Source: an uncultured Calditrichaceae bacterium (GTDB lineage: Bacteria > Calditrichota > Calditrichia > RBG-13-44-9). Taken from it: a DNA stretch of 64,000 bases. Below are positions 1 to 64,000 of the stretch, one piece after another. The position numbers were made by a program, and so were the translations under genes. The stretch covers positions 32,361 to 96,360 of the forward strand of contig CAZUZS010000009.1 in assembly GCA_964624795.1 (NCBI GenBank). The letters are read 5' to 3'. The notes beneath the pieces are model-generated. The model saw only the letters and a program-made list of their open reading frames with translations, made no database searches and was not told where the DNA came from. Every line of letters starts with the position of its first letter. The first letter of the stretch is position 1.

Positions 1-272
1 TCCGGGTGATGATGGAATTCCTGCATTTTGCCCATATCCTCATTACCCCGGACACCGCCCTCTCTCATGCCGCCTCGGCGATGGGCACGCCGGTGCTGGA
101 TCTCATCATCGGGGAGAATGAAGCCAAGTGGGCGCCTTACGGCGTCCCACACAAGATGGCGATCTCCGAAGATGCAAAGGACATCAGAGAGTTGCCCGTT
201 GAAAATGTGCTGAGTGGATTTAAAGAGCTATCTGCCGACTTAAGAAATCAAAATAAAGCATCTATGCAGTAG
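1..272 (+). CDS. 3' end of a glycosyltransferase family 9 (ADP-heptose:LPS heptosyltransferase-like) gene; the 5' part lies upstream of the window
   Basis: The ORF is open to the window edge in frame 3 with no plausible start inside. The C-terminal block ...PDTALSHAASAMGTPVLDLIIGENEAKWAPYG resembles the conserved GT9 motif D(S/T)GxMHLAAALGTPxVxLFGPTxPxRWxP. It sits next to msbA-like and PAP2 genes in an LPS context. Confidence 0.55.
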   Translation, partial: RVMMEFLHFAHILITPDTALSHAASAMGTPVLDLIIGENEAKWAPYGVPHKMAISEDAKDIRELPVENVLSGFKELSADLRNQNKASMQ

Positions 273-2178
273 TATTCGTTGAAACATCATCGGTTTTGAA
301 CTGCAGCTCATAAAGTTGCCGATAGCGTTCCGAGCGTTCCAGGAGCTCCCGGTTCGTGCCTTTGTCAATAATCCGCCCATCCTGCATAACCATAATCATA
401 TCGGAATTGACAATGGACGATAGCCGGTGGGCGATGATAAAAACCGTGCGGTCTTTCATCAGGTATTCAATGGCCCCCTGGATCAGCGCCTCGGATTCCG
501 AATCCAGCGAAGAGGTCGCCTCATCAAAAATTAAAATCGGCGGATTCTTCAAGATCGCCCTGGCAATTGAAATACGCTGGCGCTGTCCGCCAGACAACAG
601 CATTCCGCGCTCCCCGATGGTGGTCTCAAAGCCTTCCGGCATTTCGGTTATGAAGTCGTAAGCGTTGGCCATTTTTGCTGCATTTTCGATATCTTCCATC
701 GAATATTTTTCGATCCCATACGCAATGTTGTGGGCTACCGTATCATTAAACAGGATCACTTCCTGGGTGACAATTCCCATCAGGCGCCGAAGGCTGGAAA
801 GAGTGAGATCTCTTATGTCGGTACCATCGATCCGGATTGCGCCTGAGACAACGTCATAAAACCGGGGCAGCAGATTCACCACGGTGGTTTTACCGGCACC
901 GCTGCTGCCGACGAACGCCACTTTCTGATTCTTATGAACTTCGAAATTGACATTCTTAACGACCAACTCTCCCTTTGGAGTATAACGAAAGGAAACGTCT
1001 TCGTAAGTCACCACATTATCAAAGGTTTGCTTAGTCACTGCGTCTTCTTTTTCGACCACATCAAGAGGCTCATCCAGAACATTGAATATTCTTTTACCCG
1101 AAGCCAGGGCGATCTGGGCATTATTGTTCAACTCTCCCAAACTTTTCAGCGGCTCCAGCACCGCAAACAGTATGATGAGAAAGCGCATAAAATCTTCGGA
1201 AGTCAGCGATTTTCCCTGGTAAACCAGGATGCCGCCGTAGAAAATAACACCTGCCATTATCCATACGCCCAGTGTTTCGGAAAGCGGGCTGGACAATCGT
1301 TGCATCCGTACCTGCTTAACAACCGCCCGGAAATGATCCAGCGAAAATTTGCGAAACTTTTTATTCTCATAATCTTCCATCGAGAATGCTTTGACCACCT
1401 TTATTCCCGAAATGGTTTCCTGCAACACCGAGGTAATATCGGCGATTTTTTCCTGCACACGATGGCTGCGGCGCCGCAGGCTGCTACCGATTTTCCTTAT
1501 CAAAGCACCGGTCAGCGGAAGAATTGTAATAGCAATGAGCGTCAATTTCCAGTTTATACTGAACAGGATTGCAAGGTAGATGAGGATCATGACGGGATCA
1601 CGAATAATTTTTGTAAAACCCCGGTTCACCGCCACATTTACCGAGTTTATATCGTTGGTAATATTCGAGATCAGGTCACCTGTTTTATGTTTATGGAAAA
1701 AGTTCATGGACTGGTTGATGATTCTTTCGTAAAGCTGCTCGCGCAAATCTCTTACGACCCGTTGCTCCACCCACGTCATTGTATAAAATTCCGTGAACGC
1801 AAAAAAATTCTTCAGCAGGAAGGCCAGGATAATAAACATGCAGAGCCATTTCAGGGTCGTAATTGGCTCTCCCTTCGGGATTACCGATTGAATGTGTTCT
1901 TTCATCCAGCTATTTAAATCGAGAACACTTACATCGGTGTCGCGCGATGCGGTGGTAGTGTTTGCCGGCTGCACCTGTTGCTGCGGTGCTTTCTCAAACA
2001 TTACCGAAACAACCGGGGCGATCAACCACACCGAAAGTGTGCTGGAAATGACAAAGCCAAAGCTACAGATCACCACAATGGTTATTTGTTTGACATACGG
2101 CTTGAGATATGAAAGAATTCGAAGATATAAAGACAGGCTCTTTTGTGACAACTTTTTAGACATCCTTTTGCTCAACAA
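262..2178 (-). CDS. msbA: ABC exporter half-transporter (fused permease and ATPase), MsbA/lipid A flippase-like
   Basis: 638 aa. A hydrophobic 6-TM N-terminal half is followed by a nucleotide-binding domain with Walker A GSSGAGKTT, ABC signature LSGGQRQRISIARA, Walker B ILIFDEATSSLD and H-loop IIAHRL. Confidence 0.8.
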   Translation of the reverse strand: MLSKRMSKKLSQKSLSLYLRILSYLKPYVKQITIVVICSFGFVISSTLSVWLIAPVVSVMFEKAPQQQVQPANTTTASRDTDVSVLDLNSWMKEHIQSVIPKGEPITTLKWLCMFIILAFLLKNFFAFTEFYTMTWVEQRVVRDLREQLYERIINQSMNFFHKHKTGDLISNITNDINSVNVAVNRGFTKIIRDPVMILIYLAILFSINWKLTLIAITILPLTGALIRKIGSSLRRRSHRVQEKIADITSVLQETISGIKVVKAFSMEDYENKKFRKFSLDHFRAVVKQVRMQRLSSPLSETLGVWIMAGVIFYGGILVYQGKSLTSEDFMRFLIILFAVLEPLKSLGELNNNAQIALASGKRIFNVLDEPLDVVEKEDAVTKQTFDNVVTYEDVSFRYTPKGELVVKNVNFEVHKNQKVAFVGSSGAGKTTVVNLLPRFYDVVSGAIRIDGTDIRDLTLSSLRRLMGIVTQEVILFNDTVAHNIAYGIEKYSMEDIENAAKMANAYDFITEMPEGFETTIGERGMLLSGGQRQRISIARAILKNPPILIFDEATSSLDSESEALIQGAIEYLMKDRTVFIIAHRLSSIVNSDMIMVMQDGRIIDKGTNRELLERSERYRQLYELQFKTDDVSTNTTA

Positions 2179-2442
2179 GCATTGGATTCCGGTTCAATTA
2201 CAGCTTTCACAATCCCGTAATCCGAATACCTATTCAAAAACAGTTTATTTTTTTAGAACGCAGTACCTCATTAATCCTTAATAAACGTGGCATTGTACAA
2301 AAAAAACACAAAGAACACAACAACATTAGTTTTGCAGATAAAAACCGCAGCTATATTGAGTTCCAATAAAATTACATCGGTGAACCGGGGCACCGGTTGC
2401 TTTTATTCATATTTTATGTGTATTTTGCTGGAGAAATTATTT

Positions 2443-3357
2443 ATGAACTCTGACATAGGTATAATTCCACTAAAACAGGCATGTGAGGGAAATTTGAACA
2501 AATCATCACTTCCACGGCTCCCCCCCTTTTTTTTATGTTTGATTTATTTATTTTATTCAGAACCAATTTTCCCCCAGGTGAATTCGGCAGCAATGCAGGA
2601 AGCGGTTCATCAAGAACACCTATCTATTTTAGTGGAGGATTTAAGCCATTTTCTGAAAACTGGATTAGGAATTGCTGAAGCTCCGTTCGAATTCAACGCC
2701 TCCAATTGGCGAAGTGCCGGCTTGGCTGTTGGGTCAACCGCTCTGCTCTTTGCTGCCGACAAGACTGTCAGGAAGACGGCGCTTTCCAATCAAAACGATT
2801 TCAATGATCACCTGTTCTATTTCGACCATTTTTATGGGGATGTGTACGAATTGGGCTTCACGGTCGCTCTATATGGCGCCGGCTATGTAAGCGGCAGAAA
2901 GAACATACGAATGATGGGACTTCACTCCATTGAAGCGTTTCTGTACGCAGGCGCGATTTCCAGCGTATTTAAAGTTATTGCAGGGCGGCGGCGGCCTTAC
3001 GCGGGTGACCGCAACCTCGTATTCGAACCATTCAATTTCGAGAATGTCTACAATTCACTTCCAAGCGGGCACGCTACCGCCGCGTTCGCGGTATCCACCA
3101 TCATGGCAAAATCGGTTGACAACACACGCTGGGATATTTTCTGGTACGGGATTGCCGCCATGACCGGCGCTTCCCGCATCTATCACAACCAGCACTGGGT
3201 TTCGGATGTTTTCTTAGGATCGGTTCTGGGATACAGCGTGGCAAGCTATATCATGAACAGAGAGCAGGATTCATCAGAAAAACATTCCGCGGTCAGTAAA
3301 TTCACCATTTCTCCATATTTTGCAATTGGCAGCGCCGGAATACGAATGAGATTTTAA
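2443..3357 (+). CDS. PAP2-superfamily membrane phosphatase (possible lipid A / undecaprenyl-PP phosphatase)
   Basis: The three PAP2 signature motifs are present in order: KVIAGRRRPY (KxxxxxxRP), PSGHA, and SRIYHNQHWVSD (SRxxxxxHxxxD). There are several hydrophobic segments. The start is uncertain: the open frame begins at 2287, and in-frame ATGs occur at 2443 and 2593. Confidence 0.65.
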   Translation: MNSDIGIIPLKQACEGNLNKSSLPRLPPFFLCLIYLFYSEPIFPQVNSAAMQEAVHQEHLSILVEDLSHFLKTGLGIAEAPFEFNASNWRSAGLAVGSTALLFAADKTVRKTALSNQNDFNDHLFYFDHFYGDVYELGFTVALYGAGYVSGRKNIRMMGLHSIEAFLYAGAISSVFKVIAGRRRPYAGDRNLVFEPFNFENVYNSLPSGHATAAFAVSTIMAKSVDNTRWDIFWYGIAAMTGASRIYHNQHWVSDVFLGSVLGYSVASYIMNREQDSSEKHSAVSKFTISPYFAIGSAGIRMRF

Positions 3358-3772
3358 AGCGGGTAACATGCCGTCCCCTAAGGAACTGTGCTTCGTAGGT
3401 GCTTGCTTATGCTTTGGAATTTCCCTCTCTCCAAGACTCGGTTTTGTAAACATTTCTTATCTCACTAAAAATTCATAGTTATCCAGAACAAGCCAATCCA
3501 AGTCCTGTAAGGACGAAATACCTATAGAATTCCGGATCACCTCAAAATCATAAAGTCCCATCGGGACGAAATGTATCAGTAGATGCCAATGGCAATCCGA
3601 ACGCGATCGAAAATCGGGCAAGCGGTGTTTCGATACGCCTTTCGCAGGGCTCCGGCCCACTCAACACCCGCCCGTTCCACCAATTTCACGACGACGCAGA
3701 AAAAATAAACCGTTGCAAAAAAACGTGCAAGGCAATTACTTTATATTGATAAACTTGTAAGGAGAAAAGTCG

Positions 3773-5851
3773 ATGCACAAACGGACATTCGCACTTTTGA
3801 TAGCTGTTCCGATTCTGGCAATTTGGATTTCATTATCCATATTCTTATCATGTACAAAACAGCAGGCAGAGGGAGAAATGAAGATAGGTGTAAGCAATGC
3901 ACTCCAACAGCAAACAATTGCGGCCATGACCAAAAAGTTTGGCGATGGCGAACGGCAACGGATTGAGACAGGCATTGCGCAGGTCGCGGCTCGCTGGCAA
4001 ACAAAAGACGGCAGTGAACAGGAATTCCGGGATTTTTGCCTGAAATACTACTTTGCCGATCCCGCCGAACGGGATGTGCTGTTCTCGCGTTTCCAGCGCA
4101 ATTTGGAATCGCTCTACGGAAATCTCCACCGCATTTCGCGGGATTTCAACTGGGCACTGCAGGTGGATGACGGCCTGGTTCACCCGGTGGACTATCTTTT
4201 CGCCAATTACAATGCATTTTCCCACACCAGCGACGATCTTTTCAAGACCAAACTGGCGTTTACGGTACTGCTCAATTTTCCTCTTCAAACCCTGGAAGAC
4301 AAAAATGCACAGGGAATGAGCTGGAGCCGTGAGAAATGGGCGGAAACGCGTCTTGCGGAAATCTTTTCCGACCGGGTGCCGGCAGAGATTGCGCAAAAAC
4401 GCTCCGAGGCTTATGTGGCCGCGGATGACTATATCAACAACTACAACATTTACATGCACAATCTGGTGGACGATAAAGGCGAGCGGCTGTTTCCGGATGG
4501 CTTGAAACTCATCAGCCACTGGGGATTGCGAGACGAATTGAAGGGCCAATATGCTAACCCGGACGGCCTGCCTCGCCAAAAGATGATTGCACAGGTGATG
4601 GAACGGATCATCAGGCAGAAAATTCCGCAGGTGGTTATCAACAATGAAAAATATGATTGGAATCCATTCACCAATACGGTTTACGAGGCCGGGACGACCA
4701 AAACGGTGCAGGTGAGTGCAGAATCCGAGACCCGCTACCAACACATCTGGGACATTTACCAGGCGGAGCGGCTGATCGATCCCTACTTCCCGCAGGCGCC
4801 CTCGCTGGTGGACCGCCGTTTCAAGATTAGCCGCGAACTGCCAGAGAGCGATGTGGAGGCGCTGCTCAAGGAAATCCTTACCGCGCCGGTGCTGAAAGAT
4901 ATGGCGGCACTCATCCAAAAACGGTTGGACCGTCCGCTGCAGCCGTTCGATATCTGGTACAACGGGTTTAAAGCGCGCTCCGATTTCGATGAGGCAAAAC
5001 TGGACCGGATTGTGGGCAATAAATATCCCACTGTCAAAGCATTCCAGCAAGATGTACCAAATATTTTGCAGAGCCTGGGATTCACCGCGCAAAAAGCGCG
5101 ATTCCTGGCCGATCACATTCAGGTTGACCCTTCGCGCGGTGCGGGGCATGCATCCGGCGCAGAAATGCGGGAGGACCAGGCGCACCTGCGAACCCGAATT
5201 CCGAAGGGCGGCATGAAATACAAAGGATTCAATATTGCCATTCACGAGATGGGACATAATGTGGAACAGGTATTTTCACTGAATGAAATGGACTACTATA
5301 CACTAAACGGCGTACCCAATACCGCTTTTACCGAGGCATTCGCGTTTGTTTTCCAGTCCCGTGATCTGGATGTTTTGGGTATAAAAGGCAGCCTGCGCGA
5401 AAAGGATGACCTGCGGGCACTGGATGATATGTGGAACACCTTTGAGATTTCCGGGGTGGCGCTCACCGATATGTATATCTGGCGATGGATGTATGCGCAT
5501 CCGGAGGCCAATCCGCAGCAACTGCACCAGGCAATGCTGGAAACCGCCAAACAGGTATGGAACGATTATTTTGCGCAGGTTCTCGGCCAGAGGGATCAGG
5601 ATTTACTGGCAATTTATTCCCACATTGTGGACGGCGCCATGTATACCCCGGATTATCCGATGGGATTCATTATTTCCTTCCAGATTGAACAGTATTTGAA
5701 AAGCCACCAGTTGGCAACCGAGATGGAAAGAATGTGCCGATTGGGACGCCTCTCGCCGCAAGTGTGGATGCAGCAGGCGGTGGGCGAAAAAGTATCTGCG
5801 AAACCACTTATTGAGGCCGCCAACCGGGCAGCCAAAAGCATGGGTAGTTGA
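3773..5851 (+). CDS. Lipoprotein zinc metallopeptidase (gluzincin, HEMGH...EA; M2/M3-like)
   Basis: An AAGGAG ribosome-binding site lies 8 nt upstream of the ATG. The N-terminus MHKRTFALLIAVPILAIWISLSIFLSC is a signal peptide with a lipobox-like Cys. HEMGH is followed 23 aa later by TEAFAFV, the gluzincin third-ligand Glu, which resembles the ACE/M2 HEMGH...EAIGD arrangement. 692 aa. Confidence 0.7.
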   Translation: MHKRTFALLIAVPILAIWISLSIFLSCTKQQAEGEMKIGVSNALQQQTIAAMTKKFGDGERQRIETGIAQVAARWQTKDGSEQEFRDFCLKYYFADPAERDVLFSRFQRNLESLYGNLHRISRDFNWALQVDDGLVHPVDYLFANYNAFSHTSDDLFKTKLAFTVLLNFPLQTLEDKNAQGMSWSREKWAETRLAEIFSDRVPAEIAQKRSEAYVAADDYINNYNIYMHNLVDDKGERLFPDGLKLISHWGLRDELKGQYANPDGLPRQKMIAQVMERIIRQKIPQVVINNEKYDWNPFTNTVYEAGTTKTVQVSAESETRYQHIWDIYQAERLIDPYFPQAPSLVDRRFKISRELPESDVEALLKEILTAPVLKDMAALIQKRLDRPLQPFDIWYNGFKARSDFDEAKLDRIVGNKYPTVKAFQQDVPNILQSLGFTAQKARFLADHIQVDPSRGAGHASGAEMREDQAHLRTRIPKGGMKYKGFNIAIHEMGHNVEQVFSLNEMDYYTLNGVPNTAFTEAFAFVFQSRDLDVLGIKGSLREKDDLRALDDMWNTFEISGVALTDMYIWRWMYAHPEANPQQLHQAMLETAKQVWNDYFAQVLGQRDQDLLAIYSHIVDGAMYTPDYPMGFIISFQIEQYLKSHQLATEMERMCRLGRLSPQVWMQQAVGEKVSAKPLIEAANRAAKSMGS

Positions 5852-5861
5852 TTCTATCTCA

Positions 5862-5900
5862 GTAGGGAGTCCACCTGCAATTTGGATTCCCGACAGTAAT
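5862..5900. terminator. Possible bidirectional hairpin between convergent genes
   Basis: GGGAGTCC-(11 nt loop)-GGATTCCC forms an 8-bp stem with one G:U pair, followed by ...GTAATTTTTT. It lies between the stop at 5851 (+) and the stop at 5904 (-). Confidence 0.3.
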
Positions 5901-5903
5901 TTT

Positions 5904-7349
5904 TTATCGAATCAATGCCATTCGGTTGGTAATAGCAGCATCTCCGGCTTCCATCCGGTAAAAATAGATGCCGGAAGGTACTGCGATTTCATTTGCATCC
6001 GTGCCATTCCATATCACTGAATGCGAACCGGCGTATTCAAAATCACTCACCAGTATTTTTACTTCCTGCCCCAAAAGGCTGAATACTTTCACTGTTACAT
6101 CCGCGGCTTTCGGCAGGGAATAACGTATTTCGGTCTGCGGATTGAACGGATTGGGGAAATTTTGTTCGAGCCTAAATCCCTGCGGGAGTGACTTTTTCCC
6201 GGATTTTATCGCCGTCATAAAAAAGAACGGAAAAGTCTTCGCCAGCGGCCCGCCATAAGCACCCATATCGTTCCTCAGACCGCCAAGCGAAGGTCGCAAG
6301 GCAAAACCCGGATTTGCAGAATCTTCTGGATCGTTATAAATGGCAGCCGTATCGCCAGAGTCAACGCATGGCGAGCCGGGCGTAAGGTAGTAGTTGGAAT
6401 CGGCGAATGCCGGATTGAGATCGATATTCCCGTCACCATTAAAACCGCCTTCAATATCACAATAGCTGAAATTAACGGCGCCCCCAATCCTGGCAATGGG
6501 ATCGCCATTGCTCTGGGAATTTCCCCAGATGATATTATTCCGCCCTTCCACCGCTGTCGACCACACCATCATCGCCCCGCCGCGACCACCATAGGCGCCT
6601 GTTCCGATGGACGAGTTTCCCACAATCGTGTTGTTCTCGATGATCTTCGGCGCCGGGCCGTTGCTGTAAACCCAGATGCCGGAACCGCCATAATCCTCAC
6701 CACCGCTATTATTGATAATCACATTATTTTTGATGATACCGCCCGAAAAATTAAGAACAATTGCCGCGCCATATCGTCCCCGGTTGGACATAATCACATT
6801 GTTAAAAATCCGGGGATTGCCGTCGCCGCAGCGAATGGCGCCACCGCCAGCGCTGGTGACCCCGCTCCGGTTTATCGCCTCGTTATTCATAATCAGGTTG
6901 TTTTTTATGGTAGGAGAGGCTAACTCGATCAGTATGCCGCCGCCTTCCCGGTAGAATCCGCCAATGTGAATATCCGGCCAGCGGGTGCCGGTGCCGCCGG
7001 TCAGGGTAAATCCTTCCAGGACTGCGCTGGAATCTTCACCGGATATGAACAATACACAACTGGCGGTGTCGGGATATGCCGGTGTGCTGCCATTTATTAC
7101 AGTGGCGGTGATGTGCAATGCATCATGATCCACCGCAAACCAACTGGCGACGACCATATTTTTCCCCCGGAAATTGATGTTCTCCGGGTAACTTCCATCG
7201 GCGACAAGAACGGTGTCGCCGTCCACGGCCTGGTTAATCGCTTCCTGAATTGTCCGGAAATCGGCCGGAACCTGGATTGTGGAAGCAGATGACATACTAA
7301 ATATATTCAGAGCAAACAACACGATGATACTTGCAATTCTATTCAACAT
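5904..7349 (-). CDS. Secreted right-handed beta-helix (pectate-lyase-fold) protein with a T9SS C-terminal sorting domain
   Basis: The N-terminal signal peptide is MLNRIASIIVLFALNIFSMSSAS. Repeated beta-helix rungs include NNVIMSNRG, NNVIINNSGG, NNTIVGNSS and NNIIWGNSQ. The C-terminal ~85 aa, LEQNFPNPFNPQTEIRYSL...GIYFYRMEAG, is a type-A T9SS C-terminal domain. Confidence 0.8.
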   Translation of the reverse strand: MLNRIASIIVLFALNIFSMSSASTIQVPADFRTIQEAINQAVDGDTVLVADGSYPENINFRGKNMVVASWFAVDHDALHITATVINGSTPAYPDTASCVLFISGEDSSAVLEGFTLTGGTGTRWPDIHIGGFYREGGGILIELASPTIKNNLIMNNEAINRSGVTSAGGGAIRCGDGNPRIFNNVIMSNRGRYGAAIVLNFSGGIIKNNVIINNSGGEDYGGSGIWVYSNGPAPKIIENNTIVGNSSIGTGAYGGRGGAMMVWSTAVEGRNNIIWGNSQSNGDPIARIGGAVNFSYCDIEGGFNGDGNIDLNPAFADSNYYLTPGSPCVDSGDTAAIYNDPEDSANPGFALRPSLGGLRNDMGAYGGPLAKTFPFFFMTAIKSGKKSLPQGFRLEQNFPNPFNPQTEIRYSLPKAADVTVKVFSLLGQEVKILVSDFEYAGSHSVIWNGTDANEIAVPSGIYFYRMEAGDAAITNRMALIR

Positions 7350-7532
7350 GACGCCTCCTGTATTGATAATATGGTAATTGAAAAAATTATATTGCCCTGA
7401 AGGGCTCGCCAGTTCTTATCCCTAAATATTCGCGGTTATGGATGACCGGCTAACCTTGACTAAACAGAAAAAACAATAAAATGAAGTGTTCGGTGTGGGT
7501 CGGTAAAAGCCTTCCGTAACACCGAAAAGGCA

Positions 7533-8441
7533 TTAATTGTTAAAATTGAATATTTCCCTGAATTCAGGATCGTCCAGCATCGCTGTAAGCGAGTGAACAA
7601 AATCGGGCGGAGTTTGGAATGGATGATCCCGGAAGAGTTGACGGTGTTTGGATTCGAAGAAATTGTCTGCCTGACGATATTTTTCCCCAACCACCTGTCC
7701 AATCTTGTGGACGTAGTTTTTGCTGAACAGCAGCCGTTCGGGAACCACCACGCCTTCGTCGATAAGCGCCCTGGTCTTTTTGGTGCAATGGCAGGGATTG
7801 ATTTTTTTAACAAGACCGCATTTGTGATCCATAAAATTGCGTATATCCTGGCGGGCACGGGACAATTTCTTGCGGAAATTAACGCGACTCACTTTGAGTA
7901 TCTCCGCTCCGATTTTATCAGTAACATTCAGAACTTCCCCAAGAATAAAAATCAGCCGCTGCTCACGGTCAAGGCAGAGCAGCATTCCGAACATGCAGCC
8001 GATTTTTGTTTCCTCGACAACCAAACTGACATCAACCGGCAAACTCGCCCGGTCCGGAATTTCCATGTCGGCGGTGTCATCAATGCTTCTTCCATATTGC
8101 GAAAAGGAACGGTAAAATTTCTCGTATTTTCGGGTTTTCATATTGATTACGTGGTTGGCGGTAATGCGGTAAACCCAGGTTCGAAAACTGCTTCTCTTTT
8201 TGAATGTTGATAGCTTAGTGATGACCTTGATCAGGATTTCCTGGGTCACATCCTTCGCATCCTGCGGATTCCAGACCATTCGCAACGCGATATTGTAAAT
8301 CCAGGCCTGGTGTCGATAAATAAGCTCCTCCAGTGCTTTGCGGCTGCCTTGCACAGCCCTATCCACTAATATTTCATCGCTGGAATCGGTGAGATATTTT
8401 TCGGCAAACGGATTTATTATTTCACTGCTTTGGATTCTCAT
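7533..8441 (-). CDS. ECF-type sigma-70 family sigma factor with a ~95-aa Cys/His-containing C-terminal extension
   Basis: Region 2 (YRHQAWIYNIALRMVWNPQDAKDVTQEILIKV...FRTWVYRITANHVIN) and region 4 (REQRLIFILGEVLNVTDKIGAEILKVSRVNFRKKLSRARQDI) are both present. The extra C-terminal domain begins FMDHKCGLVKKINPCHCTKK. Confidence 0.8.
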   Translation of the reverse strand: MRIQSSEIINPFAEKYLTDSSDEILVDRAVQGSRKALEELIYRHQAWIYNIALRMVWNPQDAKDVTQEILIKVITKLSTFKKRSSFRTWVYRITANHVINMKTRKYEKFYRSFSQYGRSIDDTADMEIPDRASLPVDVSLVVEETKIGCMFGMLLCLDREQRLIFILGEVLNVTDKIGAEILKVSRVNFRKKLSRARQDIRNFMDHKCGLVKKINPCHCTKKTRALIDEGVVVPERLLFSKNYVHKIGQVVGEKYRQADNFFESKHRQLFRDHPFQTPPDFVHSLTAMLDDPEFREIFNFNN

Positions 8442-8920
8442 TTTATGCTGCCCATGCGCTTTGGGTTGAAGATCAACTGTTTCCAGGTCTACTCGTCTGC
8501 ACTAAGATACCGCATATTTTCATAAAAAGTTTAGTTTCGCTATTATCTTAGACAGTAGTAAACCGGGAGTGTGACAACATTAAACCACGTTTCAGCAGAC
8601 AGGAGATCTTGCAGTTTCCGGTTCTCCAACTGATGGTTGAACAAATTACCGGGAAGCCAGAATCGAAACCAGCTTCATGCAGCGTAAACTTCAGGCTGAA
8701 CAGCCTGCTTATCCACAGACCAATTCAGCGTTTGAGCACTTCCAGCCGTGAACCCATGGAATAGAGATTTGAAGCACAAGGCAGAAACCTTCACCAAAAG
8801 CAGTAGTTTTAATGTTCTGGTATTTGACATGCAGTGCAATAAGAGATTATCGCTTGAGTTGCCTGTCAAGATTTGGTAGATTTAATGTCTTTATTTTTCT
8901 ACAAACGGAGGACAGTGGAA

Positions 8921-10321
8921 ATGACAATTGCGCCAAAGAATATGGCAGTTATGGTCGGCGGAGGACCCGCCCCTGGTATCAACAGCGTCATTAGCGCGGC
9001 GACTATTCGCGCTATCCTGGAAGGTGTGGAAGTTATTGGAATCCAGGATGGTTTCAAATGGATAATGCGTGGCGATATTTCGCACACAAAACGGCTTACA
9101 ATCGAGAATGTCAGCCGCATCCATTTTCGCGGTGGTTCCTACATTGGAATTGCGCGCGACAATCCAACAAAAGATAAAAAGTATCTCGAAAATGTTGTTA
9201 CATCTTTGCTCCGGCTGAATGTGGACAAGCTGATTACGATTGGCGGAGATGATACCGCTTATAGCGCCATGAGGGTGGACGAATTGGCAGCCGAACGCAT
9301 CAGGGTGGTTCATGTGCCAAAAACTATCGATAACGATCTGGATTTGCCGCATGGCTTGTGCACCTTCGGTTTCCAGACCGCCCGTCACCTGGGAGTGAAC
9401 ATCGTCAAGAACCTGATGGTGGATGCGCAAACCACCTCCCGCTGGTATTTTGTAGTCTCCATGGGGCGTAAAGCGGGTCACCTGGCAATGGGAATCGGGA
9501 AAGCGGCAGGTGCCACGCTCTCGCTTATTCCGGAGGAATTCCCGGAGCCCCGAATCCGGTTGAGCAAACTCGTGGACATCCTGGTTGGCGCCATCATCAA
9601 ACGGCTCAGTTACGGCCGCCCGGATGGCATTGTTGTCATGGCGGAAGGGCTTGTGGAGCGCCTCGATCCGCAGGATCTGGAGGTTCTCCTGAACATCGAG
9701 CGCGATGCGCACAACAACATCCGGCTTGCTGAGGTCAATTTCGGCGAAATCCTGAAATACCATGTGCAGGAGGAGCTGAAAAAGTTCGGAATTAAAACAA
9801 CCATTGTGGCAAAAAATATCGGCTACGAACTGCGCTGCGCGGATCCTATTCCGTTTGATATGGAATACACCCGCGACCTTGGCTATTGCGCCGCACAATT
9901 TCTCCTGGATGGCGGAAATGAAGCCATGATTTCCATTCAGGAAGGTCGGTTTGTGCCGATGTATTTTACCGATATGCTGGATCCACAAACAAATCGCACC
10001 AAAGTCCGAATGGTAGATACCAATTCCGAATACTACCAGATTGCGCGTCGCTACATGCTACGACTCACCAAAGAGGATTTTGAGGATCCTCATGAGTTGG
10101 CGAAATACGCAGCCACTGCCGGGATCAGCCTGGATGATTTTAAGAAACGTTTTTACTACATCGCCGAATCCGATGTGTGGACCATGCCGGATTTGAACCC
10201 GGCGAAATTTCCGAAAAACAACAAAAAGACGGTCGCGGAATTAAAGGAACCTATTCCGGTGGGTGCAGAACAAGCAGAACCGGAAGAAAAGGGCAAACCG
10301 AAAAATAACAACAAAAAATAG
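8921..10321 (+). CDS. pfp: 6-phosphofructokinase, probably pyrophosphate-dependent (Pfp-type)
   Basis: GGAGG lies 8 nt before the ATG at 8921. Motifs are MAVMVGGGPAPGINSVI, TIGGDDTAYSA (GGDD, with Asp where ATP-PFKs have Gly) and PKTIDNDL. There is a Lys-rich C-terminal tail, ...EEKGKPKNNNKK. Confidence 0.85.
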   Translation: MTIAPKNMAVMVGGGPAPGINSVISAATIRAILEGVEVIGIQDGFKWIMRGDISHTKRLTIENVSRIHFRGGSYIGIARDNPTKDKKYLENVVTSLLRLNVDKLITIGGDDTAYSAMRVDELAAERIRVVHVPKTIDNDLDLPHGLCTFGFQTARHLGVNIVKNLMVDAQTTSRWYFVVSMGRKAGHLAMGIGKAAGATLSLIPEEFPEPRIRLSKLVDILVGAIIKRLSYGRPDGIVVMAEGLVERLDPQDLEVLLNIERDAHNNIRLAEVNFGEILKYHVQEELKKFGIKTTIVAKNIGYELRCADPIPFDMEYTRDLGYCAAQFLLDGGNEAMISIQEGRFVPMYFTDMLDPQTNRTKVRMVDTNSEYYQIARRYMLRLTKEDFEDPHELAKYAATAGISLDDFKKRFYYIAESDVWTMPDLNPAKFPKNNKKTVAELKEPIPVGAEQAEPEEKGKPKNNNKK

Positions 10322-10325
10322 TTTA

Positions 10326-10349
10326 CCGGACAGCAACCGGATTGTCCGG
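10326..10349 (+). terminator. Hairpin just after the pfk stop codon
   Basis: CCGGACA-(10 nt loop)-TGTCCGG is a perfect 7-bp stem followed by TATTTT. Confidence 0.45.
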
Positions 10350-10365
10350 TATTTTGCAATTCTTT

Positions 10366-10396
10366 AAAAGGGGCGATCGACGAATCGCCCTTTTTT
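10366..10396. terminator. Intrinsic, likely bidirectional terminator between convergent pfk and the lpt operon
   Basis: AAAAG-GGGCGAT-cgacga-ATCGCCC-TTTTTT is a perfect 7-bp GC-rich stem with a 6-nt loop. A T-tract follows on the + strand and an A-tract on the - strand. Confidence 0.7.
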
Positions 10397-10471
10397 ATGG
10401 GATTGTGGATTCTTTGGATTTTGATGGATTATCTTCTGAATGGAAGGCTCCGCCACCAATCCGTGCTGGAT

Positions 10472-11221
10472 TTACCGGTAAAGCCGGAATTTATCCCCCA
10501 AATACAATTTTCGTGCTTCGGGATCGTTGGCCAGGGCCTCGCTGTCGCCCTGTTTGAGAATTCGCCCCTCGAACAATAGATAAGCATGATCGGTGATGGA
10601 AAGCGTTTCGTGCACATTGTGGTCGGTAATCAGCACCCCGATATTCTTTGCTTTCAGGTTTATCACAATATTCTGAATATCCTGAACGGCAATCGGGTCC
10701 ACCCCGGCAAATGGTTCATCCAAGAGAATGAACTTGGGATCGGTCACCAGGGTGCGGGCGATTTCCGTGCGCCGTCGTTCTCCGCCGGAGAGATTGTATC
10801 CTTTATTTGCAGCGATGTGCGAAATTCCTAATTCGTCCATTAGCCTGGCCGCCCGGTTCTTGCGTTCGGCGCGTGAAAATCCCAAAACTTCCAGAATGGC
10901 AAGCAGATTATCCTCGACTGTGAGCTTTCTAAAAATGGAGGCTTCTTGCGGCAGGTAAGAGATTCCTCTCCGGGCACGTTTGTACATCGGCAGGCGTGTG
11001 ATATCGTCGTCATTCAGGAATATTTTCCCGGCATCCGGGCGGATAAGCCCGGTTATCATGTAGAAAGATGTGGTTTTGCCCGCCCCGTTCGGGCCCAGCA
11101 ATCCCACAATCTCCCCCTGCCTGACCCGCAGGCTGACTTCATCTACAACCCGGCGCTTGCCATAAATTTTGACCAGGTCTCTGGTATGTAAAACAGCTTG
11201 TTCCAGATTGCCGTCCGTCAT
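10472..11221 (-). CDS. lptB: LPS export ABC transporter ATP-binding protein LptB
   Basis: 249 aa. Walker [25 protein letters not shown] and Walker [12 protein letters not shown] are present. It has the LptB-typical length and lies downstream of lptC/lptA-like genes. Confidence 0.9.
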
Positions 11222-11230
11222 GCTTTCAGT

Positions 11231-12367
11231 TCACTCCTGCAAAATCGGCCCTTTGTAGTCCTCGGGGTAATAAATGCCTTGCGACCCGCCAATCACAGCA
11301 ATACTGTCTAATTCATTATTCACGAAGAATGCTTTGATGGTATCCGCGGACGCAACGTTTATTCCACGGTTTTCCTGCTTCTCCTTCAGATAGTAGCGGC
11401 TGCGGGCATTTGAAATGGCCCGTATTTCACGCAATTTGCGGTTTGAAATATACATTACGATTTCACGGCCCTCCAACCGATTTTCCTTTTCAGTTGCCGA
11501 ATCCACCACCGAAATGGCTTCCGCACCGCCCTCTACCCTGATGCGATCGATTTGTCTTTCGTGCAAAATCAACTGCATCTGCTTTCCAAACAGCTCGCTG
11601 TTTTCCTGGGTTGCATGAGGCTGGCCCTCCAGATAAATGATATCCTCATCGAGCTGGTAAATCGCCGAATCGCAGGTGGCGTGCAGCGTTGCCTGATAAA
11701 TCCGTACCGAGTCCCTGGCCACCGCCCTGCGCGGCTCACCAAAATAATAATCCATTTTGTCGGAAAAAATATTTAGCGTATCGGTGGAACTGCTGTCGAC
11801 TCGCCAGAAGTGGGCGTTTTTTTCCACATAACTGTATTTTTCATCGGGGAGATACTCGCCCTCACGCCCGGTTATGGAAACCCGGTTTGGCGCATCATGT
11901 AAATAAAGGTGACCACTGGCCCGGATCTGATCGGTGCCGTAGTGGTACTCCAGGTAATCCGACCGCAGCCGCTGGCCTGGTCTTGAAACAAGCACATTCC
12001 CTTCCGAAACAGCAATTTTGGTTTTTTCGTGATATGTGATCTGGTTTGCCCAAAGGGTATCTTTGCCGCGAATGAGTTTGACATCGTCAAAAAGTGTAAT
12101 TTTATCCTCATCGCGATCGTACACGGCTCGATTACAGAAAAGCTGCAAACTGTCCTGACGCGCCTCAACATGGCCTTCAAGGACTTTCAGAGGTTTGCCG
12201 TCCTCAATAATGCCGCGGGAGACATCGGCGTGGAGAAGCTCCAGACGCGAGGCTCTTCTGGCGGCGCCGCTGTCCTGCAGCAAAGCACCCGTGGCGGCCG
12301 TTGCAGCCACCAAAAAAATAATGAAACTGTAAATCCCGGTTGGGGTGGAGTGAGGGGTATCCGTCAT
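11231..12367 (-). CDS. lptA: OstA/LptA-family periplasmic LPS transport protein (unusually long, 378 aa)
   Basis: It has an N-terminal signal/TM segment. An OstA-like beta-jellyroll segment reads LQLFCNRAVYDRDEDKITLFDDVKLIRGKDTLWANQITYHEKTKIAVSEGNVLV. It sits between lptC and lptB with a 4-bp overlap with lptC. Confidence 0.65.
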   Translation of the reverse strand: MTDTPHSTPTGIYSFIIFLVAATAATGALLQDSGAARRASRLELLHADVSRGIIEDGKPLKVLEGHVEARQDSLQLFCNRAVYDRDEDKITLFDDVKLIRGKDTLWANQITYHEKTKIAVSEGNVLVSRPGQRLRSDYLEYHYGTDQIRASGHLYLHDAPNRVSITGREGEYLPDEKYSYVEKNAHFWRVDSSSTDTLNIFSDKMDYYFGEPRRAVARDSVRIYQATLHATCDSAIYQLDEDIIYLEGQPHATQENSELFGKQMQLILHERQIDRIRVEGGAEAISVVDSATEKENRLEGREIVMYISNRKLREIRAISNARSRYYLKEKQENRGINVASADTIKAFFVNNELDSIAVIGGSQGIYYPEDYKGPILQE

Positions 12368-12927
12368 TTTTGCATTGGAATTTTTCGGCGTGAATAACCC
12401 CGTGCATTTCGGATTTCATAATTCTTTAGATCCGGATCGGATACAAAGGAGTCGCCAATAATGGTGTCCTCGCTGGTGGTAAAACGCACCGGAACATCGC
12501 TAACGATTTTCTGGCGCTGGTTGTCCCAACTCAACTGATCGGATTGCAGAATAATTCCACTGTCGGAAACTACCACCACATGCCCCATGGCCTTCAGGTC
12601 ATTGGTTTCGCTGTAAACAACGCCGCTGTCAGCGGTAAGCACCGAATTATGCTTTCCTTCCCTGTCGTAGAAATCCACATGAATGCTGTCTTTCAGATCG
12701 GCAATCTTCTTTTCGGAGTAAACGGCGATATATCCCGCCCAAACATTGGCAATCCGCCGCCCCTCGTTAGTAATCGAAATTTTTGATTTCCAGAGTTCCT
12801 GGTCCGGGTAAGTACTCTTATTTGGGGTATTGGTCGGCTGATCTTCCTCAAGCTTGCTGCACCCGAAGAGAAGTGAGAGCAAAATCAGCAATACAATTAA
12901 TATTCTATTCTTCATTCTTTTATTCAT
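12364..12927 (-). CDS. lptC: LPS export system protein LptC
   Basis: 187 aa with an N-terminal membrane anchor MNKRMKNRILIVLLILLSLLFGC. The LptC-like beta-jellyroll is VWAGYIAVYSEKK...VHVDFYDREGKHNSVLTADSGVVYSETNDLKAMGHVVV. It lies immediately upstream of lptA/lptB. Confidence 0.7.
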   Translation of the reverse strand: MNKRMKNRILIVLLILLSLLFGCSKLEEDQPTNTPNKSTYPDQELWKSKISITNEGRRIANVWAGYIAVYSEKKIADLKDSIHVDFYDREGKHNSVLTADSGVVYSETNDLKAMGHVVVVSDSGIILQSDQLSWDNQRQKIVSDVPVRFTTSEDTIIGDSFVSDPDLKNYEIRNARGYSRRKIPMQK

Positions 12928-13046
12928 CGGCTGCTTTTTTTATAAATGAATCCGGATAAATTTTACATTAAGCAATTTATAGCGAAATTCCCAGGAATAG
13001 TTTCAGCAAAAAAAGAAAAGTCATCAACTACGCCTGGCCTGCCGGT

Positions 13047-14030
13047 TCAGGCGATGCCGGCCCGCATGATGTCGTGAAGGTGAATGACGCCCACAAGTCT
13101 GTCTTGCTCGTCAACTACCGGCATCGCGATAATCCGGAATTCCTCCATTTTTTTATATGCCGTGTACGCCAGGGTATTGAGCGGAATTGTCTTCGGATTT
13201 TGATTCATGACTTCCGATACGGGAATATTGAAAAAATGCTCGGTGCGTTCCACCAACCGGTTCAGATCCCCGGTAGTAATCACACCCAGTATGCGTGTTG
13301 CATCGTCAACAACCATGCAGATGCCCCTTTTGGACGCCATTTGCAAAACAGCCTCTTTCATTTTTGCATCGCTGGAAACATACGGCAGCAGGTTCCCGGA
13401 TTCCATGATATCATCAACTTTTAGCAACAATCTTTTGCCCAGGCTGCCGGCCGGATGCAGAAAGGCAAAATCTTCGCGGCCAAAATGCCTCTTTTCCAAC
13501 AGCGCGATGGCCAGTGCGTCTCCCAAAACCGCCATTGCAGTGGTGCTGGAGGTTGGCGCTAAATCGTGCGGACAGGCCTCCTCCCGCACACCCAGGTTTA
13601 AAACCACATCGCTGTGTTTGGCAAGAACGGAATCAAGGTTCGATGTGATGGAAATAATCGGCACCCCTAATTTCCGGAATACCGGCAGCAGATAATTTAA
13701 TTCATCTGTGTTGCCGCTTTTTGACAGGCAGATAACAACATCATCTTTGTGCATGATACCGAGATCGCCGTGAATACCCTCGGAGGCGTGCAGGAAGTAC
13801 GAGGCTGTGCCGGTAGATGCCAGGGTAGCGGCAATCTTGCGCCCAATTGCCCCCGACTTCCCCAGCCCGGTCACAATCACCCGACCGGTACGGGTAAGAA
13901 TCAATTCTACCGCCTTTTTGAAATTACCATTGATCGAGGCTCTCAGTTTCTTCAGTGCTTCCACTTCCTGATCCACGACCCGGTAAGCAATATCCATAAT
14001 TTCATTATCGTTTTCGATTTCCATAATCAA
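13047..14030 (-). CDS. kdsD: Arabinose-5-phosphate isomerase (SIS domain plus tandem CBS), KdsD/GutQ family
   Basis: The SIS motif is GRVIVTGLGKSGAIGRKIAATLASTGT. A C-terminal CBS pair is present. It is adjacent to kdsC and kdsA. Confidence 0.9.
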   Translation of the reverse strand: MIMEIENDNEIMDIAYRVVDQEVEALKKLRASINGNFKKAVELILTRTGRVIVTGLGKSGAIGRKIAATLASTGTASYFLHASEGIHGDLGIMHKDDVVICLSKSGNTDELNYLLPVFRKLGVPIISITSNLDSVLAKHSDVVLNLGVREEACPHDLAPTSSTTAMAVLGDALAIALLEKRHFGREDFAFLHPAGSLGKRLLLKVDDIMESGNLLPYVSSDAKMKEAVLQMASKRGICMVVDDATRILGVITTGDLNRLVERTEHFFNIPVSEVMNQNPKTIPLNTLAYTAYKKMEEFRIIAMPVVDEQDRLVGVIHLHDIMRAGIA

Positions 14031-14154
14031 AACCTTCCGGGAAATTCCGGCATTTCATTTTTCAGCGCGCCCGACGGCGCATTCAGGAAAAGACTTCAAT
14101 AGCCTGGCTAAGCATTTATGATATCCTGGCCTTCCGGCCATGACCAGGGGTTGG

Positions 14155-14703
14155 CTACTCCCAGATTTTCCGCACAGCGGTTTCCATCGAACCCTGCGCG
14201 TCCAAAATTAGTTCGATCACTTCGCGTACTGCGCCCCGTCCGCCCGGCCTGCGGGTGATATAATGCGCAGCTTCTTTTGTGGGCGCGGTGGCGTTGCGAA
14301 CCGCCACTGCCAATCCGACTTCGCGCAGGACGGGAATATCCGGCAGGTCGTCCCCAATAAAGCAGAAATTTTCGGAAGCCAGTTTAAGCTTTTCCTTCAA
14401 TTCGACAAAGGCAGGCAGTTTCTTATCCTGCCCCAGGTAAAGATAATCCATCCTGATCTCCGTGGCACGTTTCCGGATAGTCCCACTTTCACGGGCAGAG
14501 ATAATTCCTGTCTTAAGACCGGCTGCTTTTGCCAATTTTATACCCTGTCCATCGTGCGCATCAAAATGTTTTATCTCCAACCCGTTGCTATCATAGACGA
14601 TCATGCCCATTGTCATCACGCCGTCTACATCCATCAGAACGACTTTAATCTTTCTTGCGCGTTCCACTATTTCCGCAGTTACTCTTCCATTCATCATTGG
14701 CAA
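14155..14703 (-). CDS. kdsC: 3-deoxy-D-manno-octulosonate 8-phosphate phosphatase (HAD), KdsC
   Basis: The HAD motif I is VVLMDVDGVMT and the C-terminal motif is FIGDDLPDIPVLREVGLAVAV. ~180 aa. Confidence 0.85.
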   Translation of the reverse strand: MPMMNGRVTAEIVERARKIKVVLMDVDGVMTMGMIVYDSNGLEIKHFDAHDGQGIKLAKAAGLKTGIISARESGTIRKRATEIRMDYLYLGQDKKLPAFVELKEKLKLASENFCFIGDDLPDIPVLREVGLAVAVRNATAPTKEAAHYITRRPGGRGAVREVIELILDAQGSMETAVRKIWE

Positions 14704-14726
14704 CTCAACTCTTCCGTTTTCCCTGG

Positions 14727-15569
14727 TCAGTTTTTGATCATATTTCCATTTAGGGGCGTGTGTACCATTTCATACACCGCCAGCAGTTTTTCGACGACTT
14801 CCCGAAATTTGGCAAGGGGGAGCTGCGAGGCAGCATCGCTCAGCGCCTTCGTCGGGTCGGGATGCACCTCCATGAAAATCGCGCTTACCGCACCGGTTGC
14901 CAGCGCTGCCCGGGCCAGCGGCAATATGAACTGCGGTTGGCCGCCGCTCTGATTTCCCATTCCACCAGGCAACTGTACGCTGTGGGTTGCATCGTACACC
15001 ACCGGATACCCGGTCTGCTGCATGATGACCAGGCCGCGCATGTCAACAACCAGGTTGCGGTAACCAAAAGTCGTTCCCCGCTCGGTGAGAAGGATATGGG
15101 AATTTCCCGTGCTTTCCACCTTCTCAGCCGCTTTTGCCATATCCTCGGGAGCCAGAAACTGCCCCTTCTTGATGTTTACTACCTTTCCGGTTCTTCCTGC
15201 GGCAACCAGCAGATCGGTCTGGCGGCAGAGAAAGGCCGGTATCTGCAGCACATCGGCCACTTCAGCTACTATCGGGACTTCCAGCTCGTTATGGACATCC
15301 GTCAGCAGTGGCAGCCCGGTTTCTTCTTTCATTATTTTGAATATTCGCAGCGCATCCGCAAAATCCAGCCCTTCAAAACCGCTGAGAGCCGTTCTGTTCG
15401 CTTTGCGAAAAGATGATTTGAAGATGAGCTGAAGCGGCAGATCTTCTGTTTCCTGTTTTAGCCTGGCGGCGGTTTCCAGGATCAGTTTTTCACTCTCCGC
15501 CACACAGGGACCGGCAATTATCGTCAGCATTTCACCGGCGCCGATTTTAAGTTTATCTAATTTAACCAT
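14727..15569 (-). CDS. kdsA: 2-dehydro-3-deoxyphosphooctonate aldolase (Kdo8P synthase)
   Basis: LTIIAGPCVAESEKL is present, with the DAHP/KDO8P synthase fold pattern. 280 aa. Confidence 0.9.
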   Translation of the reverse strand: MVKLDKLKIGAGEMLTIIAGPCVAESEKLILETAARLKQETEDLPLQLIFKSSFRKANRTALSGFEGLDFADALRIFKIMKEETGLPLLTDVHNELEVPIVAEVADVLQIPAFLCRQTDLLVAAGRTGKVVNIKKGQFLAPEDMAKAAEKVESTGNSHILLTERGTTFGYRNLVVDMRGLVIMQQTGYPVVYDATHSVQLPGGMGNQSGGQPQFILPLARAALATGAVSAIFMEVHPDPTKALSDAASQLPLAKFREVVEKLLAVYEMVHTPLNGNMIKN

Positions 15570-15718
15570 AAGAATTTATATCCAAATTTTTTGGCAGCTT
15601 TCCGATTCTTTTTTCTCGATAGGAATTGTGCCGACGCTCAGATTCGTGTCGATAAAGTTTGCAGCTCATATATGCAGCACCAATTCAGGCAGTATTTTCA
15701 TTAAATCGGTTTTGGACC

Positions 15719-16093
15719 TTATTCTTTGCCTTCGCGCAAAATTCGCTCCCTTACCGTTTCCTGAGTCAATCGCTGTTCCTGGTAATCCTGGTACCAATTT
15801 GCGAGGTCCTGCTCCGTCCACTTTTTTGGCAACAGAAATTTTAGGATGTCTCCGGTTGGTGGTAAGAAATCATTTGCGAACTCACACCATCTTAACTCAT
15901 TCTCGCACAAAACACAGAAATATGCTTTTTCCGATCCTTCTGTTTCCAGCACTGTACCGCCGGAGCTGCAAAAGTCGCAGATATGGTCACTGAAAACATA
16001 GCGCATGCCATCCGGAAGAGCAAAAACATCTTCCGCCGGATTCACGCTGACAAAGTCAATCTCCGAAAAATCTTTGATCTCATAAACTGCCAC
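15719..16093 (-). CDS. Small hypothetical protein with a CxxC...CxxC zinc-ribbon-like motif
   Basis: 124 aa. CDFCSSGG and CVLCENE are 17 aa apart. It is wedged between pyrG (27 bp upstream) and kdsA inside the same-strand operon. Confidence 0.5.
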   Translation of the reverse strand: MAVYEIKDFSEIDFVSVNPAEDVFALPDGMRYVFSDHICDFCSSGGTVLETEGSEKAYFCVLCENELRWCEFANDFLPPTGDILKFLLPKKWTEQDLANWYQDYQEQRLTQETVRERILREGKE

Positions 16094-16120
16094 TATAACT
16101 ATCCTTCTCTCGCTTCCTTA

Positions 16121-18492
<2,372 letters not shown>

Positions 18493-18734
18493 CAGGCAAA
18501 TCCCCCGGCAAGGGCACAGCATTTTCTTGTGTTCGGGCAATTATACCAAGCCATTTCCACACGGTCGATATCCATTTGCCGCCTATATCTTTTCAGATTT
18601 TTCAAAATTTCGATCTTCATAAATATTACGACCACCCGCGTTAATTTTATGAATCGCTCGGAATTCCGCCGCGTCCTCTGCCAAACCAATATGTTTAACC
18701 GCCTTCCGCACAGTGAAAGCAGATGTGTGGATTC

Positions 18735-19172
18735 TTATTGAAATTCCTTTTTAAAAAACAGGAATATCCCCGAACGGGGATTGAGTGCCTTATTCTCTGC
18801 CTCACAACGGATAAACCAGTTCTTCTTCAATTGAAGATCCAACCGTGCAGTAAACGATTGACGGCTAAGGGTAATTGGCTGCTCATATTGCAGGTGAACA
18901 CGATTATTATAAAAGTCTCTCCAATATCGCAGATTCCTTCGGGAAATATCGAATTCACCGATCTCATCCAGGTAAGCCTTAATGCTCTCCCGATAATACC
19001 CGGTTAGCACAGAATCCAGCTTTTGAACCCGGTATGTAAGATTTTGGCCGGCCGATACAAACGGTTTCATAGAGACCTGTGCCGGGCTAAAATAAAGAAA
19101 TACCATAATAAAAACAACCGCGAAAACAGATGACCGCTTCCACAAAACAACCGACATTTGAAGTTTTTTCAA
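18735..19172 (-). CDS. Hypothetical signal-anchored/secreted protein
   Basis: 145 aa with the hydrophobic N-terminus VFAVVFIMVFLYF. It sits between the Omp85 gene and kdsB on the same strand. Confidence 0.4.
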   Translation of the reverse strand: MKKLQMSVVLWKRSSVFAVVFIMVFLYFSPAQVSMKPFVSAGQNLTYRVQKLDSVLTGYYRESIKAYLDEIGEFDISRRNLRYWRDFYNNRVHLQYEQPITLSRQSFTARLDLQLKKNWFIRCEAENKALNPRSGIFLFFKKEFQ

Positions 19173-19196
19173 AATGAAAATCCTCGAGCCAAAAAG

Positions 19197-20733
19197 TTAA
19201 AAGTGCTGCCCGTATCCGAAATGAATCCATCCCGGATTCTGAACGGTAAACTGGTTAATTTTGAAGCCGAGATCCAAAGCGAAAAGATTTCCCCTCCAGC
19301 GGTAGCGCAGCCCCGGGCCTGCGCTAAACACTAATTTGTTAAGCTTAATCTCCTGAATATCATTACATAATTGTCCACTGTCCAGGAAGAGGATCAGTTG
19401 CCAGCGGCTTGTTAGCCAGCGTCTGATCTCCATCGAATTATAAAGCATCACCAATCCGCCGGTAAACTTTCCTTCGTTATTGCGGGGACCCAAACGGTTG
19501 TTCCGGTAGCCGCGGAGATTGTGCGAACCACCCAGGAGAAAGCGCTGATAATCCGGCACCTGGTCTGTTTCAGCAAATCCTTCCAGCCAGCCGCCCTGTG
19601 AATGGAGCGCCAAAACGGTTTTCGCCCCCAAGGGAAAATAAAAAGTGGAACCCATTGTTATTCGGTGGAAATTATTGCTGCCGCCCAAAAATCCGCCGTT
19701 GTATTGGTACATCATCTCCGCTCTGACGCCGCGAGCCGGATTCAGCATGGAATGCACATTATTGTATGACAGTCGCCACCGCAGTTGCCGGTTTTGATCT
19801 ACCCTGTCCCGAATGGCGCTGTTATTCACCACAGTGTTCGTCACCTTGTACAACCATACCCGGTCGAATGCGACACCAAAACCGGCGCTCAGATTTTCCA
19901 TCAACATAAGACGCCAGGTGCTTTCCAGTGACATCTTTCGGAAACTAAACGACACATAAGTCGGGTGGTCTGTTTCGAACCCCAGGTCGTTGGACCACTG
20001 CAAGTTTTTCCAAATGAAAATGGGGTCCAGGTAATTCAGGTGCAACCGGTAATGCTTCAGGAAAAGGTGAGAGGTATAGAAGAAGGATACAAAACCATCC
20101 ATACGGATCATTTCACCAGCCCGGCGGAAATGGCGGTGACCGAATTCAGATATGAATTTAACGCCGTCCTCAGTGTCCAACCCAAAGCCACTCCCCAGGA
20201 AATATGGTTTTCGTTCTTTCACCACGAGCTGCAAATTGACCCGTTTACTGCTCATATCAAAACCTTCCACCGAAAACATGACAGAGTCAAACATGGCAGT
20301 GCCATTGAGCTGTTCCTGGAATTCAAGGATTGTGGATCGGGAAAGCGGCCTTTCCTTGTCAACCTGCAAATACTTCCTGATGAATTCGGGCCGGTTATAT
20401 TGCAGACCAATGATATCTATTTTGCCGAGATAAAAGCGATCATCTTCCCGGATTGTAAAAACGGCTGAATCGGCTCCGTTCGAAATGTGGACCAACCGGG
20501 AATCAACCTCGGCCAGCAGGAATCCTTTATCCTCATAAAAATTAAGCAGGATTTCCTGCGCCCTCGACACGTCTGCCGGCTTGGCTGTCGAAAAAGTCAG
20601 AAAGAGAATTTCCCGGGTTAGCTGGTTGTTACTGAAGGTCTTATTTCCAACAAACTTTATGTTGTATTGTGCTTCAACCTTGCCCAAACTGAGAAAGATC
20701 AACAGAATAACAGCAATTAATAAATTTTTCATC
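19197..20733 (-). CDS. Omp85-family outer membrane protein (POTRA plus surface-antigen beta-barrel; BamA/TamA-like)
   Basis: Signal peptide MKNLLIAVILLIFLSLGKVEA. The POTRA-like segment is YNIKFVGNKTFSNNQLTREIL...GFLLAEVD. A C-terminal barrel ends in the aromatic residue ...HFGYGQHF. Confidence 0.8.
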
Positions 20734-21155
20734 GGGCTTAAATTTATCATTTTAGCTTTCTTATTGCAAGCCGGGGAGAAGAATTCCGCTTCACGATAAT
20801 CCTCCAAAAATGGCAGAGATTGCACATTCGAATTTTCCATAACCTGTAGATTCTGTAATGAAATTGTAGCGAGTTGGTTTCACCCATGCCAAGATTCTTT
20901 CTCTTGGCTTCCAATAAATGCTTAGTTTCAGGTGACACGTAACGTTACAGGAGAAAATGCCTTACTTACTTAGTATTTTCAGGATGCGAGAAAATAGAGT
21001 CAAGCTGGAACCAAAATTCAACTTGGCATGTTCATTCCAACCGGGAGGCGGCAGGTTGAACAATTTTCAGTGATTCCAGGTATCAGGACAAATGTTTCTT
21101 TGGTGGACAAAAATTAGAAGCAAATATCATTTACGCCAAAAACAGGTTATGTATT

Positions 21156-22034
21156 ATGCAACCTAATGAAATAGCCGATCAAACAAAATCGTTTAAAATA
21201 GATCCGGCAACAACTGTCGGGGCAGTGTCACTTGCAGTTTCGGATATCACCAAAATGTCCGGATTTTACCAGGCTGTTATCGGGTTGAGCATCCTCAACC
21301 AGTCGCAAACCTCGGCCATTTTGGGGGTGGGCAGGACGCCGCTTGTCCGGCTGGTATCCCGGGCCGGCGGGAAACGATATTCACGCACAACGGGCCTGTT
21401 CCATCTGGCGCTGCTGCTTCCGGGACGACCTGATTTGGGAAATTGGCTGCGGCACCTGACAGAGAGAAAATATCCGTTGGATGGCGCGGGAGACCATCTG
21501 GTAAGCGAGGCGTTGTATTTAACTGACCCGGAAGGAAACGGCATTGAGGTCTACTGTGACCGAGCGCGGGAAACCTGGCAGTTTGACGAAAATGGCATTA
21601 AGATGGATACCCTGGCGGTGGACCGCGAATCGCTGCTCGCGGAGGTTTCCGATACTCCATTTTTAGGGATGCCCTCCGGCGCCGCATTGGGCCACATTCA
21701 TTTGAAAGTGGGCGATCTTCAGGAAACAATGGCGTTTTACCAAGACATCCTGGGTTTCGATCTCATGACCACCTTGCCCGGCGCTGCCTTCTTTTCTGCC
21801 GGTGGCTATCATCATAGAATCGGGGCAAATATTTGGCAATCCAGGGGAGCCGCACCGCCGCCACTTGATGCGCTGGGATTGGTCAGTTTCGAAATCCTTT
21901 TGCCGGACAAAGGAGCAGCGCAAAACATACTGAATCGGGTGGAAGAATCCAATTTGCCAATAGATAAGTCCGGTGAAAATCTTTCCGTGCAGGATCCGGC
22001 AGGAAACCGGATCGAATTTAAAATCACCGGGTAG
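21156..22034 (+). CDS. Two-domain VOC (glyoxalase / extradiol-dioxygenase fold) family protein
   Basis: Two babbb modules are present, each with a conserved His: HLALLLPG and HIHLKVGDLQETMAFYQDILGF, plus GGYHHRIG. 292 aa. Confidence 0.7.
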   Translation: MQPNEIADQTKSFKIDPATTVGAVSLAVSDITKMSGFYQAVIGLSILNQSQTSAILGVGRTPLVRLVSRAGGKRYSRTTGLFHLALLLPGRPDLGNWLRHLTERKYPLDGAGDHLVSEALYLTDPEGNGIEVYCDRARETWQFDENGIKMDTLAVDRESLLAEVSDTPFLGMPSGAALGHIHLKVGDLQETMAFYQDILGFDLMTTLPGAAFFSAGGYHHRIGANIWQSRGAAPPPLDALGLVSFEILLPDKGAAQNILNRVEESNLPIDKSGENLSVQDPAGNRIEFKITG

Positions 22035-22234
22035 TCTGGAGCGCCGCATTTATCCATAGTATTGCTAAATTGAAATGCCAATGCCGTGAGGATTTTCTTT
22101 AAAAACACTCAATATCATTCGTATATTCCGCTGTAATAATTCTTTCTAAAGCAAATCGCGTTTTGATTCGCTTTTGCGAGAATATTCTGCTTGTTGGTAA
22201 ATCACCTAATTCATAAAAAAAGGGAGCGTATATA

Positions 22235-23047
22235 ATGAAGGCCACCCGGATCTTAATGACATTTCTCCTAATTACCGGTTTCACCATCATCTCATGCAGC
22301 ACTGTCCCACTGACCAATCGGAAGCAACTTTCGCTGATCCCCAGCTCCTCCATGCTGTCCATGAGCTTTGAGCAGTACGACCAGTTCCTTAAATCCAACA
22401 AACTCAGCACAAACCAGCAACAAACCGAAATGGTGAAGACGGTTGGTCACAAAATACAGGGAGCAGTTGAGAAATATATGAAGGACAATAATCTGTCAGA
22501 CCGTCTGAATGGCTACAATTGGGAGTTCAACCTGGTTGAGAGTAATGAAGTAAACGCCTGGTGTATGCCCGGCGGAAAGGTCGTTGTTTATACAGGCATT
22601 TTGCCCATCACTCAAAATGCTGGTGGATTGGCAGTTGTTATGGGACACGAAATCGCCCATGCTGTCGCGCGGCATGGCGATGAAAGAATGAGCCAGGCGC
22701 TTCTCACACAATTGGGCGGGGTAGCGCTTTCGGTAGCTTTAAAGGACCAGCCTGAAAAGACCCAGCAGCTCTGGATGGCGGCATTTGGGGCTGGTACCCA
22801 GGTTGGGGTTCTGCTGCCCTATAGCCGTCTCCAGGAAAGCGAAGCAGACCATCTCGGCCTGATTTTCATGTCAATGGCAGGTTACGATCCGCATATCGCG
22901 GTCGATTTTTGGGGAAGAATGGCAAAGATGAACCAAGGCCAGAAGCCGCCTGAATTCCTCAGCACCCACCCTTCCGATCAATCCCGGATTGAAAAGATCA
23001 AATCGGAACTACCCGAAGCAATGAAGTATTACCAGGCTTCACGCTAA
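22235..23047 (+). CDS. M48-family zinc metallopeptidase lipoprotein (YcaL/LoiP/BepA-like)
   Basis: The lipoprotein signal is MKATRILMTFLLITGFTIISC. HEIAHAVARH (HExxH) and a downstream E in SEADHLGL are present. A GGGAG ribosome-binding site is present. Confidence 0.85.
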   Translation: MKATRILMTFLLITGFTIISCSTVPLTNRKQLSLIPSSSMLSMSFEQYDQFLKSNKLSTNQQQTEMVKTVGHKIQGAVEKYMKDNNLSDRLNGYNWEFNLVESNEVNAWCMPGGKVVVYTGILPITQNAGGLAVVMGHEIAHAVARHGDERMSQALLTQLGGVALSVALKDQPEKTQQLWMAAFGAGTQVGVLLPYSRLQESEADHLGLIFMSMAGYDPHIAVDFWGRMAKMNQGQKPPEFLSTHPSDQSRIEKIKSELPEAMKYYQASR

Positions 23048-23060
23048 ATTTGAACAGTAT

Positions 23061-23522
23061 ATGCTTAGTCGTATTAGCACAAATATAATTGATTTGACTG
23101 CTTTTCTGGTTGCGAACGCTGCGAACTTAGCACTTGTTATCATATTTCTGTCAAGAACCCGGGGCATGACCCGCCTTGAATTTTACATGGGAATTCTGAT
23201 AATCACGCTGGCAATTCCGCTTGTATTTGTCGCGGTGTACAATCTAATCGGGAATAGAGAATGGTGGAGAATCATACTTCCCCTGCCCTTGATCCTGTTT
23301 TGTATCGTTGAATTACTGCTCGATTACATCCTGCAAATACAATTCAGGGATACCCCTTTATTGTGGCCTTACATTATTCCGCTCTATTTGGGCCAACTGG
23401 GAATGATCGGTTATTCATTTTTGATAAGAAGGATTTATGGCTTCATCACGCTGGGGACATATTTCATGACCTTGTTCGCCTCATGGTATTCATTTTCGCA
23501 GGCCAGTCATAGTGAAATATAA
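23061..23522 (+). CDS. Hypothetical integral membrane protein (4 predicted TM segments)
   Basis: Four hydrophobic helices. It starts 14 bp after the M48 gene. Confidence 0.45.
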   Translation: MLSRISTNIIDLTAFLVANAANLALVIIFLSRTRGMTRLEFYMGILIITLAIPLVFVAVYNLIGNREWWRIILPLPLILFCIVELLLDYILQIQFRDTPLLWPYIIPLYLGQLGMIGYSFLIRRIYGFITLGTYFMTLFASWYSFSQASHSEI

Positions 23523-23606
23523 GAGGCCCGCTTAGTTGGCAGGAGTCAAGTTCATTATGAAATGGTAAAATTGTTGGAAGTAAAGGTGATAGGTTGCCGG
23601 GACGGC

Positions 23607-24047
23607 TCAACTACTACTGTGTTCCTTACAGCGGCCAAATATCTGCAACTGATGGCTAATCATTTCCATTCCATATTTTTCGCAGATTTCCTTTTGTCGC
23701 CGCTCAATCACGTCATCCGCAAATTCCACCACTTTGCCGCAAACCACGCAAATCAGATGATCGTGATGCGGTAAATTCATGGACAGTTCATAAGTAGCGA
23801 AGCCCTGTCCCATATTTTCTTTTTTTATGATTTCTATCTTGTGCAGCAATTCCAGGGTCCGATAGACCGTGGCGCGAGAGATGTGGTTATGTTTTTCCCT
23901 GATATGTATGAAGAGCTGTTCTGCATCAAAATGAGATGGAAATGAGAAGATCTCTTCCAGGATAATCACCCGTTCCGTGGTAAAACGCAATCCATTTGCT
24001 TTAAGGTATTTCCGCAGTTTCTGCAGAGCATTTTGAAAATCTATCAT
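23607..24047 (-). CDS. fur: Ferric uptake regulator family transcription factor
   Basis: ERVIILEEIF...HISRATVYRTLELL is the winged HTH. HHDHLICVVCGKVVEFADDVIERRQKEI matches the E. coli Fur [28 protein letters not shown] segment almost residue for residue. Confidence 0.85.
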   Translation of the reverse strand: MIDFQNALQKLRKYLKANGLRFTTERVIILEEIFSFPSHFDAEQLFIHIREKHNHISRATVYRTLELLHKIEIIKKENMGQGFATYELSMNLPHHDHLICVVCGKVVEFADDVIERRQKEICEKYGMEMISHQLQIFGRCKEHSSS

Positions 24048-24116
24048 AAACTATCTGGAATGATCTTTAAAATTCAACCATGAAACGCCAGGTTTGGACA
24101 CCGCAGAAAGTAGATT

Positions 24117-25040
24117 TCAATTAAAATTAAGATCGTTAAAATAGAAATCAGTGGGATCGATAGCTTTGCCGTGATAATGGACTTCGTAATGTAAATGCGG
24201 GGCAGTAGAAATTCCAGTGTTGCCAACCTCCCCGATTTTCTCTCCGCGTTTTACAAATTGCCCCCGACGAACATAAATCTTCTGCAAATGTCCGTATTTT
24301 GTTTCAAAGCCGTATTTATGATTAATGGAAATAAAAAGGCCGTATCCGCCGTTCTTGCCGGTAAAATTCACATACCCATCTGCACTTGCCAGGATCGGTG
24401 TCCCACGGTTTGCCGCAAGATCGACTCCATAGTGTGGCATGATTCGCTTAAAAATGGGATGCCGCCTTCTTCCAAATCCATCTGTCAATCTGCCGTTTGG
24501 CACCGGTTTAATCGCCGGCAGGAACCGCAACGAATCGTCCTTGCGTTCCATGGTAGAAATGAGTTTTTTATAGCTGTCTACTTCGAGCTTAATTTCTCGT
24601 TCCAGCCGGGCAAGCACACTCTGATTATCGACAATCGTAGATTTTAAATGCAAATCTTCTAATTCCGGACCAGAAAAATGCGTAATATCCGATCCACCTA
24701 TACCCACCTGCCTTACATCGGAATCGATAAGCGGAATGTCCAGCCGGGCTCGCACTTTGTCATCCAACTCCTCCACCTGGTTCAACTGGTCCCTAATAAA
24801 CGTAATTTTGTCGCTCATGAATTTGAGCTGTTCTTCTAAAACTGAATTTTTTTTCTGCAATTGCGAAATTTTTGAATTATGATTTAGCTTGATCACGAGG
24901 TCGGAAGACACTTTCAAAGCTACAACGATTAACAAAGTAACGATGAGAATGCTGAAAATTACCTTTGGGAGGGAAATTGTGATTTGCTTAATTTTTGACG
25001 TGCCGGGGTTGACAAATACAAAACGAGAATTTTTAGTCAT
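24117..25040 (-). CDS. M23 (LytM-domain) peptidoglycan endopeptidase with an N-terminal coiled coil (EnvC/NlpD-like)
   Basis: A TM anchor is followed by a coiled coil. The LytM motifs are HYGVDLAANRGTPILASADGYV and GNTGISTAPHLHYEV. The alternative upstream start at 25082 is less likely. Confidence 0.8.
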   Translation of the reverse strand: MTKNSRFVFVNPGTSKIKQITISLPKVIFSILIVTLLIVVALKVSSDLVIKLNHNSKISQLQKKNSVLEEQLKFMSDKITFIRDQLNQVEELDDKVRARLDIPLIDSDVRQVGIGGSDITHFSGPELEDLHLKSTIVDNQSVLARLEREIKLEVDSYKKLISTMERKDDSLRFLPAIKPVPNGRLTDGFGRRRHPIFKRIMPHYGVDLAANRGTPILASADGYVNFTGKNGGYGLFISINHKYGFETKYGHLQKIYVRRGQFVKRGEKIGEVGNTGISTAPHLHYEVHYHGKAIDPTDFYFNDLNFN

Positions 25041-25555
25041 AGCCTGATTCCTTTTCTGCGAATTTCCACCTCTAACTTTCATAAAATAATCATTTATGTG
25101 ATTTTTGTCAATACCTAAAAAACAAAGAATTTAATTTTATTTCCGGATTCTCTACAAAAGAAGAAGAATATGGGACTTGTTTTATCGGATTTTAATATTT
25201 CTGAGGCGATTGTAAAGGAAAAAACTGCCATTATCAACTCCCTCTCCGTCACTTTTATGACATTTGCCTCAAAAAAATGCAAATGTTATTCCACCCCTTC
25301 TATATTATCGGCCTGGAAGCGCGAATCCTTCGTCAACTAATTAAAAAACAATTTCTTGAATTATTGATTCCCATCAAATCGACTTAAAATACAGACGAAA
25401 ACAAGAGGTTCAAAACCGCCACAATCCGGCTCCTTTGATCAAAACAGCTGAACCCGGCCAAAATCAAGCCAACGCCCGAATTTCGGGGGGACAATGTAAA
25501 GAAAAATGGGGAATTAACAAAGCAAGAAATTTTTTGGGATAAAGGTGGCTTCTTG

Positions 25556-28027
25556 TCATGTCGCAATGTGATCAAGATCCACAACATAGTCGCAGTAATC
25601 GATGTATTTGGGATTTGAAGCGCATACAATAACCTGGTGATTCTTTTTCAAATCGCGTAGCGTGGCAAAAATTCGCTCAGTGCGCGACGGGTCAAACTGA
25701 ACAAATGCATCGTCCACGATAAATGGGAATGGGATTTGGGGTGAAAGTAACTCGGATAGAACGAGGCGGTAAGCGAAGAATAGTTGGTCGTGGGTTCCGC
25801 TGCTCAACTGGTTCAACTGGATCGGTCTTCCTTTATATCCCAATTGAATTCTGAAATCCGGGTCCAGGTTGACCTGGAAATTCATGGGACTTATCATCCT
25901 TTCGAGGTGCTTTTGGATTCCGCTATTGATTGCCTGGAGATGCGCATTCCTGAATTCCTGCACCGAGGAACGAAGGGTATCGAGAGCCAGGACCAGAGCA
26001 TCCCGCCTGATTCCCAGATACGCGACTGCCTTCTCTAAATCTTCTTTTTCTTCCTTAAGCTGCTCCGGATTGTAGCTGACAGTGGTTGTTTGCTGTGCCT
26101 GGGCACGGTAGGTCGCAATTTGGCTATCCAATTCATTTTTCTCATTGAAAGCGTTATTAATATCATTTTCTATTTTATCAATAAGCACTTCCGGTTCATT
26201 TTTCTCCAGTAATTTTTCCAAACGAGGCAATTCGGCGATGAGTTGATCCCGGGAGTACTCCAGGTTAGAAATTTGCTGCATCAACTTTTCCTTCAACTCC
26301 AATAAGCTCTCGTGGGAAGGCAATGCCGCCAACTGCTGCGCGTAGGCCTCGAGTTGGCTACAATTCTTTTGATATTGTGCAATTTCTTCCATAAGAACGG
26401 AGCCATTCTTTTTGACCAGTTTCTCGAGATTTTCAGCATATTGGCAATATTGAGGATCGTCCACTATCGCCTTCAGATCCTCTCGGAGGCTATTCATCAA
26501 TAGCGCAACATCTTCCTGTCGCTTTCGGTTCGTCACGAATTTCCGGTATTCCAGCATAGTATGTTCGAGATTGTCGCCTATATAATCTTTGATCGAATTA
26601 AAATTCAGATTTCTGCTTTCCTGAAACTGTTTTAAGATTATATGGGAATTTCTCCACTCCTGTCGCGCATTTTTCAGTTTTTTGCGAACCGGAAAAACCT
26701 CTACGGAAAAAACAATAATCGTAGCAAATAAAAAGAGAACCGAACCCGCCCAGCCTAAAATGGAGAGGGGACTGATAAAATACGTTGCAAGCCCCGAGGA
26801 AATAAATATGATTAACAAAGTCAAATCCAAAAAGAGCCGCCCCCTGAATCTCTTGCTCAGGGAATCGGTAACATTTCCCTTCTCCTTCTCTTCATCTTGG
26901 TAGTGAGGAATCTTGCTATCCATTTTACGGATTTCTTCAACGATATAAAGGAAATTCTGCGGCGCATCAGAAAAATCTGGAACATCTTTTAACTCCTCCT
27001 GTAAGCCGCTTATCTCGGATTCTAAAGTGGACAAACGAGATTCAATCTCCAATTTTCGCTTTCTCAAAGGCAGGAATGCGCTGCTCTCTCTCTGAAGCTC
27101 GGAAGGATCGTAGGCAGCCAGATGCGGATATGAGTTGCTGTTTTGCACCTGCAGCACCTCCTTTTTGTGCATAATGCTTTCAACCTGTTCCAGCCGGGCA
27201 AGGATTTCCGTTTTTTTTGATTGCAGCTGATTCTTGCTGTCGCGAATCTGCTTCATTTTTCGCAATTCCACCAGCAGCCGCTGTAAAGATGGTATTTGCA
27301 CCTCACGTTTTTTTCGCCTGGATTCTGCCTCCAACAGATTCTGCTGAATTTCCCGTTGAGAATTGAAATATGAAGATTCGTCTTCAATCCTGATCTCCAA
27401 CTCCTGAATCGACTTGTTCTTTTTCTCCAAAAGCTGGTCGGTTCGTGGGCCACCATATTTTTGCCAGGGCAGGCGATCCCGGGTAAGGCGATAATATTCG
27501 TCTTCCAGGGCGCCCAGAACATCTTCGTAATCCGTTTCCCGCGTACCGGTAATCAGCTGTCGCAGTCCTGCATCCACATCAACCCGCACCTGGTGCTCGT
27601 GAATTACCGATGTCGCCATCAGAATATCTCTTGGCGGAAGGGGAAAAATCTGGCGGAAAGCCTCAAAGTATATCCGGTCAAATTTTTCGGATGGCAGATG
27701 GTAATCTTTGAAGAGAATCCGTTCCGAGTTCCCCAATTCCGAAATACGTACAAAATTCTTATCCAGATCTCTATCGATCAGGAACTGTTTTTTGTCCTGC
27801 TCAAAAAATAGTCGAACGCGGTAATCTTCCTCATTTTCCCAGGAACGGTAAAGCTTTTTCTCGGTTGGCTTCAATCCATAAAGCGCCGCAAACAGGGCAC
27901 CGATAATTGTCGATTTCCCGGCTTCGTTTCGTCCAAAGACCAGGCCCAATTCACCAGGCTTAAACTCGAAGTCGACTGGCCGGGAAAAATTACCAAACCC
28001 GGAAATTTCAATTCGTGTGATCTGCAT
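25556..28027 (-). CDS. SbcC/YhaN-like AAA ATPase with long coiled coils and an internal two-helix membrane hairpin
   Basis: The N-terminus is MQITRIEISGFGNF...GRNEAGKST (Walker A). Extensive heptad coiled coils follow. The TM pair is LTLLIIFISSGLATYFI / ILGWAGSVLFLFATIIVFSV. The C-terminus carries the signature LSSGTHDQLFFAYRL and Walker B FIVDDAFVQFD. Confidence 0.75.
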   Translation of the reverse strand: MQITRIEISGFGNFSRPVDFEFKPGELGLVFGRNEAGKSTIIGALFAALYGLKPTEKKLYRSWENEEDYRVRLFFEQDKKQFLIDRDLDKNFVRISELGNSERILFKDYHLPSEKFDRIYFEAFRQIFPLPPRDILMATSVIHEHQVRVDVDAGLRQLITGTRETDYEDVLGALEDEYYRLTRDRLPWQKYGGPRTDQLLEKKNKSIQELEIRIEDESSYFNSQREIQQNLLEAESRRKKREVQIPSLQRLLVELRKMKQIRDSKNQLQSKKTEILARLEQVESIMHKKEVLQVQNSNSYPHLAAYDPSELQRESSAFLPLRKRKLEIESRLSTLESEISGLQEELKDVPDFSDAPQNFLYIVEEIRKMDSKIPHYQDEEKEKGNVTDSLSKRFRGRLFLDLTLLIIFISSGLATYFISPLSILGWAGSVLFLFATIIVFSVEVFPVRKKLKNARQEWRNSHIILKQFQESRNLNFNSIKDYIGDNLEHTMLEYRKFVTNRKRQEDVALLMNSLREDLKAIVDDPQYCQYAENLEKLVKKNGSVLMEEIAQYQKNCSQLEAYAQQLAALPSHESLLELKEKLMQQISNLEYSRDQLIAELPRLEKLLEKNEPEVLIDKIENDINNAFNEKNELDSQIATYRAQAQQTTTVSYNPEQLKEEKEDLEKAVAYLGIRRDALVLALDTLRSSVQEFRNAHLQAINSGIQKHLERMISPMNFQVNLDPDFRIQLGYKGRPIQLNQLSSGTHDQLFFAYRLVLSELLSPQIPFPFIVDDAFVQFDPSRTERIFATLRDLKKNHQVIVCASNPKYIDYCDYVVDLDHIAT

Positions 28028-28183
28028 TTTCCCCTAAACTCGAACGATTTGCTGTAATTTTATCATTTTTGTCCCGGTAGGCAAATTTGCTTTACGGAAA
28101 TACAACCCGGGATGAAAACCTATGGCAAAGTATAGATTTGTATTCTGCTCACACTGGAATAGGATTGCCTTGCTCTGCTGTTC

Positions 28184-29323
28184 TTAATCGATGGTAAAGT
28201 ACCCCATCAGGATTTTCAGTGCTTCCTGAGTCTTGAGTTTCTCCTCGTCATCGTCCGTATTTTGCAGCTTCTCCAACAATTTTCGCACCACCAGGCCCCG
28301 GATCGTATTCTCCTGCTCAATCAACTCCAGTTTTTCCGAGGCTGTGTATCTTGTCCGGTCCTCGACCTGAAAATAGAAGAACCCGGATTCGCAAAGCGCC
28401 TCCAAACGCGAACCGTTCAACAGAAATTCGGTTGGTCCGGTAAGTATCAACCGAAGAATCTCGCGCTGGTTGGCATATTTCTTAACAATCATCTCCGCAA
28501 CGTCTTCAGTGCTACCTAAATTGTGCTGCGAAAAATCAAGTTCGATTGTTCGATAAAATCTCTTCTGGAATTCGACATCGGTGGAACGGACGAATACTTC
28601 ATCTCGGTCGAATTCCACAACCACCACTTTACGGGCCCCCTCATCCCCCCAGCTCAGCGGTTCCAGGCATCCGGGATAGACAATATGCATTCCGTCTGAA
28701 TGATAATGCCGGAAGTTATGATAATGCCCAAGCGCCACATAGTCGAAACCTGTTTTAAACAAAGCCTCGGCGCTCAGAGGAATGTCCTGACTGTGCACCT
28801 GCCATTCCTGATTACCCACCAGTGAACCATGGATCAATGCGATATTTCGCACGTTCTTTTTTGCCGGCTGAAATGAATCAAATGGAGGACGGGAAAGAAA
28901 GCTGTAGGCCAATCCGTATATGTGGAAGATTTCACCCCGGATATCCACTTCGGCGGGTTCCCGGATGTTTGGCGAGAGTAAAAGTGTTACGCCGGGGAAC
29001 CTTTCCCTGCGAAAGACTGATTGGGGAGAAATAATATTATCGTGATTACCGGGCACCAGGAATACCGGAATATCCTTTTCGGCCACGTCGCGGAAAACAG
29101 CTTTCACTTTACCCAGAAGATTTATGTCAGGGAATGGCGAATCAAATAAATCGCCGGCTATCAGGATAGCATCCACCGGCGGGGTTTCTTCCATCGCCTG
29201 GTAAATCAATTGGGTAAAACTCTGGAATAGCTCGTGCGTCCGGATTTCCTGTTTTTCCACAGGGAGATATTTTTGTCGTGCGCCTAAGTGGATATCTGCT
29301 AAATGTAAAAACCGGGCTGCCAT
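28184..29323 (-). CDS. SbcD/Mre11-like calcineurin-fold nuclease (YhaO-like)
   Basis: Motifs in order are FLHLADIHLG, ILIAGDLFD, FLVPGNHD, GHYH and a later H. 379 aa, immediately upstream of the SbcC-like gene. Confidence 0.8.
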   Translation of the reverse strand: MAARFLHLADIHLGARQKYLPVEKQEIRTHELFQSFTQLIYQAMEETPPVDAILIAGDLFDSPFPDINLLGKVKAVFRDVAEKDIPVFLVPGNHDNIISPQSVFRRERFPGVTLLLSPNIREPAEVDIRGEIFHIYGLAYSFLSRPPFDSFQPAKKNVRNIALIHGSLVGNQEWQVHSQDIPLSAEALFKTGFDYVALGHYHNFRHYHSDGMHIVYPGCLEPLSWGDEGARKVVVVEFDRDEVFVRSTDVEFQKRFYRTIELDFSQHNLGSTEDVAEMIVKKYANQREILRLILTGPTEFLLNGSRLEALCESGFFYFQVEDRTRYTASEKLELIEQENTIRGLVVRKLLEKLQNTDDDEEKLKTQEALKILMGYFTID

Positions 29324-29481
29324 TTAGTATTCGATGTAAATTTTATTGTGCGCTCTGAATATCGTTGGATAAATTTTTGCCGCAATGAGGCAAATGAAAT
29401 TTGCCAAAAGAAAAGTAAACAAAATAGTTAACAAAAATATGTGCTGAAATTTTTCGGCAATTAAATGAAAGAGGGGTAAAA

Positions 29482-29871
29482 TTACCTGAATAGCGCCTTT
29501 ATGCTGCCCCACGTGCGGTTGATCCCGGTAACCACCATTACGGGCAAAGATTCGCTATGCTGAGAACTGCCATCCTTATTGACAATTCTCAGTCGATAAT
29601 AGAACAAACTCTTGATCTTTCCCAACTGGTCGTCCACAAAGAGGTACTGAAAACCAGGCCCTTTCGCAGCAACTTCACCAATATCTGAAAATGATCGATT
29701 ATCAATGGACCGCTCGATTACGAACTTATCCACATTGACTTCCTGCGTCGTTTTCCACTGCAGGGAAATTTCGCTGGATCCCGGTTCAGCCTTCCATTCG
29801 GTGAGAATCGCATTGGCGAAGAGCAGAGAAACAAAGCTGAAAATAAGAACAATGTATTTTATTGTTTTCAT
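29482..29871 (-). CDS. Small secreted protein with a fibronectin-III-like beta-sandwich
   Basis: The signal peptide is MKTIKYIVLIFSFVSLLFANA. SLQWKTT...FVIERS...YYRLRIVNKDG has an Fn3-like pattern. The start may be 29895. Confidence 0.45.
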   Translation of the reverse strand: MKTIKYIVLIFSFVSLLFANAILTEWKAEPGSSEISLQWKTTQEVNVDKFVIERSIDNRSFSDIGEVAAKGPGFQYLFVDDQLGKIKSLFYYRLRIVNKDGSSQHSESLPVMVVTGINRTWGSIKALFR

Positions 29872-30063
29872 ATACTGCTGATTCTTTGACAACATAATTT
29901 AACATTTTTTTTCACTAAATCAAGCCCCAAGATTAAAATTATCGGCAGAATGCCTTTCTTATTCAGGTAAACCTTTTATAGCTTCCACATCAGAATGGCG
30001 CTTGCTCAGCTTTACCATCACGGAAGCACGCCGCCAAATCGATATTGGAAACATGCCTCTACG

Positions 30064-32754
30064 TTAAAATCTATAACCAATGGAGAGATAAATCAAATCC
30101 CGTTTGCCGGCCAGATGTCCATAAGCAAACCGTATGGGGCCAAATATAGAATTTACGGCGATGTAACTTCCCCAGCTTGTCAGAAAATCGGATCGGCGAA
30201 TGGGATCTTCCGATGTTTCCCACACTGCTCCAACATCAAAGGTCACACCAAAATACAAATCGAGCGGTTTAAACAGCGGACGCAAATTCTGCCGAACTTC
30301 ATTTCTGAAATGAAGGAATTGACGTCCGAATTTTTCATTCTCATAAAGACCGGGAAAGTCTGTCATCCCACCCAGGGTAAAGAATTCCGAAAAAGGAAGG
30401 GTGAGGTCAGCACTACCACCCTCTGCTTTTGCATGGTAATTCAAATGGTGAAACAGGGGATAATAGCCCTCCAGCCCGATATAGAAACGAGTAAATGCCG
30501 TAGACCCGCCCAAAATTCTCTGGTTTCCGCTTTCCCAGAACCAGCGGTTGTAGATCCCTTTGTCGGGAAAAGGCAATTTATCTCGTTTGTCAACCGTAGA
30601 ACGGATGGTGATGGAGCGAATCCGGTAGCGATCCCGATATGGGAAAAGCTCGCTATTCGAATAAACATTTACATGGTCCCAGCGGAGCTCTGCGGTAATT
30701 GAGCCCAAACGCTCAATCTGCTGACCCAGGATGAATTGCACCCCGCGTTTTATGGTCAAATATTCACCCAACCGCTTGAAGTCCCGGTAGTAACGGTCCT
30801 GCCGATCCCGGTAATAAAGAGACAGCCGGTAGGTTAGCAGCGTATTAAACAAACGCACGCTATAAACCCGGAATTCCGCCTGCCGCTCCAGATCGCCAAT
30901 GAGGCCCGAGAGAGAGGCTTTTATTTCACGACCGAAAAGATTATCTTCGGCGAATTCCATGAACGCATTGCCTTTCCTCTCCAGCGATACATTTCCGCCC
31001 AGGCGCATCAAAAAATACTTCTTTTCTTTCACTTTTATGATCAGTCGGTTTCCGGACGGATTGCGGTTGACATTTAACATCACCCGGTCGAACAGCCCTG
31101 TGCTGTAAATGTTTCGAATCCCCTGTACGGCCATATCTGCTTTGAATATTTCGCCTTTCTTTAATGGAAATTCCCTGAGAATAATGCTGTTCTGCGTAAC
31201 GGAATTTCCCTGAATTTGCAGAGCCTCGACATAGCCTTCGTCGATCCGGATTATTAATCGATGAGTGGACTGGTCGAATTTGACCATGGAGATGCGTGCA
31301 AGGGAGTACCCGGATTTTGTATATAGATCGAGCACTCTGTCCAGCCCGGAAAAGAGCAGATTATAATCAAGTATTTCATGCTCTGATATTTTAAATTGAT
31401 TTTCGAGCAGGGAATCGGGCAGGCTGTGACGGCTTTCAAACTCAACGCCCTCTACTGCCGGATTTTCCTTCAGATGGAATTCCACACGGAAAGCGTGAGG
31501 TTCCCCTTTTAGAAGAGCATATGCATCGCCGAATAAGCCACTATTATAAAACCTATACAAATCATGATAAATATCATACTCGTACAGGCTCCGTCCGCTC
31601 TGTGTCTGCATTCCCTTAATAAGCGTGTCCGATGGCACACTGTCACTTCCAATAACCTCGACAGTATCAATTTTGCCTAAGTAATCATTGCTTCCCCACA
31701 AGCTTCCCTGCCGGATTTGTATCAATTTTTTAATGGAATCGATTTTGCCAAGCGTAGCCAGGTATCCGGCATCGATCAGAGAATCGATTGAACTGAAATC
31801 GGAAGCGCCGTGGTTCCCAACCTGCGGCTGGATGAGTATGTCCGCAAGATTCCTGCTCTCCCGGGTGGGTTCGCGCATCATTATTGTTGTTACCTGGTCT
31901 GCAAGCTGCCACGGTGACTTCATCTGATCCGGTGTCCGCAGCGGCGAAGTAACATCCACCGCAATAGTAATATTGGCACCGTCATTAATCGCCACATCTA
32001 CCGGCAGATTGTCCCGAATGCCGCCGTCTGCCAACCACATGTGGTCGAGCTCTACCGGTGCGAACAGCAGCGGTATGGCGCTGCTGGCGCTGATCGCCTC
32101 CGCCAGATCCCCCTTTTTGAGAACCACCCGTCGTCCACTTATCAAATCCGTTGAGACAGCGCGGAATGGAATGCGCAAGTTATCGAAATTGTTTGCAGCC
32201 TGAAATGTTGCCCGCAGGAGGCGCGAGTAGATAATATCGAACATCCTCTGCCCCTGCGAAATTGCGGATGGAATGTAAGGCACGCCATTATCGAAGCGCA
32301 ATTCCAGTATATGCCGCCGGGGATCAGACTTTTGGGACCAAAAGAGGTTGGTTCGATAAGCTTCATCATTAAACAGGTTTGGCCAATTGATCTCATGAAT
32401 TATTTTTGTCACCGTGGAAACATCATATCCTGCGGCGTAAAATCCGCCGATAAAACTGCCTATGCTGCTGCCCACAATGAGATCTATGGGTATGTCGTTC
32501 TCCTCCAGCGCTCTTAAAACGCCAATATGCGCAAATCCGCGCGCGCCGCCGCCGCTTAAAACTAAAGCCACTTTCAAGGTTTTGGGAGATCGGTAGGTGA
32601 GGTTTTCGAGGGGAAATCTTTCCAGCGAATCCGATTGGAGGGTGATTTTCCGTACCACCGGCGAATCCTGAGCCGAAGCCGAAACACCAACCATTAAAAG
32701 AAAAAGCAATAAAAGGGGGCGTGATATATTTCGCAGAAATTCAGACAACTTCAA
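30064..32754 (-). CDS. Patatin-like phospholipase fused to POTRA plus an Omp85 beta-barrel (PlpD / type Vd-like)
   Basis: A signal peptide is followed by the patatin motifs LSGGGARG, GSSIGS (GxSxG) and DGG. POTRA and an Omp85-like barrel follow, ending in ...LSIGYRF with a terminal aromatic. 896 aa. Confidence 0.85.
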   Translation of the reverse strand: MKLSEFLRNISRPLLLLFLLMVGVSASAQDSPVVRKITLQSDSLERFPLENLTYRSPKTLKVALVLSGGGARGFAHIGVLRALEENDIPIDLIVGSSIGSFIGGFYAAGYDVSTVTKIIHEINWPNLFNDEAYRTNLFWSQKSDPRRHILELRFDNGVPYIPSAISQGQRMFDIIYSRLLRATFQAANNFDNLRIPFRAVSTDLISGRRVVLKKGDLAEAISASSAIPLLFAPVELDHMWLADGGIRDNLPVDVAINDGANITIAVDVTSPLRTPDQMKSPWQLADQVTTIMMREPTRESRNLADILIQPQVGNHGASDFSSIDSLIDAGYLATLGKIDSIKKLIQIRQGSLWGSNDYLGKIDTVEVIGSDSVPSDTLIKGMQTQSGRSLYEYDIYHDLYRFYNSGLFGDAYALLKGEPHAFRVEFHLKENPAVEGVEFESRHSLPDSLLENQFKISEHEILDYNLLFSGLDRVLDLYTKSGYSLARISMVKFDQSTHRLIIRIDEGYVEALQIQGNSVTQNSIILREFPLKKGEIFKADMAVQGIRNIYSTGLFDRVMLNVNRNPSGNRLIIKVKEKKYFLMRLGGNVSLERKGNAFMEFAEDNLFGREIKASLSGLIGDLERQAEFRVYSVRLFNTLLTYRLSLYYRDRQDRYYRDFKRLGEYLTIKRGVQFILGQQIERLGSITAELRWDHVNVYSNSELFPYRDRYRIRSITIRSTVDKRDKLPFPDKGIYNRWFWESGNQRILGGSTAFTRFYIGLEGYYPLFHHLNYHAKAEGGSADLTLPFSEFFTLGGMTDFPGLYENEKFGRQFLHFRNEVRQNLRPLFKPLDLYFGVTFDVGAVWETSEDPIRRSDFLTSWGSYIAVNSIFGPIRFAYGHLAGKRDLIYLSIGYRF

Positions 32755-32953
32755 AGTTTATCCTGTTTTGCAGTCTTCAAATTCAAATTTCATTAAATTT
32801 ACATACTGCATCAGGTTAACCCAACTGCAATTATTCAGATTTCACAACATTGGCACTTGGATGTAGGTAACAATATTACGAATTGGTTCAGCATCTCAAA
32901 ACAATATGATTTTCACAAACAACTAAAATAGCACGATTCGGGAGATACCCATC

Positions 32954-35900
32954 TCATTTGGAAGCGTCCGGTTGACGGGATAATGTTTCAAAATACAATT
33001 TTATCAACTCCCGATACTCGGGTGAATATCCCTCCTGCAAGGCTTCCATCAACTCTTTTCGGAGACGATCCTCTTTTTGCAGCAGTGCCTCACGCAGCTC
33101 CGGCGGCGATTTCACAATCGCTTGCTTTTCCCACTCGGCTTGCCGCTTTTTGGAATATTCCTTTTCACGCACCGACTTCTGTGCATCCAGCAAACGGGAA
33201 AGGATACGCTCCTGCCGTTCAATTACTTTTCTATCCAGATTCTGCGCTTTTAGCTGTTTGATGACCTCATCCATCTCGCCACCCAGCTCTCCCAGCCGAC
33301 CTAACACATCCCGTCGATTCCCGTTTTCATCCGTCATTTTTTGCAGGGACTGCCGCACCATTTCCTGCTGGGCGGCGAGGCGCCCCAAATCATCGGAAGA
33401 AAGCTGCAATCGGCCCTGCTGCCCCTTTTGAAAGAGACTCATGCTTTGTTGATTTATTTGTCCCTGTTGCCCGGACATTTGCTGAAGCTGTTGCATAAAT
33501 TCCTGGAAGCCGGAGGCAGAAGAGGCCTGGGACATCTGGCTCATGGAACTTTGCAGTGAAAGTAATGCCCGGTTAAAACCAGCCATCGCCTCCCGCTGCG
33601 GCCTGGCTGCCTGGCGCCCATTGCGATTTTCAAGCTGTTCCAATGAATTATCCATCTTCGATATGATGTCGGCCATAACCTGGTTTAGCTGCGGCGAAAG
33701 GAAAAAAGTTTTATTCGAAATCTGGACCAGTTGTCCGATAATCCGGCGGGTAGCCTCCTGCAATTGTGATTGCTGCCGGGCGATTTCATTGATCTGGGAA
33801 GATGCCGGACTCAATTTTTCCGACTGCCGGGCCAGATTCTCCTGCTGGAAAGACGTTGAAAGCATGTCTTGCATCGCTTTTTGCATTTCGCCCGCTAATT
33901 CCTGTTTCTGCTGCATGTTCATATTCTGGCTGGCCATGTTCAGCATATTTTGCAGCTTCTGCATTTTGGAGCTGATCTGCTGGCCCGACTGCGAAGCTTG
34001 CTGCTGATTTCCGGAGGACATTTGCTGCTGCATCTGCTCCATCGCCTTTTCAATCTGCTCCTGATCCATGAAAGCCTTGGACTTTTCCAGCATTTCGGAC
34101 AACTGCTGCATCATCTCCTGGTAATCCTTGCGCGTCTGGTCGAGCTTGTCTTTCAGGAATTCAGTTTCTTTTTGCAGATTGTTTTCCTTTGTTTCCAGCC
34201 GGTTCATATCTTCCGGTGAGTTCTCTTTTTCAGCCAACTTTTGATTGACCTGGTCCTGCTCCTTCTTGATTTTATCGGCGAGATTAGCCAGCTCGTCCAT
34301 TTTCTGTTCTAACTGAACCCGTTTCAGTAGTTCGTAGGTTCTTTCAATATTCTTTTGAAACTGCTCCATGGAAAGCTGAAATTTTTCCATGGCTTTTTGC
34401 AGCTCACGGGGATCCGACTTCTCCAACGCCTGCCGCAGTTTTTCCATGGCATCCTTGAGCTCCGGCGATGCCAGGTCTTCCATCATCTTCTGGATTTCAA
34501 AATATTTTTCCACCGTTTCGGGGTTCAACATTTTGTTCTGGTCCAACTGCTTCACCACATCTTCCAGGTCCTTCTGAATTTCAGAAAGCTTGTCCATCGC
34601 CTTTCGCTGTTTTTCAAGCTGTTCCTTAATCTGCTGTTTTCTTTCCCAGTTGATGTCTGTTTCTTTCTTCAGCTCGCGATTGATTTCCTCCAGTTTCTTC
34701 TTCAACTCTTTCGATTCGCTGGAAACATCTTTCATCTTTTCCAATTGATCGTCCTGTTGCTGGTCTGCCTGCGACATGATTTCCAGCAACGATGGCAGCC
34801 GGATAGTAAATTCCGCAGTCTTAAAAGACTTGGGACCACTCACGTTATCGTTATCAAAAACTTCCACATAGTAGCGAATGTAATCATCCGGAACCATGTA
34901 GAAAGACGTCAGGTCCCAGGAATTTTCGCTGAAAGCCTTGCCGTTCTCTATTTTCCTATAAGGAAGTTTCATCCGAAAGCTGCTGCTGTCACCTCCCGAA
35001 CCCTGACGAATGACCTGGCCTTTCAACCAGAGACCGGAAAAACCGTAATCGTCTCGCAGTTCAACAAACAGCGGCATTTTAAGCTCATCACCCAAGTCCA
35101 CATCTGCCCCCGGCTGTTTGATTTCCGCGAACGGATATTCATCGCTGAGCGGGAAGATGCTGTATTCTACAGGATCAGAATTTTCGATGCTGTCCGAATC
35201 GAAAATATGGATTGCATAATTCAGGTTTTTGGATACTTTAAAGGCCCCATTCGCCGTATGTCCTGCAACTTGCAAGGGAAGGCGGGTTGAATCACTGAAA
35301 AGAACAAATGCCCCCGAAAGCTGCTTATCGGCTTCGATATGCAGATTTGCCAGGCTTCCCTTCAGCGTGGTGATCTCGCCATCGTTTGGCGGCAGCAATT
35401 TTGCCGGAAGTTTTGAGTAGGCAGGCGGGACAACCTTCACCTGGAGATTGCGAACCATTGGACGCGCGCGTACCACGACCCGCCCGGCAGGTGAAATTGC
35501 AGGCCTGTTGCGAAACCGCGGCTGGCCAATTTCTCCCAGGAAATAGTAGCCGAAGGAATTTCGCACATGATCCAGCTTGTAGTTGAATTGGCCTCCCGGC
35601 CGTACCTGCAAGCTGATTTTATTCACGTTTTGTTTCGAGTCCGACGGCGTCGTTTTTGCGGTATCTTCTATCACCAGGAAAAGATGCTCGGGAGTAACAC
35701 CTTCAAAATTGCCTTGCAGCACAACGGGATCGTTCCGGAGAACTCCAACATCTCCGGAGAGATTATTGAGCTTCACAGGAAGCGGTTCCTGAAAATTTTT
35801 CCAGGGAAGGACCATCTTTCTCAGGGCAAGCTCCACCGGCACCGGAAAAGCAACATAGACAACCAGAAGCGCCGAGAGGGCGGCCAACATGGGGCGGGTA

Positions 35901-36382
35901 TTTGCCAACAACGATTTGTATTTCACAACTTTCCGGAACGAAAGATGGGAGAAACGCTGGAACAATTGGGAAAGCGCCATATTTTTCAGCCTTGCGGAAC
36001 CACCACTGGCGCGATCCTGGTAGATCTGGATGTAATTCAGCAGCGCATCACGAACAGCAGAATCGGTTTGCCCAATGCGCCCCGCGGTATGAAATATTTC
36101 CACCTGTGACGGCGACGAAATTTCGCGAAGCGAAGGATAAATGCGGGTAAATCCGAATATAAAAAACCAGGCCACCAAACCGGCCGCAAAAATCAGCCGA
36201 AATGGCTCGGACACATTAAACAACAGGTTACTCAGAATAAAAAGCAGGGCAGCCGCCAGCGAAATGGAAAGAAAGTAAATGCTGTTCAGAAGTATTTTCC
36301 GCAGGAAAAATCGCCGGTGAACAGAGATGATGTGTTGATATATCCCGCGATATTTTTCGTTGATGTCCGAATCCATATTCAT
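32954..36382 (-). CDS. Large membrane protein (1142 aa) with an N-terminal double-TM anchor, a beta-rich middle domain and a ~500-aa Q/E/K-rich coiled-coil region (possibly DUF4175-like)
   Basis: The TM helices are ILLNSIYFLSISLAAALLFIL and LIFAAGLVAWFFIFGF, with a third, MLAALSALLVVYVAFPV. A long low-complexity coiled coil runs QMQQQMSSGNQQQASQ...MQQKQELAGEMQKAMQ. The C-terminus ends YSPEYRELIKLYFETLSR. Confidence 0.7.
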   Translation of the reverse strand: MNMDSDINEKYRGIYQHIISVHRRFFLRKILLNSIYFLSISLAAALLFILSNLLFNVSEPFRLIFAAGLVAWFFIFGFTRIYPSLREISSPSQVEIFHTAGRIGQTDSAVRDALLNYIQIYQDRASGGSARLKNMALSQLFQRFSHLSFRKVVKYKSLLANTRPMLAALSALLVVYVAFPVPVELALRKMVLPWKNFQEPLPVKLNNLSGDVGVLRNDPVVLQGNFEGVTPEHLFLVIEDTAKTTPSDSKQNVNKISLQVRPGGQFNYKLDHVRNSFGYYFLGEIGQPRFRNRPAISPAGRVVVRARPMVRNLQVKVVPPAYSKLPAKLLPPNDGEITTLKGSLANLHIEADKQLSGAFVLFSDSTRLPLQVAGHTANGAFKVSKNLNYAIHIFDSDSIENSDPVEYSIFPLSDEYPFAEIKQPGADVDLGDELKMPLFVELRDDYGFSGLWLKGQVIRQGSGGDSSSFRMKLPYRKIENGKAFSENSWDLTSFYMVPDDYIRYYVEVFDNDNVSGPKSFKTAEFTIRLPSLLEIMSQADQQQDDQLEKMKDVSSESKELKKKLEEINRELKKETDINWERKQQIKEQLEKQRKAMDKLSEIQKDLEDVVKQLDQNKMLNPETVEKYFEIQKMMEDLASPELKDAMEKLRQALEKSDPRELQKAMEKFQLSMEQFQKNIERTYELLKRVQLEQKMDELANLADKIKKEQDQVNQKLAEKENSPEDMNRLETKENNLQKETEFLKDKLDQTRKDYQEMMQQLSEMLEKSKAFMDQEQIEKAMEQMQQQMSSGNQQQASQSGQQISSKMQKLQNMLNMASQNMNMQQKQELAGEMQKAMQDMLSTSFQQENLARQSEKLSPASSQINEIARQQSQLQEATRRIIGQLVQISNKTFFLSPQLNQVMADIISKMDNSLEQLENRNGRQAARPQREAMAGFNRALLSLQSSMSQMSQASSASGFQEFMQQLQQMSGQQGQINQQSMSLFQKGQQGRLQLSSDDLGRLAAQQEMVRQSLQKMTDENGNRRDVLGRLGELGGEMDEVIKQLKAQNLDRKVIERQERILSRLLDAQKSVREKEYSKKRQAEWEKQAIVKSPPELREALLQKEDRLRKELMEALQEGYSPEYRELIKLYFETLSRQPDASK

Positions 36383-36476
36383 CGATCTTTAATTTGATAA
36401 TTGTTATTTGCCGGCAGAAAGTGCTGGGCGAATCGCAGAGCGCATAAATTCCCGGCTGCTTTGTTTTAGTTGGTTT

Positions 36477-37139
36477 TCAATGGGTTAATGCCCAAACCAG
36501 GATGTTCGTCCCCATTTTCAACGCGTTCTCCCGGATGTCCGGCGGGTCGCCATGAATATCCGGATCCTCGCAGCCGTCGCTGATATCGGTATTGAATGAG
36601 TAAAACGCCACCATCCGTCCATCGTAAAACAGCGCAAAACCGTGGGGCGGACCGCCATCGTGTTTGTGGATTTTGGGCAGTCCGTTGGGAAACTGGAAAA
36701 CGGTATGGTAGATCGGGTTCGAAAAAGGCAGTTCGACCCAGTCGAGCTTGGGGAAAACCCGTTTCATTTCCCGGCGAAACGATATATTCATGCCGTAATC
36801 ATCATCCGCCCAGAGAAATCCACCATGCGTGAGGAATTTGTGCAAACGGGCGATTTCCTCATCCGAGAATTTGATATTTCCGTGCCCTGCCATGTAAATA
36901 ATCGGGTACTTAAAGAAATCGTTGTCCAAAGGGCTGACGGTTACTTCCCGCTCTGCCGTACGAACATTCGTGTGCTGCCCGGCATAGTTAAACAAATTCA
37001 CAAAAGTGGTACGGTTGCCATACCAATCCCCGCCACCCCCGTACTTGACGCGTGCAATAGTTACCGGCTCCTGGGCAGGGAGAACCGCGGGCAGAATTAT
37101 CGCTCCCAACAGCATTATTATCCCTGGTATTCTTCTCAT
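36477..37139 (-). CDS. DUF4159-like secreted protein (class-I glutamine-amidotransferase-like fold)
   Basis: The signal peptide is MRRIPGIIMLLGAIILPAVLPA. The conserved block is IARVKYGGGGDWYGNRTTFVNL...IIYMAGHGNIKFSDEEIARLHKFLTHGGFLWADD. It sits 94 bp upstream of the coiled-coil membrane protein. Confidence 0.6.
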   Translation of the reverse strand: MRRIPGIIMLLGAIILPAVLPAQEPVTIARVKYGGGGDWYGNRTTFVNLFNYAGQHTNVRTAEREVTVSPLDNDFFKYPIIYMAGHGNIKFSDEEIARLHKFLTHGGFLWADDDYGMNISFRREMKRVFPKLDWVELPFSNPIYHTVFQFPNGLPKIHKHDGGPPHGFALFYDGRMVAFYSFNTDISDGCEDPDIHGDPPDIRENALKMGTNILVWALTH

Positions 37140-37439
37140 CACATTATTCCAAAACATGTTACTGGAAAATATACAAAAAATGCGATCAAAACTCAGCTGC
37201 CAAAAACAGCACTCAATGTTAATATCTCCATGTCTGCAAGTCGATCCGGCAGCGCCCTCTTGCAAAAACCGATCGGCCCGCGTTCAATATCTTCAACTAA
37301 CTGAATAAAAGGGAAACAGTTTCGCACCAATTATCAATTTTGGACAAAACAAAAGGGGAAACTGCACAAAACAGACGCTTTCGGAAGGCATCCGATCTGT
37401 TCGATGCAAAATCCCCTTAAGATTGAAAAACAATTCTAT

Positions 37440-37940
37440 TTAAAAGAACAACCTGCTTGCCACCATAACTACCATGGTTACCGAGCCAATTGCCTTCACG
37501 GTCAGTCCGCCAACCCGCCCAAGAATTGCGCCCAGTGTTGCATGAAGGGCATCTTTGAACGATTTGCCGCGGATAAGCTCGATTCCAAGTGTTCCCACGC
37601 TGACCCCGACAAAACCGCCAAGAATGGCGCCCAGAACGGGGCTGAAGAAAAATCCGCTTATACTGCCCAGAATTCCGCCCACAATGGCAGCGACAACACC
37701 CAATTTAGTGGCGCCATATCTTCGCGCACCGAAAGCGATAATGACATATTCCAACAACTCAACAGCTACTGCAATAATAAGAAGCGTAATCAGGAATGAG
37801 GTTGAAAATCGACTGAAGTCGGTTGCCAAACCGTACCAAATTGTATCCAGAACGACAATAAAATTTCCCGGAATGCTCAGAAAATTAGAAAAAATACTAA
37901 ATCCGAGTATTGCAATAAAAACAATCTCTAATACTTCCAT
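37440..37940 (-). CDS. DUF456-like small membrane protein
   Basis: Gly-rich TM helices are GVVAAIVGGILGSISGFFFSPVLGAILGGFVGVSVG. 166 aa. Confidence 0.5.
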   Translation of the reverse strand: MEVLEIVFIAILGFSIFSNFLSIPGNFIVVLDTIWYGLATDFSRFSTSFLITLLIIAVAVELLEYVIIAFGARRYGATKLGVVAAIVGGILGSISGFFFSPVLGAILGGFVGVSVGTLGIELIRGKSFKDALHATLGAILGRVGGLTVKAIGSVTMVVMVASRLFF

Positions 37941-37978
37941 CTATAAATCCTTATAAATTTACGTCCTTGTTTAACAAG

Positions 37979-38731
37979 TCAATCTGCGAATTGTTGCGCA
38001 AATTTTTTTCTGTTTTTTTGACTATTGAGGCCGATTTGGCTGAGGATGGACCGGACACCGAACCAACCGACTTTGGTGAAGCCGTATGCTTCGGTGTTAA
38101 GAAGCTTGTTGATTTTATATGCACCCAGGTGTGGGTTATCGGCAACAATGTGTTTTATCTTCTCTTCCAACGGACGCATGGAAAGCGGTAATTCTCTGCG
38201 ATGATCTCTTACCTCGGCTGATGCTGAAATTGGCTCGACCTTTCCGTCCGGCGCAGAAGCCGATCTTGGCTTTGGCGGCAGATAGGATTCTTCCTCTTCT
38301 TCAGCCGCGGGACTGGCGCTCTGCACCCCGGCAGACTCTCGTATTACGGTAGCGGCTGCTTCCGGCTTTCGTGCAACTTCCTCAAATTTCATTATTGCAT
38401 CTTCTGTGGCATCGTAAACATCCAGTATATGATGAAATTCAAGCAGTTCAAAAATCTCATACACATCGGGAATCATTCGAACCAGTTTAAGGTCGCCGTT
38501 GTGCTCACGGATGGATTTGATTTCGCTGATAAAAATTCCCCAGCCGGCCGAACTGATGTAATCAACGTTTCCAAGGTCGATGATAATGTTATAACGATTT
38601 TGTTTCAGGAGACTATTTAAGGCGCGTTCAACCTCGGAAGATGTGGTCGTATCAATAAAACCTCCAACCTTTATGATGGAGACCTGATTTTGACTTCCCG
38701 CTACCTCAGTCGATACTTGAATGCCTTCCAT
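37979..38731 (-). CDS. STAS-domain (anti-sigma-factor antagonist-like) protein with a C-terminal HTH-like extension
   Basis: The STAS region is VSIIKVGGFIDTTTSSEVERALNSLL...IIIDLGNVDYISSAGWGIFISE. The C-terminal ~90 aa, IKHIVADNPHLGAYKINKLLNTEAYGFTKVGWFGVRSILSQIGL, resembles the HPxxGPRKI...VSxSTVxRIL HTH of IS481-type transposases. Confidence 0.75.
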   Translation of the reverse strand: MEGIQVSTEVAGSQNQVSIIKVGGFIDTTTSSEVERALNSLLKQNRYNIIIDLGNVDYISSAGWGIFISEIKSIREHNGDLKLVRMIPDVYEIFELLEFHHILDVYDATEDAIMKFEEVARKPEAAATVIRESAGVQSASPAAEEEEESYLPPKPRSASAPDGKVEPISASAEVRDHRRELPLSMRPLEEKIKHIVADNPHLGAYKINKLLNTEAYGFTKVGWFGVRSILSQIGLNSQKNRKKFAQQFAD

Positions 38732-38808
38732 TCCATCTTCTCCGCTTTGATGATTGGATTTGAGACAATATTCATAATAATTCGTCTAATATACAGGTGC
38801 AGCTTATA

Positions 38809-41562
38809 CTAATCAACTTCTCTTTCTTTTTTCTCTGCCTGTTCTGCTACGCTTTCACTATTATCGTCAGCTTCATGATTTTCTGAAGTTGTATCTATAG
38901 GAGTTTGTTTTTCTATTTCCCCATCTTCCGGCGGCTTTTGCTCCCGCCCCGATTCCTGAGCAGGTTCTTCGGCCGGGATTTCAGGCATTGGTTCTGCCGC
39001 CTCCGGGTGTTCTTCGTCCGATCGCCGGCCCTTTACAGTTAGCATTTTTTCCCGCGATTTGATGTTGGCGGCCGGGGTCGCTACGGTGAAGACATTTGGA
39101 ATGCTTTCCTGCTCGTCTGACCGGAAACCGACCATCACTTCGCCATCCAGGGTAAGAAGCGGTGTGCCGGGCGGTTTGAGCCGGCGTTTGCCACCCCGCT
39201 GAATAAACATTTGGCGCTGTTTTTTAGTATTTAATTTAGCCCGTATTAACTCTTCGTATATAGCTCGCGGCGCCAATTCAATATTACCATATTTTTCAGT
39301 GTTTAGCGCCCCGCTGATGCGCTTGGGACCATATTCAGGATGTTCCCTGATAACATCATAAAGCTTTGTTTTTACTTCAATGCTCAAATGGCGAAGACCT
39401 ACGTTGGTATACTCATGGAGCAGTTCCCTAAGCGCAGTTATTCCGCCTTCGACATACATTTTCTTATATTTGTAATATGTTGTCGTCGATACCCCGATTT
39501 GCTGGCAGGCCTGTGCGACAGTTACATCGCTTTGCCCGGCAAGTTCGAACAATTCCTTGAACATGTCTATTTTGACATCAACCGCATCCATATTTTCCTT
39601 AAACGCAACCAGCGTCACATCATCACTCTGCTCATATCCGTTGGTAAAATTGAGAATATCCTCTTTTACATTTTTCACAAAATCGACAACATCCAGGTGC
39701 CCGTTGCGACGAATGGCAGCAAGGAACCGCTCCTCACCATAAAGCTCCCGGCTGGGATTCATTGCTTCGGTGATGCCATCGGTATAGCAGACCAGGATAT
39801 CATCGGGGTGCAGCCGGATGCGATCCGCCTTAATGGTTGTGTCAAATAGTCGAATATCGGGAAGCGTAATTCCAACCGGAAATCCCGGAGGATTCAGGTA
39901 ATAAGTTTCCTTAGTCTTGCCGCGGAAAAGAATCATGGGATTGTGGCCGGCGCTTGAGAAAGCAATCGTCCGCTCCCGGGAATCCAGGATAATATAGAAT
40001 GCCGTGACGAACATGCCTTTGCGAATATCGTCGGTAATGAATGAGTTTACCCGGGCTAACACTTCCGCCGGATTTCTATTGCCGCGCGCTTCCAGCCGCA
40101 GGGCAGTGCGGATCATAGTCATAACCATCGATCCCGGAACGCCTTTACCGGATACGTCCGCGACGCAGATTCCGGTGGTATGCTCGTCCACTTCCACGAA
40201 ATCGAAAAGATCTCCTCCCACTTCCTTGGCTGCCTGGTAGTAAGAAGTGATATCGTAACCAATGACATTCGGAAAGTCATCGGGAAGAAGCATCTGCTGG
40301 ATTTCCTGTGCAACCTGCAGCTCACGCTGCATGCGCTGCTGTTCCATCAGGTTCACCTGGGCTTCGCGGAATTTGCTGGTCATCTCGTTAAATGCTTGCG
40401 CAATCTCGCCCAGCTCATCGCTGCCGTCGATATCAAGTTCATCCTCATCAACCGTGCCGTGCCCAACCTGACGCACCCAGCCGGCCAACTTGTGGAATGG
40501 ATCCATGATAAGGGTGATCAACACAAATGAACCGCTGTATCCCACAACCAGGACAATTAGCAGCAGGAGCAACAGGTTGACCCGGCTATTGAATATTTTA
40601 TGCTCAACAAAATTCCGGTTTATCCAAATGTGGGCATACCCAAGCGGCGGCGTGTCCGCCCCCTGGATGCTGATGGGAGTCACAAAATCGAAAACCACGC
40701 TGTCGGCAGCCAGCGTACGCTGGTAGACCAGCGTTTGACCAATAGAATCGACAAATTGCTCGTTCTCCGTAATTAGCGGCTTACCGTCCAGAATCATGTC
40801 TTCTTTCATGGGATAAGTAGTGCGCGGGCGTTGTCCGGTATCGGTAATTACTACAAGGGAAATCATTTTGGGATTGCTCTCTTTTACGGACTTCGCATTC
40901 TCCGACAAAATGATAAAATCGTCTTTGCTCAACGGTTCCCATGAAATTTTGGACAGGCTCACGCTCTGCGAATACCCGCTCTCGAATATTTCACTGGTCG
41001 TATTTTCCCGGATACGGGAGTTGAAAATAATGAAGGAGACAATTGCCAGAATGGTCATAATCGCGGAAGTAACCAGCGTGAATTTGGTTCGCAGGGTGAG
41101 CGAATCCCAGACCATAAATGGTTTAGTGCGCTCCACCGTTTCCCGCATTTTGGTCAGGCGCAGCTCATTTCCCCGACTGGTTACATTATACTTAATGTCA
41201 TCCATTAGCTTGCGCATCATGAAAATGCCCAAGCCGCCTTTCTTGCCGATGGAGACATATTTATCGAGATCTGGATTCTTTACCTGCCGGGGATCAAAGC
41301 TTTTTCCATGATCGATGATGACGATCGTCAAACTCAGGCTGCGAACAATAGCGCGAATGATGATCTGTCCATTCCGAATATCGCGATATCCGTGTCGGAT
41401 GATATTGGTGCAGGATTCATCGACCACCAGTTTGAAGGAATTGATGACCTTGTGGGTGAAACGGTATTTTCTTCCGATGTGCTCGATGAAATCTCTCACC
41501 TGCCGCAGGTAGGACATCTGCGCCGGAATAATAATCTCTTCTTTTACAACATTTTTAAACAT
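38809..41562 (-). CDS. Multidomain partner-switching protein: N-terminal RsbW/SpoIIAB-like GHKL kinase, 2-TM periplasmic sensor, HAMP, PP2C (SpoIIE) phosphatase and a C-terminal transposase-type HTH
   Basis: The GHKL domain is LVVDESCTNIIRHGY...IVIIDHGKSFDP...KKGGLGIFMMRKL. The TM helices are FTLVTSAIMTILAIVSFIIF and LLLLLLIVLVVGYSGSFVLITLIM. The HAMP segment is LGEIAQAFNEMTSKFREAQ. The PP2C domain is VGGDLFDF...ICVADVSGKGVPGSMVM...SAGHNPMILF...LVCYTDGITEA. The C-terminal segment is IGVSTTTYYKYKKMYVEGGITALREL...VIREHPEYGPKRIS. Confidence 0.85.
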   Translation of the reverse strand: MFKNVVKEEIIIPAQMSYLRQVRDFIEHIGRKYRFTHKVINSFKLVVDESCTNIIRHGYRDIRNGQIIIRAIVRSLSLTIVIIDHGKSFDPRQVKNPDLDKYVSIGKKGGLGIFMMRKLMDDIKYNVTSRGNELRLTKMRETVERTKPFMVWDSLTLRTKFTLVTSAIMTILAIVSFIIFNSRIRENTTSEIFESGYSQSVSLSKISWEPLSKDDFIILSENAKSVKESNPKMISLVVITDTGQRPRTTYPMKEDMILDGKPLITENEQFVDSIGQTLVYQRTLAADSVVFDFVTPISIQGADTPPLGYAHIWINRNFVEHKIFNSRVNLLLLLLIVLVVGYSGSFVLITLIMDPFHKLAGWVRQVGHGTVDEDELDIDGSDELGEIAQAFNEMTSKFREAQVNLMEQQRMQRELQVAQEIQQMLLPDDFPNVIGYDITSYYQAAKEVGGDLFDFVEVDEHTTGICVADVSGKGVPGSMVMTMIRTALRLEARGNRNPAEVLARVNSFITDDIRKGMFVTAFYIILDSRERTIAFSSAGHNPMILFRGKTKETYYLNPPGFPVGITLPDIRLFDTTIKADRIRLHPDDILVCYTDGITEAMNPSRELYGEERFLAAIRRNGHLDVVDFVKNVKEDILNFTNGYEQSDDVTLVAFKENMDAVDVKIDMFKELFELAGQSDVTVAQACQQIGVSTTTYYKYKKMYVEGGITALRELLHEYTNVGLRHLSIEVKTKLYDVIREHPEYGPKRISGALNTEKYGNIELAPRAIYEELIRAKLNTKKQRQMFIQRGGKRRLKPPGTPLLTLDGEVMVGFRSDEQESIPNVFTVATPAANIKSREKMLTVKGRRSDEEHPEAAEPMPEIPAEEPAQESGREQKPPEDGEIEKQTPIDTTSENHEADDNSESVAEQAEKKEREVD

Positions 41563-41622
41563 TTTTTCGCTTTATTTATCAAACATTCCCATTAATATTT
41601 CAAAATCTTCCGGACACTTGTA

Positions 41623-43527
41623 CTACTGTTTCGTCCTTTTGATCCTATCTTCGGCACTTTTTATCGCATCCTGTAATTTCTTGCTGTAAGGATACTTTTT
41701 CTGCAGTTCTTTCCAGATCTCCAGCGCATCCGAGTACCTTCCGGCCAGGAACATATCGACACCCTTAATATACATCCTTGCCGATTCCTGATCCATTTCT
41801 TGTTCAACAACTCCCATTCCTCGCTTGGTTCGCTCAATATATTGTTTCAGTCGCTCATTGGACGGATCCATTTTTAATGCCTCGTCAAACAACTGAAGCG
41901 CCTTCTGGTAATCGCCCAGGTCGTAAAGCTGCAGTGCCTGCTGCACATACTGCTGTATTTTGATGCGATTGGCCAGGGTGCTGATCTCATCCTTCAATTT
42001 CGGATCTTCCGGCGCCAGAACCAACGCCTCACTTAAAATCTGCAGCGCGTCGGAATAGTTGCCCCCCTGGAACTCTTCCCGGCCCTTTGTTACCAGTTTA
42101 CGAACTTCTTCCTCCAGCCGACGGTCGGTCGAAGCAATCGCATCCTTTATTATCGGATCATCCGGCGATCGCTCCAATGCCAGGTTGAATTCGACAAGCG
42201 CATCAGTGAACTGGTTATTCTGGAGATAAACATTACCCTTATCGAAATGCAGTTTCACGAAAGTCCTGTTTTCTTCGGCCATCTCTTTATTAACTGCATT
42301 TTTGATTGCCGCCTGTTGGCGATTCTCAAAATCCTTCTGAATAAGGCGGTCGGTGCTGTCCAGCAAGGCATTTGCCGGCTTATTGAACGGGTCCACCGAA
42401 ACCACGCCCTGGAATTCAGCATAGGCGTCGAAATAGCGATTCTGATCCAGGTATTCCTTTCCCTTTTGGGTATGCTCGGTAATGAAATTTTGCTTTTCCT
42501 GTTCTTTGGTGCGATCCACGAGTTCCTTCTCGCGGCGCTTTCTCGCTTCTTCGGCGATCAGCAACATTTCTTCACGCGATTTGCCGATATCGAATGTAAT
42601 GGAAAAACGGTGGGTTGGCGGGAATGCGCCGTCGGCATTTATCGATCCGAACGAATAATCGATATGCATGAAAGAATAATTCAAACCCGCACCAAACGCC
42701 AGGTGGCTGTTGTCGAAACCAAGGCGGACGGTTCCCATCTCACGGAATGTGTACTCGGTGCCGGCTAATAAAGCAGCGCTTTCGTTTTTGCTCATGTGAT
42801 AATCAATCGCCACTCTAATCTGGCCGCTTTCTCCTATCTGCAAACCTTTGCTCAATCCTAATGTCATCAAGTATGGCTCGTTTTCAATCACGTTGCCAAG
42901 TTTCAGGTCCGGAGACACCAGGTTTCGGTAGCTCAGACCAAACGACAGGTTTTGCAGCAAATTATTTTCCCACTGTGGCCGGTACATCATCCCGATATCC
43001 AATCCCAGGCCGGTAGCATTGTTATTTATTTCAGTAAACTGCTGGCGCCTGATTTTGGTGGTAATGCCGCCAATCAGGTTGTATGGCAGCTTTTTGCTGT
43101 AAGAAAAATACAGCTCGCTCTCGTCGTACGACATTTGCCCCAGCCGCTCGTTCGTGGTAGTAACCACCGGAATATCACCGGTTCCCAGGCGAGTGTAACC
43201 AAGCCCTACCGTGCCGTAGGTGAGCGTCGGGTATACAATCCCTACAAAATCGTACATGGTTCCCTCAAACACCTGATCATGGAAAAGCGTGAAACTGAGA
43301 CGGGGAATCAACTCCAGCCCGGCAGGATTCCAGAAAACTGCCGTGGGGTCATTCGCTACCGCTACATAGGCACGTCCCAGACCCAGGGCACGCGCACCGA
43401 CACCATAACTTAGGGGCAATGTAGTGCCGTATTCGCCATCCGATTGGGCCGATAAAAGAGCGGGAAGTAATAGGACTCCATACAGACCAACCAGCCATTT
43501 TCCTGCAGATTTCATTATTTTGCGCAT
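41623..43527 (-). CDS. Outer-membrane beta-barrel (FadL/PorV-like N-terminal signature) fused to C-terminal TPR repeats
   Basis: The signal peptide is LVGLYGVLLLPALLSAQ. The signature GVGARALGLGRAYVAVANDPTAVFWNPAGL matches the FadL / PorV (LptO) family start. A ~300-aa barrel ends in an aromatic-rich strand. A ~300-aa helical TPR-like C-terminus contains repeated ...ALQLYDLGDYQKALQLFDEALKMDP. It starts 14 bp after the giant gene's stop. Confidence 0.6.
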   Translation of the reverse strand: MRKIMKSAGKWLVGLYGVLLLPALLSAQSDGEYGTTLPLSYGVGARALGLGRAYVAVANDPTAVFWNPAGLELIPRLSFTLFHDQVFEGTMYDFVGIVYPTLTYGTVGLGYTRLGTGDIPVVTTTNERLGQMSYDESELYFSYSKKLPYNLIGGITTKIRRQQFTEINNNATGLGLDIGMMYRPQWENNLLQNLSFGLSYRNLVSPDLKLGNVIENEPYLMTLGLSKGLQIGESGQIRVAIDYHMSKNESAALLAGTEYTFREMGTVRLGFDNSHLAFGAGLNYSFMHIDYSFGSINADGAFPPTHRFSITFDIGKSREEMLLIAEEARKRREKELVDRTKEQEKQNFITEHTQKGKEYLDQNRYFDAYAEFQGVVSVDPFNKPANALLDSTDRLIQKDFENRQQAAIKNAVNKEMAEENRTFVKLHFDKGNVYLQNNQFTDALVEFNLALERSPDDPIIKDAIASTDRRLEEEVRKLVTKGREEFQGGNYSDALQILSEALVLAPEDPKLKDEISTLANRIKIQQYVQQALQLYDLGDYQKALQLFDEALKMDPSNERLKQYIERTKRGMGVVEQEMDQESARMYIKGVDMFLAGRYSDALEIWKELQKKYPYSKKLQDAIKSAEDRIKRTKQ

Positions 43528-43541
43528 AATATTAACACTGT

Positions 43542-46500
43542 TTATTTGATATATGCTACTTTGGTTTTATAACTTTTTGATTGACCATCACTATACCGGA
43601 TGTTAAGAATTGCAATATAGACCCCATTCAACACCCGGTTGCCGGCATTATTCGTCCCGTTCCAGATCAACCCATTATTGTTGTGACCGTCATAAAGCTG
43701 ACCACCGGTGAAACTTTTCTGCTGCGAATAGACAAGCCCGCCCAGCAGAGTGTAAATCCGGATCTCGGCGGTGCCATTTTTCTCCATCCAAAAAACGAAA
43801 TTGGTGGAAGCCTCATCCATGCCGAAAGGATTTGGATGGTTGCCAAATATCTTGTCCTTGTCACCAGAAATAACCGTCAGCGCATAAGAACCGCCGACGT
43901 CCCCGCCGGAGCTAAAGAGATTGCCCTGCTCATCGACAATCTCGACCGGGTTGTCATGCGACCCGGTAAATGCGCGGATCGACCCAACATGCAGTTTAAA
44001 GCTCTGGTTCGGTGATTGGCGGCTAAGATTAAGCAGGACGACCAAACTGTCTTTAACGCCGGGTATAATATTCAGGTGATTCGTGAACTCAAGTGGAATT
44101 TCGTCGCCGTCCGCAGATGTGACATCATAGGCGGCGAAGACAGTTGGCGCAGAACCCACTTTTTGCAGATTTCTGAGATATGCCCGGTTCACGATCTTGA
44201 CGGAGTCTATCAGTGAGGAAGGGTTTAATACCGGCGATCCATCGAGCTGTTGCACCAGCAGGCTTAAGCTGTCAATGGTCACAGTAGGCACAAACTCCGA
44301 GACTTTCCGGTTATCGAACACCAGCCCGATAAGCGGCACGTCTTCGGTTCCCTGTTGCCGGATAACATTTTCCTGCTGGCTGAACTCCAATGGTATTACT
44401 ACCAGGCGATGAACTTCGGTAGCAATGGAAAGCGTTGCCGAGCTGCTGTCCGGATCAAGCGCCGCCGGTTGGGCAGTGTTAACATCATTCGGGACCTGGA
44501 CAAACTGCGCCCCGATTCCGGTGCTGATGATTTGCCGTGGCGTCCTCAAATCCCAGCTTACCGAATCCGGGTAAGTGAAAGATTTGACCTGCGTTTCGCC
44601 CGATGCCAGGGCGATAGAATCCTGCGGGTTGAGCTGCAGCCGCAACTGGCCCTGCCCGGAGAGTTGTGCATCTCCCTTATTCCTTATCTTTGCCACCACC
44701 GTGAACGACTGATCAAATGAAAGCCGGTGACCTCCGCCGGTATCGGGCCGGCCTTTGATCCGCAGCCGGAGGCTGAGCATAGCCTTTCGTTCCAGCACGA
44801 AATTGCCGGAGGAATCGGAAGCCAGGGCCTGGCCGCTGTTTGCATCCGTGGCGGCAACCGCAACTTGCAGCGGTATCGTGGTCGGACCGTCGATCGTCGC
44901 CGGTGCCTGTATCTGCCAGCTCACCGATGTTCCGGTAAAGGACTTGGTGGAATCCGGAACCTGCATTCCGGTAATTCGCAATACTGCTGATCGCCGCTCG
45001 CTCACCTGGCTGGAAGCCTCGATTTCGGTCTGCACCGTGAACAACTGGCCAGTGCTGATCCTGGGCTGTGTCTGAATCCCTGCTATTCTAAACAGGGCGC
45101 TTTCCTGAATGACTATGGGCGTCTGCACCTGTGTGACGGTGGTAGAGGCCGTTTGATTGGTCAGCGAATCTTTCGGAATCTGGTTGTAAGTAACAGCAAG
45201 CATCGATGCATTCACAATGTTAACAATCTCGTCATAGAGATCGTTAATTTGCTGTTTTATTCGGCCGGCCCCTGCCGCGAAAGCAGAACCTTCCACGGGC
45301 ATACCTTCCATTGGTGTTTGCATGTGCTGTTGTTTTGCCTGAAGGTTCCGCACCCTGGACATGAGCGCATTCACCTGGCTGTTGCTGTCAACCCGTACTG
45401 TCCAGGTTACCGGCTGATCAACAACGAACGGCTTTACCGGATCCTGGTTCACGAGCTGCAACGAACTGCCGGGCGTCAGCCGCAGTGAAGCAGCGCCGGT
45501 AACTCCCGCCTGGCCGGTATTGCGCACTGTCGCCTGGTAGGTAAATGTCTGACCGTAACTTACCGTATCGTCGCGTGCTCCGGCAGGTTCGGTGATTTCA
45601 GCGCTGAGCGCCAATGTCGCCCGCGTGATTGCCCGCAGCCTCACGAAAGCCGTGTCGCGCAGCGTGAGGTTGTTCACCGGCGAAGTCGACTCTGTGATCA
45701 CCCGAATCACCTTGTCTTGCTGTGTTGCAGTTCCGGGTGCCTTCAAATACCATGTGACCGAACTGTCGGACGGGATAAGCTGCTGTTGATTGCTGGTACT
45801 TGTAACCCCCGATGGCAGCGTAAGTGTTGCCAACCGGTTTTCGGTAAACAGCGGATTCAGATTTACCTTCACTTCCAGCGGTATGCTGTCCTGGTTAGTA
45901 GAAACGGTGATGCTGGTGTCATTCACATTACTGAAGAAATGGAACGACTGAATGGAGAAATTGCCCAGATCCAGCACCCGGATTCCGAAGGTGCGGGTGG
46001 AATCGGATTTAAATACCGGCACGGTGGCGTAATTATTCTCATCATAATACAGCGTGTCATTCAAAATCTTGGGTAATGAGATCGTAAAATCGTGTGAACC
46101 GCCGCTGTTCGAACTCTGCAAATTCCACCTCAGGGTGTCTCCAATTCTCATTGAATGAAGCGTATCGCCCTGCGAAAGCGAAAATGCGCTTGCATCATAG
46201 CGGAGGTGAACCGGTATCTTATTTCCAGGCGAAACGCCGGCTGTCCCTGTATTGGTGACAATCGCCGAAATTTCGAATGGCTGATTTAAAGCCAGGGTGT
46301 CGGGGTAATCCAACACATTAACGTGCAGGTTGGCGCGTTCCACGATGCGCATATCGGTGAAGCGCACCAGGCCGGTATCGACGAACGCCGGCTGGCCGGA
46401 ATTGATATCGATAGCTGCATTGATAATTTGCGCTAAGATAGTTTGCCGATCCGGGTAGGCTGTCGCGGATGTGTAAATTGAATTGACAACAGTGCGGTTC

Positions 46501-49500
46501 TCAAAGATCTGCACGGTGTCTTTGCGTTCCGTGGTGGTCTGATTGAAGCTGAATCCGTCGGGCAGCGTGATCTGGACCTCACTCGAGTCGGTGGTTGGCG
46601 CACTGCTGGCATCGCGATGAACGGTCATCTCCAGCTCGAATTTCTGGAGGGTACTTACGGTATGGTCGCCGGCCCCGGCCGGTTGGTTGATTTCGGCAGT
46701 GAGCCAAATTCGCGAACGCGGCTGCACGGTCACCATCTTCTGTTCGATATCTTCCAGCGTTGCCCCGGTATTCGATTCAATTCCTCTCGCGCGGACGGTA
46801 AGCGTGCTCTCCAGAAAATCAATTAGCGCATCCGTTTCATACCCGCCGCTACCGCCTTCCACGGGAGCCGACAAACGATTATTGGTACTCTTTCCGGCAG
46901 TTCTTATTCCTTTAGTCCCCGAACTGGCAATCTTCTGCAAATTTTCCAGAATTTGTTGGGACAAAGTGTCCGGTGCCCGGATTTGCCAACTGGCAGTTTC
47001 CGAACTGCCCGGTCCTAACGGCAGTACTGTTGAACCTTGAATGGAAAATTCGGCCGGCAAATTGATGATTTCTGCCGTGCGCCCGGTGGCATTGACGCTG
47101 CCGCTCAAATTTACAGTAGCCCGAAGAGTGAATAGCTGCCCCGTCGACACCGTGTCCGTATTGGCATTCAGAATCTCCAGGTTTGTGATGGAAATGCTGC
47201 CGGAAGTTGCGACGTTAACCTGAACATTTGCACGGCTGTTCACGCGGTGAACGAGGCTGTCCGGGTAGTTGTTCTCATCATAGGCGGCCGGTTCCACGTC
47301 TTGATCTATGGTCGCGTAGCATTGTGCATTCCCGGTCAAATCTTTGCTCACCAGACTCCATGAGAGCGGAGCCTGCTTGTTCACCAGCGACGCCCATTTC
47401 AGAGAATCCGCCGGGTTAACAAAAGCAAGCCTCGACGTATCGATACGCAGGGCGACCCGCACAGAGTCACCAGGCTCGATATTGGCAGTACCGGTGTTTT
47501 GCAGCAAACCGGTGACCGCAAACGTTTCGCTCTGCGAAACATTGATCTGGGTGCTGTCCAGCGACAGGACCAATGCAGCGCGGTTAACAGTTTTGAGCTG
47601 AATCGTTCCGATTGCGCCCGCAATAACCGCCGGAGCGTTGGTGTTTTCGTCGCTCGCCGCCGATTCCAGCGCTATCCTTATTCTCTCGGGCTGTACGTGC
47701 GCAACAGTATCGGTGAAGATCTCCAGGGAACGGTAATTCAACGAATCGGTTGCTACCTGCAACAGCGAATCTGCTTGAGTATGATCATATTTTCTGAAAT
47801 AATAGCCGCCGGGCAGGGATATTTTCACGGTATTCAAACCAGTGGTACCAGCTTCACCGCCATTTTGAATCCAGGTATGAATTACAAATTTTTGCCAGGT
47901 GCTGACCTCCAGATCGATCGCGCCTTCCGGTTCGGCAACCTCCCACTGCAGCGCCAGCGAAGCACGCGGCTGTACAGTTACAGGAAGTGTCTTTGGCTCC
48001 GACTGAATCCGATCCCCGCTGTGCTCATCGAAAGCAGAGGCTTCCACCGTAATGTTTTCTACCACACCACTCAACAGTTCATTAGGAATGTTCCCACCTT
48101 CCGGCGAGTTGCCGGGCGCGAGGAAATTACCACCGGATTTGCCACTCTTGCCGCTCAAAGCCGATCCCGCTACAGTATCCGGGACCTTAATCACCCACAC
48201 GGCAGAATCTTCAACCAGGTCCTGCTGAGCACTGCCGTTCAGCAAATCAAATCCTGGCGGCAGGGTAATCTGTGCCCGGCGACCAGTATCCGCAACCCCA
48301 AGTGTAAAGGCCACTTTGGCGCGAAGCGTAAATTGCTGGCCGCTCGAAAGCGTGGAGTCCATTGCCCCCTGCGGATGCGTAATGTCCAAGGCAATTGATT
48401 CTATACGTGCCGCAGATACGGTATGAACCGTAACCGAAGCTTGCTGGTTTACAAGTGAAGCGGTGGAGTCAATATTAATATCATTCGGAATTTGGACATA
48501 GTAAACGCTGATGATATCGCCACTCGGCCCCGATGGCGTGGTCGGCGCTAAAATGCTCCAGGTGACCGTATTCGCGGCCTGGGTAAAGAATTGGGTATCG
48601 GGATCAGCGGAATTATAGCCTGCCGACGGCGGCAGGACCAATCGCAATCTGCCACTATTGTCGATGGCAGCCTGCCCTATGTTTTCAACAGTCGCAGAGA
48701 GATCAAATGTTTGCCCTGCCGAAACCGTGTCTTTAGCTTCCACCGAAAGCTGCAGATTTGCAGGAGATTGAACCATAACTACGGCATTGTCATCCAGCGC
48801 CGGAGCAATTTGAACAGCGCCCCCTGTTAGCTGTGAAAATGCGCTGTCCAGTCGGGTGCGAAAGATAGCGGTACCGGATTGTGGTGGCGCAACTGCCGTA
48901 AAGATTATCGTAGTGTCACTTCGCTCCCCAAGGGTGAGGCGGTTAATACTCTGCTGCGGAATATCGTTCAGCAGGAGTTCCACCTTGATGTTTTTCAACG
49001 CTTCCTGCCCGGAATTCTGCAATTGCACACTTATCGGGAAACGTTGGCCATAGTTCACATTGGGAAAGTTGGGCAGCGAGTCGACAGGAACCGAGGTGGC
49101 GAAGATTCGGATTTGACCGGGCCTTAAAACCGTCACAGTTTTCAGAGTGTCCGATAATCGCGAAAATATTTTTTCCGGTGCCACAGAATCCTGGTAAGTC
49201 ACACGCGCCTTAAGGAAAATCCTGCCGGTATCCGCCTGTGCCGTGATCCCTAATGAAATTGGCAGATCCTTCGAATCCTGGCTGCGCAATTGCAGTTGAG
49301 ACAATGTATCCAATCCGGCGACCGACCACTGGCTGCTTACATTTTGTCCGAGTGAGTTGGTAAAGATCAGGTTTATGGAGTTCACTTCCCCGGTGGAAGG
49401 ACCGTCATTTCGGATTGTGATAGTAGCAGGTATGTTGGACTGACCCTGCGACATGAAATCCGGGATACCGGAAATGCTGCTGGCAAGAATCACGGTAGTA

Positions 49501-52500
49501 TCCCGCAGGGTAAATTCTCCGGAAGCAGTGGTATCGAAATTTGTAAATGGATCGCCGGTTTGCAGGGTACCTTCCAGGTGCAATTGCAAATTGTAACTGC
49601 CGGGTTGGAATCCTGCCGGAATCGGCACTTCTTGAAACGATATTGTAGTGTATTTTATGTCAGCTCCGCTCGAATCTTTGCCCGGAAGCACATAATTTGC
49701 CTGCAAATTCGTAGCGAGAATATCCGTTCCCCTGCTCAATGTCAAGACTGTGTTGGCGGCATTAAGCTGCACCGCGGACAAGGCATCGTTGCCAATTCTT
49801 GTTTGGAACATCCGGTTCTGGCCGGCAATTCCAATATTGGGAAGCAGGGAATCGTAAACCAGTTTGGCGCCGGAAATTACCCGGAAAGAGGCTGCCGAAT
49901 CTACTGTCTGATAACTTAGCACGGAAGGCGCAGATGTTTGCACACGACCCTGCACTTTATAGCCTCCAACCGGAACATCAAGCAAAGGGATATCGATCTT
50001 AAACTGTAATGTGACCTGATCTAATTCTTTCAAAACAGTTACTGTGTCCACGCGACGCAAACTGAAAGTAGAATCGTAGAGATCGTTGGTCGTTGTATTT
50101 CGTATGTGCAGCCCGGTCACAGCGGGATCAGGATTAAGTTCCAGCTTCTGCGCGGTGAAATTCCGGACCTGCATTTCAATTGTAATTGCAGTGTCGCCAA
50201 GCACGACCTGACGGTTACCGGACAGGGCCGGAAAATAGACATCCGGGATGGTAATCGCTGCACCCACATCCAGCGGCTGCCCGATCAGATCCCGTGAGTA
50301 GGCTTCTCCGTGCACCACTCCCCGCAGCGACAGCTGAGTGCTGTAGGTACCGTTCTGCAGGCTTAAGCTGACAGGCCTGAATTTCAGAGTGGTTGTATCA
50401 TGCGCATCGATGAATGCCGGACTTTGCAGGGTTGTAGATTGATCCGGGGACGATAGAACCGAAAATTTTGTTGAGTCAGGGATCAATACAATCCTGCTAC
50501 TTCCTGTGTTTCTCACCACCATTCGGAATGTGATATCACTTTGAACTTCCAGATTTGCAGGGTTGAGGCTGCCGGCCACAAAACCAATTTTCGGAGGCGT
50601 CAGAATCTGCACCTGTGCTGCCCCGCTGGCGCTGGAAGTATCCTGCAACGAAAAACCGCTGTTTTGGTCAGTCCCGGAGACAATGGCCCGGTAGGATGCC
50701 AGCGCATCGAAGCCGGGTGATGCCGGGTAATTCAGCGCATAATTGAATTGCATCGAACTGCCGCCGGCCAGGTCGGTCGGGAGCGGTGGCGATAACAGCA
50801 CGGTTTGAATGGGTTCCCCGGTTCCGCCAATCAATATTGAGCCATTATTTATCCTGGCCGTTGCTTCACCATCATTTCTGAGCACGATGCTCAATGAGTC
50901 ATTTTGTTTTCCCCAGTGAGTCGTGTCGCGGTTGGGAACGATGGAAAGGAAAGTAAACACTGCCGGTTCTTCTACGATTACCGTATCGCGAACCACACCG
51001 GCAACCTGCATTGTGCTGTCCACTTTTGGAGCGTGGTAATAGAGCAGCGTTTGCAGAATGTAGTTCCCGGATTCGGCGTTCGTCCTGGGACGGATTCTGA
51101 AATTGACATCCGCCTGATCGCCGGGTTGAATGGTGAGCGGTAGATTGGTTTGCCGCTGCAGATCGAAATTAGCAGTATCGTTCGGATTGCCGTTAATCAA
51201 TATTTTTACCGAATCCAAAACGGCAGCAGCCATCGGCGCGCCGCCGGCCGAATTCCTGATTTGAGTGGAAAGGGTTGCGAAATCCTGCCCTTTGCTCATT
51301 CTTTCCGGCGCCAGTTGAATGCCCTCAACCTGCAGATTGGGCTTCTGTTTTATCACCCAGGGCTGGACGGTCGTGGCGGAATCCACATTCAACGGTATCA
51401 CATTCCCGCCAAAGTTGACTATCCCGGCTAATCGGGCGTCCAGGCTGTCCGGGCCGGCCTGGGCGACGTCCCTGACATCAACCAGGAATTCAAAGAGTTT
51501 TGTTTCATTTGCATTCACCGTTACCGGTGGCACGAACTGGGCATAATAACGGTAGTTGGAATCGCCGGCGTGACGGGAAATCAATGAGAGTGTGTCAACC
51601 CGGAGGGGCTGTCCACCACCGTTCCGTACCCGAACGGTCACAGGTATATTTTTCTGCCCCTGCGTAACCTCCACCTCCGGCGACGTTACAGACAAAATCT
51701 CAGCACCGGCCTCCTGGTAGATGGACCAGCTATGCAAGCTGTCCGCCGAAACACTCTGGGAAAGCTGGTTCAGCGAATCATGGTATGCGGCAACAGCTCC
51801 AAAAAAATCGGCACCGGTTGCCGTATTGGCGTCGATATCAACACGGAAAACAAACGGTAGTTGCTCGCCGGCGCGAATCCGGGTTGGTATCTGAAGCGGT
51901 GTAATCACGTACGGCCCGATATGGTGGGTCAGGTCCGCAGCGTCGATCTCGGCAGTTGTTTCGCCGGTATTTTCGATTGAGACCTGCACCTCTATGTTAT
52001 TCTGGCCCGCGTAGACCGCGGTTGGTCCGTTGATATCCCGAATCGCCAGCTTCGCCTGGCGGTGTATAGTAACCGGCTGTAAAGTAAGAGCCTGCGAAGC
52101 GTGCGTACTGGCATTCTGATCCGTCCAATAGAATCTCACTGTAATATTATTAAGCGTCCCGGCATAAGTGGTGTCTATAAACGGCACAAGTGAATCACTG
52201 TGCGTTCCTCCGCCATTCAATAAATAGCCGTTCGCATTGGTGTACCCCAACGAGGCAATGGTAATGCTGTCAATGTGTGCCGGAGCGGAATTCCCCCCAT
52301 TTGACAGGGTATAATGAATAGGCAATGTCATATTCTGCGAAATAATACGGGGATAAGTCACCGCCGAGGTATCCAGCGAAACCGGTGAATCCACCCGCAA
52401 CGTGCCAGTGAAATTAAGGGTAGCGCTGTAGTAACCCCCATTTTCCTGATATTGGTCCATTCTCAGGGAAACCGGATAATTTCCTGGCGGGAGATTTATC

Positions 52501-55500
52501 AGCGACTGCGGAAAGACGACCGCCCTCTGCTGACCGCCGGGCACAGAGACAGTATCCGTTATGGAAATACCGAAACCGCCAATAAAAAGTGTGGTCACAT
52601 CGGGAAGAAGATAAATATTTGCCTGCCCCGCATTCCTGATTTGCGCGGTAAATGTGACGTTATTTCCTCTTGTAATCGCCACAGGCGAATAATTGACCGG
52701 CTGCAGCGAGCCTTTTGTAACAATCCGCCACGAATAGGATGTGTCGGCGTTTTGCACTTTCAGAACGTTTCCGCCTACCGTTGCACTGAGTCGGGCATTT
52801 ATTGTCGCCAGGCCGGTCTGGCTGGCAGGATTCACAGAAACGTTGTTAAAAGTCACCACCTGCGGGGATGAATTTGCGGGAAGCGAGAGCGCCGGCGTGA
52901 TTACCAGATTTGCAAAGGTGCCCTGTGAAAATTTCAGGGCTACCGTGTCTACCACCGCTGGCACCCCACCGTTATTTCTTAATTTTACCCGCACGGAAAT
53001 GCCGCTTTGTCCCAGGCTGACCGAATCGTAATCGCTGCTGACGGAAAGAATTCGCAATTGCGGACCGGGGATGACCTCAAAAGTGTCTAACGCGGAAACA
53101 CCAGCCGTTGCATTGCGCGATTGCTGCAAATCGATTTCAGTTCCGGAAGCCTGCGCGCCGACAGTTACTGTTCCCGTCTGGGCGGTACTAAGCAGAGAAA
53201 ACGTAAAACTGGCGGCCACGCTGTTTCCACCGGCAACCGTGTCGCCCAATGCGCTGTGCAAGGTTTGGGCAAATCCTAAGGAAGGATTGAAGCCCAGGAT
53301 GACATTGTCTATTGTAACCGGCATCTGTCCCGAATTCCGGATATAAACAGTGGCTGCCACATCCTGTTGGCCGATAAATACGGTGGGTTCGGCAACCACC
53401 ACACTGTCTATGAATAACGCTCCGGGCTGGCGAACGGTGAGCACGGCCGGTGTGGCGGACGAATCGGGACCAACTGGGCGCCCGTCATTGCGGTCGGTTC
53501 CCGAAAGCAGGAAGTTGATTGGATAGGAACCTATATTGGAAGCAGCATTGCCACGATATACAAAACTGGATGAATCGCCGCCATTGATTATCGCCGGTAG
53601 TCCCACCGGTGAAAGTCGTGTCAGGTTATTGACTCCGGTGCCTGACAGGCTGGATAAGGTGAGATTTAATCCCGCCTGGCCTGTATTTCTCGCTGTGAAA
53701 GCGAGCGTCAAACCAGTCTTGCCGGCGCTCACTGTGTCGGGCGTTACTGTCAGCTTATGAACATTTATAACTGCCGGCTCCTGAATAATGAGCGAATCCC
53801 TGACCACCGCCAAGCTGTCGGAATAACTCTGAGAAGAGTTCAGATCAATGTAACCGATCTTGGCATCCAGGTGTATTGTACCGGGAACGGTCGAATCTGG
53901 GATCTGGATATTAACTGTGTAATTCTTAGTGGAATTACCACCAATCACATCGGGTAAGGTAGAAACCAGTGACTGGCCCAGAGTATCCGGCGAAAACTTC
54001 AGTTGCAGCTTTTGCAGGCTGATGCTGGCCTGGCCACTATTCGTAATACTTACATTGGCGAGAATATTGCCCTGATGTCCCTGGTTCACATACAGCTCAT
54101 TCACACTCACCGAATTAATGCGCACCAGCGCCTGGTTGAACGACTGGATCAGGAGCGAACCCTTTTCTGTTAACGGGTAATCGTAGGATTTGCCGTTTAG
54201 TGAATCGCTGTAAGTCAGGCTTCCTTTTATGGGGTCTTCACCCAGGGCAGCAGAGGAATTAATTGTAATCGTATATTGAAGTGTTTCCGGAGCCGCCGGG
54301 GAAACGGTTCGGGGAAGCAAGGGCGTCGTATTAATCGTATGGTTGTTCAGAAATTGCAATGCAGCCGCCGAAATCGTCCCCGCAACCTCGCCGGTGTTGG
54401 TAACGACCATTGAAATCTGAACACCGGACTGGCCCTGGCTTACCACTTGCGGAGTCGCAAATATGGTGTCGATCTGCAAACTTGCCCGAGGCAACACCTG
54501 CAGCGCTGCGCCGCTATCCGGGTAAGCACGATTATAAACCGTGCCGGTGTTGCTGTCACTGTAATCCAGGGAGGCAAAAATACTGTCGGTTCCCGGCGGG
54601 TATGAGGACGGTATTGAAATAAAATAATCAAATTGTTGCGAACCGCCCCGCGCAATGGTAACCGGGAACGCCGGGGCACTGGAATTATCAATAAAGTAAT
54701 TAAATTGCTGCGGCCCTTGTAAAACAATATCGGAGAGATTTTGGACTTGCACCGGCGCATTCAGTGGGCCGGGATTGTACACCTCAAACAAAACCCGCAG
54801 ACTGTCCTGGTCCTGCGAGGCGGTGGAGGGAGTTATCGAAAGATGGCGAACGACAACATTGCCGGGTATATTATCGATATTGATGACTGCTGCATTCGTG
54901 TCTACTGTCGCCGTAAACGGAACGCCGTATTCTTCACCCGCCAAAACGACAAAAATTTGCCGGGTGGAAAGGCGAGCCGGGCTGATTACCGGACCCTTTT
55001 GGAAATTCAGAGTCTGGCTGTTTCCGGCAGTGATTGTCTGGCTGGTTTTCAAATAGAATGTGTCGGCATCAAATGTCAGGAATGTTGAGGCAGGAGTGAG
55101 CACGACATTTGTCTGGCCGGCATTGCTCAGTTGGATGGAAAGTTCCGCCGAATCGCCACTGGTAACGCGGGAAGGCAACGGTCCGCTTACATAATGTATC
55201 CTGGCGGCCTGAATAACCTGAAAAGTTGATGGAGAAATCGCACCGGAGGCAGAAATAATAGATCCGGAGCCAACCACTTCTCCCTGGAATTTTCCATCCA
55301 GAACGTATTCGCCTAATGCAAAATCGCCCGGCACCGTCCACCAATAATCGATTGTGTTCGTCCCGGGATTAACTAATGAGTCCGCTATGCTTGCTTTTGA
55401 AAACATGGCTGCAAGTGGCGGCTCACCGGCACGGCTCACCAGCGGCGTAGTCTGGGAATCGTCCACTCTTATAGGCACGCTACCTTGATTATTTATGGAC

Positions 55501-58500
55501 ATCCGCACACGCAATGTATCGCCCCGTTTCACCTGTCCGGAAGCAGGCGAGATCACATTCACCGAGGCGATCTCAATTGAAGCCACGCTGAATGCATTTG
55601 CCTCGGTAAAGAATGATCCGTTCATGAGTGAGTCGGTACCGGCGCCTCTCAATACAATATCCGGTTCATAGGAAGCAACCAGGAACATAGAGTCCAATAC
55701 ATCCGGACCAAAGGTAATTGGAGTAATAATCCCGGCTGTCCGGTCGGTTTGCAAACCAGCTTTATAAATATGTGTGCCGTCTGAAAAAGTGATATAACTA
55801 TTCTGGTTGCTGGTATCCAACTGAACCTGTATCGGGCCGGGATTACTGATCGATACCGAAAATGAGAATGTCTCCCCTAAGGCAGCGCTTGCCGGCGTAA
55901 GCGAACCTATAACGTACGACAAGCGATAGATCTTTATCAAAACCGTATCGATACCGGCAATGTAAGTCCGGATCAAGGTAGAATCCCTGGTATCATCAAT
56001 CTCCACCGAGTTCAGGATATCGCCGCTTGAATTGGAAACTGAAGAACCGGATGCCAGCACCGCCTTGGAAGGCTGCACGACTTCCGATTTTACCGTCCGG
56101 TTTGGAACAGGATTTCCGTAGAGGTCCGCCACTTTCACAACAAAAGGAACCGAGCCGTGGGGCGGCGCTGAAACGCCATTTGCGGGAATGCCCCGCAAAC
56201 TCACAATCGACAGGTTTTGCGCAGCAGCCGGGTTCGCGACAGCCTGCAGGGTATCGGAAACTATTTTCAGGGAATTTTGGAGCCTTGCCAGCAAATAGTA
56301 GGTTTGGGCAATTGAATCCGGTGTCCAGACAGTCTGGGCAATTCCCTGGCTGTTGGTTACTACCGTTTCGGCGGAAACCGTCCCGCCATTCAGCGGCTCA
56401 AAAATCAGCGTTGAATCTGCTAACGGGTTGTTGAAGCGATCCAGTAGCTTTACCTGTACCGGAATCGGCAGCGGTTGCTTTACTGTTCCGGTCTGGTTGT
56501 TTCCCGCCACAATGGCAATGGAAGCCGCTGTATCAGGGATAACTGCTTCGCCGGCAAAAATGAGGGGAGAACCGCTGGCGTTCGAAAATGAAGTGACTTC
56601 ATATCTTCCCAGTTTATTGCCCAATACCAGCCGCGTCTCTGCAACTCCGGATGGATTGGTCATGGTCTGATATGAGGTTAAGCTTTGCCCGGAAGCACCG
56701 TCGGGGTACTGGGTGATGACAAAGCTGACATCCGCATTGTTTGCCGGATTATTCAGTGAATCGGTTATTCGCACCTGAAATGGAAGGAGTGTTTCCCCAA
56801 TCCTGCCCGTCATGAGGGTGTCATTCAGATTCACATAATTCATAAAACGGGACGACTGCGCCTGGGGATAAGCAGTGAAATAGATGGTATCGGGTGTAGT
56901 AGGCGAATTCTTTACATAAGCCGCTATAGTATCCGGTGAAAGATCGTTGTGAAGCGTCCAGAAAATTTGCGCGATCCCCAACGAGTTTGTTACCGAATAG
57001 GCGCCGGAAACAGACCCGCCTTTTTTGGGCAGCCAGCCAATGCTGTCCCCCGGAACCGGGTTGCCATAGTTATCGTGAACCTCGACCCGGATGGGCAGTG
57101 CAAGACTCTGGCCCGCCACACCGTTCTGGGCATCGGTCTCGGCTATCTTAAACAGGGAATCCGGCACTCCTGCCACGACACGGATGTCGGACGTAACATC
57201 TACCTTACTGGCAGTGTCGCTGATCGCCCGGATGAAAGCCGTGCCAACAGTGCGCCCGCCAAATATTGTTGAATCGGCATGAATGGGATTTAGCACACCA
57301 ATATTATCACCAACAATGCTCCATGTGGAAGGCGTTCGGCCGCGCAGATTCCCCCAGCGGTCGTATCCCGCCGAAAACCACCTGCGCGACGCTCCGGCTG
57401 AAACCGTATCGGAAAGAACTGCTGCGCCTGTTGAATCTTCGATGACAATCGAAGCCAGCGCGCCGTTTGTAACAGTAATTGTTGTGGTGGTATCATTAAT
57501 TAGCGTGGCAGATACCGTTCGAATTTTTCCTGTGCCGGTACTTTGCGGGCTGAAGGTAATATATGAAGCCGGACCTGCCGGAACGCCGACCAGACTTCCC
57601 CCTGCGACCGAGACGGTGTCCCACGGTACAGGCTGATCGCCCAGGTAATTATTTCTTGCATCATAATGCGCAGCGTAAAGTTCAATTGCATCATCGGTTG
57701 TGATGCTGACCGGCGCCATTGCATTGTATGGCGAACCGCCGCCGTTGCCCTGGTCACGGATTACAATATGATGCGCCGCTCCCTTCTTCACGGTGACCAA
57801 CCCGGAAATATCGCTCATTAAATTGAACACAATATCAATGGTGCCGGAGCCAATCTGATCACCGATAAACGTGATCCTGTTGGCGGTTGCCACGGAATCT
57901 TCACCGGGAAGATGAATGAATTTCCCGAGACTACCTGGCGTAATTGACCAGTCCGCGGAAACCAGTCCGGTGAAGTTGCCGGCACCATCATAGCCCGATG
58001 CATACAGCCGAACCGTATCGCCGGCGAGCATCGTTCGGCTAGTCAATTCATTCGTTCCCAAGGAATCGGTGGTTATCAGCACATACGCTGTGTCTCCGTC
58101 CTGAACCGTGATGGTTCCGGTTGAGTCTCCCTTTATCAGGGGATTGGCAGAGAGTACTTTTATATATCCACTCCGGCCGCTAATTGTGGGGGAAAAAGTA
58201 AAATGAGATGCCGGGAGGTCTGTGGATGCGGGAACCAGAGAGCCAGTGGTGCTCCATAATGCGGAGGTGATATCGGCAATGTAATTTCCATAAACATCAA
58301 ATCCTGCGGCGTACATGCTCAGCGTGGAATCGGTCGTCAAATAATCGAACACACTGCCGCTGTACGAGATGCCGCTGCTGTCCGGACCGCTCATGATATT
58401 CAATGAATCAAGCGCACCGGCCACGATCGTAAAGGGAGCCGATATAGCACTCTTTCCAAAACTGTCCGCGATACGGAATGTGAGATTGCGCTGCTTCTTG

Positions 58501-61500
58501 GTGACGACGGCTGCAAATACCGCATTCCCCGAAGCAAGATTTTTTGTTGCCGGCGGGGTGATATTGACACCAGGCGCCGTGCTGTTCAATGTTACCTGGC
58601 GGCTGGAAGTTGTTGCCGCGTTGTTATAAACGTCGAATCCATTAACTACAATATTGAAGCTCTCGCCGGCGGTATGGTGATATGGCGTTATGGAACTGTT
58701 ATCCACTATAGTATAATAGGATATGCTGTCCGGCTTCAGGACAAACGAGAAATCCAGCGATGTCAACGCTCCGAAGCGGACTTGTATGGTGTCGCTGCCG
58801 AAACCGGTGGAGGTAGAAAGGCGATAAGCGGCAGATGCCTGCCCGTTACTTTGGGTAACGGAGAAAACGGAATCCAGCCCTCCACTGACAAAAGATCCGT
58901 TTCCCGTCGAAGTTCTCTTAAACAATATCGATGAATCGGGGATTGCATTTCCGAATTCGTCCTGCAGTTCGGCAGTAATTGTCACGGTATGCCCAACGAT
59001 GCCGGTATTCGTGAGGGCCGAAACAGGAACCAGGGAAAGATTTGTGGTCGGATTAACTGTGATGATCCCGCTCTGGCCGGTAACGAAAGCATTTGTCGCT
59101 TTTTCCGCTTTTACCCGGAAGCTGCCTGCAATTGTGTCTTTTACGGTGATCGTCACAGTCGATTCATTAAGAAAAGGTACAGTCGGTGGCGGTGAAAAGG
59201 TGGCGCTGGTCGATCCCACTGCGCTGAATATCACATCGTCGCTGTTAATTACACCATTGCCGTAGTTGTCCCGCGCCGTCACGGTGAAAGTCAGGCTGTC
59301 CCCGGCAGACATGCTTTGAGTTGTAGCAGGATCAAATTCATAATAGCTTACCGCCGCCGGTAACACCGCCACACTGAATGTCTGTGCAGTCAGTGCACCA
59401 AAACTGACCTCTACCATTCCCGGACTTAGCTCAATGTCTGTCCCCAGGATGTATTCGACCTCGCCTATGCCGCTAACGTTGGTTACCGCCGTTCCGCTGC
59501 TCAGGCTGCCGCCGCCGCTCAAAATGGTGAAACTCAGCGTCGAATCGCTGAGCCCATTTCCATACTGGTCCAGCAATTGCGCCCGAAGCGTTCGGGTCGT
59601 TCCTACTACCCCGCTGCTATCCGGTGTTAACTTTACGATCTCAAATGCCGCAGCCGGATTCACCGTGATCAGCCCGCTCTGACCGGTCACGCCGCTCGCT
59701 CCCTGTTTGCGACCCACGATCGTGAAACTGTCCGCGACCGTGTCCTTTACTGCAACAGTTACCGTTGAAGCCCCATCAAACGAAAGCGTACTTCTTGGCG
59801 AAAAATATGCCGTGGATAAGCCCGATGCTGTAAATATTATGGAATCATTGCTTACCACACCATTGCCGTAATTATCCCGTGCCGTCACGGTGAAGGTCAG
59901 GCTGTCCCCGGCAGACATGCTTTGAGCCGTAATGGGTAAAAAATCATAGTAACTCACTACCGCGGGCGATAACGTCACGCTGAATGTCTGTGCAGTCAGT
60001 GCACCAAAACTGACCTCTACCATTCCCGGACTTAGCTCAATGTCTGTCCCCAGGATGTATTCGACCTCGCCTATGCCGCTAACGTTGGTTACCGCCGTTC
60101 CGCTGCTCAGGCTGCCGCCGCCGCTCAAAATGGTGAAACTCAGCGTCGAATCGCTGAGCCCATTTCCATACTGGTCCAGCAATTGCGCCCGAAGAGTCCG
60201 GGTAGTTCCCACTACCCCGCTGCTATCCGGTGTTAACTTTACGATCTCAAATGCCGCAGCCGGACTCACCGTGATCAGCCCGCTCTGCCCCGTTACCCCG
60301 CTGACTCCCGACTTCTGCGCTTTTAAACTGAAACTCTCTGCCACCGTGTCCTTCACTGTTACAATAACAGCCGATGAGCCGCCAAAATTCAGCGTGGAGC
60401 CTGACGGAAATGTTGCTCCCGTTGCCCCAACCGGTGTGAACACGACATCATCACTATTGATTACTGCATTGCCATAATTGTCCCGCGCTGTTACCGTGAA
60501 AGTCAGGGTGTCTCCGGCAGACACATTTTGATCGGTATTGGGTAAAAAATCATAATAACTTACCGTGCTTCCCAAAACCTGTACCGACCAGCCGACGTCG
60601 GTGCTCACCTGGTTCGCTGTGGAATCCAATCGTGCATCGTAGCGCGATTGGTAATTCCCCGTGCCCAGTGCGGAGGGCATGGTTTGCATGAAATTTATCA
60701 CCAGTGAATCTTTTACATCGAAAGGGGAAGTCTGCACAAAAATGGAATCTGTCCCCGGATCGTAGTTCCAGGTGGCAAAACCCGGCCTGGCTGGCGCAGT
60801 TGTGGTATTCTGAATGGGTGCACTGTAATTGTTTATTTTTATGCCGGTCACTATCGGTGTGCTCGCTGCAAAAGGATTGGCAATGGCAAGCCGGTCCATT
60901 TTCCCAAGCGATGAGGTGTCGCCCGCAACATCAATATTGTCTATCCGGTAGGTCAACGACTGAAAATTGGTGCCGGCCGCCACCGAAGCAGGAGATATGG
61001 CAGCATCTGCCAGGTTCCCTAAATGCTTCGGATGAAACAGGATGGCGGAGCTCGGTGCAATAGCGCCCTGAGTGTTATAACTGTAGAGCAAGCCGGCGTT
61101 ACCCGACTGAACACCTATGGTCGCCGAGCCGCCGGAAGTACTATCGCTGGGTATTGTCGATAAAGAATGGTATTGAAATTTAATCAGGTTGGTTCTTTCG
61201 TAAAGAACGATTTCAAAAGTAATGATACCGGTGCTCGGTGCAGCCGGCCACTGTTCAAACTGATGCCATTCGACAACTACCTGCCGGTTGGGACTTTCAC
61301 CCACCTTGCGAAAATAGACATTTCCCGGAATATGCGTATCCAGGTCGTCCCAATAGGCAGCCAGCATGGTTGCCGGGCCGGAAACGTAGGGTATGGAATC
61401 ATTCTGTGGATGGGAGCCCGCAGGATCGGTGAAACTGGCGAATCCATTACTGGAGACCCAAATCGTGGAATAGGATGTGCCGTAGAAGGTGAAGGGAAAA

Positions 61501-61721
61501 GGCAAAGAAATAGATGCAACGGCGTCAAGATTGCCAGGACCATAAGTGAAAATCGCGGTGGTATCGGTGACATCGATCCAATCGTATGTAGCCGTTGTAC
61601 TGGAAGGTGTTTTGGTATCGGTCCACATATATCCATAAGTGTCTTTTCCGCCCTGATTGGCAAACACTCCGGAAATAAATAAAAATAATATGCTAATTAC
61701 GCGTAGTAACCGTTTCGTCAT
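43542..61721 (-). CDS. Giant (~6060 aa) T9SS-secreted surface adhesin made of tandem Ig-like (Big_1/invasin-type) and CARDB/DUF11-like domains
   Basis: The signal peptide MTKRLLRVISILFLFISGVFA starts at the ATG at 61721. The uninterrupted ORF extends to 61820. Big_1-like repeats include LTFTVTARDNYGNAV. Dozens of ~100-aa repeats carry (V/I)xNxGxxxA motifs (VRNTGQAGL, ITNSGQASI, IENTGETTA). The C-terminal ~85 aa, HPNPFGMDE...GVYIAILNIRYSDG, is a T9SS sorting domain. Confidence 0.9.
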   Translation of the reverse strand: MTKRLLRVISILFLFISGVFANQGGKDTYGYMWTDTKTPSSTTATYDWIDVTDTTAIFTYGPGNLDAVASISLPFPFTFYGTSYSTIWVSSNGFASFTDPAGSHPQNDSIPYVSGPATMLAAYWDDLDTHIPGNVYFRKVGESPNRQVVVEWHQFEQWPAAPSTGIITFEIVLYERTNLIKFQYHSLSTIPSDSTSGGSATIGVQSGNAGLLYSYNTQGAIAPSSAILFHPKHLGNLADAAISPASVAAGTNFQSLTYRIDNIDVAGDTSSLGKMDRLAIANPFAASTPIVTGIKINNYSAPIQNTTTAPARPGFATWNYDPGTDSIFVQTSPFDVKDSLVINFMQTMPSALGTGNYQSRYDARLDSTANQVSTDVGWSVQVLGSTVSYYDFLPNTDQNVSAGDTLTFTVTARDNYGNAVINSDDVVFTPVGATGATFPSGSTLNFGGSSAVIVTVKDTVAESFSLKAQKSGVSGVTGQSGLITVSPAAAFEIVKLTPDSSGVVGTTRTLRAQLLDQYGNGLSDSTLSFTILSGGGSLSSGTAVTNVSGIGEVEYILGTDIELSPGMVEVSFGALTAQTFSVTLSPAVVSYYDFLPITAQSMSAGDSLTFTVTARDNYGNGVVSNDSIIFTASGLSTAYFSPRSTLSFDGASTVTVAVKDTVADSFTIVGRKQGASGVTGQSGLITVNPAAAFEIVKLTPDSSGVVGTTRTLRAQLLDQYGNGLSDSTLSFTILSGGGSLSSGTAVTNVSGIGEVEYILGTDIELSPGMVEVSFGALTAQTFSVAVLPAAVSYYEFDPATTQSMSAGDSLTFTVTARDNYGNGVINSDDVIFSAVGSTSATFSPPPTVPFLNESTVTITVKDTIAGSFRVKAEKATNAFVTGQSGIITVNPTTNLSLVPVSALTNTGIVGHTVTITAELQDEFGNAIPDSSILFKRTSTGNGSFVSGGLDSVFSVTQSNGQASAAYRLSTSTGFGSDTIQVRFGALTSLDFSFVLKPDSISYYTIVDNSSITPYHHTAGESFNIVVNGFDVYNNAATTSSRQVTLNSTAPGVNITPPATKNLASGNAVFAAVVTKKQRNLTFRIADSFGKSAISAPFTIVAGALDSLNIMSGPDSSGISYSGSVFDYLTTDSTLSMYAAGFDVYGNYIADITSALWSTTGSLVPASTDLPASHFTFSPTISGRSGYIKVLSANPLIKGDSTGTITVQDGDTAYVLITTDSLGTNELTSRTMLAGDTVRLYASGYDGAGNFTGLVSADWSITPGSLGKFIHLPGEDSVATANRITFIGDQIGSGTIDIVFNLMSDISGLVTVKKGAAHHIVIRDQGNGGGSPYNAMAPVSITTDDAIELYAAHYDARNNYLGDQPVPWDTVSVAGGSLVGVPAGPASYITFSPQSTGTGKIRTVSATLINDTTTTITVTNGALASIVIEDSTGAAVLSDTVSAGASRRWFSAGYDRWGNLRGRTPSTWSIVGDNIGVLNPIHADSTIFGGRTVGTAFIRAISDTASKVDVTSDIRVVAGVPDSLFKIAETDAQNGVAGQSLALPIRVEVHDNYGNPVPGDSIGWLPKKGGSVSGAYSVTNSLGIAQIFWTLHNDLSPDTIAAYVKNSPTTPDTIYFTAYPQAQSSRFMNYVNLNDTLMTGRIGETLLPFQVRITDSLNNPANNADVSFVITQYPDGASGQSLTSYQTMTNPSGVAETRLVLGNKLGRYEVTSFSNASGSPLIFAGEAVIPDTAASIAIVAGNNQTGTVKQPLPIPVQVKLLDRFNNPLADSTLIFEPLNGGTVSAETVVTNSQGIAQTVWTPDSIAQTYYLLARLQNSLKIVSDTLQAVANPAAAQNLSIVSLRGIPANGVSAPPHGSVPFVVKVADLYGNPVPNRTVKSEVVQPSKAVLASGSSVSNSSGDILNSVEIDDTRDSTLIRTYIAGIDTVLIKIYRLSYVIGSLTPASAALGETFSFSVSISNPGPIQVQLDTSNQNSYITFSDGTHIYKAGLQTDRTAGIITPITFGPDVLDSMFLVASYEPDIVLRGAGTDSLMNGSFFTEANAFSVASIEIASVNVISPASGQVKRGDTLRVRMSINNQGSVPIRVDDSQTTPLVSRAGEPPLAAMFSKASIADSLVNPGTNTIDYWWTVPGDFALGEYVLDGKFQGEVVGSGSIISASGAISPSTFQVIQAARIHYVSGPLPSRVTSGDSAELSIQLSNAGQTNVVLTPASTFLTFDADTFYLKTSQTITAGNSQTLNFQKGPVISPARLSTRQIFVVLAGEEYGVPFTATVDTNAAVINIDNIPGNVVVRHLSITPSTASQDQDSLRVLFEVYNPGPLNAPVQVQNLSDIVLQGPQQFNYFIDNSSAPAFPVTIARGGSQQFDYFISIPSSYPPGTDSIFASLDYSDSNTGTVYNRAYPDSGAALQVLPRASLQIDTIFATPQVVSQGQSGVQISMVVTNTGEVAGTISAAALQFLNNHTINTTPLLPRTVSPAAPETLQYTITINSSAALGEDPIKGSLTYSDSLNGKSYDYPLTEKGSLLIQSFNQALVRINSVSVNELYVNQGHQGNILANVSITNSGQASISLQKLQLKFSPDTLGQSLVSTLPDVIGGNSTKNYTVNIQIPDSTVPGTIHLDAKIGYIDLNSSQSYSDSLAVVRDSLIIQEPAVINVHKLTVTPDTVSAGKTGLTLAFTARNTGQAGLNLTLSSLSGTGVNNLTRLSPVGLPAIINGGDSSSFVYRGNAASNIGSYPINFLLSGTDRNDGRPVGPDSSATPAVLTVRQPGALFIDSVVVAEPTVFIGQQDVAATVYIRNSGQMPVTIDNVILGFNPSLGFAQTLHSALGDTVAGGNSVAASFTFSLLSTAQTGTVTVGAQASGTEIDLQQSRNATAGVSALDTFEVIPGPQLRILSVSSDYDSVSLGQSGISVRVKLRNNGGVPAVVDTVALKFSQGTFANLVITPALSLPANSSPQVVTFNNVSVNPASQTGLATINARLSATVGGNVLKVQNADTSYSWRIVTKGSLQPVNYSPVAITRGNNVTFTAQIRNAGQANIYLLPDVTTLFIGGFGISITDTVSVPGGQQRAVVFPQSLINLPPGNYPVSLRMDQYQENGGYYSATLNFTGTLRVDSPVSLDTSAVTYPRIISQNMTLPIHYTLSNGGNSAPAHIDSITIASLGYTNANGYLLNGGGTHSDSLVPFIDTTYAGTLNNITVRFYWTDQNASTHASQALTLQPVTIHRQAKLAIRDINGPTAVYAGQNNIEVQVSIENTGETTAEIDAADLTHHIGPYVITPLQIPTRIRAGEQLPFVFRVDIDANTATGADFFGAVAAYHDSLNQLSQSVSADSLHSWSIYQEAGAEILSVTSPEVEVTQGQKNIPVTVRVRNGGGQPLRVDTLSLISRHAGDSNYRYYAQFVPPVTVNANETKLFEFLVDVRDVAQAGPDSLDARLAGIVNFGGNVIPLNVDSATTVQPWVIKQKPNLQVEGIQLAPERMSKGQDFATLSTQIRNSAGGAPMAAAVLDSVKILINGNPNDTANFDLQRQTNLPLTIQPGDQADVNFRIRPRTNAESGNYILQTLLYYHAPKVDSTMQVAGVVRDTVIVEEPAVFTFLSIVPNRDTTHWGKQNDSLSIVLRNDGEATARINNGSILIGGTGEPIQTVLLSPPLPTDLAGGSSMQFNYALNYPASPGFDALASYRAIVSGTDQNSGFSLQDTSSASGAAQVQILTPPKIGFVAGSLNPANLEVQSDITFRMVVRNTGSSRIVLIPDSTKFSVLSSPDQSTTLQSPAFIDAHDTTTLKFRPVSLSLQNGTYSTQLSLRGVVHGEAYSRDLIGQPLDVGAAITIPDVYFPALSGNRQVVLGDTAITIEMQVRNFTAQKLELNPDPAVTGLHIRNTTTNDLYDSTFSLRRVDTVTVLKELDQVTLQFKIDIPLLDVPVGGYKVQGRVQTSAPSVLSYQTVDSAASFRVISGAKLVYDSLLPNIGIAGQNRMFQTRIGNDALSAVQLNAANTVLTLSRGTDILATNLQANYVLPGKDSSGADIKYTTISFQEVPIPAGFQPGSYNLQLHLEGTLQTGDPFTNFDTTASGEFTLRDTTVILASSISGIPDFMSQGQSNIPATITIRNDGPSTGEVNSINLIFTNSLGQNVSSQWSVAGLDTLSQLQLRSQDSKDLPISLGITAQADTGRIFLKARVTYQDSVAPEKIFSRLSDTLKTVTVLRPGQIRIFATSVPVDSLPNFPNVNYGQRFPISVQLQNSGQEALKNIKVELLLNDIPQQSINRLTLGERSDTTIIFTAVAPPQSGTAIFRTRLDSAFSQLTGGAVQIAPALDDNAVVMVQSPANLQLSVEAKDTVSAGQTFDLSATVENIGQAAIDNSGRLRLVLPPSAGYNSADPDTQFFTQAANTVTWSILAPTTPSGPSGDIISVYYVQIPNDINIDSTASLVNQQASVTVHTVSAARIESIALDITHPQGAMDSTLSSGQQFTLRAKVAFTLGVADTGRRAQITLPPGFDLLNGSAQQDLVEDSAVWVIKVPDTVAGSALSGKSGKSGGNFLAPGNSPEGGNIPNELLSGVVENITVEASAFDEHSGDRIQSEPKTLPVTVQPRASLALQWEVAEPEGAIDLEVSTWQKFVIHTWIQNGGEAGTTGLNTVKISLPGGYYFRKYDHTQADSLLQVATDSLNYRSLEIFTDTVAHVQPERIRIALESAASDENTNAPAVIAGAIGTIQLKTVNRAALVLSLDSTQINVSQSETFAVTGLLQNTGTANIEPGDSVRVALRIDTSRLAFVNPADSLKWASLVNKQAPLSWSLVSKDLTGNAQCYATIDQDVEPAAYDENNYPDSLVHRVNSRANVQVNVATSGSISITNLEILNANTDTVSTGQLFTLRATVNLSGSVNATGRTAEIINLPAEFSIQGSTVLPLGPGSSETASWQIRAPDTLSQQILENLQKIASSGTKGIRTAGKSTNNRLSAPVEGGSGGYETDALIDFLESTLTVRARGIESNTGATLEDIEQKMVTVQPRSRIWLTAEINQPAGAGDHTVSTLQKFELEMTVHRDASSAPTTDSSEVQITLPDGFSFNQTTTERKDTVQIFENRTVVNSIYTSATAYPDRQTILAQIINAAIDINSGQPAFVDTGLVRFTDMRIVERANLHVNVLDYPDTLALNQPFEISAIVTNTGTAGVSPGNKIPVHLRYDASAFSLSQGDTLHSMRIGDTLRWNLQSSNSGGSHDFTISLPKILNDTLYYDENNYATVPVFKSDSTRTFGIRVLDLGNFSIQSFHFFSNVNDTSITVSTNQDSIPLEVKVNLNPLFTENRLATLTLPSGVTSTSNQQQLIPSDSSVTWYLKAPGTATQQDKVIRVITESTSPVNNLTLRDTAFVRLRAITRATLALSAEITEPAGARDDTVSYGQTFTYQATVRNTGQAGVTGAASLRLTPGSSLQLVNQDPVKPFVVDQPVTWTVRVDSNSQVNALMSRVRNLQAKQQHMQTPMEGMPVEGSAFAAGAGRIKQQINDLYDEIVNIVNASMLAVTYNQIPKDSLTNQTASTTVTQVQTPIVIQESALFRIAGIQTQPRISTGQLFTVQTEIEASSQVSERRSAVLRITGMQVPDSTKSFTGTSVSWQIQAPATIDGPTTIPLQVAVAATDANSGQALASDSSGNFVLERKAMLSLRLRIKGRPDTGGGHRLSFDQSFTVVAKIRNKGDAQLSGQGQLRLQLNPQDSIALASGETQVKSFTYPDSVSWDLRTPRQIISTGIGAQFVQVPNDVNTAQPAALDPDSSSATLSIATEVHRLVVIPLEFSQQENVIRQQGTEDVPLIGLVFDNRKVSEFVPTVTIDSLSLLVQQLDGSPVLNPSSLIDSVKIVNRAYLRNLQKVGSAPTVFAAYDVTSADGDEIPLEFTNHLNIIPGVKDSLVVLLNLSRQSPNQSFKLHVGSIRAFTGSHDNPVEIVDEQGNLFSSGGDVGGSYALTVISGDKDKIFGNHPNPFGMDEASTNFVFWMEKNGTAEIRIYTLLGGLVYSQQKSFTGGQLYDGHNNNGLIWNGTNNAGNRVLNGVYIAILNIRYSDGQSKSYKTKVAYIK
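59349..60560. repeat. Intragenic tandem repeat of two 606-bp units (202 aa each), with a third diverged unit continuing to ~58740
   Basis: DNA at 59372-59700 is near-identical to 59978-60306, an offset of 606 bp. The two protein units are 100% identical over ~107 aa (GVTGQSGLITV...FGALTAQTFSV) but only about 60% identical in their first halves. Confidence 0.8.
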
Positions 61722-61743
61722 AATTGCTTCCTGTACTCTTTGA

Positions 61744-62238
61744 TTAACGGTTGGAAATAGAAGGTATGATGCCTGAAGCGAACACCTGGTCTGATACTTT
61801 ATTGCCATCGGAGCCGGCAACGATTTCTTTAAAATTTACCTGGTTTTTAACCAGTGGTGTTTTCAAGATATTTCCAACACACTTTATGTGCAATTCATCG
61901 CTGCTTTTTAAAAGATTTTCTTCAAAAAACAACATGATGCCTTCAGGCACCTTCTGCCAGGCAACAACCGAATCCCTGACAGGTTCCGAAAAGCTGTTTT
62001 GAAGCCAGACCTGTTTTTTATTTATTTCGAGAGAAACCGGTATGAGTACGATTTCCTTTGGCATCTCCACAAGTATACCATTTGCAGGGGCAATATTCAA
62101 ATTCAGCGTCAGATCGCATTCCCAATCGGAGGTCGTCTGCGGGATCGGATCTATCCGAACTCCAACCTCTGCCTGTTGGGCATAAATTCCCGTGATTAAA
62201 AACAAAATCATTATGAGACTTAATGATTTTAGATGCAT
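61744..62238 (-). CDS. Small secreted hypothetical protein immediately upstream of the giant adhesin gene
   Basis: The signal peptide is MHLKSLSLIMILFLITGIYAQQ. 164 aa. The stop lies 22 bp before the adhesin ATG. Confidence 0.5.
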   Translation of the reverse strand: MHLKSLSLIMILFLITGIYAQQAEVGVRIDPIPQTTSDWECDLTLNLNIAPANGILVEMPKEIVLIPVSLEINKKQVWLQNSFSEPVRDSVVAWQKVPEGIMLFFEENLLKSSDELHIKCVGNILKTPLVKNQVNFKEIVAGSDGNKVSDQVFASGIIPSISNR

Positions 62239-62347
62239 TTGAAATTCTCCTCCACGTAGTCCCGCTCAAAATATTTGAGAACCACAGGAATGAGTGTGAC
62301 ACCTATCACAGTAACAAATTTCCTGTTGTATTATTTGCGCTAACTTC

Positions 62348-63499
62348 CTATTTGACAACAGCCTTAATGAGCGTCAAAAACTCCCGGCCATCGTTTTCCA
62401 CCAAACGCAAATTTTTACGGGCTTTGGTAAATTTGGGGTTTATTTTTGTAGCTTCTTTGAAATTATCCAAGCCTCTTAGAAAGTAATCCCTGCACAGCAT
62501 TAAATGAATTAATGCCAGGTAATTCCACATATCCGGAAAATTCGGATTTGCACTCAACGTGCCCGATATTTTTTCGTCGAAATAGCGCAAAGTATCGTAA
62601 TCCAATCGGTCGGGCAGATAGCGAAGCCAAAGATAGAATTCGTAACCGATGTTTTCCGGTGTCAATGTATTAAAGAATAGTTTATTCCGGTAATCATAAA
62701 TGAGGGACTGGATTTTGCCATAATTCTTGGCAGCAAGTGCTTGTTGAACCTGTGAAACCAGAAGTTGGTCTTCCTCAGTGCCGATTTTTATAATCCGTTC
62801 CAGCACCATGCCCAGGAAGTCGAGATTCTTTTGGACCTCCTCCAGTTTATTTTCCATTTTCAGCAGGTTCAACCTTTTTTGGATGGCGGAGATCAAATTA
62901 TAGAACGCTTCCTTATAATTTGGATTGAGTTTGATAGCTTGACGGAAATGGTTTAGGGCTGGAATATAACTTTTTTGTTCCATGGTAATCAAACCCAGCA
63001 AATTATAGAGGTCGGGATATTTTATATCCTCCCTCAGAACAGTTTCCAGGATCTGCATAGCATGTTGATAACGTTTCTGAAAAAAATAACATCGGCCCAG
63101 CGTGATGTAGGAGCTGTAAAAATTCGGGTCTATATCGATGGCTTTCCGAAGATGCTTTTCAGATTTATCATATAGATGAAGCGATAAAAATATGGCGCCC
63201 AGACGGTGGTGCGAAATACTGTGTTGCTGGGAATCCAAAATTTCCGAAAGATCAAAAAGGGTTTCCAGCCCGGAAATTACACTGTGGTGGAACTGGTCCA
63301 CGATTCCGCGCATGCGCAGTTCCACGCCGCCCTCCGCGCTGTCATCACGCCGTTCGTATTTTGAATATTCCGAGAAGAGCAAGCGCCCCTGCTCGAAAAC
63401 TTCGGTGCGGATATAACCGTCTTCAATATTTGTAGCCGTTTGAATATGAAACTGACGGCCTTTTACCGATATGTTTTGATTTAAACCGATGTCCGCCAT
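62348..63499 (-). CDS. TPR-repeat protein with a ~90-aa non-TPR N-terminal domain
   Basis: Multiple TPR motifs are present, for example AIDIDPNFYSSYITLGRCYFFQKRYQHAMQILETVL and ALNHFRQAIKLNPNYKEAFYNL. The N-terminus reads MADIGLNQNISVKGRQFHIQTA... and is beta-rich. Confidence 0.7.
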   Translation of the reverse strand: MADIGLNQNISVKGRQFHIQTATNIEDGYIRTEVFEQGRLLFSEYSKYERRDDSAEGGVELRMRGIVDQFHHSVISGLETLFDLSEILDSQQHSISHHRLGAIFLSLHLYDKSEKHLRKAIDIDPNFYSSYITLGRCYFFQKRYQHAMQILETVLREDIKYPDLYNLLGLITMEQKSYIPALNHFRQAIKLNPNYKEAFYNLISAIQKRLNLLKMENKLEEVQKNLDFLGMVLERIIKIGTEEDQLLVSQVQQALAAKNYGKIQSLIYDYRNKLFFNTLTPENIGYEFYLWLRYLPDRLDYDTLRYFDEKISGTLSANPNFPDMWNYLALIHLMLCRDYFLRGLDNFKEATKINPKFTKARKNLRLVENDGREFLTLIKAVVK

Positions 63500-63817
63500 A
63501 GGTTTTCAAATTTAGGCCAAATATCATAGATTATCAATATCATTTTAACTTAAATGCATATCAACAAAACCACCAAATATCTTTAAAACCAGCCTATTAT
63601 CTTTTATAGATAGCTGGTTGGATCATAGAGTGGAAACAAAATATTTTTTCCCAAAGGAATGAGTCCCAACATGTGCTTTTTAAAGATTAAAAACCTGGAA
63701 ATATTTGGGAGAGACAAAATGCTGACGAGTGAAATTCATTCAATTCAGGCAGTGATGGAGAGACAAAAGTATTCAAATGGGAATGAAAGCTCCCACTACC
63801 CTGTCACTTTGCAGTAT

Positions 63818-64000
63818 TCAGTGGGCTGTCTTTGCAGCCTCTTTGGTAGCTGCATTCCGGATTTGCAGCGCTTTTTCAAGTTTGCCTCGCGCCCGCTTGC
63901 GAACATCTTTATCCAGGCTGAGATGCAGCGCTTCGTCGGAAAACCGCAGCGCTTCCGCTTGATTATTCCGCTGCAATTCGATTTCCGCCATACTCACCAG
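63818..64000 (-). CDS. 3' end of a minus-strand gene (TPR/helical protein), open to the window edge
   Basis: The reverse-strand translation from the window end is LVSMAEIELQRNNQAEALRFSDEALHLSLDKDVRKRARGKLEKALQIRNAATKEAAKTAH*. It has a helical-repeat character. The + strand 61-aa ORF at 63777 is its shadow. Confidence 0.35.
   Translation of the reverse strand: MVSMAEIELQRNNQAEALRFSDEALHLSLDKDVRKRARGKLEKALQIRNAATKEAAKTAH

What the first reader, a model, noticed from the sequence alone, without database searches (positions are those of the whole stretch)
41623..43527. FadL/PorV-signature outer-membrane barrel fused to a ~300-aa TPR domain
The N-terminal signature GARALGLGRAYVAVANDPTAVFWNPAGL is the hallmark opening of the FadL/PorV(LptO) family. 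Here the barrel of about 300 aa is followed by a long, highly charged TPR/helical region with at least 4 repeats of the xALQxYDLGDYQKALxxFDEALKxDP type. A PorV-like barrel with a periplasmic TPR scaffold directly downstream of a T9SS cargo gene is an unusual architecture. It could tether cargo or PorU-like sortase components.
Basis: partly seen in the sequence, partly recalled or inferred. Interest (0 to 1): 0.65.

Follow-up and report, generated by a model that had tools for sequence, protein, structure and literature searches.

The report
PorV-like barrel with periplasmic TPR tail
This gene encodes an outer-membrane barrel of the PorV/PorQ secretion family fused to a long periplasmic helical-repeat tail; it is not a one-off but one member of a widespread, unstudied family that always sits between a giant surface-protein gene and a membrane signalling module.

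Summary
Window 41623-43527 (-) is one intact 634-aa ORF:
- a signal peptide;
- a PorV/PorQ-family 14-stranded barrel (NCBIfam 128.7 bits, cutoff 90; best solved-structure match is PorV of the F. johnsoniae T9SS translocon);
- a ~320-aa all-helical tail made of five ~50-aa TPR-like units.

It starts 14 bp after a 6092-aa Ig-repeat protein that ends in a T9SS-type C-terminal domain (CTD).

The architecture is not rare. Full-length relatives occur in Calditrichota (including Caldithrix abyssi), KSB1, Eisenbacteria, Krumholzibacteriia, Zixibacteria and MAGs labelled Ignavibacteria or Endomicrobiales. NCBI already names them "PorV/PorQ family protein".

The new finding is a conserved module: giant CTD protein -> barrel-TPR -> membrane RsbW-kinase/HAMP/PP2C protein -> STAS protein.
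- A CTD-bearing gene lies upstream in 39 of 43 tailed loci.
- The PP2C gene lies downstream in 38 of 40 tailed loci, against 0 of 33 untailed PorV-like loci.

Most likely it is a dedicated carrier/anchor for the neighbouring giant adhesin, analogous to SprF-SprB and PorQ-PorZ. Its periplasmic tail may reach the PP2C sensor; that step is inferred, not shown.

Verdict: new variant of a known kind, moderate interest.

The parts
41623..43527 (-). Whole gene: 634-aa PorV/PorQ-family barrel fused to a TPR-like tail (stop codon 41623-41625)
   Evidence: ORF; family hits; full-length orthologues; structure model
43447..43527 (-). Signal peptide, residues 1-27 (MRKIMKSAGKWLVGLYGVLLLPALLSA|QS); Sec type, no lipobox cysteine
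   Evidence: Read from the sequence; single helix 2-26 in the model; least conserved segment, 18% identity
43300..43425 (-). Conserved N-terminal segment, residues 35-76, carrying the GARALGLGRAYVAVANDPTAVFWNPAGL motif; probably a plug inside the barrel, as in FadL and PorV
   Evidence: Most conserved part of the protein, 69% mean identity over 52 orthologues; start of the PorV_fam match; short helices in the model
42586..43299 (-). 14-stranded outer-membrane beta-barrel, residues 77-314
   Evidence: Strand list; Foldseek best hits PorV 8gl6_F (E 1.2e-10, TM 0.66 normalised to PorV) and 6h3i_F (0.68), then FadL
42445..42576 (-). 44-residue highly charged helix, residues 318-361, leaving the barrel on the periplasmic side; its end is helix A of repeat unit 1
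   Evidence: secondary structure; sequence
41638..42489 (-). Five TPR-like units of ~50 aa, residues 347-630. Each has a TPR A and B helix plus a third helix; where units abut (2-3, 3-4), that third helix runs straight into helix A of the next unit
   Evidence: Profile-versus-self search; helix lengths alternate between 14 and 28-30 residues; TPR Pfam hits; tail 54% conserved against 48% for the barrel
43542..61820 (-). Giant secreted repeat protein (ORF of 6092 aa; probable start at M34, position 61721, followed by a signal peptide) with Big_1/CARDB-type Ig repeats; proposed cognate cargo
   Evidence: a large CTD-bearing ORF lies directly upstream in 39 of 43 tailed loci
43545..43883 (-). C-terminal sorting domain of the giant protein (last ~113 aa; motifs NHPNPF, IRIYTLLGGLV, WNGTNNAGNRVLNGVY, KVAYIK)
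   Evidence: beta-sandwich model with pLDDT 79.9; Foldseek hits include PorU 6za2 and FlgD Ig-like domains
38809..41562 (-). 917-aa membrane protein: RsbW-like kinase (12-138), TM1 ~159-185, periplasmic loop of ~135 aa, TM2 ~321-356, HAMP (348-397), PP2C/SpoIIE phosphatase (460-655), HTH-like C-terminus
   Evidence: directly downstream in 38 of 40 tailed loci and 0 of 33 untailed loci; 32 of 37 orthologues keep a 131-151-aa loop between two TM segments
37979..38731 (-). 250-aa STAS (anti-sigma-factor antagonist) protein, the presumed substrate of the kinase/phosphatase
   Evidence: TIGR00377 67.8 bits, cutoff 53.45; present in 29 of 35 tailed loci with enough flank
62348..63499 (-). 383-aa cytoplasmic TPR protein that recurs in the module across phyla (role unknown)
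   Evidence: TPR models; RomY N-terminal model below cutoff; homologues near the module in many loci

Best explanation
The gene encodes a specialised paralogue of the PorV/PorQ family of type-IX-secretion outer-membrane carrier proteins.

Shown here: it is a Sec-exported, 14-stranded FadL/PorV-fold barrel. Its C-terminus continues as a ~320-aa helical tail: a 44-residue charged helix followed by five TPR-like three-helix units. By barrel topology this tail lies in the periplasm. The gene belongs to a module conserved across several phyla: giant CTD-bearing Ig-repeat surface protein -> barrel-TPR -> inner-membrane RsbW-kinase/HAMP/PP2C sensor -> STAS protein.

Inferred: the barrel binds the C-terminal sorting domain of the giant protein encoded 14 bp upstream. 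It takes that protein from the secretion pore and then keeps it anchored on the cell surface. Known parallels are SprF with SprB, PorQ with PorZ and PorV with PorU.

More speculative: the periplasmic tail is the docking arm of this carrier. Its most likely partner is the ~135-aa periplasmic loop of the downstream kinase/phosphatase, so that the presence or load of the adhesin is reported to a cytoplasmic STAS phosphorylation switch.
For: Family and fold: NF033709 128.7 bits against a cutoff of 90; model pLDDT 87 with 14 strands; best solved-structure match is PorV in the T9SS translocon.

Cargo link: 14-bp gap to a 6092-aa gene on the same strand. Its CTD matches the CTD regions of the PorU, PorZ and M6 models. 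17 of 18 orthologous CTDs match TIGR04183. A CTD-bearing ORF is adjacent in 39 of 43 tailed loci, from Calditrichota, KSB1, Krumholzibacteriia, Zixibacteria and MAGs labelled Ignavibacteria; the one Eisenbacteria-type locus examined (L003) has a 3144-aa giant gene whose end overlaps the barrel gene's start, but the adjacency script did not count it.

Specialised paralogue: the same MAGs also hold untailed PorV/PorQ genes that score higher on the family model (L079 224 bits, L077 189 bits). Untailed PorV-like genes in KSB1 and Caldithrix are also preceded by their own CTD genes, so cognate cargo-barrel pairs are a general habit in these lineages.

Periplasmic tail: even strand number; paralogues carry OmpA_C at the same position; in L047 a separate YbgF/BamD/PorW-like TPR gene follows an untailed barrel. 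The tail is at least as conserved as the barrel, 54% against 48%.

Link to signalling: the PP2C gene is adjacent in 38 of 40 tailed loci and 0 of 33 untailed loci, and its two-TM, 131-151-aa loop topology is kept in 32 of 37 orthologues.

Precedent: PorP/SprF barrels are encoded beside their type-B cargo and anchor it, and PorP binds the periplasmic TPR/OmpA_C protein PorE (PMC9143113). Carrier-protein model of T9SS transport: PMC10994853.
Against: No binding or secretion data exist; everything about function rests on homology and gene order. The protein fails every curated equivalog model: PorV 46 bits (cutoff 250), PorQ 51 (220), PorV2 83 (325). The window's own CTD is just below the TIGR04183 cutoff, and the CTD fold match is to a common Ig-like fold. 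I could not show that these organisms have a SprA/Sov translocon, PorU or PorKLMN. The C. abyssi genome paper reports no Bacteroidetes-type gliding machinery (PMC5317091), and no PorU was seen in fetched loci. The synteny counts are not phylogenetically independent, because the tailed genes are probably one orthologous group. Synteny with the PP2C module could also reflect transcriptional control of the operon rather than physical contact with the tail. The relative arrangement of the domains in the model is uncertain (pTM 0.58).
Confidence: 0.5

Rival explanations
1. It is simply the general, housekeeping PorV of these organisms' type IX secretion systems. It would shuttle all type-A cargo, and the TPR tail would be a lineage-specific decoration.
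For: PorV is the best structural match and the family model passes its cutoff. The window holds at least one other clear type-A CTD protein, 5904..7349, which needs some carrier.
Against: The PorV equivalog score is far below cutoff (46 against 250). The same MAGs contain untailed PorV/PorQ paralogues that fit the family model better. The tailed gene is tied to one particular giant cargo gene in 39 of 43 loci, which is not expected of a general shuttle.
Confidence: 0.15
2. It is a cargo carrier, but the tail is a structural or assembly scaffold rather than a signalling link. It would be a fused equivalent of PorE or PorW/SprE that docks the barrel to the translocon's periplasmic parts, to peptidoglycan-associated proteins or to a chaperone, or that holds the 6000-aa cargo in the periplasm. 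The PP2C/STAS genes would only regulate expression of the operon.
For: In P. gingivalis, PorP binds the TPR/OmpA_C lipoprotein PorE. The TPR lipoprotein SprE and SkpA form the periplasmic part of the translocon next to PorV. Paralogues fuse OmpA_C at the same position, and L047 has a separate PorW/YbgF-like TPR gene after the barrel gene. The tail gives weak hits to BamD, YbgF and PilW-type TPR models.
Against: The tail gave no hit to the PorE or PorW models at E<=1. This reading does not explain why the PP2C module accompanies only the tailed form (38 of 40 against 0 of 33).
Confidence: 0.25
3. It is a FadL/TodX-type channel for hydrophobic compounds with no role in protein secretion, and its position next to the giant gene is incidental.
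For: FadL and TodX structures are significant Foldseek hits, and there is a weak Toluene_X hit on the N-terminal motif.
Against: Toluene_X scores 18.1 bits against a cutoff of 29.7, while the PorV family model passes. PorV aligns better than FadL (TM 0.66-0.68 against 0.41-0.53). Adjacency to CTD proteins is conserved across phyla. No lipid or aromatic catabolism genes are nearby.
Confidence: 0.03

Closest known systems
PorV (LptO) of the Bacteroidota type IX secretion system (F. johnsoniae PDB 6H3I/8GL6; P. gingivalis PG0027)
   Same: Same protein family by HMM (NF033709 passes its cutoff), same 14-stranded FadL-like barrel, same conserved N-terminal motif; best structural match. PorV binds type-A CTDs and also holds PorU by its uncleaved CTD.
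   Different: Fails the PorV equivalog model (46 bits against 250). Has a ~320-aa periplasmic TPR tail that PorV lacks. Encoded beside one giant cargo gene rather than acting, as far as gene order suggests, as a general shuttle. Found outside Bacteroidota.
PorP/SprF-like carriers with their cognate type-B cargo (sprB-sprF in F. johnsoniae; PorP-PG1035 in P. gingivalis)
   Same: A 14-stranded FadL-family barrel is encoded next to the very large adhesin it carries and anchors; SprB is a 669-kDa repeat protein (PMC9143113). Several cognate pairs per genome, as seen here for PorV-like genes.
   Different: Not a member of that family (TIGR03519 25.9 bits against 90.55). The cargo CTD here is closest to type A/FlgD-Ig-like (TIGR04183, PorU and PorZ CTDs), with only weak CHU_C (type-B-like) similarity.
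PorP-PorE complex (PorE: periplasmic TPR + WD40 + CRD + OmpA_C lipoprotein)
   Same: An outer-membrane carrier barrel joined to a periplasmic TPR-containing partner. Here the partner is covalently fused, and sister paralogues fuse OmpA_C instead.
   Different: No detectable sequence similarity between the tail and PorE (no hit at E<=1). No WD40, CRD or OmpA_C domain in this protein.
PorQ-PorZ and PorV-PorU pairs of the P. gingivalis attachment complex
   Same: PorV/PorQ-family barrels that stably hold a surface protein through its retained CTD. The giant protein's CTD scores best against the CTD regions of the PorU and PorZ models.
   Different: PorQ equivalog not met (51 bits against 220). 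The partner here is a 6000-aa adhesin-like protein, not a sortase or an LPS-delivery protein.
Partner-switching modules (RsbU/RsbW/RsbV; SiaA/SiaB/SiaC of Pseudomonas)
   Same: The downstream genes combine a HAMP-PP2C phosphatase, an RsbW-type kinase and a STAS protein; SiaA is the second-best NCBIfam hit of the 917-aa protein, after RsbW.
   Different: Here kinase and phosphatase are fused in one membrane protein, and the module is tied to an outer-membrane barrel-TPR gene. I found no published precedent for that pairing.

Membership tests
PorV/PorQ family (NCBIfam NF033709) | Whole-protein HMM score at or above the curated cutoff (90 bits) | tested here: met
   128.7 bits, E 3.6e-37, residues 39-314 covering profile positions 7-326 of 326
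PorV/PorQ family (NCBIfam NF033709) | 14-stranded FadL-like outer-membrane beta-barrel | tested here: met
   14 long strands in the pLDDT-87 model; Foldseek PorV 8gl6_F E 1.2e-10 and 6h3i_F, TM 0.66-0.68 normalised to PorV
PorV sensu stricto (NF033710 equivalog) | Equivalog HMM score of at least 250 bits | tested here: not met
   46.3 bits
PorV sensu stricto (NF033710 equivalog) | Docks on the lateral opening of SprA/Sov and binds type-A CTDs through extracellular loops | not testable with these tools
   Needs complex prediction or experiment; presence of SprA in these genomes could not be checked
PorQ (NF033711 equivalog) | Equivalog HMM score of at least 220 bits | tested here: not met
   51.2 bits
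PorV2 (NF052325 equivalog) | Equivalog HMM score of at least 325 bits | tested here: not met
   83.2 bits, N-terminal half only, residues 39-184
PorP/SprF family (TIGR03519) | HMM score of at least 90.55 bits | tested here: not met
   25.9 bits on residues 166-314
FadL/TodX (Pfam PF03349 Toluene_X) | Pfam gathering score of 29.7 bits | tested here: not met
   18.1 bits on residues 47-79 only; FadL structures align worse than PorV
Treponema UPF0164 (PF03687) | Pfam gathering score of 21.4 bits | tested here: not met
   14.3 bits on residues 37-99; some orthologues and untailed paralogues carry precomputed PF03687 hits
Tetratricopeptide repeats (PF07719 TPR_2 and relatives) | Pfam gathering scores; helix-turn-helix repeat structure | tested here: met
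   TPR_2 74.4 bits (cutoff 27), TPR_14 57.7, TPR_1 55.2, TPR_11 52.3; five helical units
PorE family (NF052230) and PorW/SprE (NF052312) | HMM match of the tail | tested here: not met
   No hit at E<=1 for this protein
T9SS type-A sorting domain (TIGR04183), applied to the upstream giant protein | Domain score of at least 23 bits at the extreme C-terminus | tested here: inconclusive
   Window copy 19.2-19.4 bits. 17 of 18 orthologous CTDs match at E<=0.01, best 1.8e-8, and all 18 match the CTD part of the PorU model. Beta-sandwich model resembles the PorU and FlgD Ig-like folds
Type IX secretion system as a whole | Presence of SprA/Sov, PorU and PorK/L/M/N in the same genome | not tested
   No tool gave whole-genome access. 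None found in the window or in flanks of related loci. PMC5317091 reports no Bacteroidetes-type gliding machinery in C. abyssi

The most novel reading that the evidence does not exclude
The barrel-TPR protein and the downstream RsbW-HAMP-PP2C and STAS genes form a trans-envelope signalling pathway. The outer-membrane carrier of a giant adhesin uses its periplasm-spanning TPR rod to touch the periplasmic loop of an inner-membrane kinase/phosphatase, so that secretion, loss or mechanical loading of the adhesin flips a cytoplasmic STAS phosphorylation switch. That would be surface sensing through a type-IX-style carrier, conserved across several little-studied phyla.
Probability: 0.2. Interest if true: 0.8.

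Novelty: new variant of a known kind. Interest (0 to 1): 0.5.

Why it matters
Type IX secretion has been worked out almost entirely in Bacteroidota. There, carrier barrels (PorV, PorP/SprF) and their periplasmic partners (PorE, SprE) are separate proteins.

This family shows that in Calditrichota, KSB1, Eisenbacteria, Krumholzibacteriia, Zixibacteria and related lineages a PorV-type carrier is fused to its periplasmic arm and dedicated to one giant surface protein. It also travels with a partner-switching kinase/phosphatase.

If the inferred links hold, this gives:
- a simple natural "Rosetta-stone" fusion for studying how carriers connect to periplasmic machinery;
- a candidate route by which cells sense the state of a surface adhesin;
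- a handle on how CTD-dependent sorting works outside Bacteroidota.

Caldithrix abyssi is cultured and carries the whole module, so the ideas can be tested.

Tried and rejected
- Frameshift or two ORFs: rejected. It is one ORF, and ~120 orthologues have the same length.
A six-sequence alignment worked.
- Cluster-member look-up for taxonomy of distant representatives: no organism names returned.
- Single-linkage clustering of representatives at 36% identity merged everything and was uninformative.
- Promoter and terminator scan of 37000-44000: counts no higher than in shuffled sequence and nothing in the intergenic gaps, so it says nothing for or against an operon.
- Literature searches for PorV-TPR fusions, or for T9SS in Calditrichota, KSB1, Zixibacteria or Eisenbacteria: no relevant paper; one search had invalid syntax.
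- Search for PorU or other core T9SS genes beside untailed PorV-like paralogues: found TonB-dependent receptors, CTD proteins, SecA and a PorW/YbgF-like TPR protein, but no PorU.
- Homologue search with the giant protein's last 200 aa: only 5 hits, so the CTD model rests on a shallow alignment.
- A linker-joined or multimer prediction of tail plus PP2C loop was considered and dropped. Chimeric sequences are not accepted, and the tool returns no interface measures.
- The 164-aa secreted ORF at 61744..62238 was considered as a module member. No homologue was seen in related loci, though the upstream flanks are mostly taken up by the giant gene.
Full report
**What is at the coordinates.** Window 41623..43527 on the minus strand is one uninterrupted ORF of 634 aa with an ATG start. 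It begins with a typical Sec signal peptide (MRKIMKSAGKWLVGLYGVLLLPALLSA|QS, no lipobox cysteine). NCBIfam's PorV/PorQ family model NF033709 matches residues 39-314 end to end at 128.7 bits (cutoff 90). The equivalog models are all far below cutoff: PorV 46 bits (cutoff 250), PorQ 51 (220), "PorV2" 83 (325). So is PorP/SprF at 26 bits against 90.55. Pfam gives above-cutoff TPR hits on residues ~417-620. By sequence alone, the Protein Data Bank yields designed and natural TPR proteins plus a marginal PorV hit.

**Structure.** I predicted the structure with AlphaFold2 from 53 orthologues (alignment A1). The model has mean pLDDT 87.1 and pTM 0.58.
- A short, partly helical N-terminal segment, residues 35-76.
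- Fourteen long beta-strands, residues 77-314, with a small hairpin in one loop.
- Thirteen helices, residues 318-633.

Foldseek against solved structures ranks PorV from the F. johnsoniae type IX translocon first (8gl6_F, E 1.2e-10; 6h3i_F; TM 0.66-0.68 normalised to PorV). FadL and TodX follow at lower TM.

The tail starts with a 44-residue, very charged helix (318-361). It then alternates 14-residue and 28-30-residue helices. Profiles built from each putative unit find the other units in register, which defines five ~50-aa units: 347-398, 422-472, 473-521, 522-572 and 580-630. Each unit is a TPR A/B hairpin plus a third helix; between units 2-3 and 3-4 that third helix merges with helix A of the next unit.

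**The tail is periplasmic.** A barrel with an even number of strands has both ends on the same, periplasmic side (established outer-membrane-protein topology). Independently, PorV/PorQ-family paralogues in related genomes carry a peptidoglycan-binding OmpA_C domain at exactly this C-terminal position (L059, L061). In L047 an untailed 423-aa PorV-like gene is followed by a separate 1010-aa YbgF/BamD/PorW-like TPR gene.

**The neighbour upstream.**
- The 6092-aa ORF 43542..61820 lies on the same strand and ends 14 bp before this gene. Its likely start is M34, followed by a signal peptide.
- It carries Big_1 and weak CARDB/MG4 Ig-like repeats.
- Its last ~100 aa match the CTD portions of the PorU, PorZ and T9SS-dependent M6 models. 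They score 19.4 bits on TIGR04183, just under the cutoff of 23.
- Of 18 orthologous CTDs aligned (A6), all 18 match the PorU CTD region, 17 match TIGR04183 (best E 1.8e-8) and 17 match the PorZ CTD. In Pfam, 16 match FlgD_ig, 14 match CHU_C weakly and 4 match Por_Secre_tail.
- A model of the window's CTD (pLDDT 79.9, shallow alignment) is a beta-sandwich. Its top Foldseek hits include PorU (6za2, TM 0.61) and FlgD Ig-like domains. That is consistent but not decisive, because the fold is common.
- The window also holds a second protein with a clear type-A CTD, 5904..7349 (30.7 bits).

**How common the architecture is.**
- A protein search found 197 relatives. About 120 are full-length (617-661 aa) at 39-72% identity, from Calditrichia/Calditrichota including Caldithrix abyssi. 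Sources name them "PorV/PorQ family protein" or "TPR repeat protein".
- An exhaustive search with the barrel alone against 1.84 billion cluster representatives gave 9,680 hits at E<=1e-3 and 107 at E<=1e-30. Most of the best 150 are 590-690 aa. 116 of them have a tail detectably similar to this one. They align end to end at 25-35% identity.
- A profile of distant members retrieved Candidatus Eisenbacteria proteins.
- A scan of one genome per GTDB species found 529 relatives. Full-length matches came from Calditrichota, KSB1, Krumholzibacteriia, Zixibacteria and MAGs labelled Ignavibacteria, Endomicrobiales, Deferribacteres or Cytophagia. These are submitters' labels, and some are probably wrong.
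- Barrel-only relatives occur in many more phyla, mostly allied to the FCB group.

So the fusion is a large family and not a singular event. I found no paper describing it.

**The conserved module.** C. abyssi has the same gene order as the window: a 4710-aa Big_1 giant, the barrel-TPR gene, HATPase_c_2-HAMP-SpoIIE, STAS, DUF456, DUF4159, a DUF4175-like protein and a patatin-POTRA protein. Distant relatives keep the core: giant ORF, barrel-TPR, HAMP-SpoIIE with or without an RsbW-type kinase, and STAS.

I then searched all 84 fetched loci with the window's neighbours as queries.

| Feature next to the PorV-like gene | TPR-tailed loci | Untailed loci |
|---|---|---|
| Large CTD-bearing ORF directly upstream | 39 of 43 | 9 of 34 |
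| RsbW/HAMP/PP2C gene directly downstream | 38 of 40 | 0 of 33 |
| STAS gene downstream | 29 of 35 | not counted |

Further points:
- Several MAGs hold both a tailed gene and untailed paralogues that fit the family model better (L024 with L079; L021 with L077).
- The window's 917-aa downstream protein has a cytoplasmic RsbW-like kinase, two TM segments flanking a ~135-aa periplasmic loop, then HAMP, PP2C and an HTH-like end.
- 32 of 37 orthologues keep a loop of 131-151 aa between two TM segments.
- Across 52 Calditrichota orthologues the tail is at least as conserved as the barrel (54% against 48%). The N-terminal motif is the most conserved part at 69%.

**Interpretation.** In Bacteroidota, PorV carries type-A cargo away from the SprA pore, and alternative carriers do the same for type-B cargo and then anchor it (PMC10994853). 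PorP/SprF-like barrels are 14-stranded FadL-family proteins. They are encoded beside their cognate cargo (sprB-sprF; SprB is a 669-kDa repeat adhesin). PorP also binds the periplasmic TPR/OmpA_C lipoprotein PorE (PMC9143113). PorQ and PorV also hold PorZ and PorU.

The simplest reading of the present data is that this protein is a dedicated PorV-family carrier and anchor for the giant CTD protein next door, with its periplasmic partner domain fused on. The strict and specific association of the tail with a membrane kinase/phosphatase that has a constant-size periplasmic loop suggests the tail contacts that loop and reports adhesin status to a STAS switch. That last step is inference from gene order only.

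Rival readings are a general housekeeping PorV, a purely structural PorE/PorW-like scaffold, and a FadL-type channel. They are weighed in the report sections. The scaffold reading is the serious competitor for the tail's role.

**Limits.**
- I could not test whether these genomes encode SprA, PorU or PorKLMN. The C. abyssi genome paper reports no Bacteroidetes-type gliding machinery (PMC5317091), and none of these genes appeared in the window or in flanks.
- The synteny counts come from related genes and are not independent events.
- The promoter and terminator scan was uninformative.
- The domain arrangement in the model is uncertain, and no coordinates were available to measure the tail.

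**Verdict.** This is a new variant of a known kind, namely a PorV/PorQ-family carrier with a fused TPR arm inside a conserved giant-adhesin/partner-switching module. Interest is moderate, and it would be high if the trans-envelope signalling idea proves true.

Noticed in passing
window 5904-7349 (-): 481-aa protein with a clear T9SS type-A sorting domain at its C-terminus (TIGR04183 30.7 bits, cutoff 23). It shows the organism uses CTD-dependent sorting for other proteins too.
   Followed up: partly
window 262-20840: Envelope-biogenesis cluster: MsbA, LptB, two LptC/LptA-like genes, KdsD, KdsC, KdsA, CTP synthase, KdsB and a BamA/TamA-like Omp85.
   Followed up: no
window 30064-37940 (-): DUF456, DUF4159, a 1142-aa DUF4175-like coiled-coil/Q-rich membrane protein and a patatin-POTRA-Omp85 fusion follow the STAS gene. 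Among the fetched loci this extension is seen only in Calditrichota-type ones.
   Followed up: partly
window 38812-39585 (-) and 37982-38389 (-): The C-terminal regions of the 917-aa kinase/phosphatase and of the STAS protein share a 57-aa HTH-like segment (30% identity, E 1e-7). Pfam calls HTH_29/HTH_23, just below their cutoffs, a little upstream of that segment in the larger protein. This may be the output end of the switch.
   Followed up: partly
window 59191-59490 and 59797-60096: Internal direct repeat inside the giant ORF, 606 nt apart. The protein shows a ~100-aa block repeated almost exactly. The giant ORF also has higher GC (0.50-0.55) than most of the rest of the window, which is mainly 0.41-0.50.
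   Followed up: partly
window 62348-63499 (-): 383-aa cytoplasmic TPR protein with a sub-cutoff RomY N-terminal match. Homologues recur near the module: upstream of the giant gene in KSB1-type loci (as in this window), downstream of STAS in the group labelled Ignavibacteria.
   Followed up: partly
L059:9884-11539 and L061:9971-11410: PorV/PorQ-family barrels fused to a C-terminal OmpA_C peptidoglycan-binding domain. This is a second kind of periplasmic add-on in the same family.
   Followed up: partly
L047:1897-12659: In a Caldithrix MAG: a 2133-aa CTD protein, then a 423-aa untailed PorV-like barrel, then a separate 1010-aa YbgF/BamD/PorW-like TPR protein. This is an unfused counterpart of the barrel-plus-TPR arrangement.
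   Followed up: partly
proteins P0165 (1442 aa) and P0218 (1361 aa): PorV-like barrels followed by C-terminal regions more than twice as long as here. In P0165 the region matches this tail over most of its length (an expanded TPR array); P0218's showed no similarity to it.
   Followed up: no
window 61744-62238 (-): 164-aa ORF with a signal peptide between the TPR gene and the giant gene. No family hit and no homologue seen in related loci.
   Followed up: partly
window 25556-29323 (-): SbcC/Rad50-like and SbcD/Mre11-like gene pair.
   Followed up: no

What the first reader, a model, noticed from the sequence alone, without database searches (positions are those of the whole stretch)
43542..61721. 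6060-aa T9SS-sorted giant adhesin with an unusual N-terminal domain and Big_1 plus many CARDB-like repeats
It is one of the largest bacterial ORF classes, with a signal peptide and a C-terminal T9SS domain that together imply surface display via type IX secretion. The first ~330 residues, NQGGKDTYGYMWTDT...WDDLDTHIPGNVYF...ITFEIVLYERTN, are unlike the downstream repeats and could be the ligand-binding head. It probably dominates the cell-surface proteome.
Basis: seen in the sequence. Interest (0 to 1): 0.6.

Follow-up and report, generated by a model that had tools for sequence, protein, structure and literature searches.

The report
Giant surface fibre protein of Calditrichota
This is a real 6059-residue gene for a very long, bead-on-a-string cell-surface protein of a Calditrichota bacterium, apparently exported by a type IX-like secretion route with its own PorV-like carrier gene next door; it is a new example of a familiar kind of giant bacterial adhesin, and its 'unusual' head domain belongs to a very common but poorly annotated family.

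Summary
The ORF is real: minus strand, 43542-61721, 6059 aa, 642 kDa, one Cys. Independent assemblies confirm it, including the complete Caldithrix abyssi genome, so it is neither a chimera nor a pseudogene. The order of parts is signal peptide, a ~240-aa all-beta head, about 50 Ig-like domains (11 Big_1-like, 28 CARDB-like, the rest unclassified), a conserved pre-CTD region, and a ~100-aa C-terminal domain. That last domain resembles T9SS type A sorting domains but scores below the curated cutoff.

The head is not unusual. It is NIDO-like (Pfam PF06119, partial match). Its family has more than 37,000 cluster representatives. A profile of it matches the N-terminus of a Flavobacterium RemA-family gliding adhesin (E 9e-24).

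Fourteen bases downstream lies a PorV/PorQ-family 14-strand barrel fused to a TPR domain. This giant-plus-PorV-TPR pair, with its flanking genes, was found in all five Calditrichota genomes where the junction could be read. The giant varies from 3534 to 6059 aa.

The best reading is a T9SS-type, carrier-linked surface fibril that holds a binding head at its tip. It is a new member of a known kind. Adhesion, surface abundance and the presence of a T9SS core in this genome remain untested.

The parts
43542..61721 (-). Giant CDS: 6059 aa plus stop, 641.6 kDa, pI 4.9, a single Cys
   Evidence: ORF list and translation. Collinear orthologues: L002 3534 aa, L018 tail in one HSP at 42% identity over 3422 columns, and the C. 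abyssi tail.
61656..61721 (-). Sec-type signal peptide (aa 1-22)
   Evidence: Sequence inspection. The same N-terminal pattern appears in orthologues. No predictor was run.
60936..61655 (-). NIDO-like all-beta head domain (aa 23-262)
   Evidence: Pfam NIDO 30.3 bits (cutoff 25), but only model positions 2-53 of 186. The profile hits PDB 8gl6_D (RemA/RemZ) aa 61-342 at E 9e-24. The AF2 model has a core pLDDT of 85-97 and about 12 strands. Foldseek finds no significant PDB match. 37,668 library representatives match.
60585..60875 (-). First CARDB/DUF11-like Ig domain (aa 283-379), conserved in orthologues
   Evidence: Self-derived repeat HMM, E 5.6e-16. Weak Pfam Ig_GEX2_N/DUF7927 hits. Orthologue alignment A8.
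58419..60530 (-). Big_1-like block A: 7 domains (aa 398-1101), including three 202-aa two-domain units
   Evidence: Pfam Big_1. Self-HMM. 606-nt period.
59376..60281 (-). Stretch holding two almost identical ~300-nt copies (aa 481-580 and 683-782), 606 nt apart. Copy number of this unit is the one place where a short-read assembly could be wrong.
   Evidence: Per-window DNA identity of 56-60 out of 60. Direct repeats.
57129..58418 (-). About four unclassified ~100-aa repeats (aa 1102-1531)
   Evidence: Internal self-similarity between 1000-1100 and 1300, and between 1200 and 1400. No Pfam family at E<=1. A weak Big_3_3 hit lies nearby.
55965..57128 (-). Big_1-like block B: 4 domains (aa 1532-1919)
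   Evidence: Pfam Big_1, best stretch aa 1529-1587. Self-HMM.
48819..55910 (-). Run of about 20 CARDB-like ~105-aa domains at a period of about 120 aa (aa 1938-4301)
   Evidence: Self-HMM, E 1e-8 to 1e-28. Pfam CARDB, NPCBM_assoc and Wzt_C at segment level. Only 3 of 21 single units reach CARDB at E<=1.
44511..48749 (-). Composite repeat region (aa 4325-5737): larger modules that mix CARDB-like domains with unclassified domains and Gly/Ser/Lys-rich loops. Most of aa 3258-5535 is absent from the 3534-aa orthologue.
   Evidence: Self-similarity map. Self-HMM. Comparison with L002. Present and collinear in L018.
43845..44504 (-). Conserved pre-CTD region (aa 5740-5959), no family match
   Evidence: No Pfam hit at E<=1. 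Conserved in L002, L017, L018 and L019.
43545..43844 (-). C-terminal T9SS type A-like sorting domain (aa 5960-6059), with the motifs NHPNPF, WNGTN and NGVY
   Evidence: NCBIfam: PorU C-terminus E 1e-8, PorZ C-terminus 3e-5, TIGR04183 19.3 bits (cutoff 23). Pfam CHU_C 24.2 bits (cutoff 27). BLASTP to the type A CTD of ORF 5907-7349, E 5e-7. Profile A5 hits PorU CTD 6za2_A at 6.8e-5 and 8glj_D at 0.011.
41623..43527 (-). Downstream gene (14-nt gap): PorV/PorQ-family 14-strand outer-membrane barrel (aa 39-314) fused to a ~320-aa helical TPR domain. Proposed cognate carrier or anchor.
   Evidence: NF033709 128.7 bits (cutoff 90). AF2 pLDDT 83.4, 14 strands plus TPR. Foldseek top hits are the PorV chains 8gl6_F and 6h3i_F, E 4e-10. 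About 635 aa and conserved across Calditrichota. Adjacent to the giant in 5 other loci from 4 other genomes.
61744..62238 (-). Upstream small secreted protein (164 aa; stop lies 22 nt before the giant's ATG). Conserved in close relatives; function unknown.
   Evidence: No Pfam or NCBIfam hit. Orthologues in L002, L003, L004 and L015. Weak similarity to giant aa ~290-345 (BLASTP E 2e-4; hhalign probability 25%). Promoter-like site at 62358-62330.
62348..63499 (-). Upstream TPR protein (383 aa), found upstream of the giant in all ten Calditrichota loci that hold enough upstream sequence to test
   Evidence: Pfam TPR. tblastn hits at 33-69% identity in L002-L010 and L015.

Best explanation
The ORF encodes a ~640-kDa cell-surface fibril of a Calditrichota bacterium.

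Proposed route (inferred):
1. The Sec system exports the protein using the N-terminal signal peptide.
2. A type IX-like pathway carries it across the outer membrane. That pathway recognises the C-terminal type A-like sorting domain.
3. The product of the next gene, a PorV-family barrel with a periplasmic TPR extension, collects the sorting domain. It then either holds the fibril on the cell or passes it to an attachment step. This follows PorV (type A cargo) and SprF (the cognate carrier of SprB) in Bacteroidota.

Shown:
- The protein is a chain of about 50 Ig-like beta-sandwich domains.
- The only non-repeat module, a NIDO-like head, sits at the N-terminus.

Inferred: if the C-terminus is at the membrane, the head sits at the distal tip, on the order of 150-250 nm from the cell. 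The head is homologous to the N-terminal domain of Flavobacterium RemA-family adhesins. It most likely binds a polymeric or particulate substrate, or other cells.

The repeat number changes quickly between species (3534-6059 aa), whereas the head, the pre-CTD region, the CTD and the carrier gene are conserved.
For: - A real, conserved gene.
- Domain map.
- CTD: best matches are the C-terminal sorting domains of PorU, PorZ and T9SS-dependent proteases. It aligns to a type A CTD that passes the cutoff in the same window. Its profile hits solved T9SS CTDs. All six family CTDs match TIGR04183 at E<=0.1, the best at 1.1e-8.
- Carrier: NF033709 is above its cutoff. The model is a 14-strand barrel whose best structural matches are PorV. 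The gap to the giant is 14 nt with no terminator-like site between them. The pair is adjacent in the window and in 5 other loci from 4 other genomes, including C. abyssi.
- Head: NIDO hit, RemA/RemZ profile hit at E 9e-24, confident all-beta model. Of the 149 top-scoring family members retrieved, 15 also end in a T9SS-type CTD.
- Published precedent: carrier genes lying directly downstream of T9SS cargo genes (PMC12618676), and CTD binding to PorV inside SprA (PMC10994853).
- In another Calditrichota lineage, c-di-GMP turnover genes sit just upstream of the giant. This fits a regulated adhesin.
Against: - The window's own CTD is below the curated cutoffs (TIGR04183 19.3 against 23; CHU_C 24.2 against 27). 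It also resembles FlgD Ig-like domains.
- No T9SS core gene (SprA/Sov, PorK/L/M/N, PorU) was seen in the window or in the flanks examined. I could not scan a whole Calditrichota genome.
- The papers I found list other FCB phyla as possible T9SS holders but not Calditrichota (PMC11285876). No held paper links the two.
- The PorV-TPR protein may simply be the phylum's general PorV rather than a carrier dedicated to this cargo.
- Nothing here shows binding, surface location or expression.
Confidence: 0.68

Rival explanations
1. It is a mobile gliding-type adhesin like SprB or RemA. The fibril, held by its PorV-TPR carrier, would be driven along the cell surface by a periplasmic motor through the TPR arm.
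For: The head is homologous to the RemA-family N-terminus. Its size is similar to SprB (about 6500 aa, from my own knowledge). A carrier-like barrel gene lies directly downstream, as sprF does for sprB. The periplasmic TPR extension could dock to periplasmic machinery.
Against: The C. abyssi genome paper reports flagellar and type IV pilus genes but no Bacteroidetes-type gliding machinery (PMC5317091). The CTD is type A-like, not the type B kind that SprB uses: no TIGR04131 hit appeared at E<=1. No gld or spr genes were found in the flanks.
Confidence: 0.08
2. It is mainly a structural coat or matrix protein, such as a surface layer, a spacer 'fur' or a cell-cell cohesion matrix, rather than a ligand-specific adhesin. 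The head would serve self-association or attachment to the envelope.
For: It is present in all Calditrichota genomes examined, in a fixed gene neighbourhood. That looks more like a housekeeping envelope component than an accessory adhesin. It is acidic and lacks Cys, as many surface-layer proteins do. The neighbouring genes encode envelope proteins: patatin-Omp85, DUF4159 and DUF4175.
Against: Repeat number varies nearly two-fold between species, which is typical of adhesin stalks. The single distal head resembles known adhesin architecture. No SLH or S-layer family was detected at a meaningful level.
Confidence: 0.15
3. The C-terminal domain is only a FlgD-Ig-like beta-sandwich and not a secretion signal. 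The protein would reach the surface by another route, and the PorV-like neighbour would be an unrelated FadL-type channel.
For: Scores fall below the cutoffs on T9SS CTD models, and there are parallel weak hits to FlgD. FadL and TodX are the next-best structural matches of the barrel. A T9SS core was not demonstrated.
Against: The best CTD matches are specifically the sorting domains of PorU, PorZ and T9SS-dependent proteases, at the extreme C-terminus. The barrel passes the curated PorV/PorQ cutoff and matches PorV best in both sequence and fold. A second protein in the window has a type A CTD above the cutoff.
Confidence: 0.07
4. It is an assembly artefact or a pseudogene.
For: There is a ~300-nt near-identical duplication at a 606-nt spacing. 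A short-read assembler could collapse or expand this.
Against: There are no internal stops in 18 kb. The protein is collinear with independent assemblies over at least 3300 aa. Orthologues of 4710 aa and 5333 aa occur in a complete genome and on a 6.28-Mb contig. The only broken orthologue is caused by a masked run of N.
Confidence: 0.02

Closest known systems
RemA / RemZ (Fjoh_0803) family of Flavobacterium johnsoniae: T9SS type A cargo and mobile surface adhesins
   Same: The order of parts matches: signal peptide, N-terminal NIDO-like domain, repeats, type A-type CTD. A profile of the head matches the chain deposited as RemA (8gl6_D) at aa 61-342 with E 9e-24. The CTD profile hits the same class of sorting domains.
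   Different: RemA-family proteins are about 1400 aa; this one is 6059. No SUEL/lectin domain was found here. The single window sequence alone does not hit RemA. This protein comes from a different phylum and has a carrier gene linked to it, whereas RemA uses the general, unlinked PorV.
SprB with its downstream carrier SprF (F. johnsoniae gliding adhesin; type B CTD with a PorP/SprF-family carrier)
   Same: A giant repetitive surface filament of about 6000 aa or more, with a carrier-type outer-membrane barrel gene directly downstream of the cargo gene (PMC12618676).
   Different: The CTD here is type A-like, not type B; no TIGR04131 hit was found. The neighbour belongs to the PorV/PorQ family, with PorP/SprF only at 25.9 bits against a cutoff of 90.55, and it carries a TPR domain. 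No gliding machinery is reported in C. abyssi.
PorV (F. johnsoniae and P. gingivalis T9SS carrier of type A cargo)
   Same: The neighbour's barrel passes NF033709. The model has 14 strands. PorV chains are its best matches in both fold (E 4e-10, TM 0.65 on the target) and sequence profile (E 1.1e-14).
   Different: It scores far below the PorV, PorQ and PorV2 equivalog cutoffs: 46, 51 and 83 bits against 250, 220 and 325. It has a ~320-aa C-terminal TPR domain that is absent from the 402-residue PorV chain in the PDB (6h3i_F). All source-named homologues come from Calditrichota except one labelled Caldisericaceae.
NIDO domain (Pfam PF06119) of nidogen, MUC4 and alpha-tectorin
   Same: The score is above the gathering cutoff (30.3 against 25). 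The FYG...NG..sF segment is shared. The domain sits at the N-terminus of a large extracellular protein. In alpha-tectorin the NIDO domain mediates collagen binding.
   Different: Only model positions 2-53 of 186 align. The bacterial family is much larger and is mostly not recognised by the Pfam model; for example, the RemZ fragment gives no NIDO hit. No solved structure matches the model by Foldseek.
Giant Ig-repeat adhesins secreted by other routes (for example LapA/SiiE-type T1SS adhesins)
   Same: A long stalk of tandem bacterial Ig-like domains with a variable copy number. In a related lineage, c-di-GMP genes lie nearby.
   Different: This protein has an N-terminal Sec signal and a C-terminal T9SS-type domain, rather than a C-terminal RTX/T1SS signal. 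No T1SS genes are adjacent.

Membership tests
T9SS type A cargo (TIGR04183 Por_Secre_tail) | N-terminal Sec signal peptide | tested here: met
   MTKRLLRVISILFLFISGVFA/NQGG, by inspection. Conserved in orthologues. No predictor was available.
T9SS type A cargo (TIGR04183 Por_Secre_tail) | Domain at the extreme C-terminus that scores above the curated cutoff of the type A model | tested here: inconclusive
   This protein scores 19.3 bits against a cutoff of 23 (E 8e-4). All six family CTDs tested match at E<=0.1, the best at 1.1e-8. Hits to the PorU C-terminus (E 1e-8) and to the solved PorU CTD (E 6.8e-5) support homology.
T9SS type A cargo (TIGR04183 Por_Secre_tail) | The genome encodes the T9SS core (SprA/Sov, PorK/L/M/N, PorU) and secretion depends on it | not testable with these tools
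   Only a PorV-family gene and a second CTD protein were found in the window. No core genes were found in the flanks.
T9SS type B cargo (SprB-like, TIGR04131) | C-terminal type B sorting domain | tested here: not met
   The NCBIfam scan of the last 300 aa at E<=1 lists no TIGR04131 hit.
Pfam NIDO (PF06119) | Score above the gathering threshold | tested here: met
   28.4 to 30.3 bits against a cutoff of 25. Many homologues carry a precomputed PF06119 annotation.
Pfam NIDO (PF06119) | Alignment across the whole ~186-position domain | tested here: not met
   Only model positions 2-53 align. It is therefore best called NIDO-like.
RemA family | Homologous N-terminal domain together with a lectin (SUEL-type) module and a length of about 1400 aa | tested here: not met
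   The N-terminal domain is homologous at profile level. No lectin family was detected, and the length is 6059 aa.
Big_1 (PF02369) repeat proteins | Score above the gathering threshold, with multiple copies | tested here: met
   83.2 and 78.7 bits against 34.9. 11 units by self-HMM.
CARDB (PF07705) repeat proteins | Individual repeats recognised by the model | tested here: inconclusive
   The segment-level score of 54.8 against 22.7 passes. Only 3 of 21 single units match at E<=1, the best at 1.3e-5. All 28 units are related to one another by the self-HMM.
PorV/PorQ family (NF033709), for the neighbour 41623-43527 | Score above the curated cutoff, and a 14-strand FadL-like barrel | tested here: met
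   128.7 bits against 90. 14 strands in the AF2 model. Best Foldseek and profile hits are PorV.
PorV equivalog (NF033710) / PorQ equivalog (NF033711), for the neighbour | Score above the equivalog cutoff | tested here: not met
   46.3 bits against 250 and 51.2 against 220. It is a family member but not a demonstrable orthologue of either.

The most novel reading that the evidence does not exclude
Calditrichota may carry a lineage-specific variant of type IX cargo handling. In it, a PorV-family barrel with a long periplasmic TPR arm would be dedicated to one giant fibril with a NIDO-like head. The arm would couple the surface fibril to periplasmic machinery or to the adjacent RsbW/PP2C/STAS partner-switching module. 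Display, release or movement of the fibril would then be controlled from inside the cell, in a phylum outside Bacteroidota where no T9SS has been described.
Probability: 0.15. Interest if true: 0.65.

Novelty: new member of a known kind. Interest (0 to 1): 0.36.

Why it matters
The giant itself is a familiar object: an Ig-repeat surface fibril with a T9SS-type tail. Three points make it useful.

1. It extends T9SS-type cargo and carrier genes to Calditrichota. The held papers that discuss T9SS distribution do not name this phylum.
2. The pairing of cargo with a PorV-TPR gene, found in all five genomes where the junction could be read, is a natural test case. It asks whether type A-like cargo can have a dedicated carrier, as type B cargo does in Flavobacterium.
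3. The head belongs to a very large family of secreted-protein domains (more than 37,000 representatives). Pfam covers it only partly, NCBIfam not at all, and Foldseek finds no solved structure that matches the model. A cultured organism, Caldithrix abyssi, carries the orthologous locus, so experiments are possible.

Tried and rejected
- Whole-protein self-BLAST returned only the identity hit. I replaced it with a windowed self-comparison.
- Tandem Repeats Finder found nothing because the period exceeds its 500-nt limit and the copies are divergent.
- Single-sequence searches of the head and the CTD against PDB found nothing useful. Profiles were needed.
- Foldseek of the head model against PDB gave no significant match.
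- A search with the conserved C-terminal 525 aa returned only 4 proteins, a limit of the word index. So I did not obtain a list of full-length family members or the N-terminus of the C. abyssi protein.
- Pfam on the unclassified segments (aa 1101-1532, 4425-4716, 4958-5131, 5217-5380, 5740-5960, 3103-3224) gave no families.
- Scanning upstream flanks of orthologous loci for T9SS core genes found none.
- The idea that the L006 orthologue is a pseudogene was rejected. The break is a masked run of 100 N.
- The idea that the 164-aa upstream protein is a Skp-like chaperone was dropped. Its sequence does not look like a coiled-coil Skp (by eye only), and it has only a weak resemblance to the giant's first Ig domain.
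- Horizontal transfer, suggested by the higher G+C of the gene (0.50-0.55 against 0.42-0.49 in the flanks), was rejected. The locus is present and syntenic in every Calditrichota genome examined, and the composition follows the Ala/Gly/Ser/Thr-rich protein.
Full report
OBSERVATION

The window holds one uninterrupted reading frame on the minus strand, 43542..61820. Three things support this start: an AGGAAG motif five bases upstream, the end of the preceding ORF at 61744, and orthologues whose N-termini begin at the same methionine. The product is 641.6 kDa, acidic (pI 4.9), rich in Ser, Thr, Val, Ala and Gly, and has a single cysteine.

IS IT REAL?

Yes. The gene has orthologues in Calditrichota genomes only.

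- The orthologue in L002 (a Calditrichaceae MAG) is 3534 aa. It is collinear at both ends: aa 1-1283 at 39% identity, 378-3051 against 580-3258 at 42%, and the last 526 aa at 43%.
- The last 3321 aa of the orthologue in GCA_053998915.1 (L018) align to window residues 2700-6059 in a single segment at 42% identity. The part missing from L002 is therefore genuine, not a chimera.
- Orthologues of 4710 aa occur in the complete Caldithrix abyssi genome. Orthologues of 5333 aa occur on a 6.28-Mb and a 2.26-Mb contig, and one of 5344 aa in L018.
- The one apparently broken orthologue (L006) is interrupted by a masked run of 100 N.

One caveat remains. Two ~300-nt stretches (aa 481-580 and 683-782) are almost identical in DNA and lie 606 nt apart. 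The copy number of that unit could be misjudged by a short-read assembly.

ANATOMY

- **Signal peptide.** Residues 1-22 look like a Sec signal peptide. This is by inspection only.
- **Head.** Residues 23-262 form a separate all-beta domain.
- **Big_1-like domains.** A profile built from the protein itself finds 11 of these, at aa 398-1101 and 1532-1919. Pfam agrees: Big_1 at 83 and 79 bits against a cutoff of 34.9.
- **CARDB-like units.** A second self-derived profile finds 28 related units of about 105 aa between residues 283 and 5737, including a dense run of about 20 at 1938-4301. Pfam recognises CARDB at segment level (54.8 bits against 22.7). It recognises only 3 of 21 single units at E<=1, so 'CARDB-like' is the right wording.
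- **Unclassified repeats.** These two profiles cover 61% of the protein. The remaining repeat-like stretches match no Pfam family.
- **Composite region.** Residues 4325-5737 consist of larger modules with Gly/Ser/Lys-rich loops.
- **Pre-CTD.** Residues 5740-5959 are conserved among orthologues and match no family.
- **C-terminal domain.** Residues 5960-6059.

THE HEAD

Pfam places aa 86-140 in NIDO (PF06119) at 28.4 to 30.3 bits against a cutoff of 25. Only positions 2-53 of the 186-position model align. NCBIfam has nothing for this region.

The closest relatives are N-terminal fragments of the same giant family (44-58% identity). Next come ~440-aa Chloroflexota proteins that combine this domain with FG-GAP/VCBS repeats.

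A profile of the domain finds 37,668 representatives at E<=1e-3 among 1.84 billion clusters at 50% identity, and 4,049 at E<=1e-30. Many are large proteins with several copies. Of the 149 best hits retrieved, 15 also end in a T9SS-type CTD.

Against the PDB, the profile hits one chain, 8gl6_D, at residues 61-342 with E 9e-24. The depositors call that chain RemA. [quoted passage not shown] That fits the Foldseek result: the AlphaFold model of the head (pLDDT 76.8 overall, 85-97 in the core, about 12 strands) has no significant PDB match.

So the head is not unusual. It belongs to a very common secreted-protein domain family that is poorly annotated and has no solved structure I could find. The family is shared with known T9SS adhesins. 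In alpha-tectorin the N-terminal NIDO domain is described as mediating collagen binding (bioRxiv 10.1101/2024.01.04.574255). That is an analogy, not evidence about this protein.

THE TAIL

The last ~100 residues carry the motifs NHPNPF, WNGTN and NGVY.

- The best NCBIfam matches are the C-terminal sorting domains of PorU (E 1e-8), a T9SS-dependent protease, and PorZ. TIGR04183 scores 19.3 bits, below its cutoff of 23.
- Pfam CHU_C scores 24.2 against a cutoff of 27.
- The tail aligns to the C-terminus of another ORF in the window (5907-7349), which does pass TIGR04183 at 30.7 bits, with E 5e-7.
- A profile of the tails of five orthologues plus that ORF hits the solved PorU CTD (E 6.8e-5) and an F. 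johnsoniae sorting domain (E 0.011). FlgD Ig-like domains follow.
- No type B sorting domain was detected.

I read this as a divergent type A-like sorting domain. The curated membership threshold is not met by this sequence alone.

THE NEIGHBOUR

Fourteen bases after the stop codon starts a 634-aa ORF, 41623-43527.

- Residues 39-314 pass the curated PorV/PorQ family model (128.7 bits against 90). They fall far short of the PorV, PorQ and PorV2 equivalog cutoffs.
- The AlphaFold model (pLDDT 83.4) has 14 strands, followed by a long helix and a TPR solenoid that runs to residue 633.
- Its best structural matches are the PorV chains of the solved T9SS translocon (8gl6_F and 6h3i_F, E 4e-10, TM 0.65 on the target). 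FadL and TodX come next. The sequence profile also hits PorV, at E 1.1e-14.
- The fusion is about 635 aa in every listed full-length homologue. All those named by a source are from Calditrichota, apart from one MAG labelled Caldisericaceae. They include C. abyssi at 43% identity.

In the window, L002, C. abyssi, L018 and L019/L020, the PorV-TPR gene directly follows the giant. In all of these except L002, whose locus ends there, it is followed by the same genes:

- an RsbW-like kinase / HAMP / PP2C protein
- a STAS protein
- DUF456 (absent from L019/L020)
- DUF4159
- a ~1140-aa protein (DUF4175-like in the window)
- a patatin-POTRA-Omp85 protein

Upstream, a 383-aa TPR protein is present in all ten Calditrichota loci that hold enough upstream sequence to test. 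A small secreted protein of about 164 aa sits just before the giant in the closer relatives.

MECHANISM

Shown: the domain order, the conservation, and the linkage to the PorV-family gene.

Inferred from published T9SS work: after Sec export, the C-terminal domain is recognised at the outer-membrane translocon and collected by the PorV-like barrel. The barrel's TPR domain follows its last strand and so should face the periplasm. The fibril then stays attached through its C-terminal end.

About 50 beta-sandwich domains would then hold the head roughly 150-250 nm from the cell. This is my estimate, assuming 3.5-4.5 nm per domain.

Variable repeat number with a conserved head, tail and carrier is what one expects of an adhesin stalk. 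In a more distant lineage (L006), a diguanylate cyclase and an HD-type phosphodiesterase-like gene lie just upstream. This fits, weakly, a regulated adhesin.

WHAT IS NOT SHOWN

- No T9SS core gene was found in the window or in the flanks examined. I could not scan a whole genome.
- The held literature lists several other FCB phyla as possible T9SS holders, but not Calditrichota. No held paper links the two.
- The C. abyssi genome paper reports no Bacteroidetes-type gliding machinery. This argues against a SprB-like motile role.
- Binding, surface location, abundance and expression are all untested.

VERDICT

It is a new member of a known kind. The cognate PorV-TPR gene is the feature most worth following up.

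Noticed in passing
window 5907-7349 (-): This 481-aa ORF has a T9SS type A sorting domain above the curated cutoff (TIGR04183 30.7 bits against 23). It is therefore a second T9SS-type cargo in the window. The rest of the protein matched no NCBIfam family.
   Followed up: partly
window 38809-41562 (-) and 37979-38731 (-): A 917-aa fusion of an RsbW-like kinase domain (HATPase_c_2), HAMP, a PP2C/SpoIIE phosphatase and a C-terminal transposase-like HTH (aa 671-785) is followed by a STAS protein. This partner-switching module sits directly after the PorV-TPR gene in all five loci that extend past that gene (the window, C. abyssi, L018, L019/L020).
   Followed up: partly
window 30064-37265 (-): The conserved block continues with DUF4159, a 1142-aa DUF4175-like protein, and an 896-aa patatin-POTRA-Omp85 fusion. 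The same order is found in C. abyssi, L018 and L019/L020.
   Followed up: no
window 61744-62238 (-): The small secreted protein just upstream of the giant has no family match. It shows weak similarity to the giant's first Ig-like domain, aa ~290-345 (BLASTP E 2e-4; hhalign probability 25%, E 8e-4). It may be a detached relative of that domain.
   Followed up: partly
window 59376-59675 and 59982-60281: Two ~300-nt stretches inside the giant gene are almost identical in DNA, while the rest of the 606-nt repeat unit has diverged. This suggests recent gene conversion or duplication, or an assembly effect.
   Followed up: partly
L006 4461-9263: In a more distant Calditrichaceae MAG, a GGDEF diguanylate cyclase (544 aa) lies just upstream of the conserved TPR gene. 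An HDIG/HD-type phosphodiesterase-like protein (578 aa) lies between that TPR gene and the small ORF that precedes the giant.
   Followed up: no
PDB 8gl6 chain D: The chain is deposited under the name RemA. The paper says the trapped substrate is RemZ (Fjoh_0803), a RemA homologue, with only the CTD resolved. Pfam does not recognise its N-terminal region as NIDO, although the bacterial profile matches it at E 9e-24.
   Followed up: yes
window 60936-61655 and library hits P0234-P0382: The NIDO-like domain family has 37,668 representatives and up to 14 detected copies per protein. NCBIfam has no model that hits the window's copy, and the Pfam NIDO model matches only its first ~50 positions. It looks like a large, under-annotated domain family.
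   Followed up: partly
window 25556-29323 (-); 8873-10321 (+): An SbcC/Rad50-like and SbcD/Mre11-like gene pair, and a pyrophosphate-dependent phosphofructokinase (NF041103, 664 bits). These are ordinary housekeeping genes unrelated to the finding.
   Followed up: no
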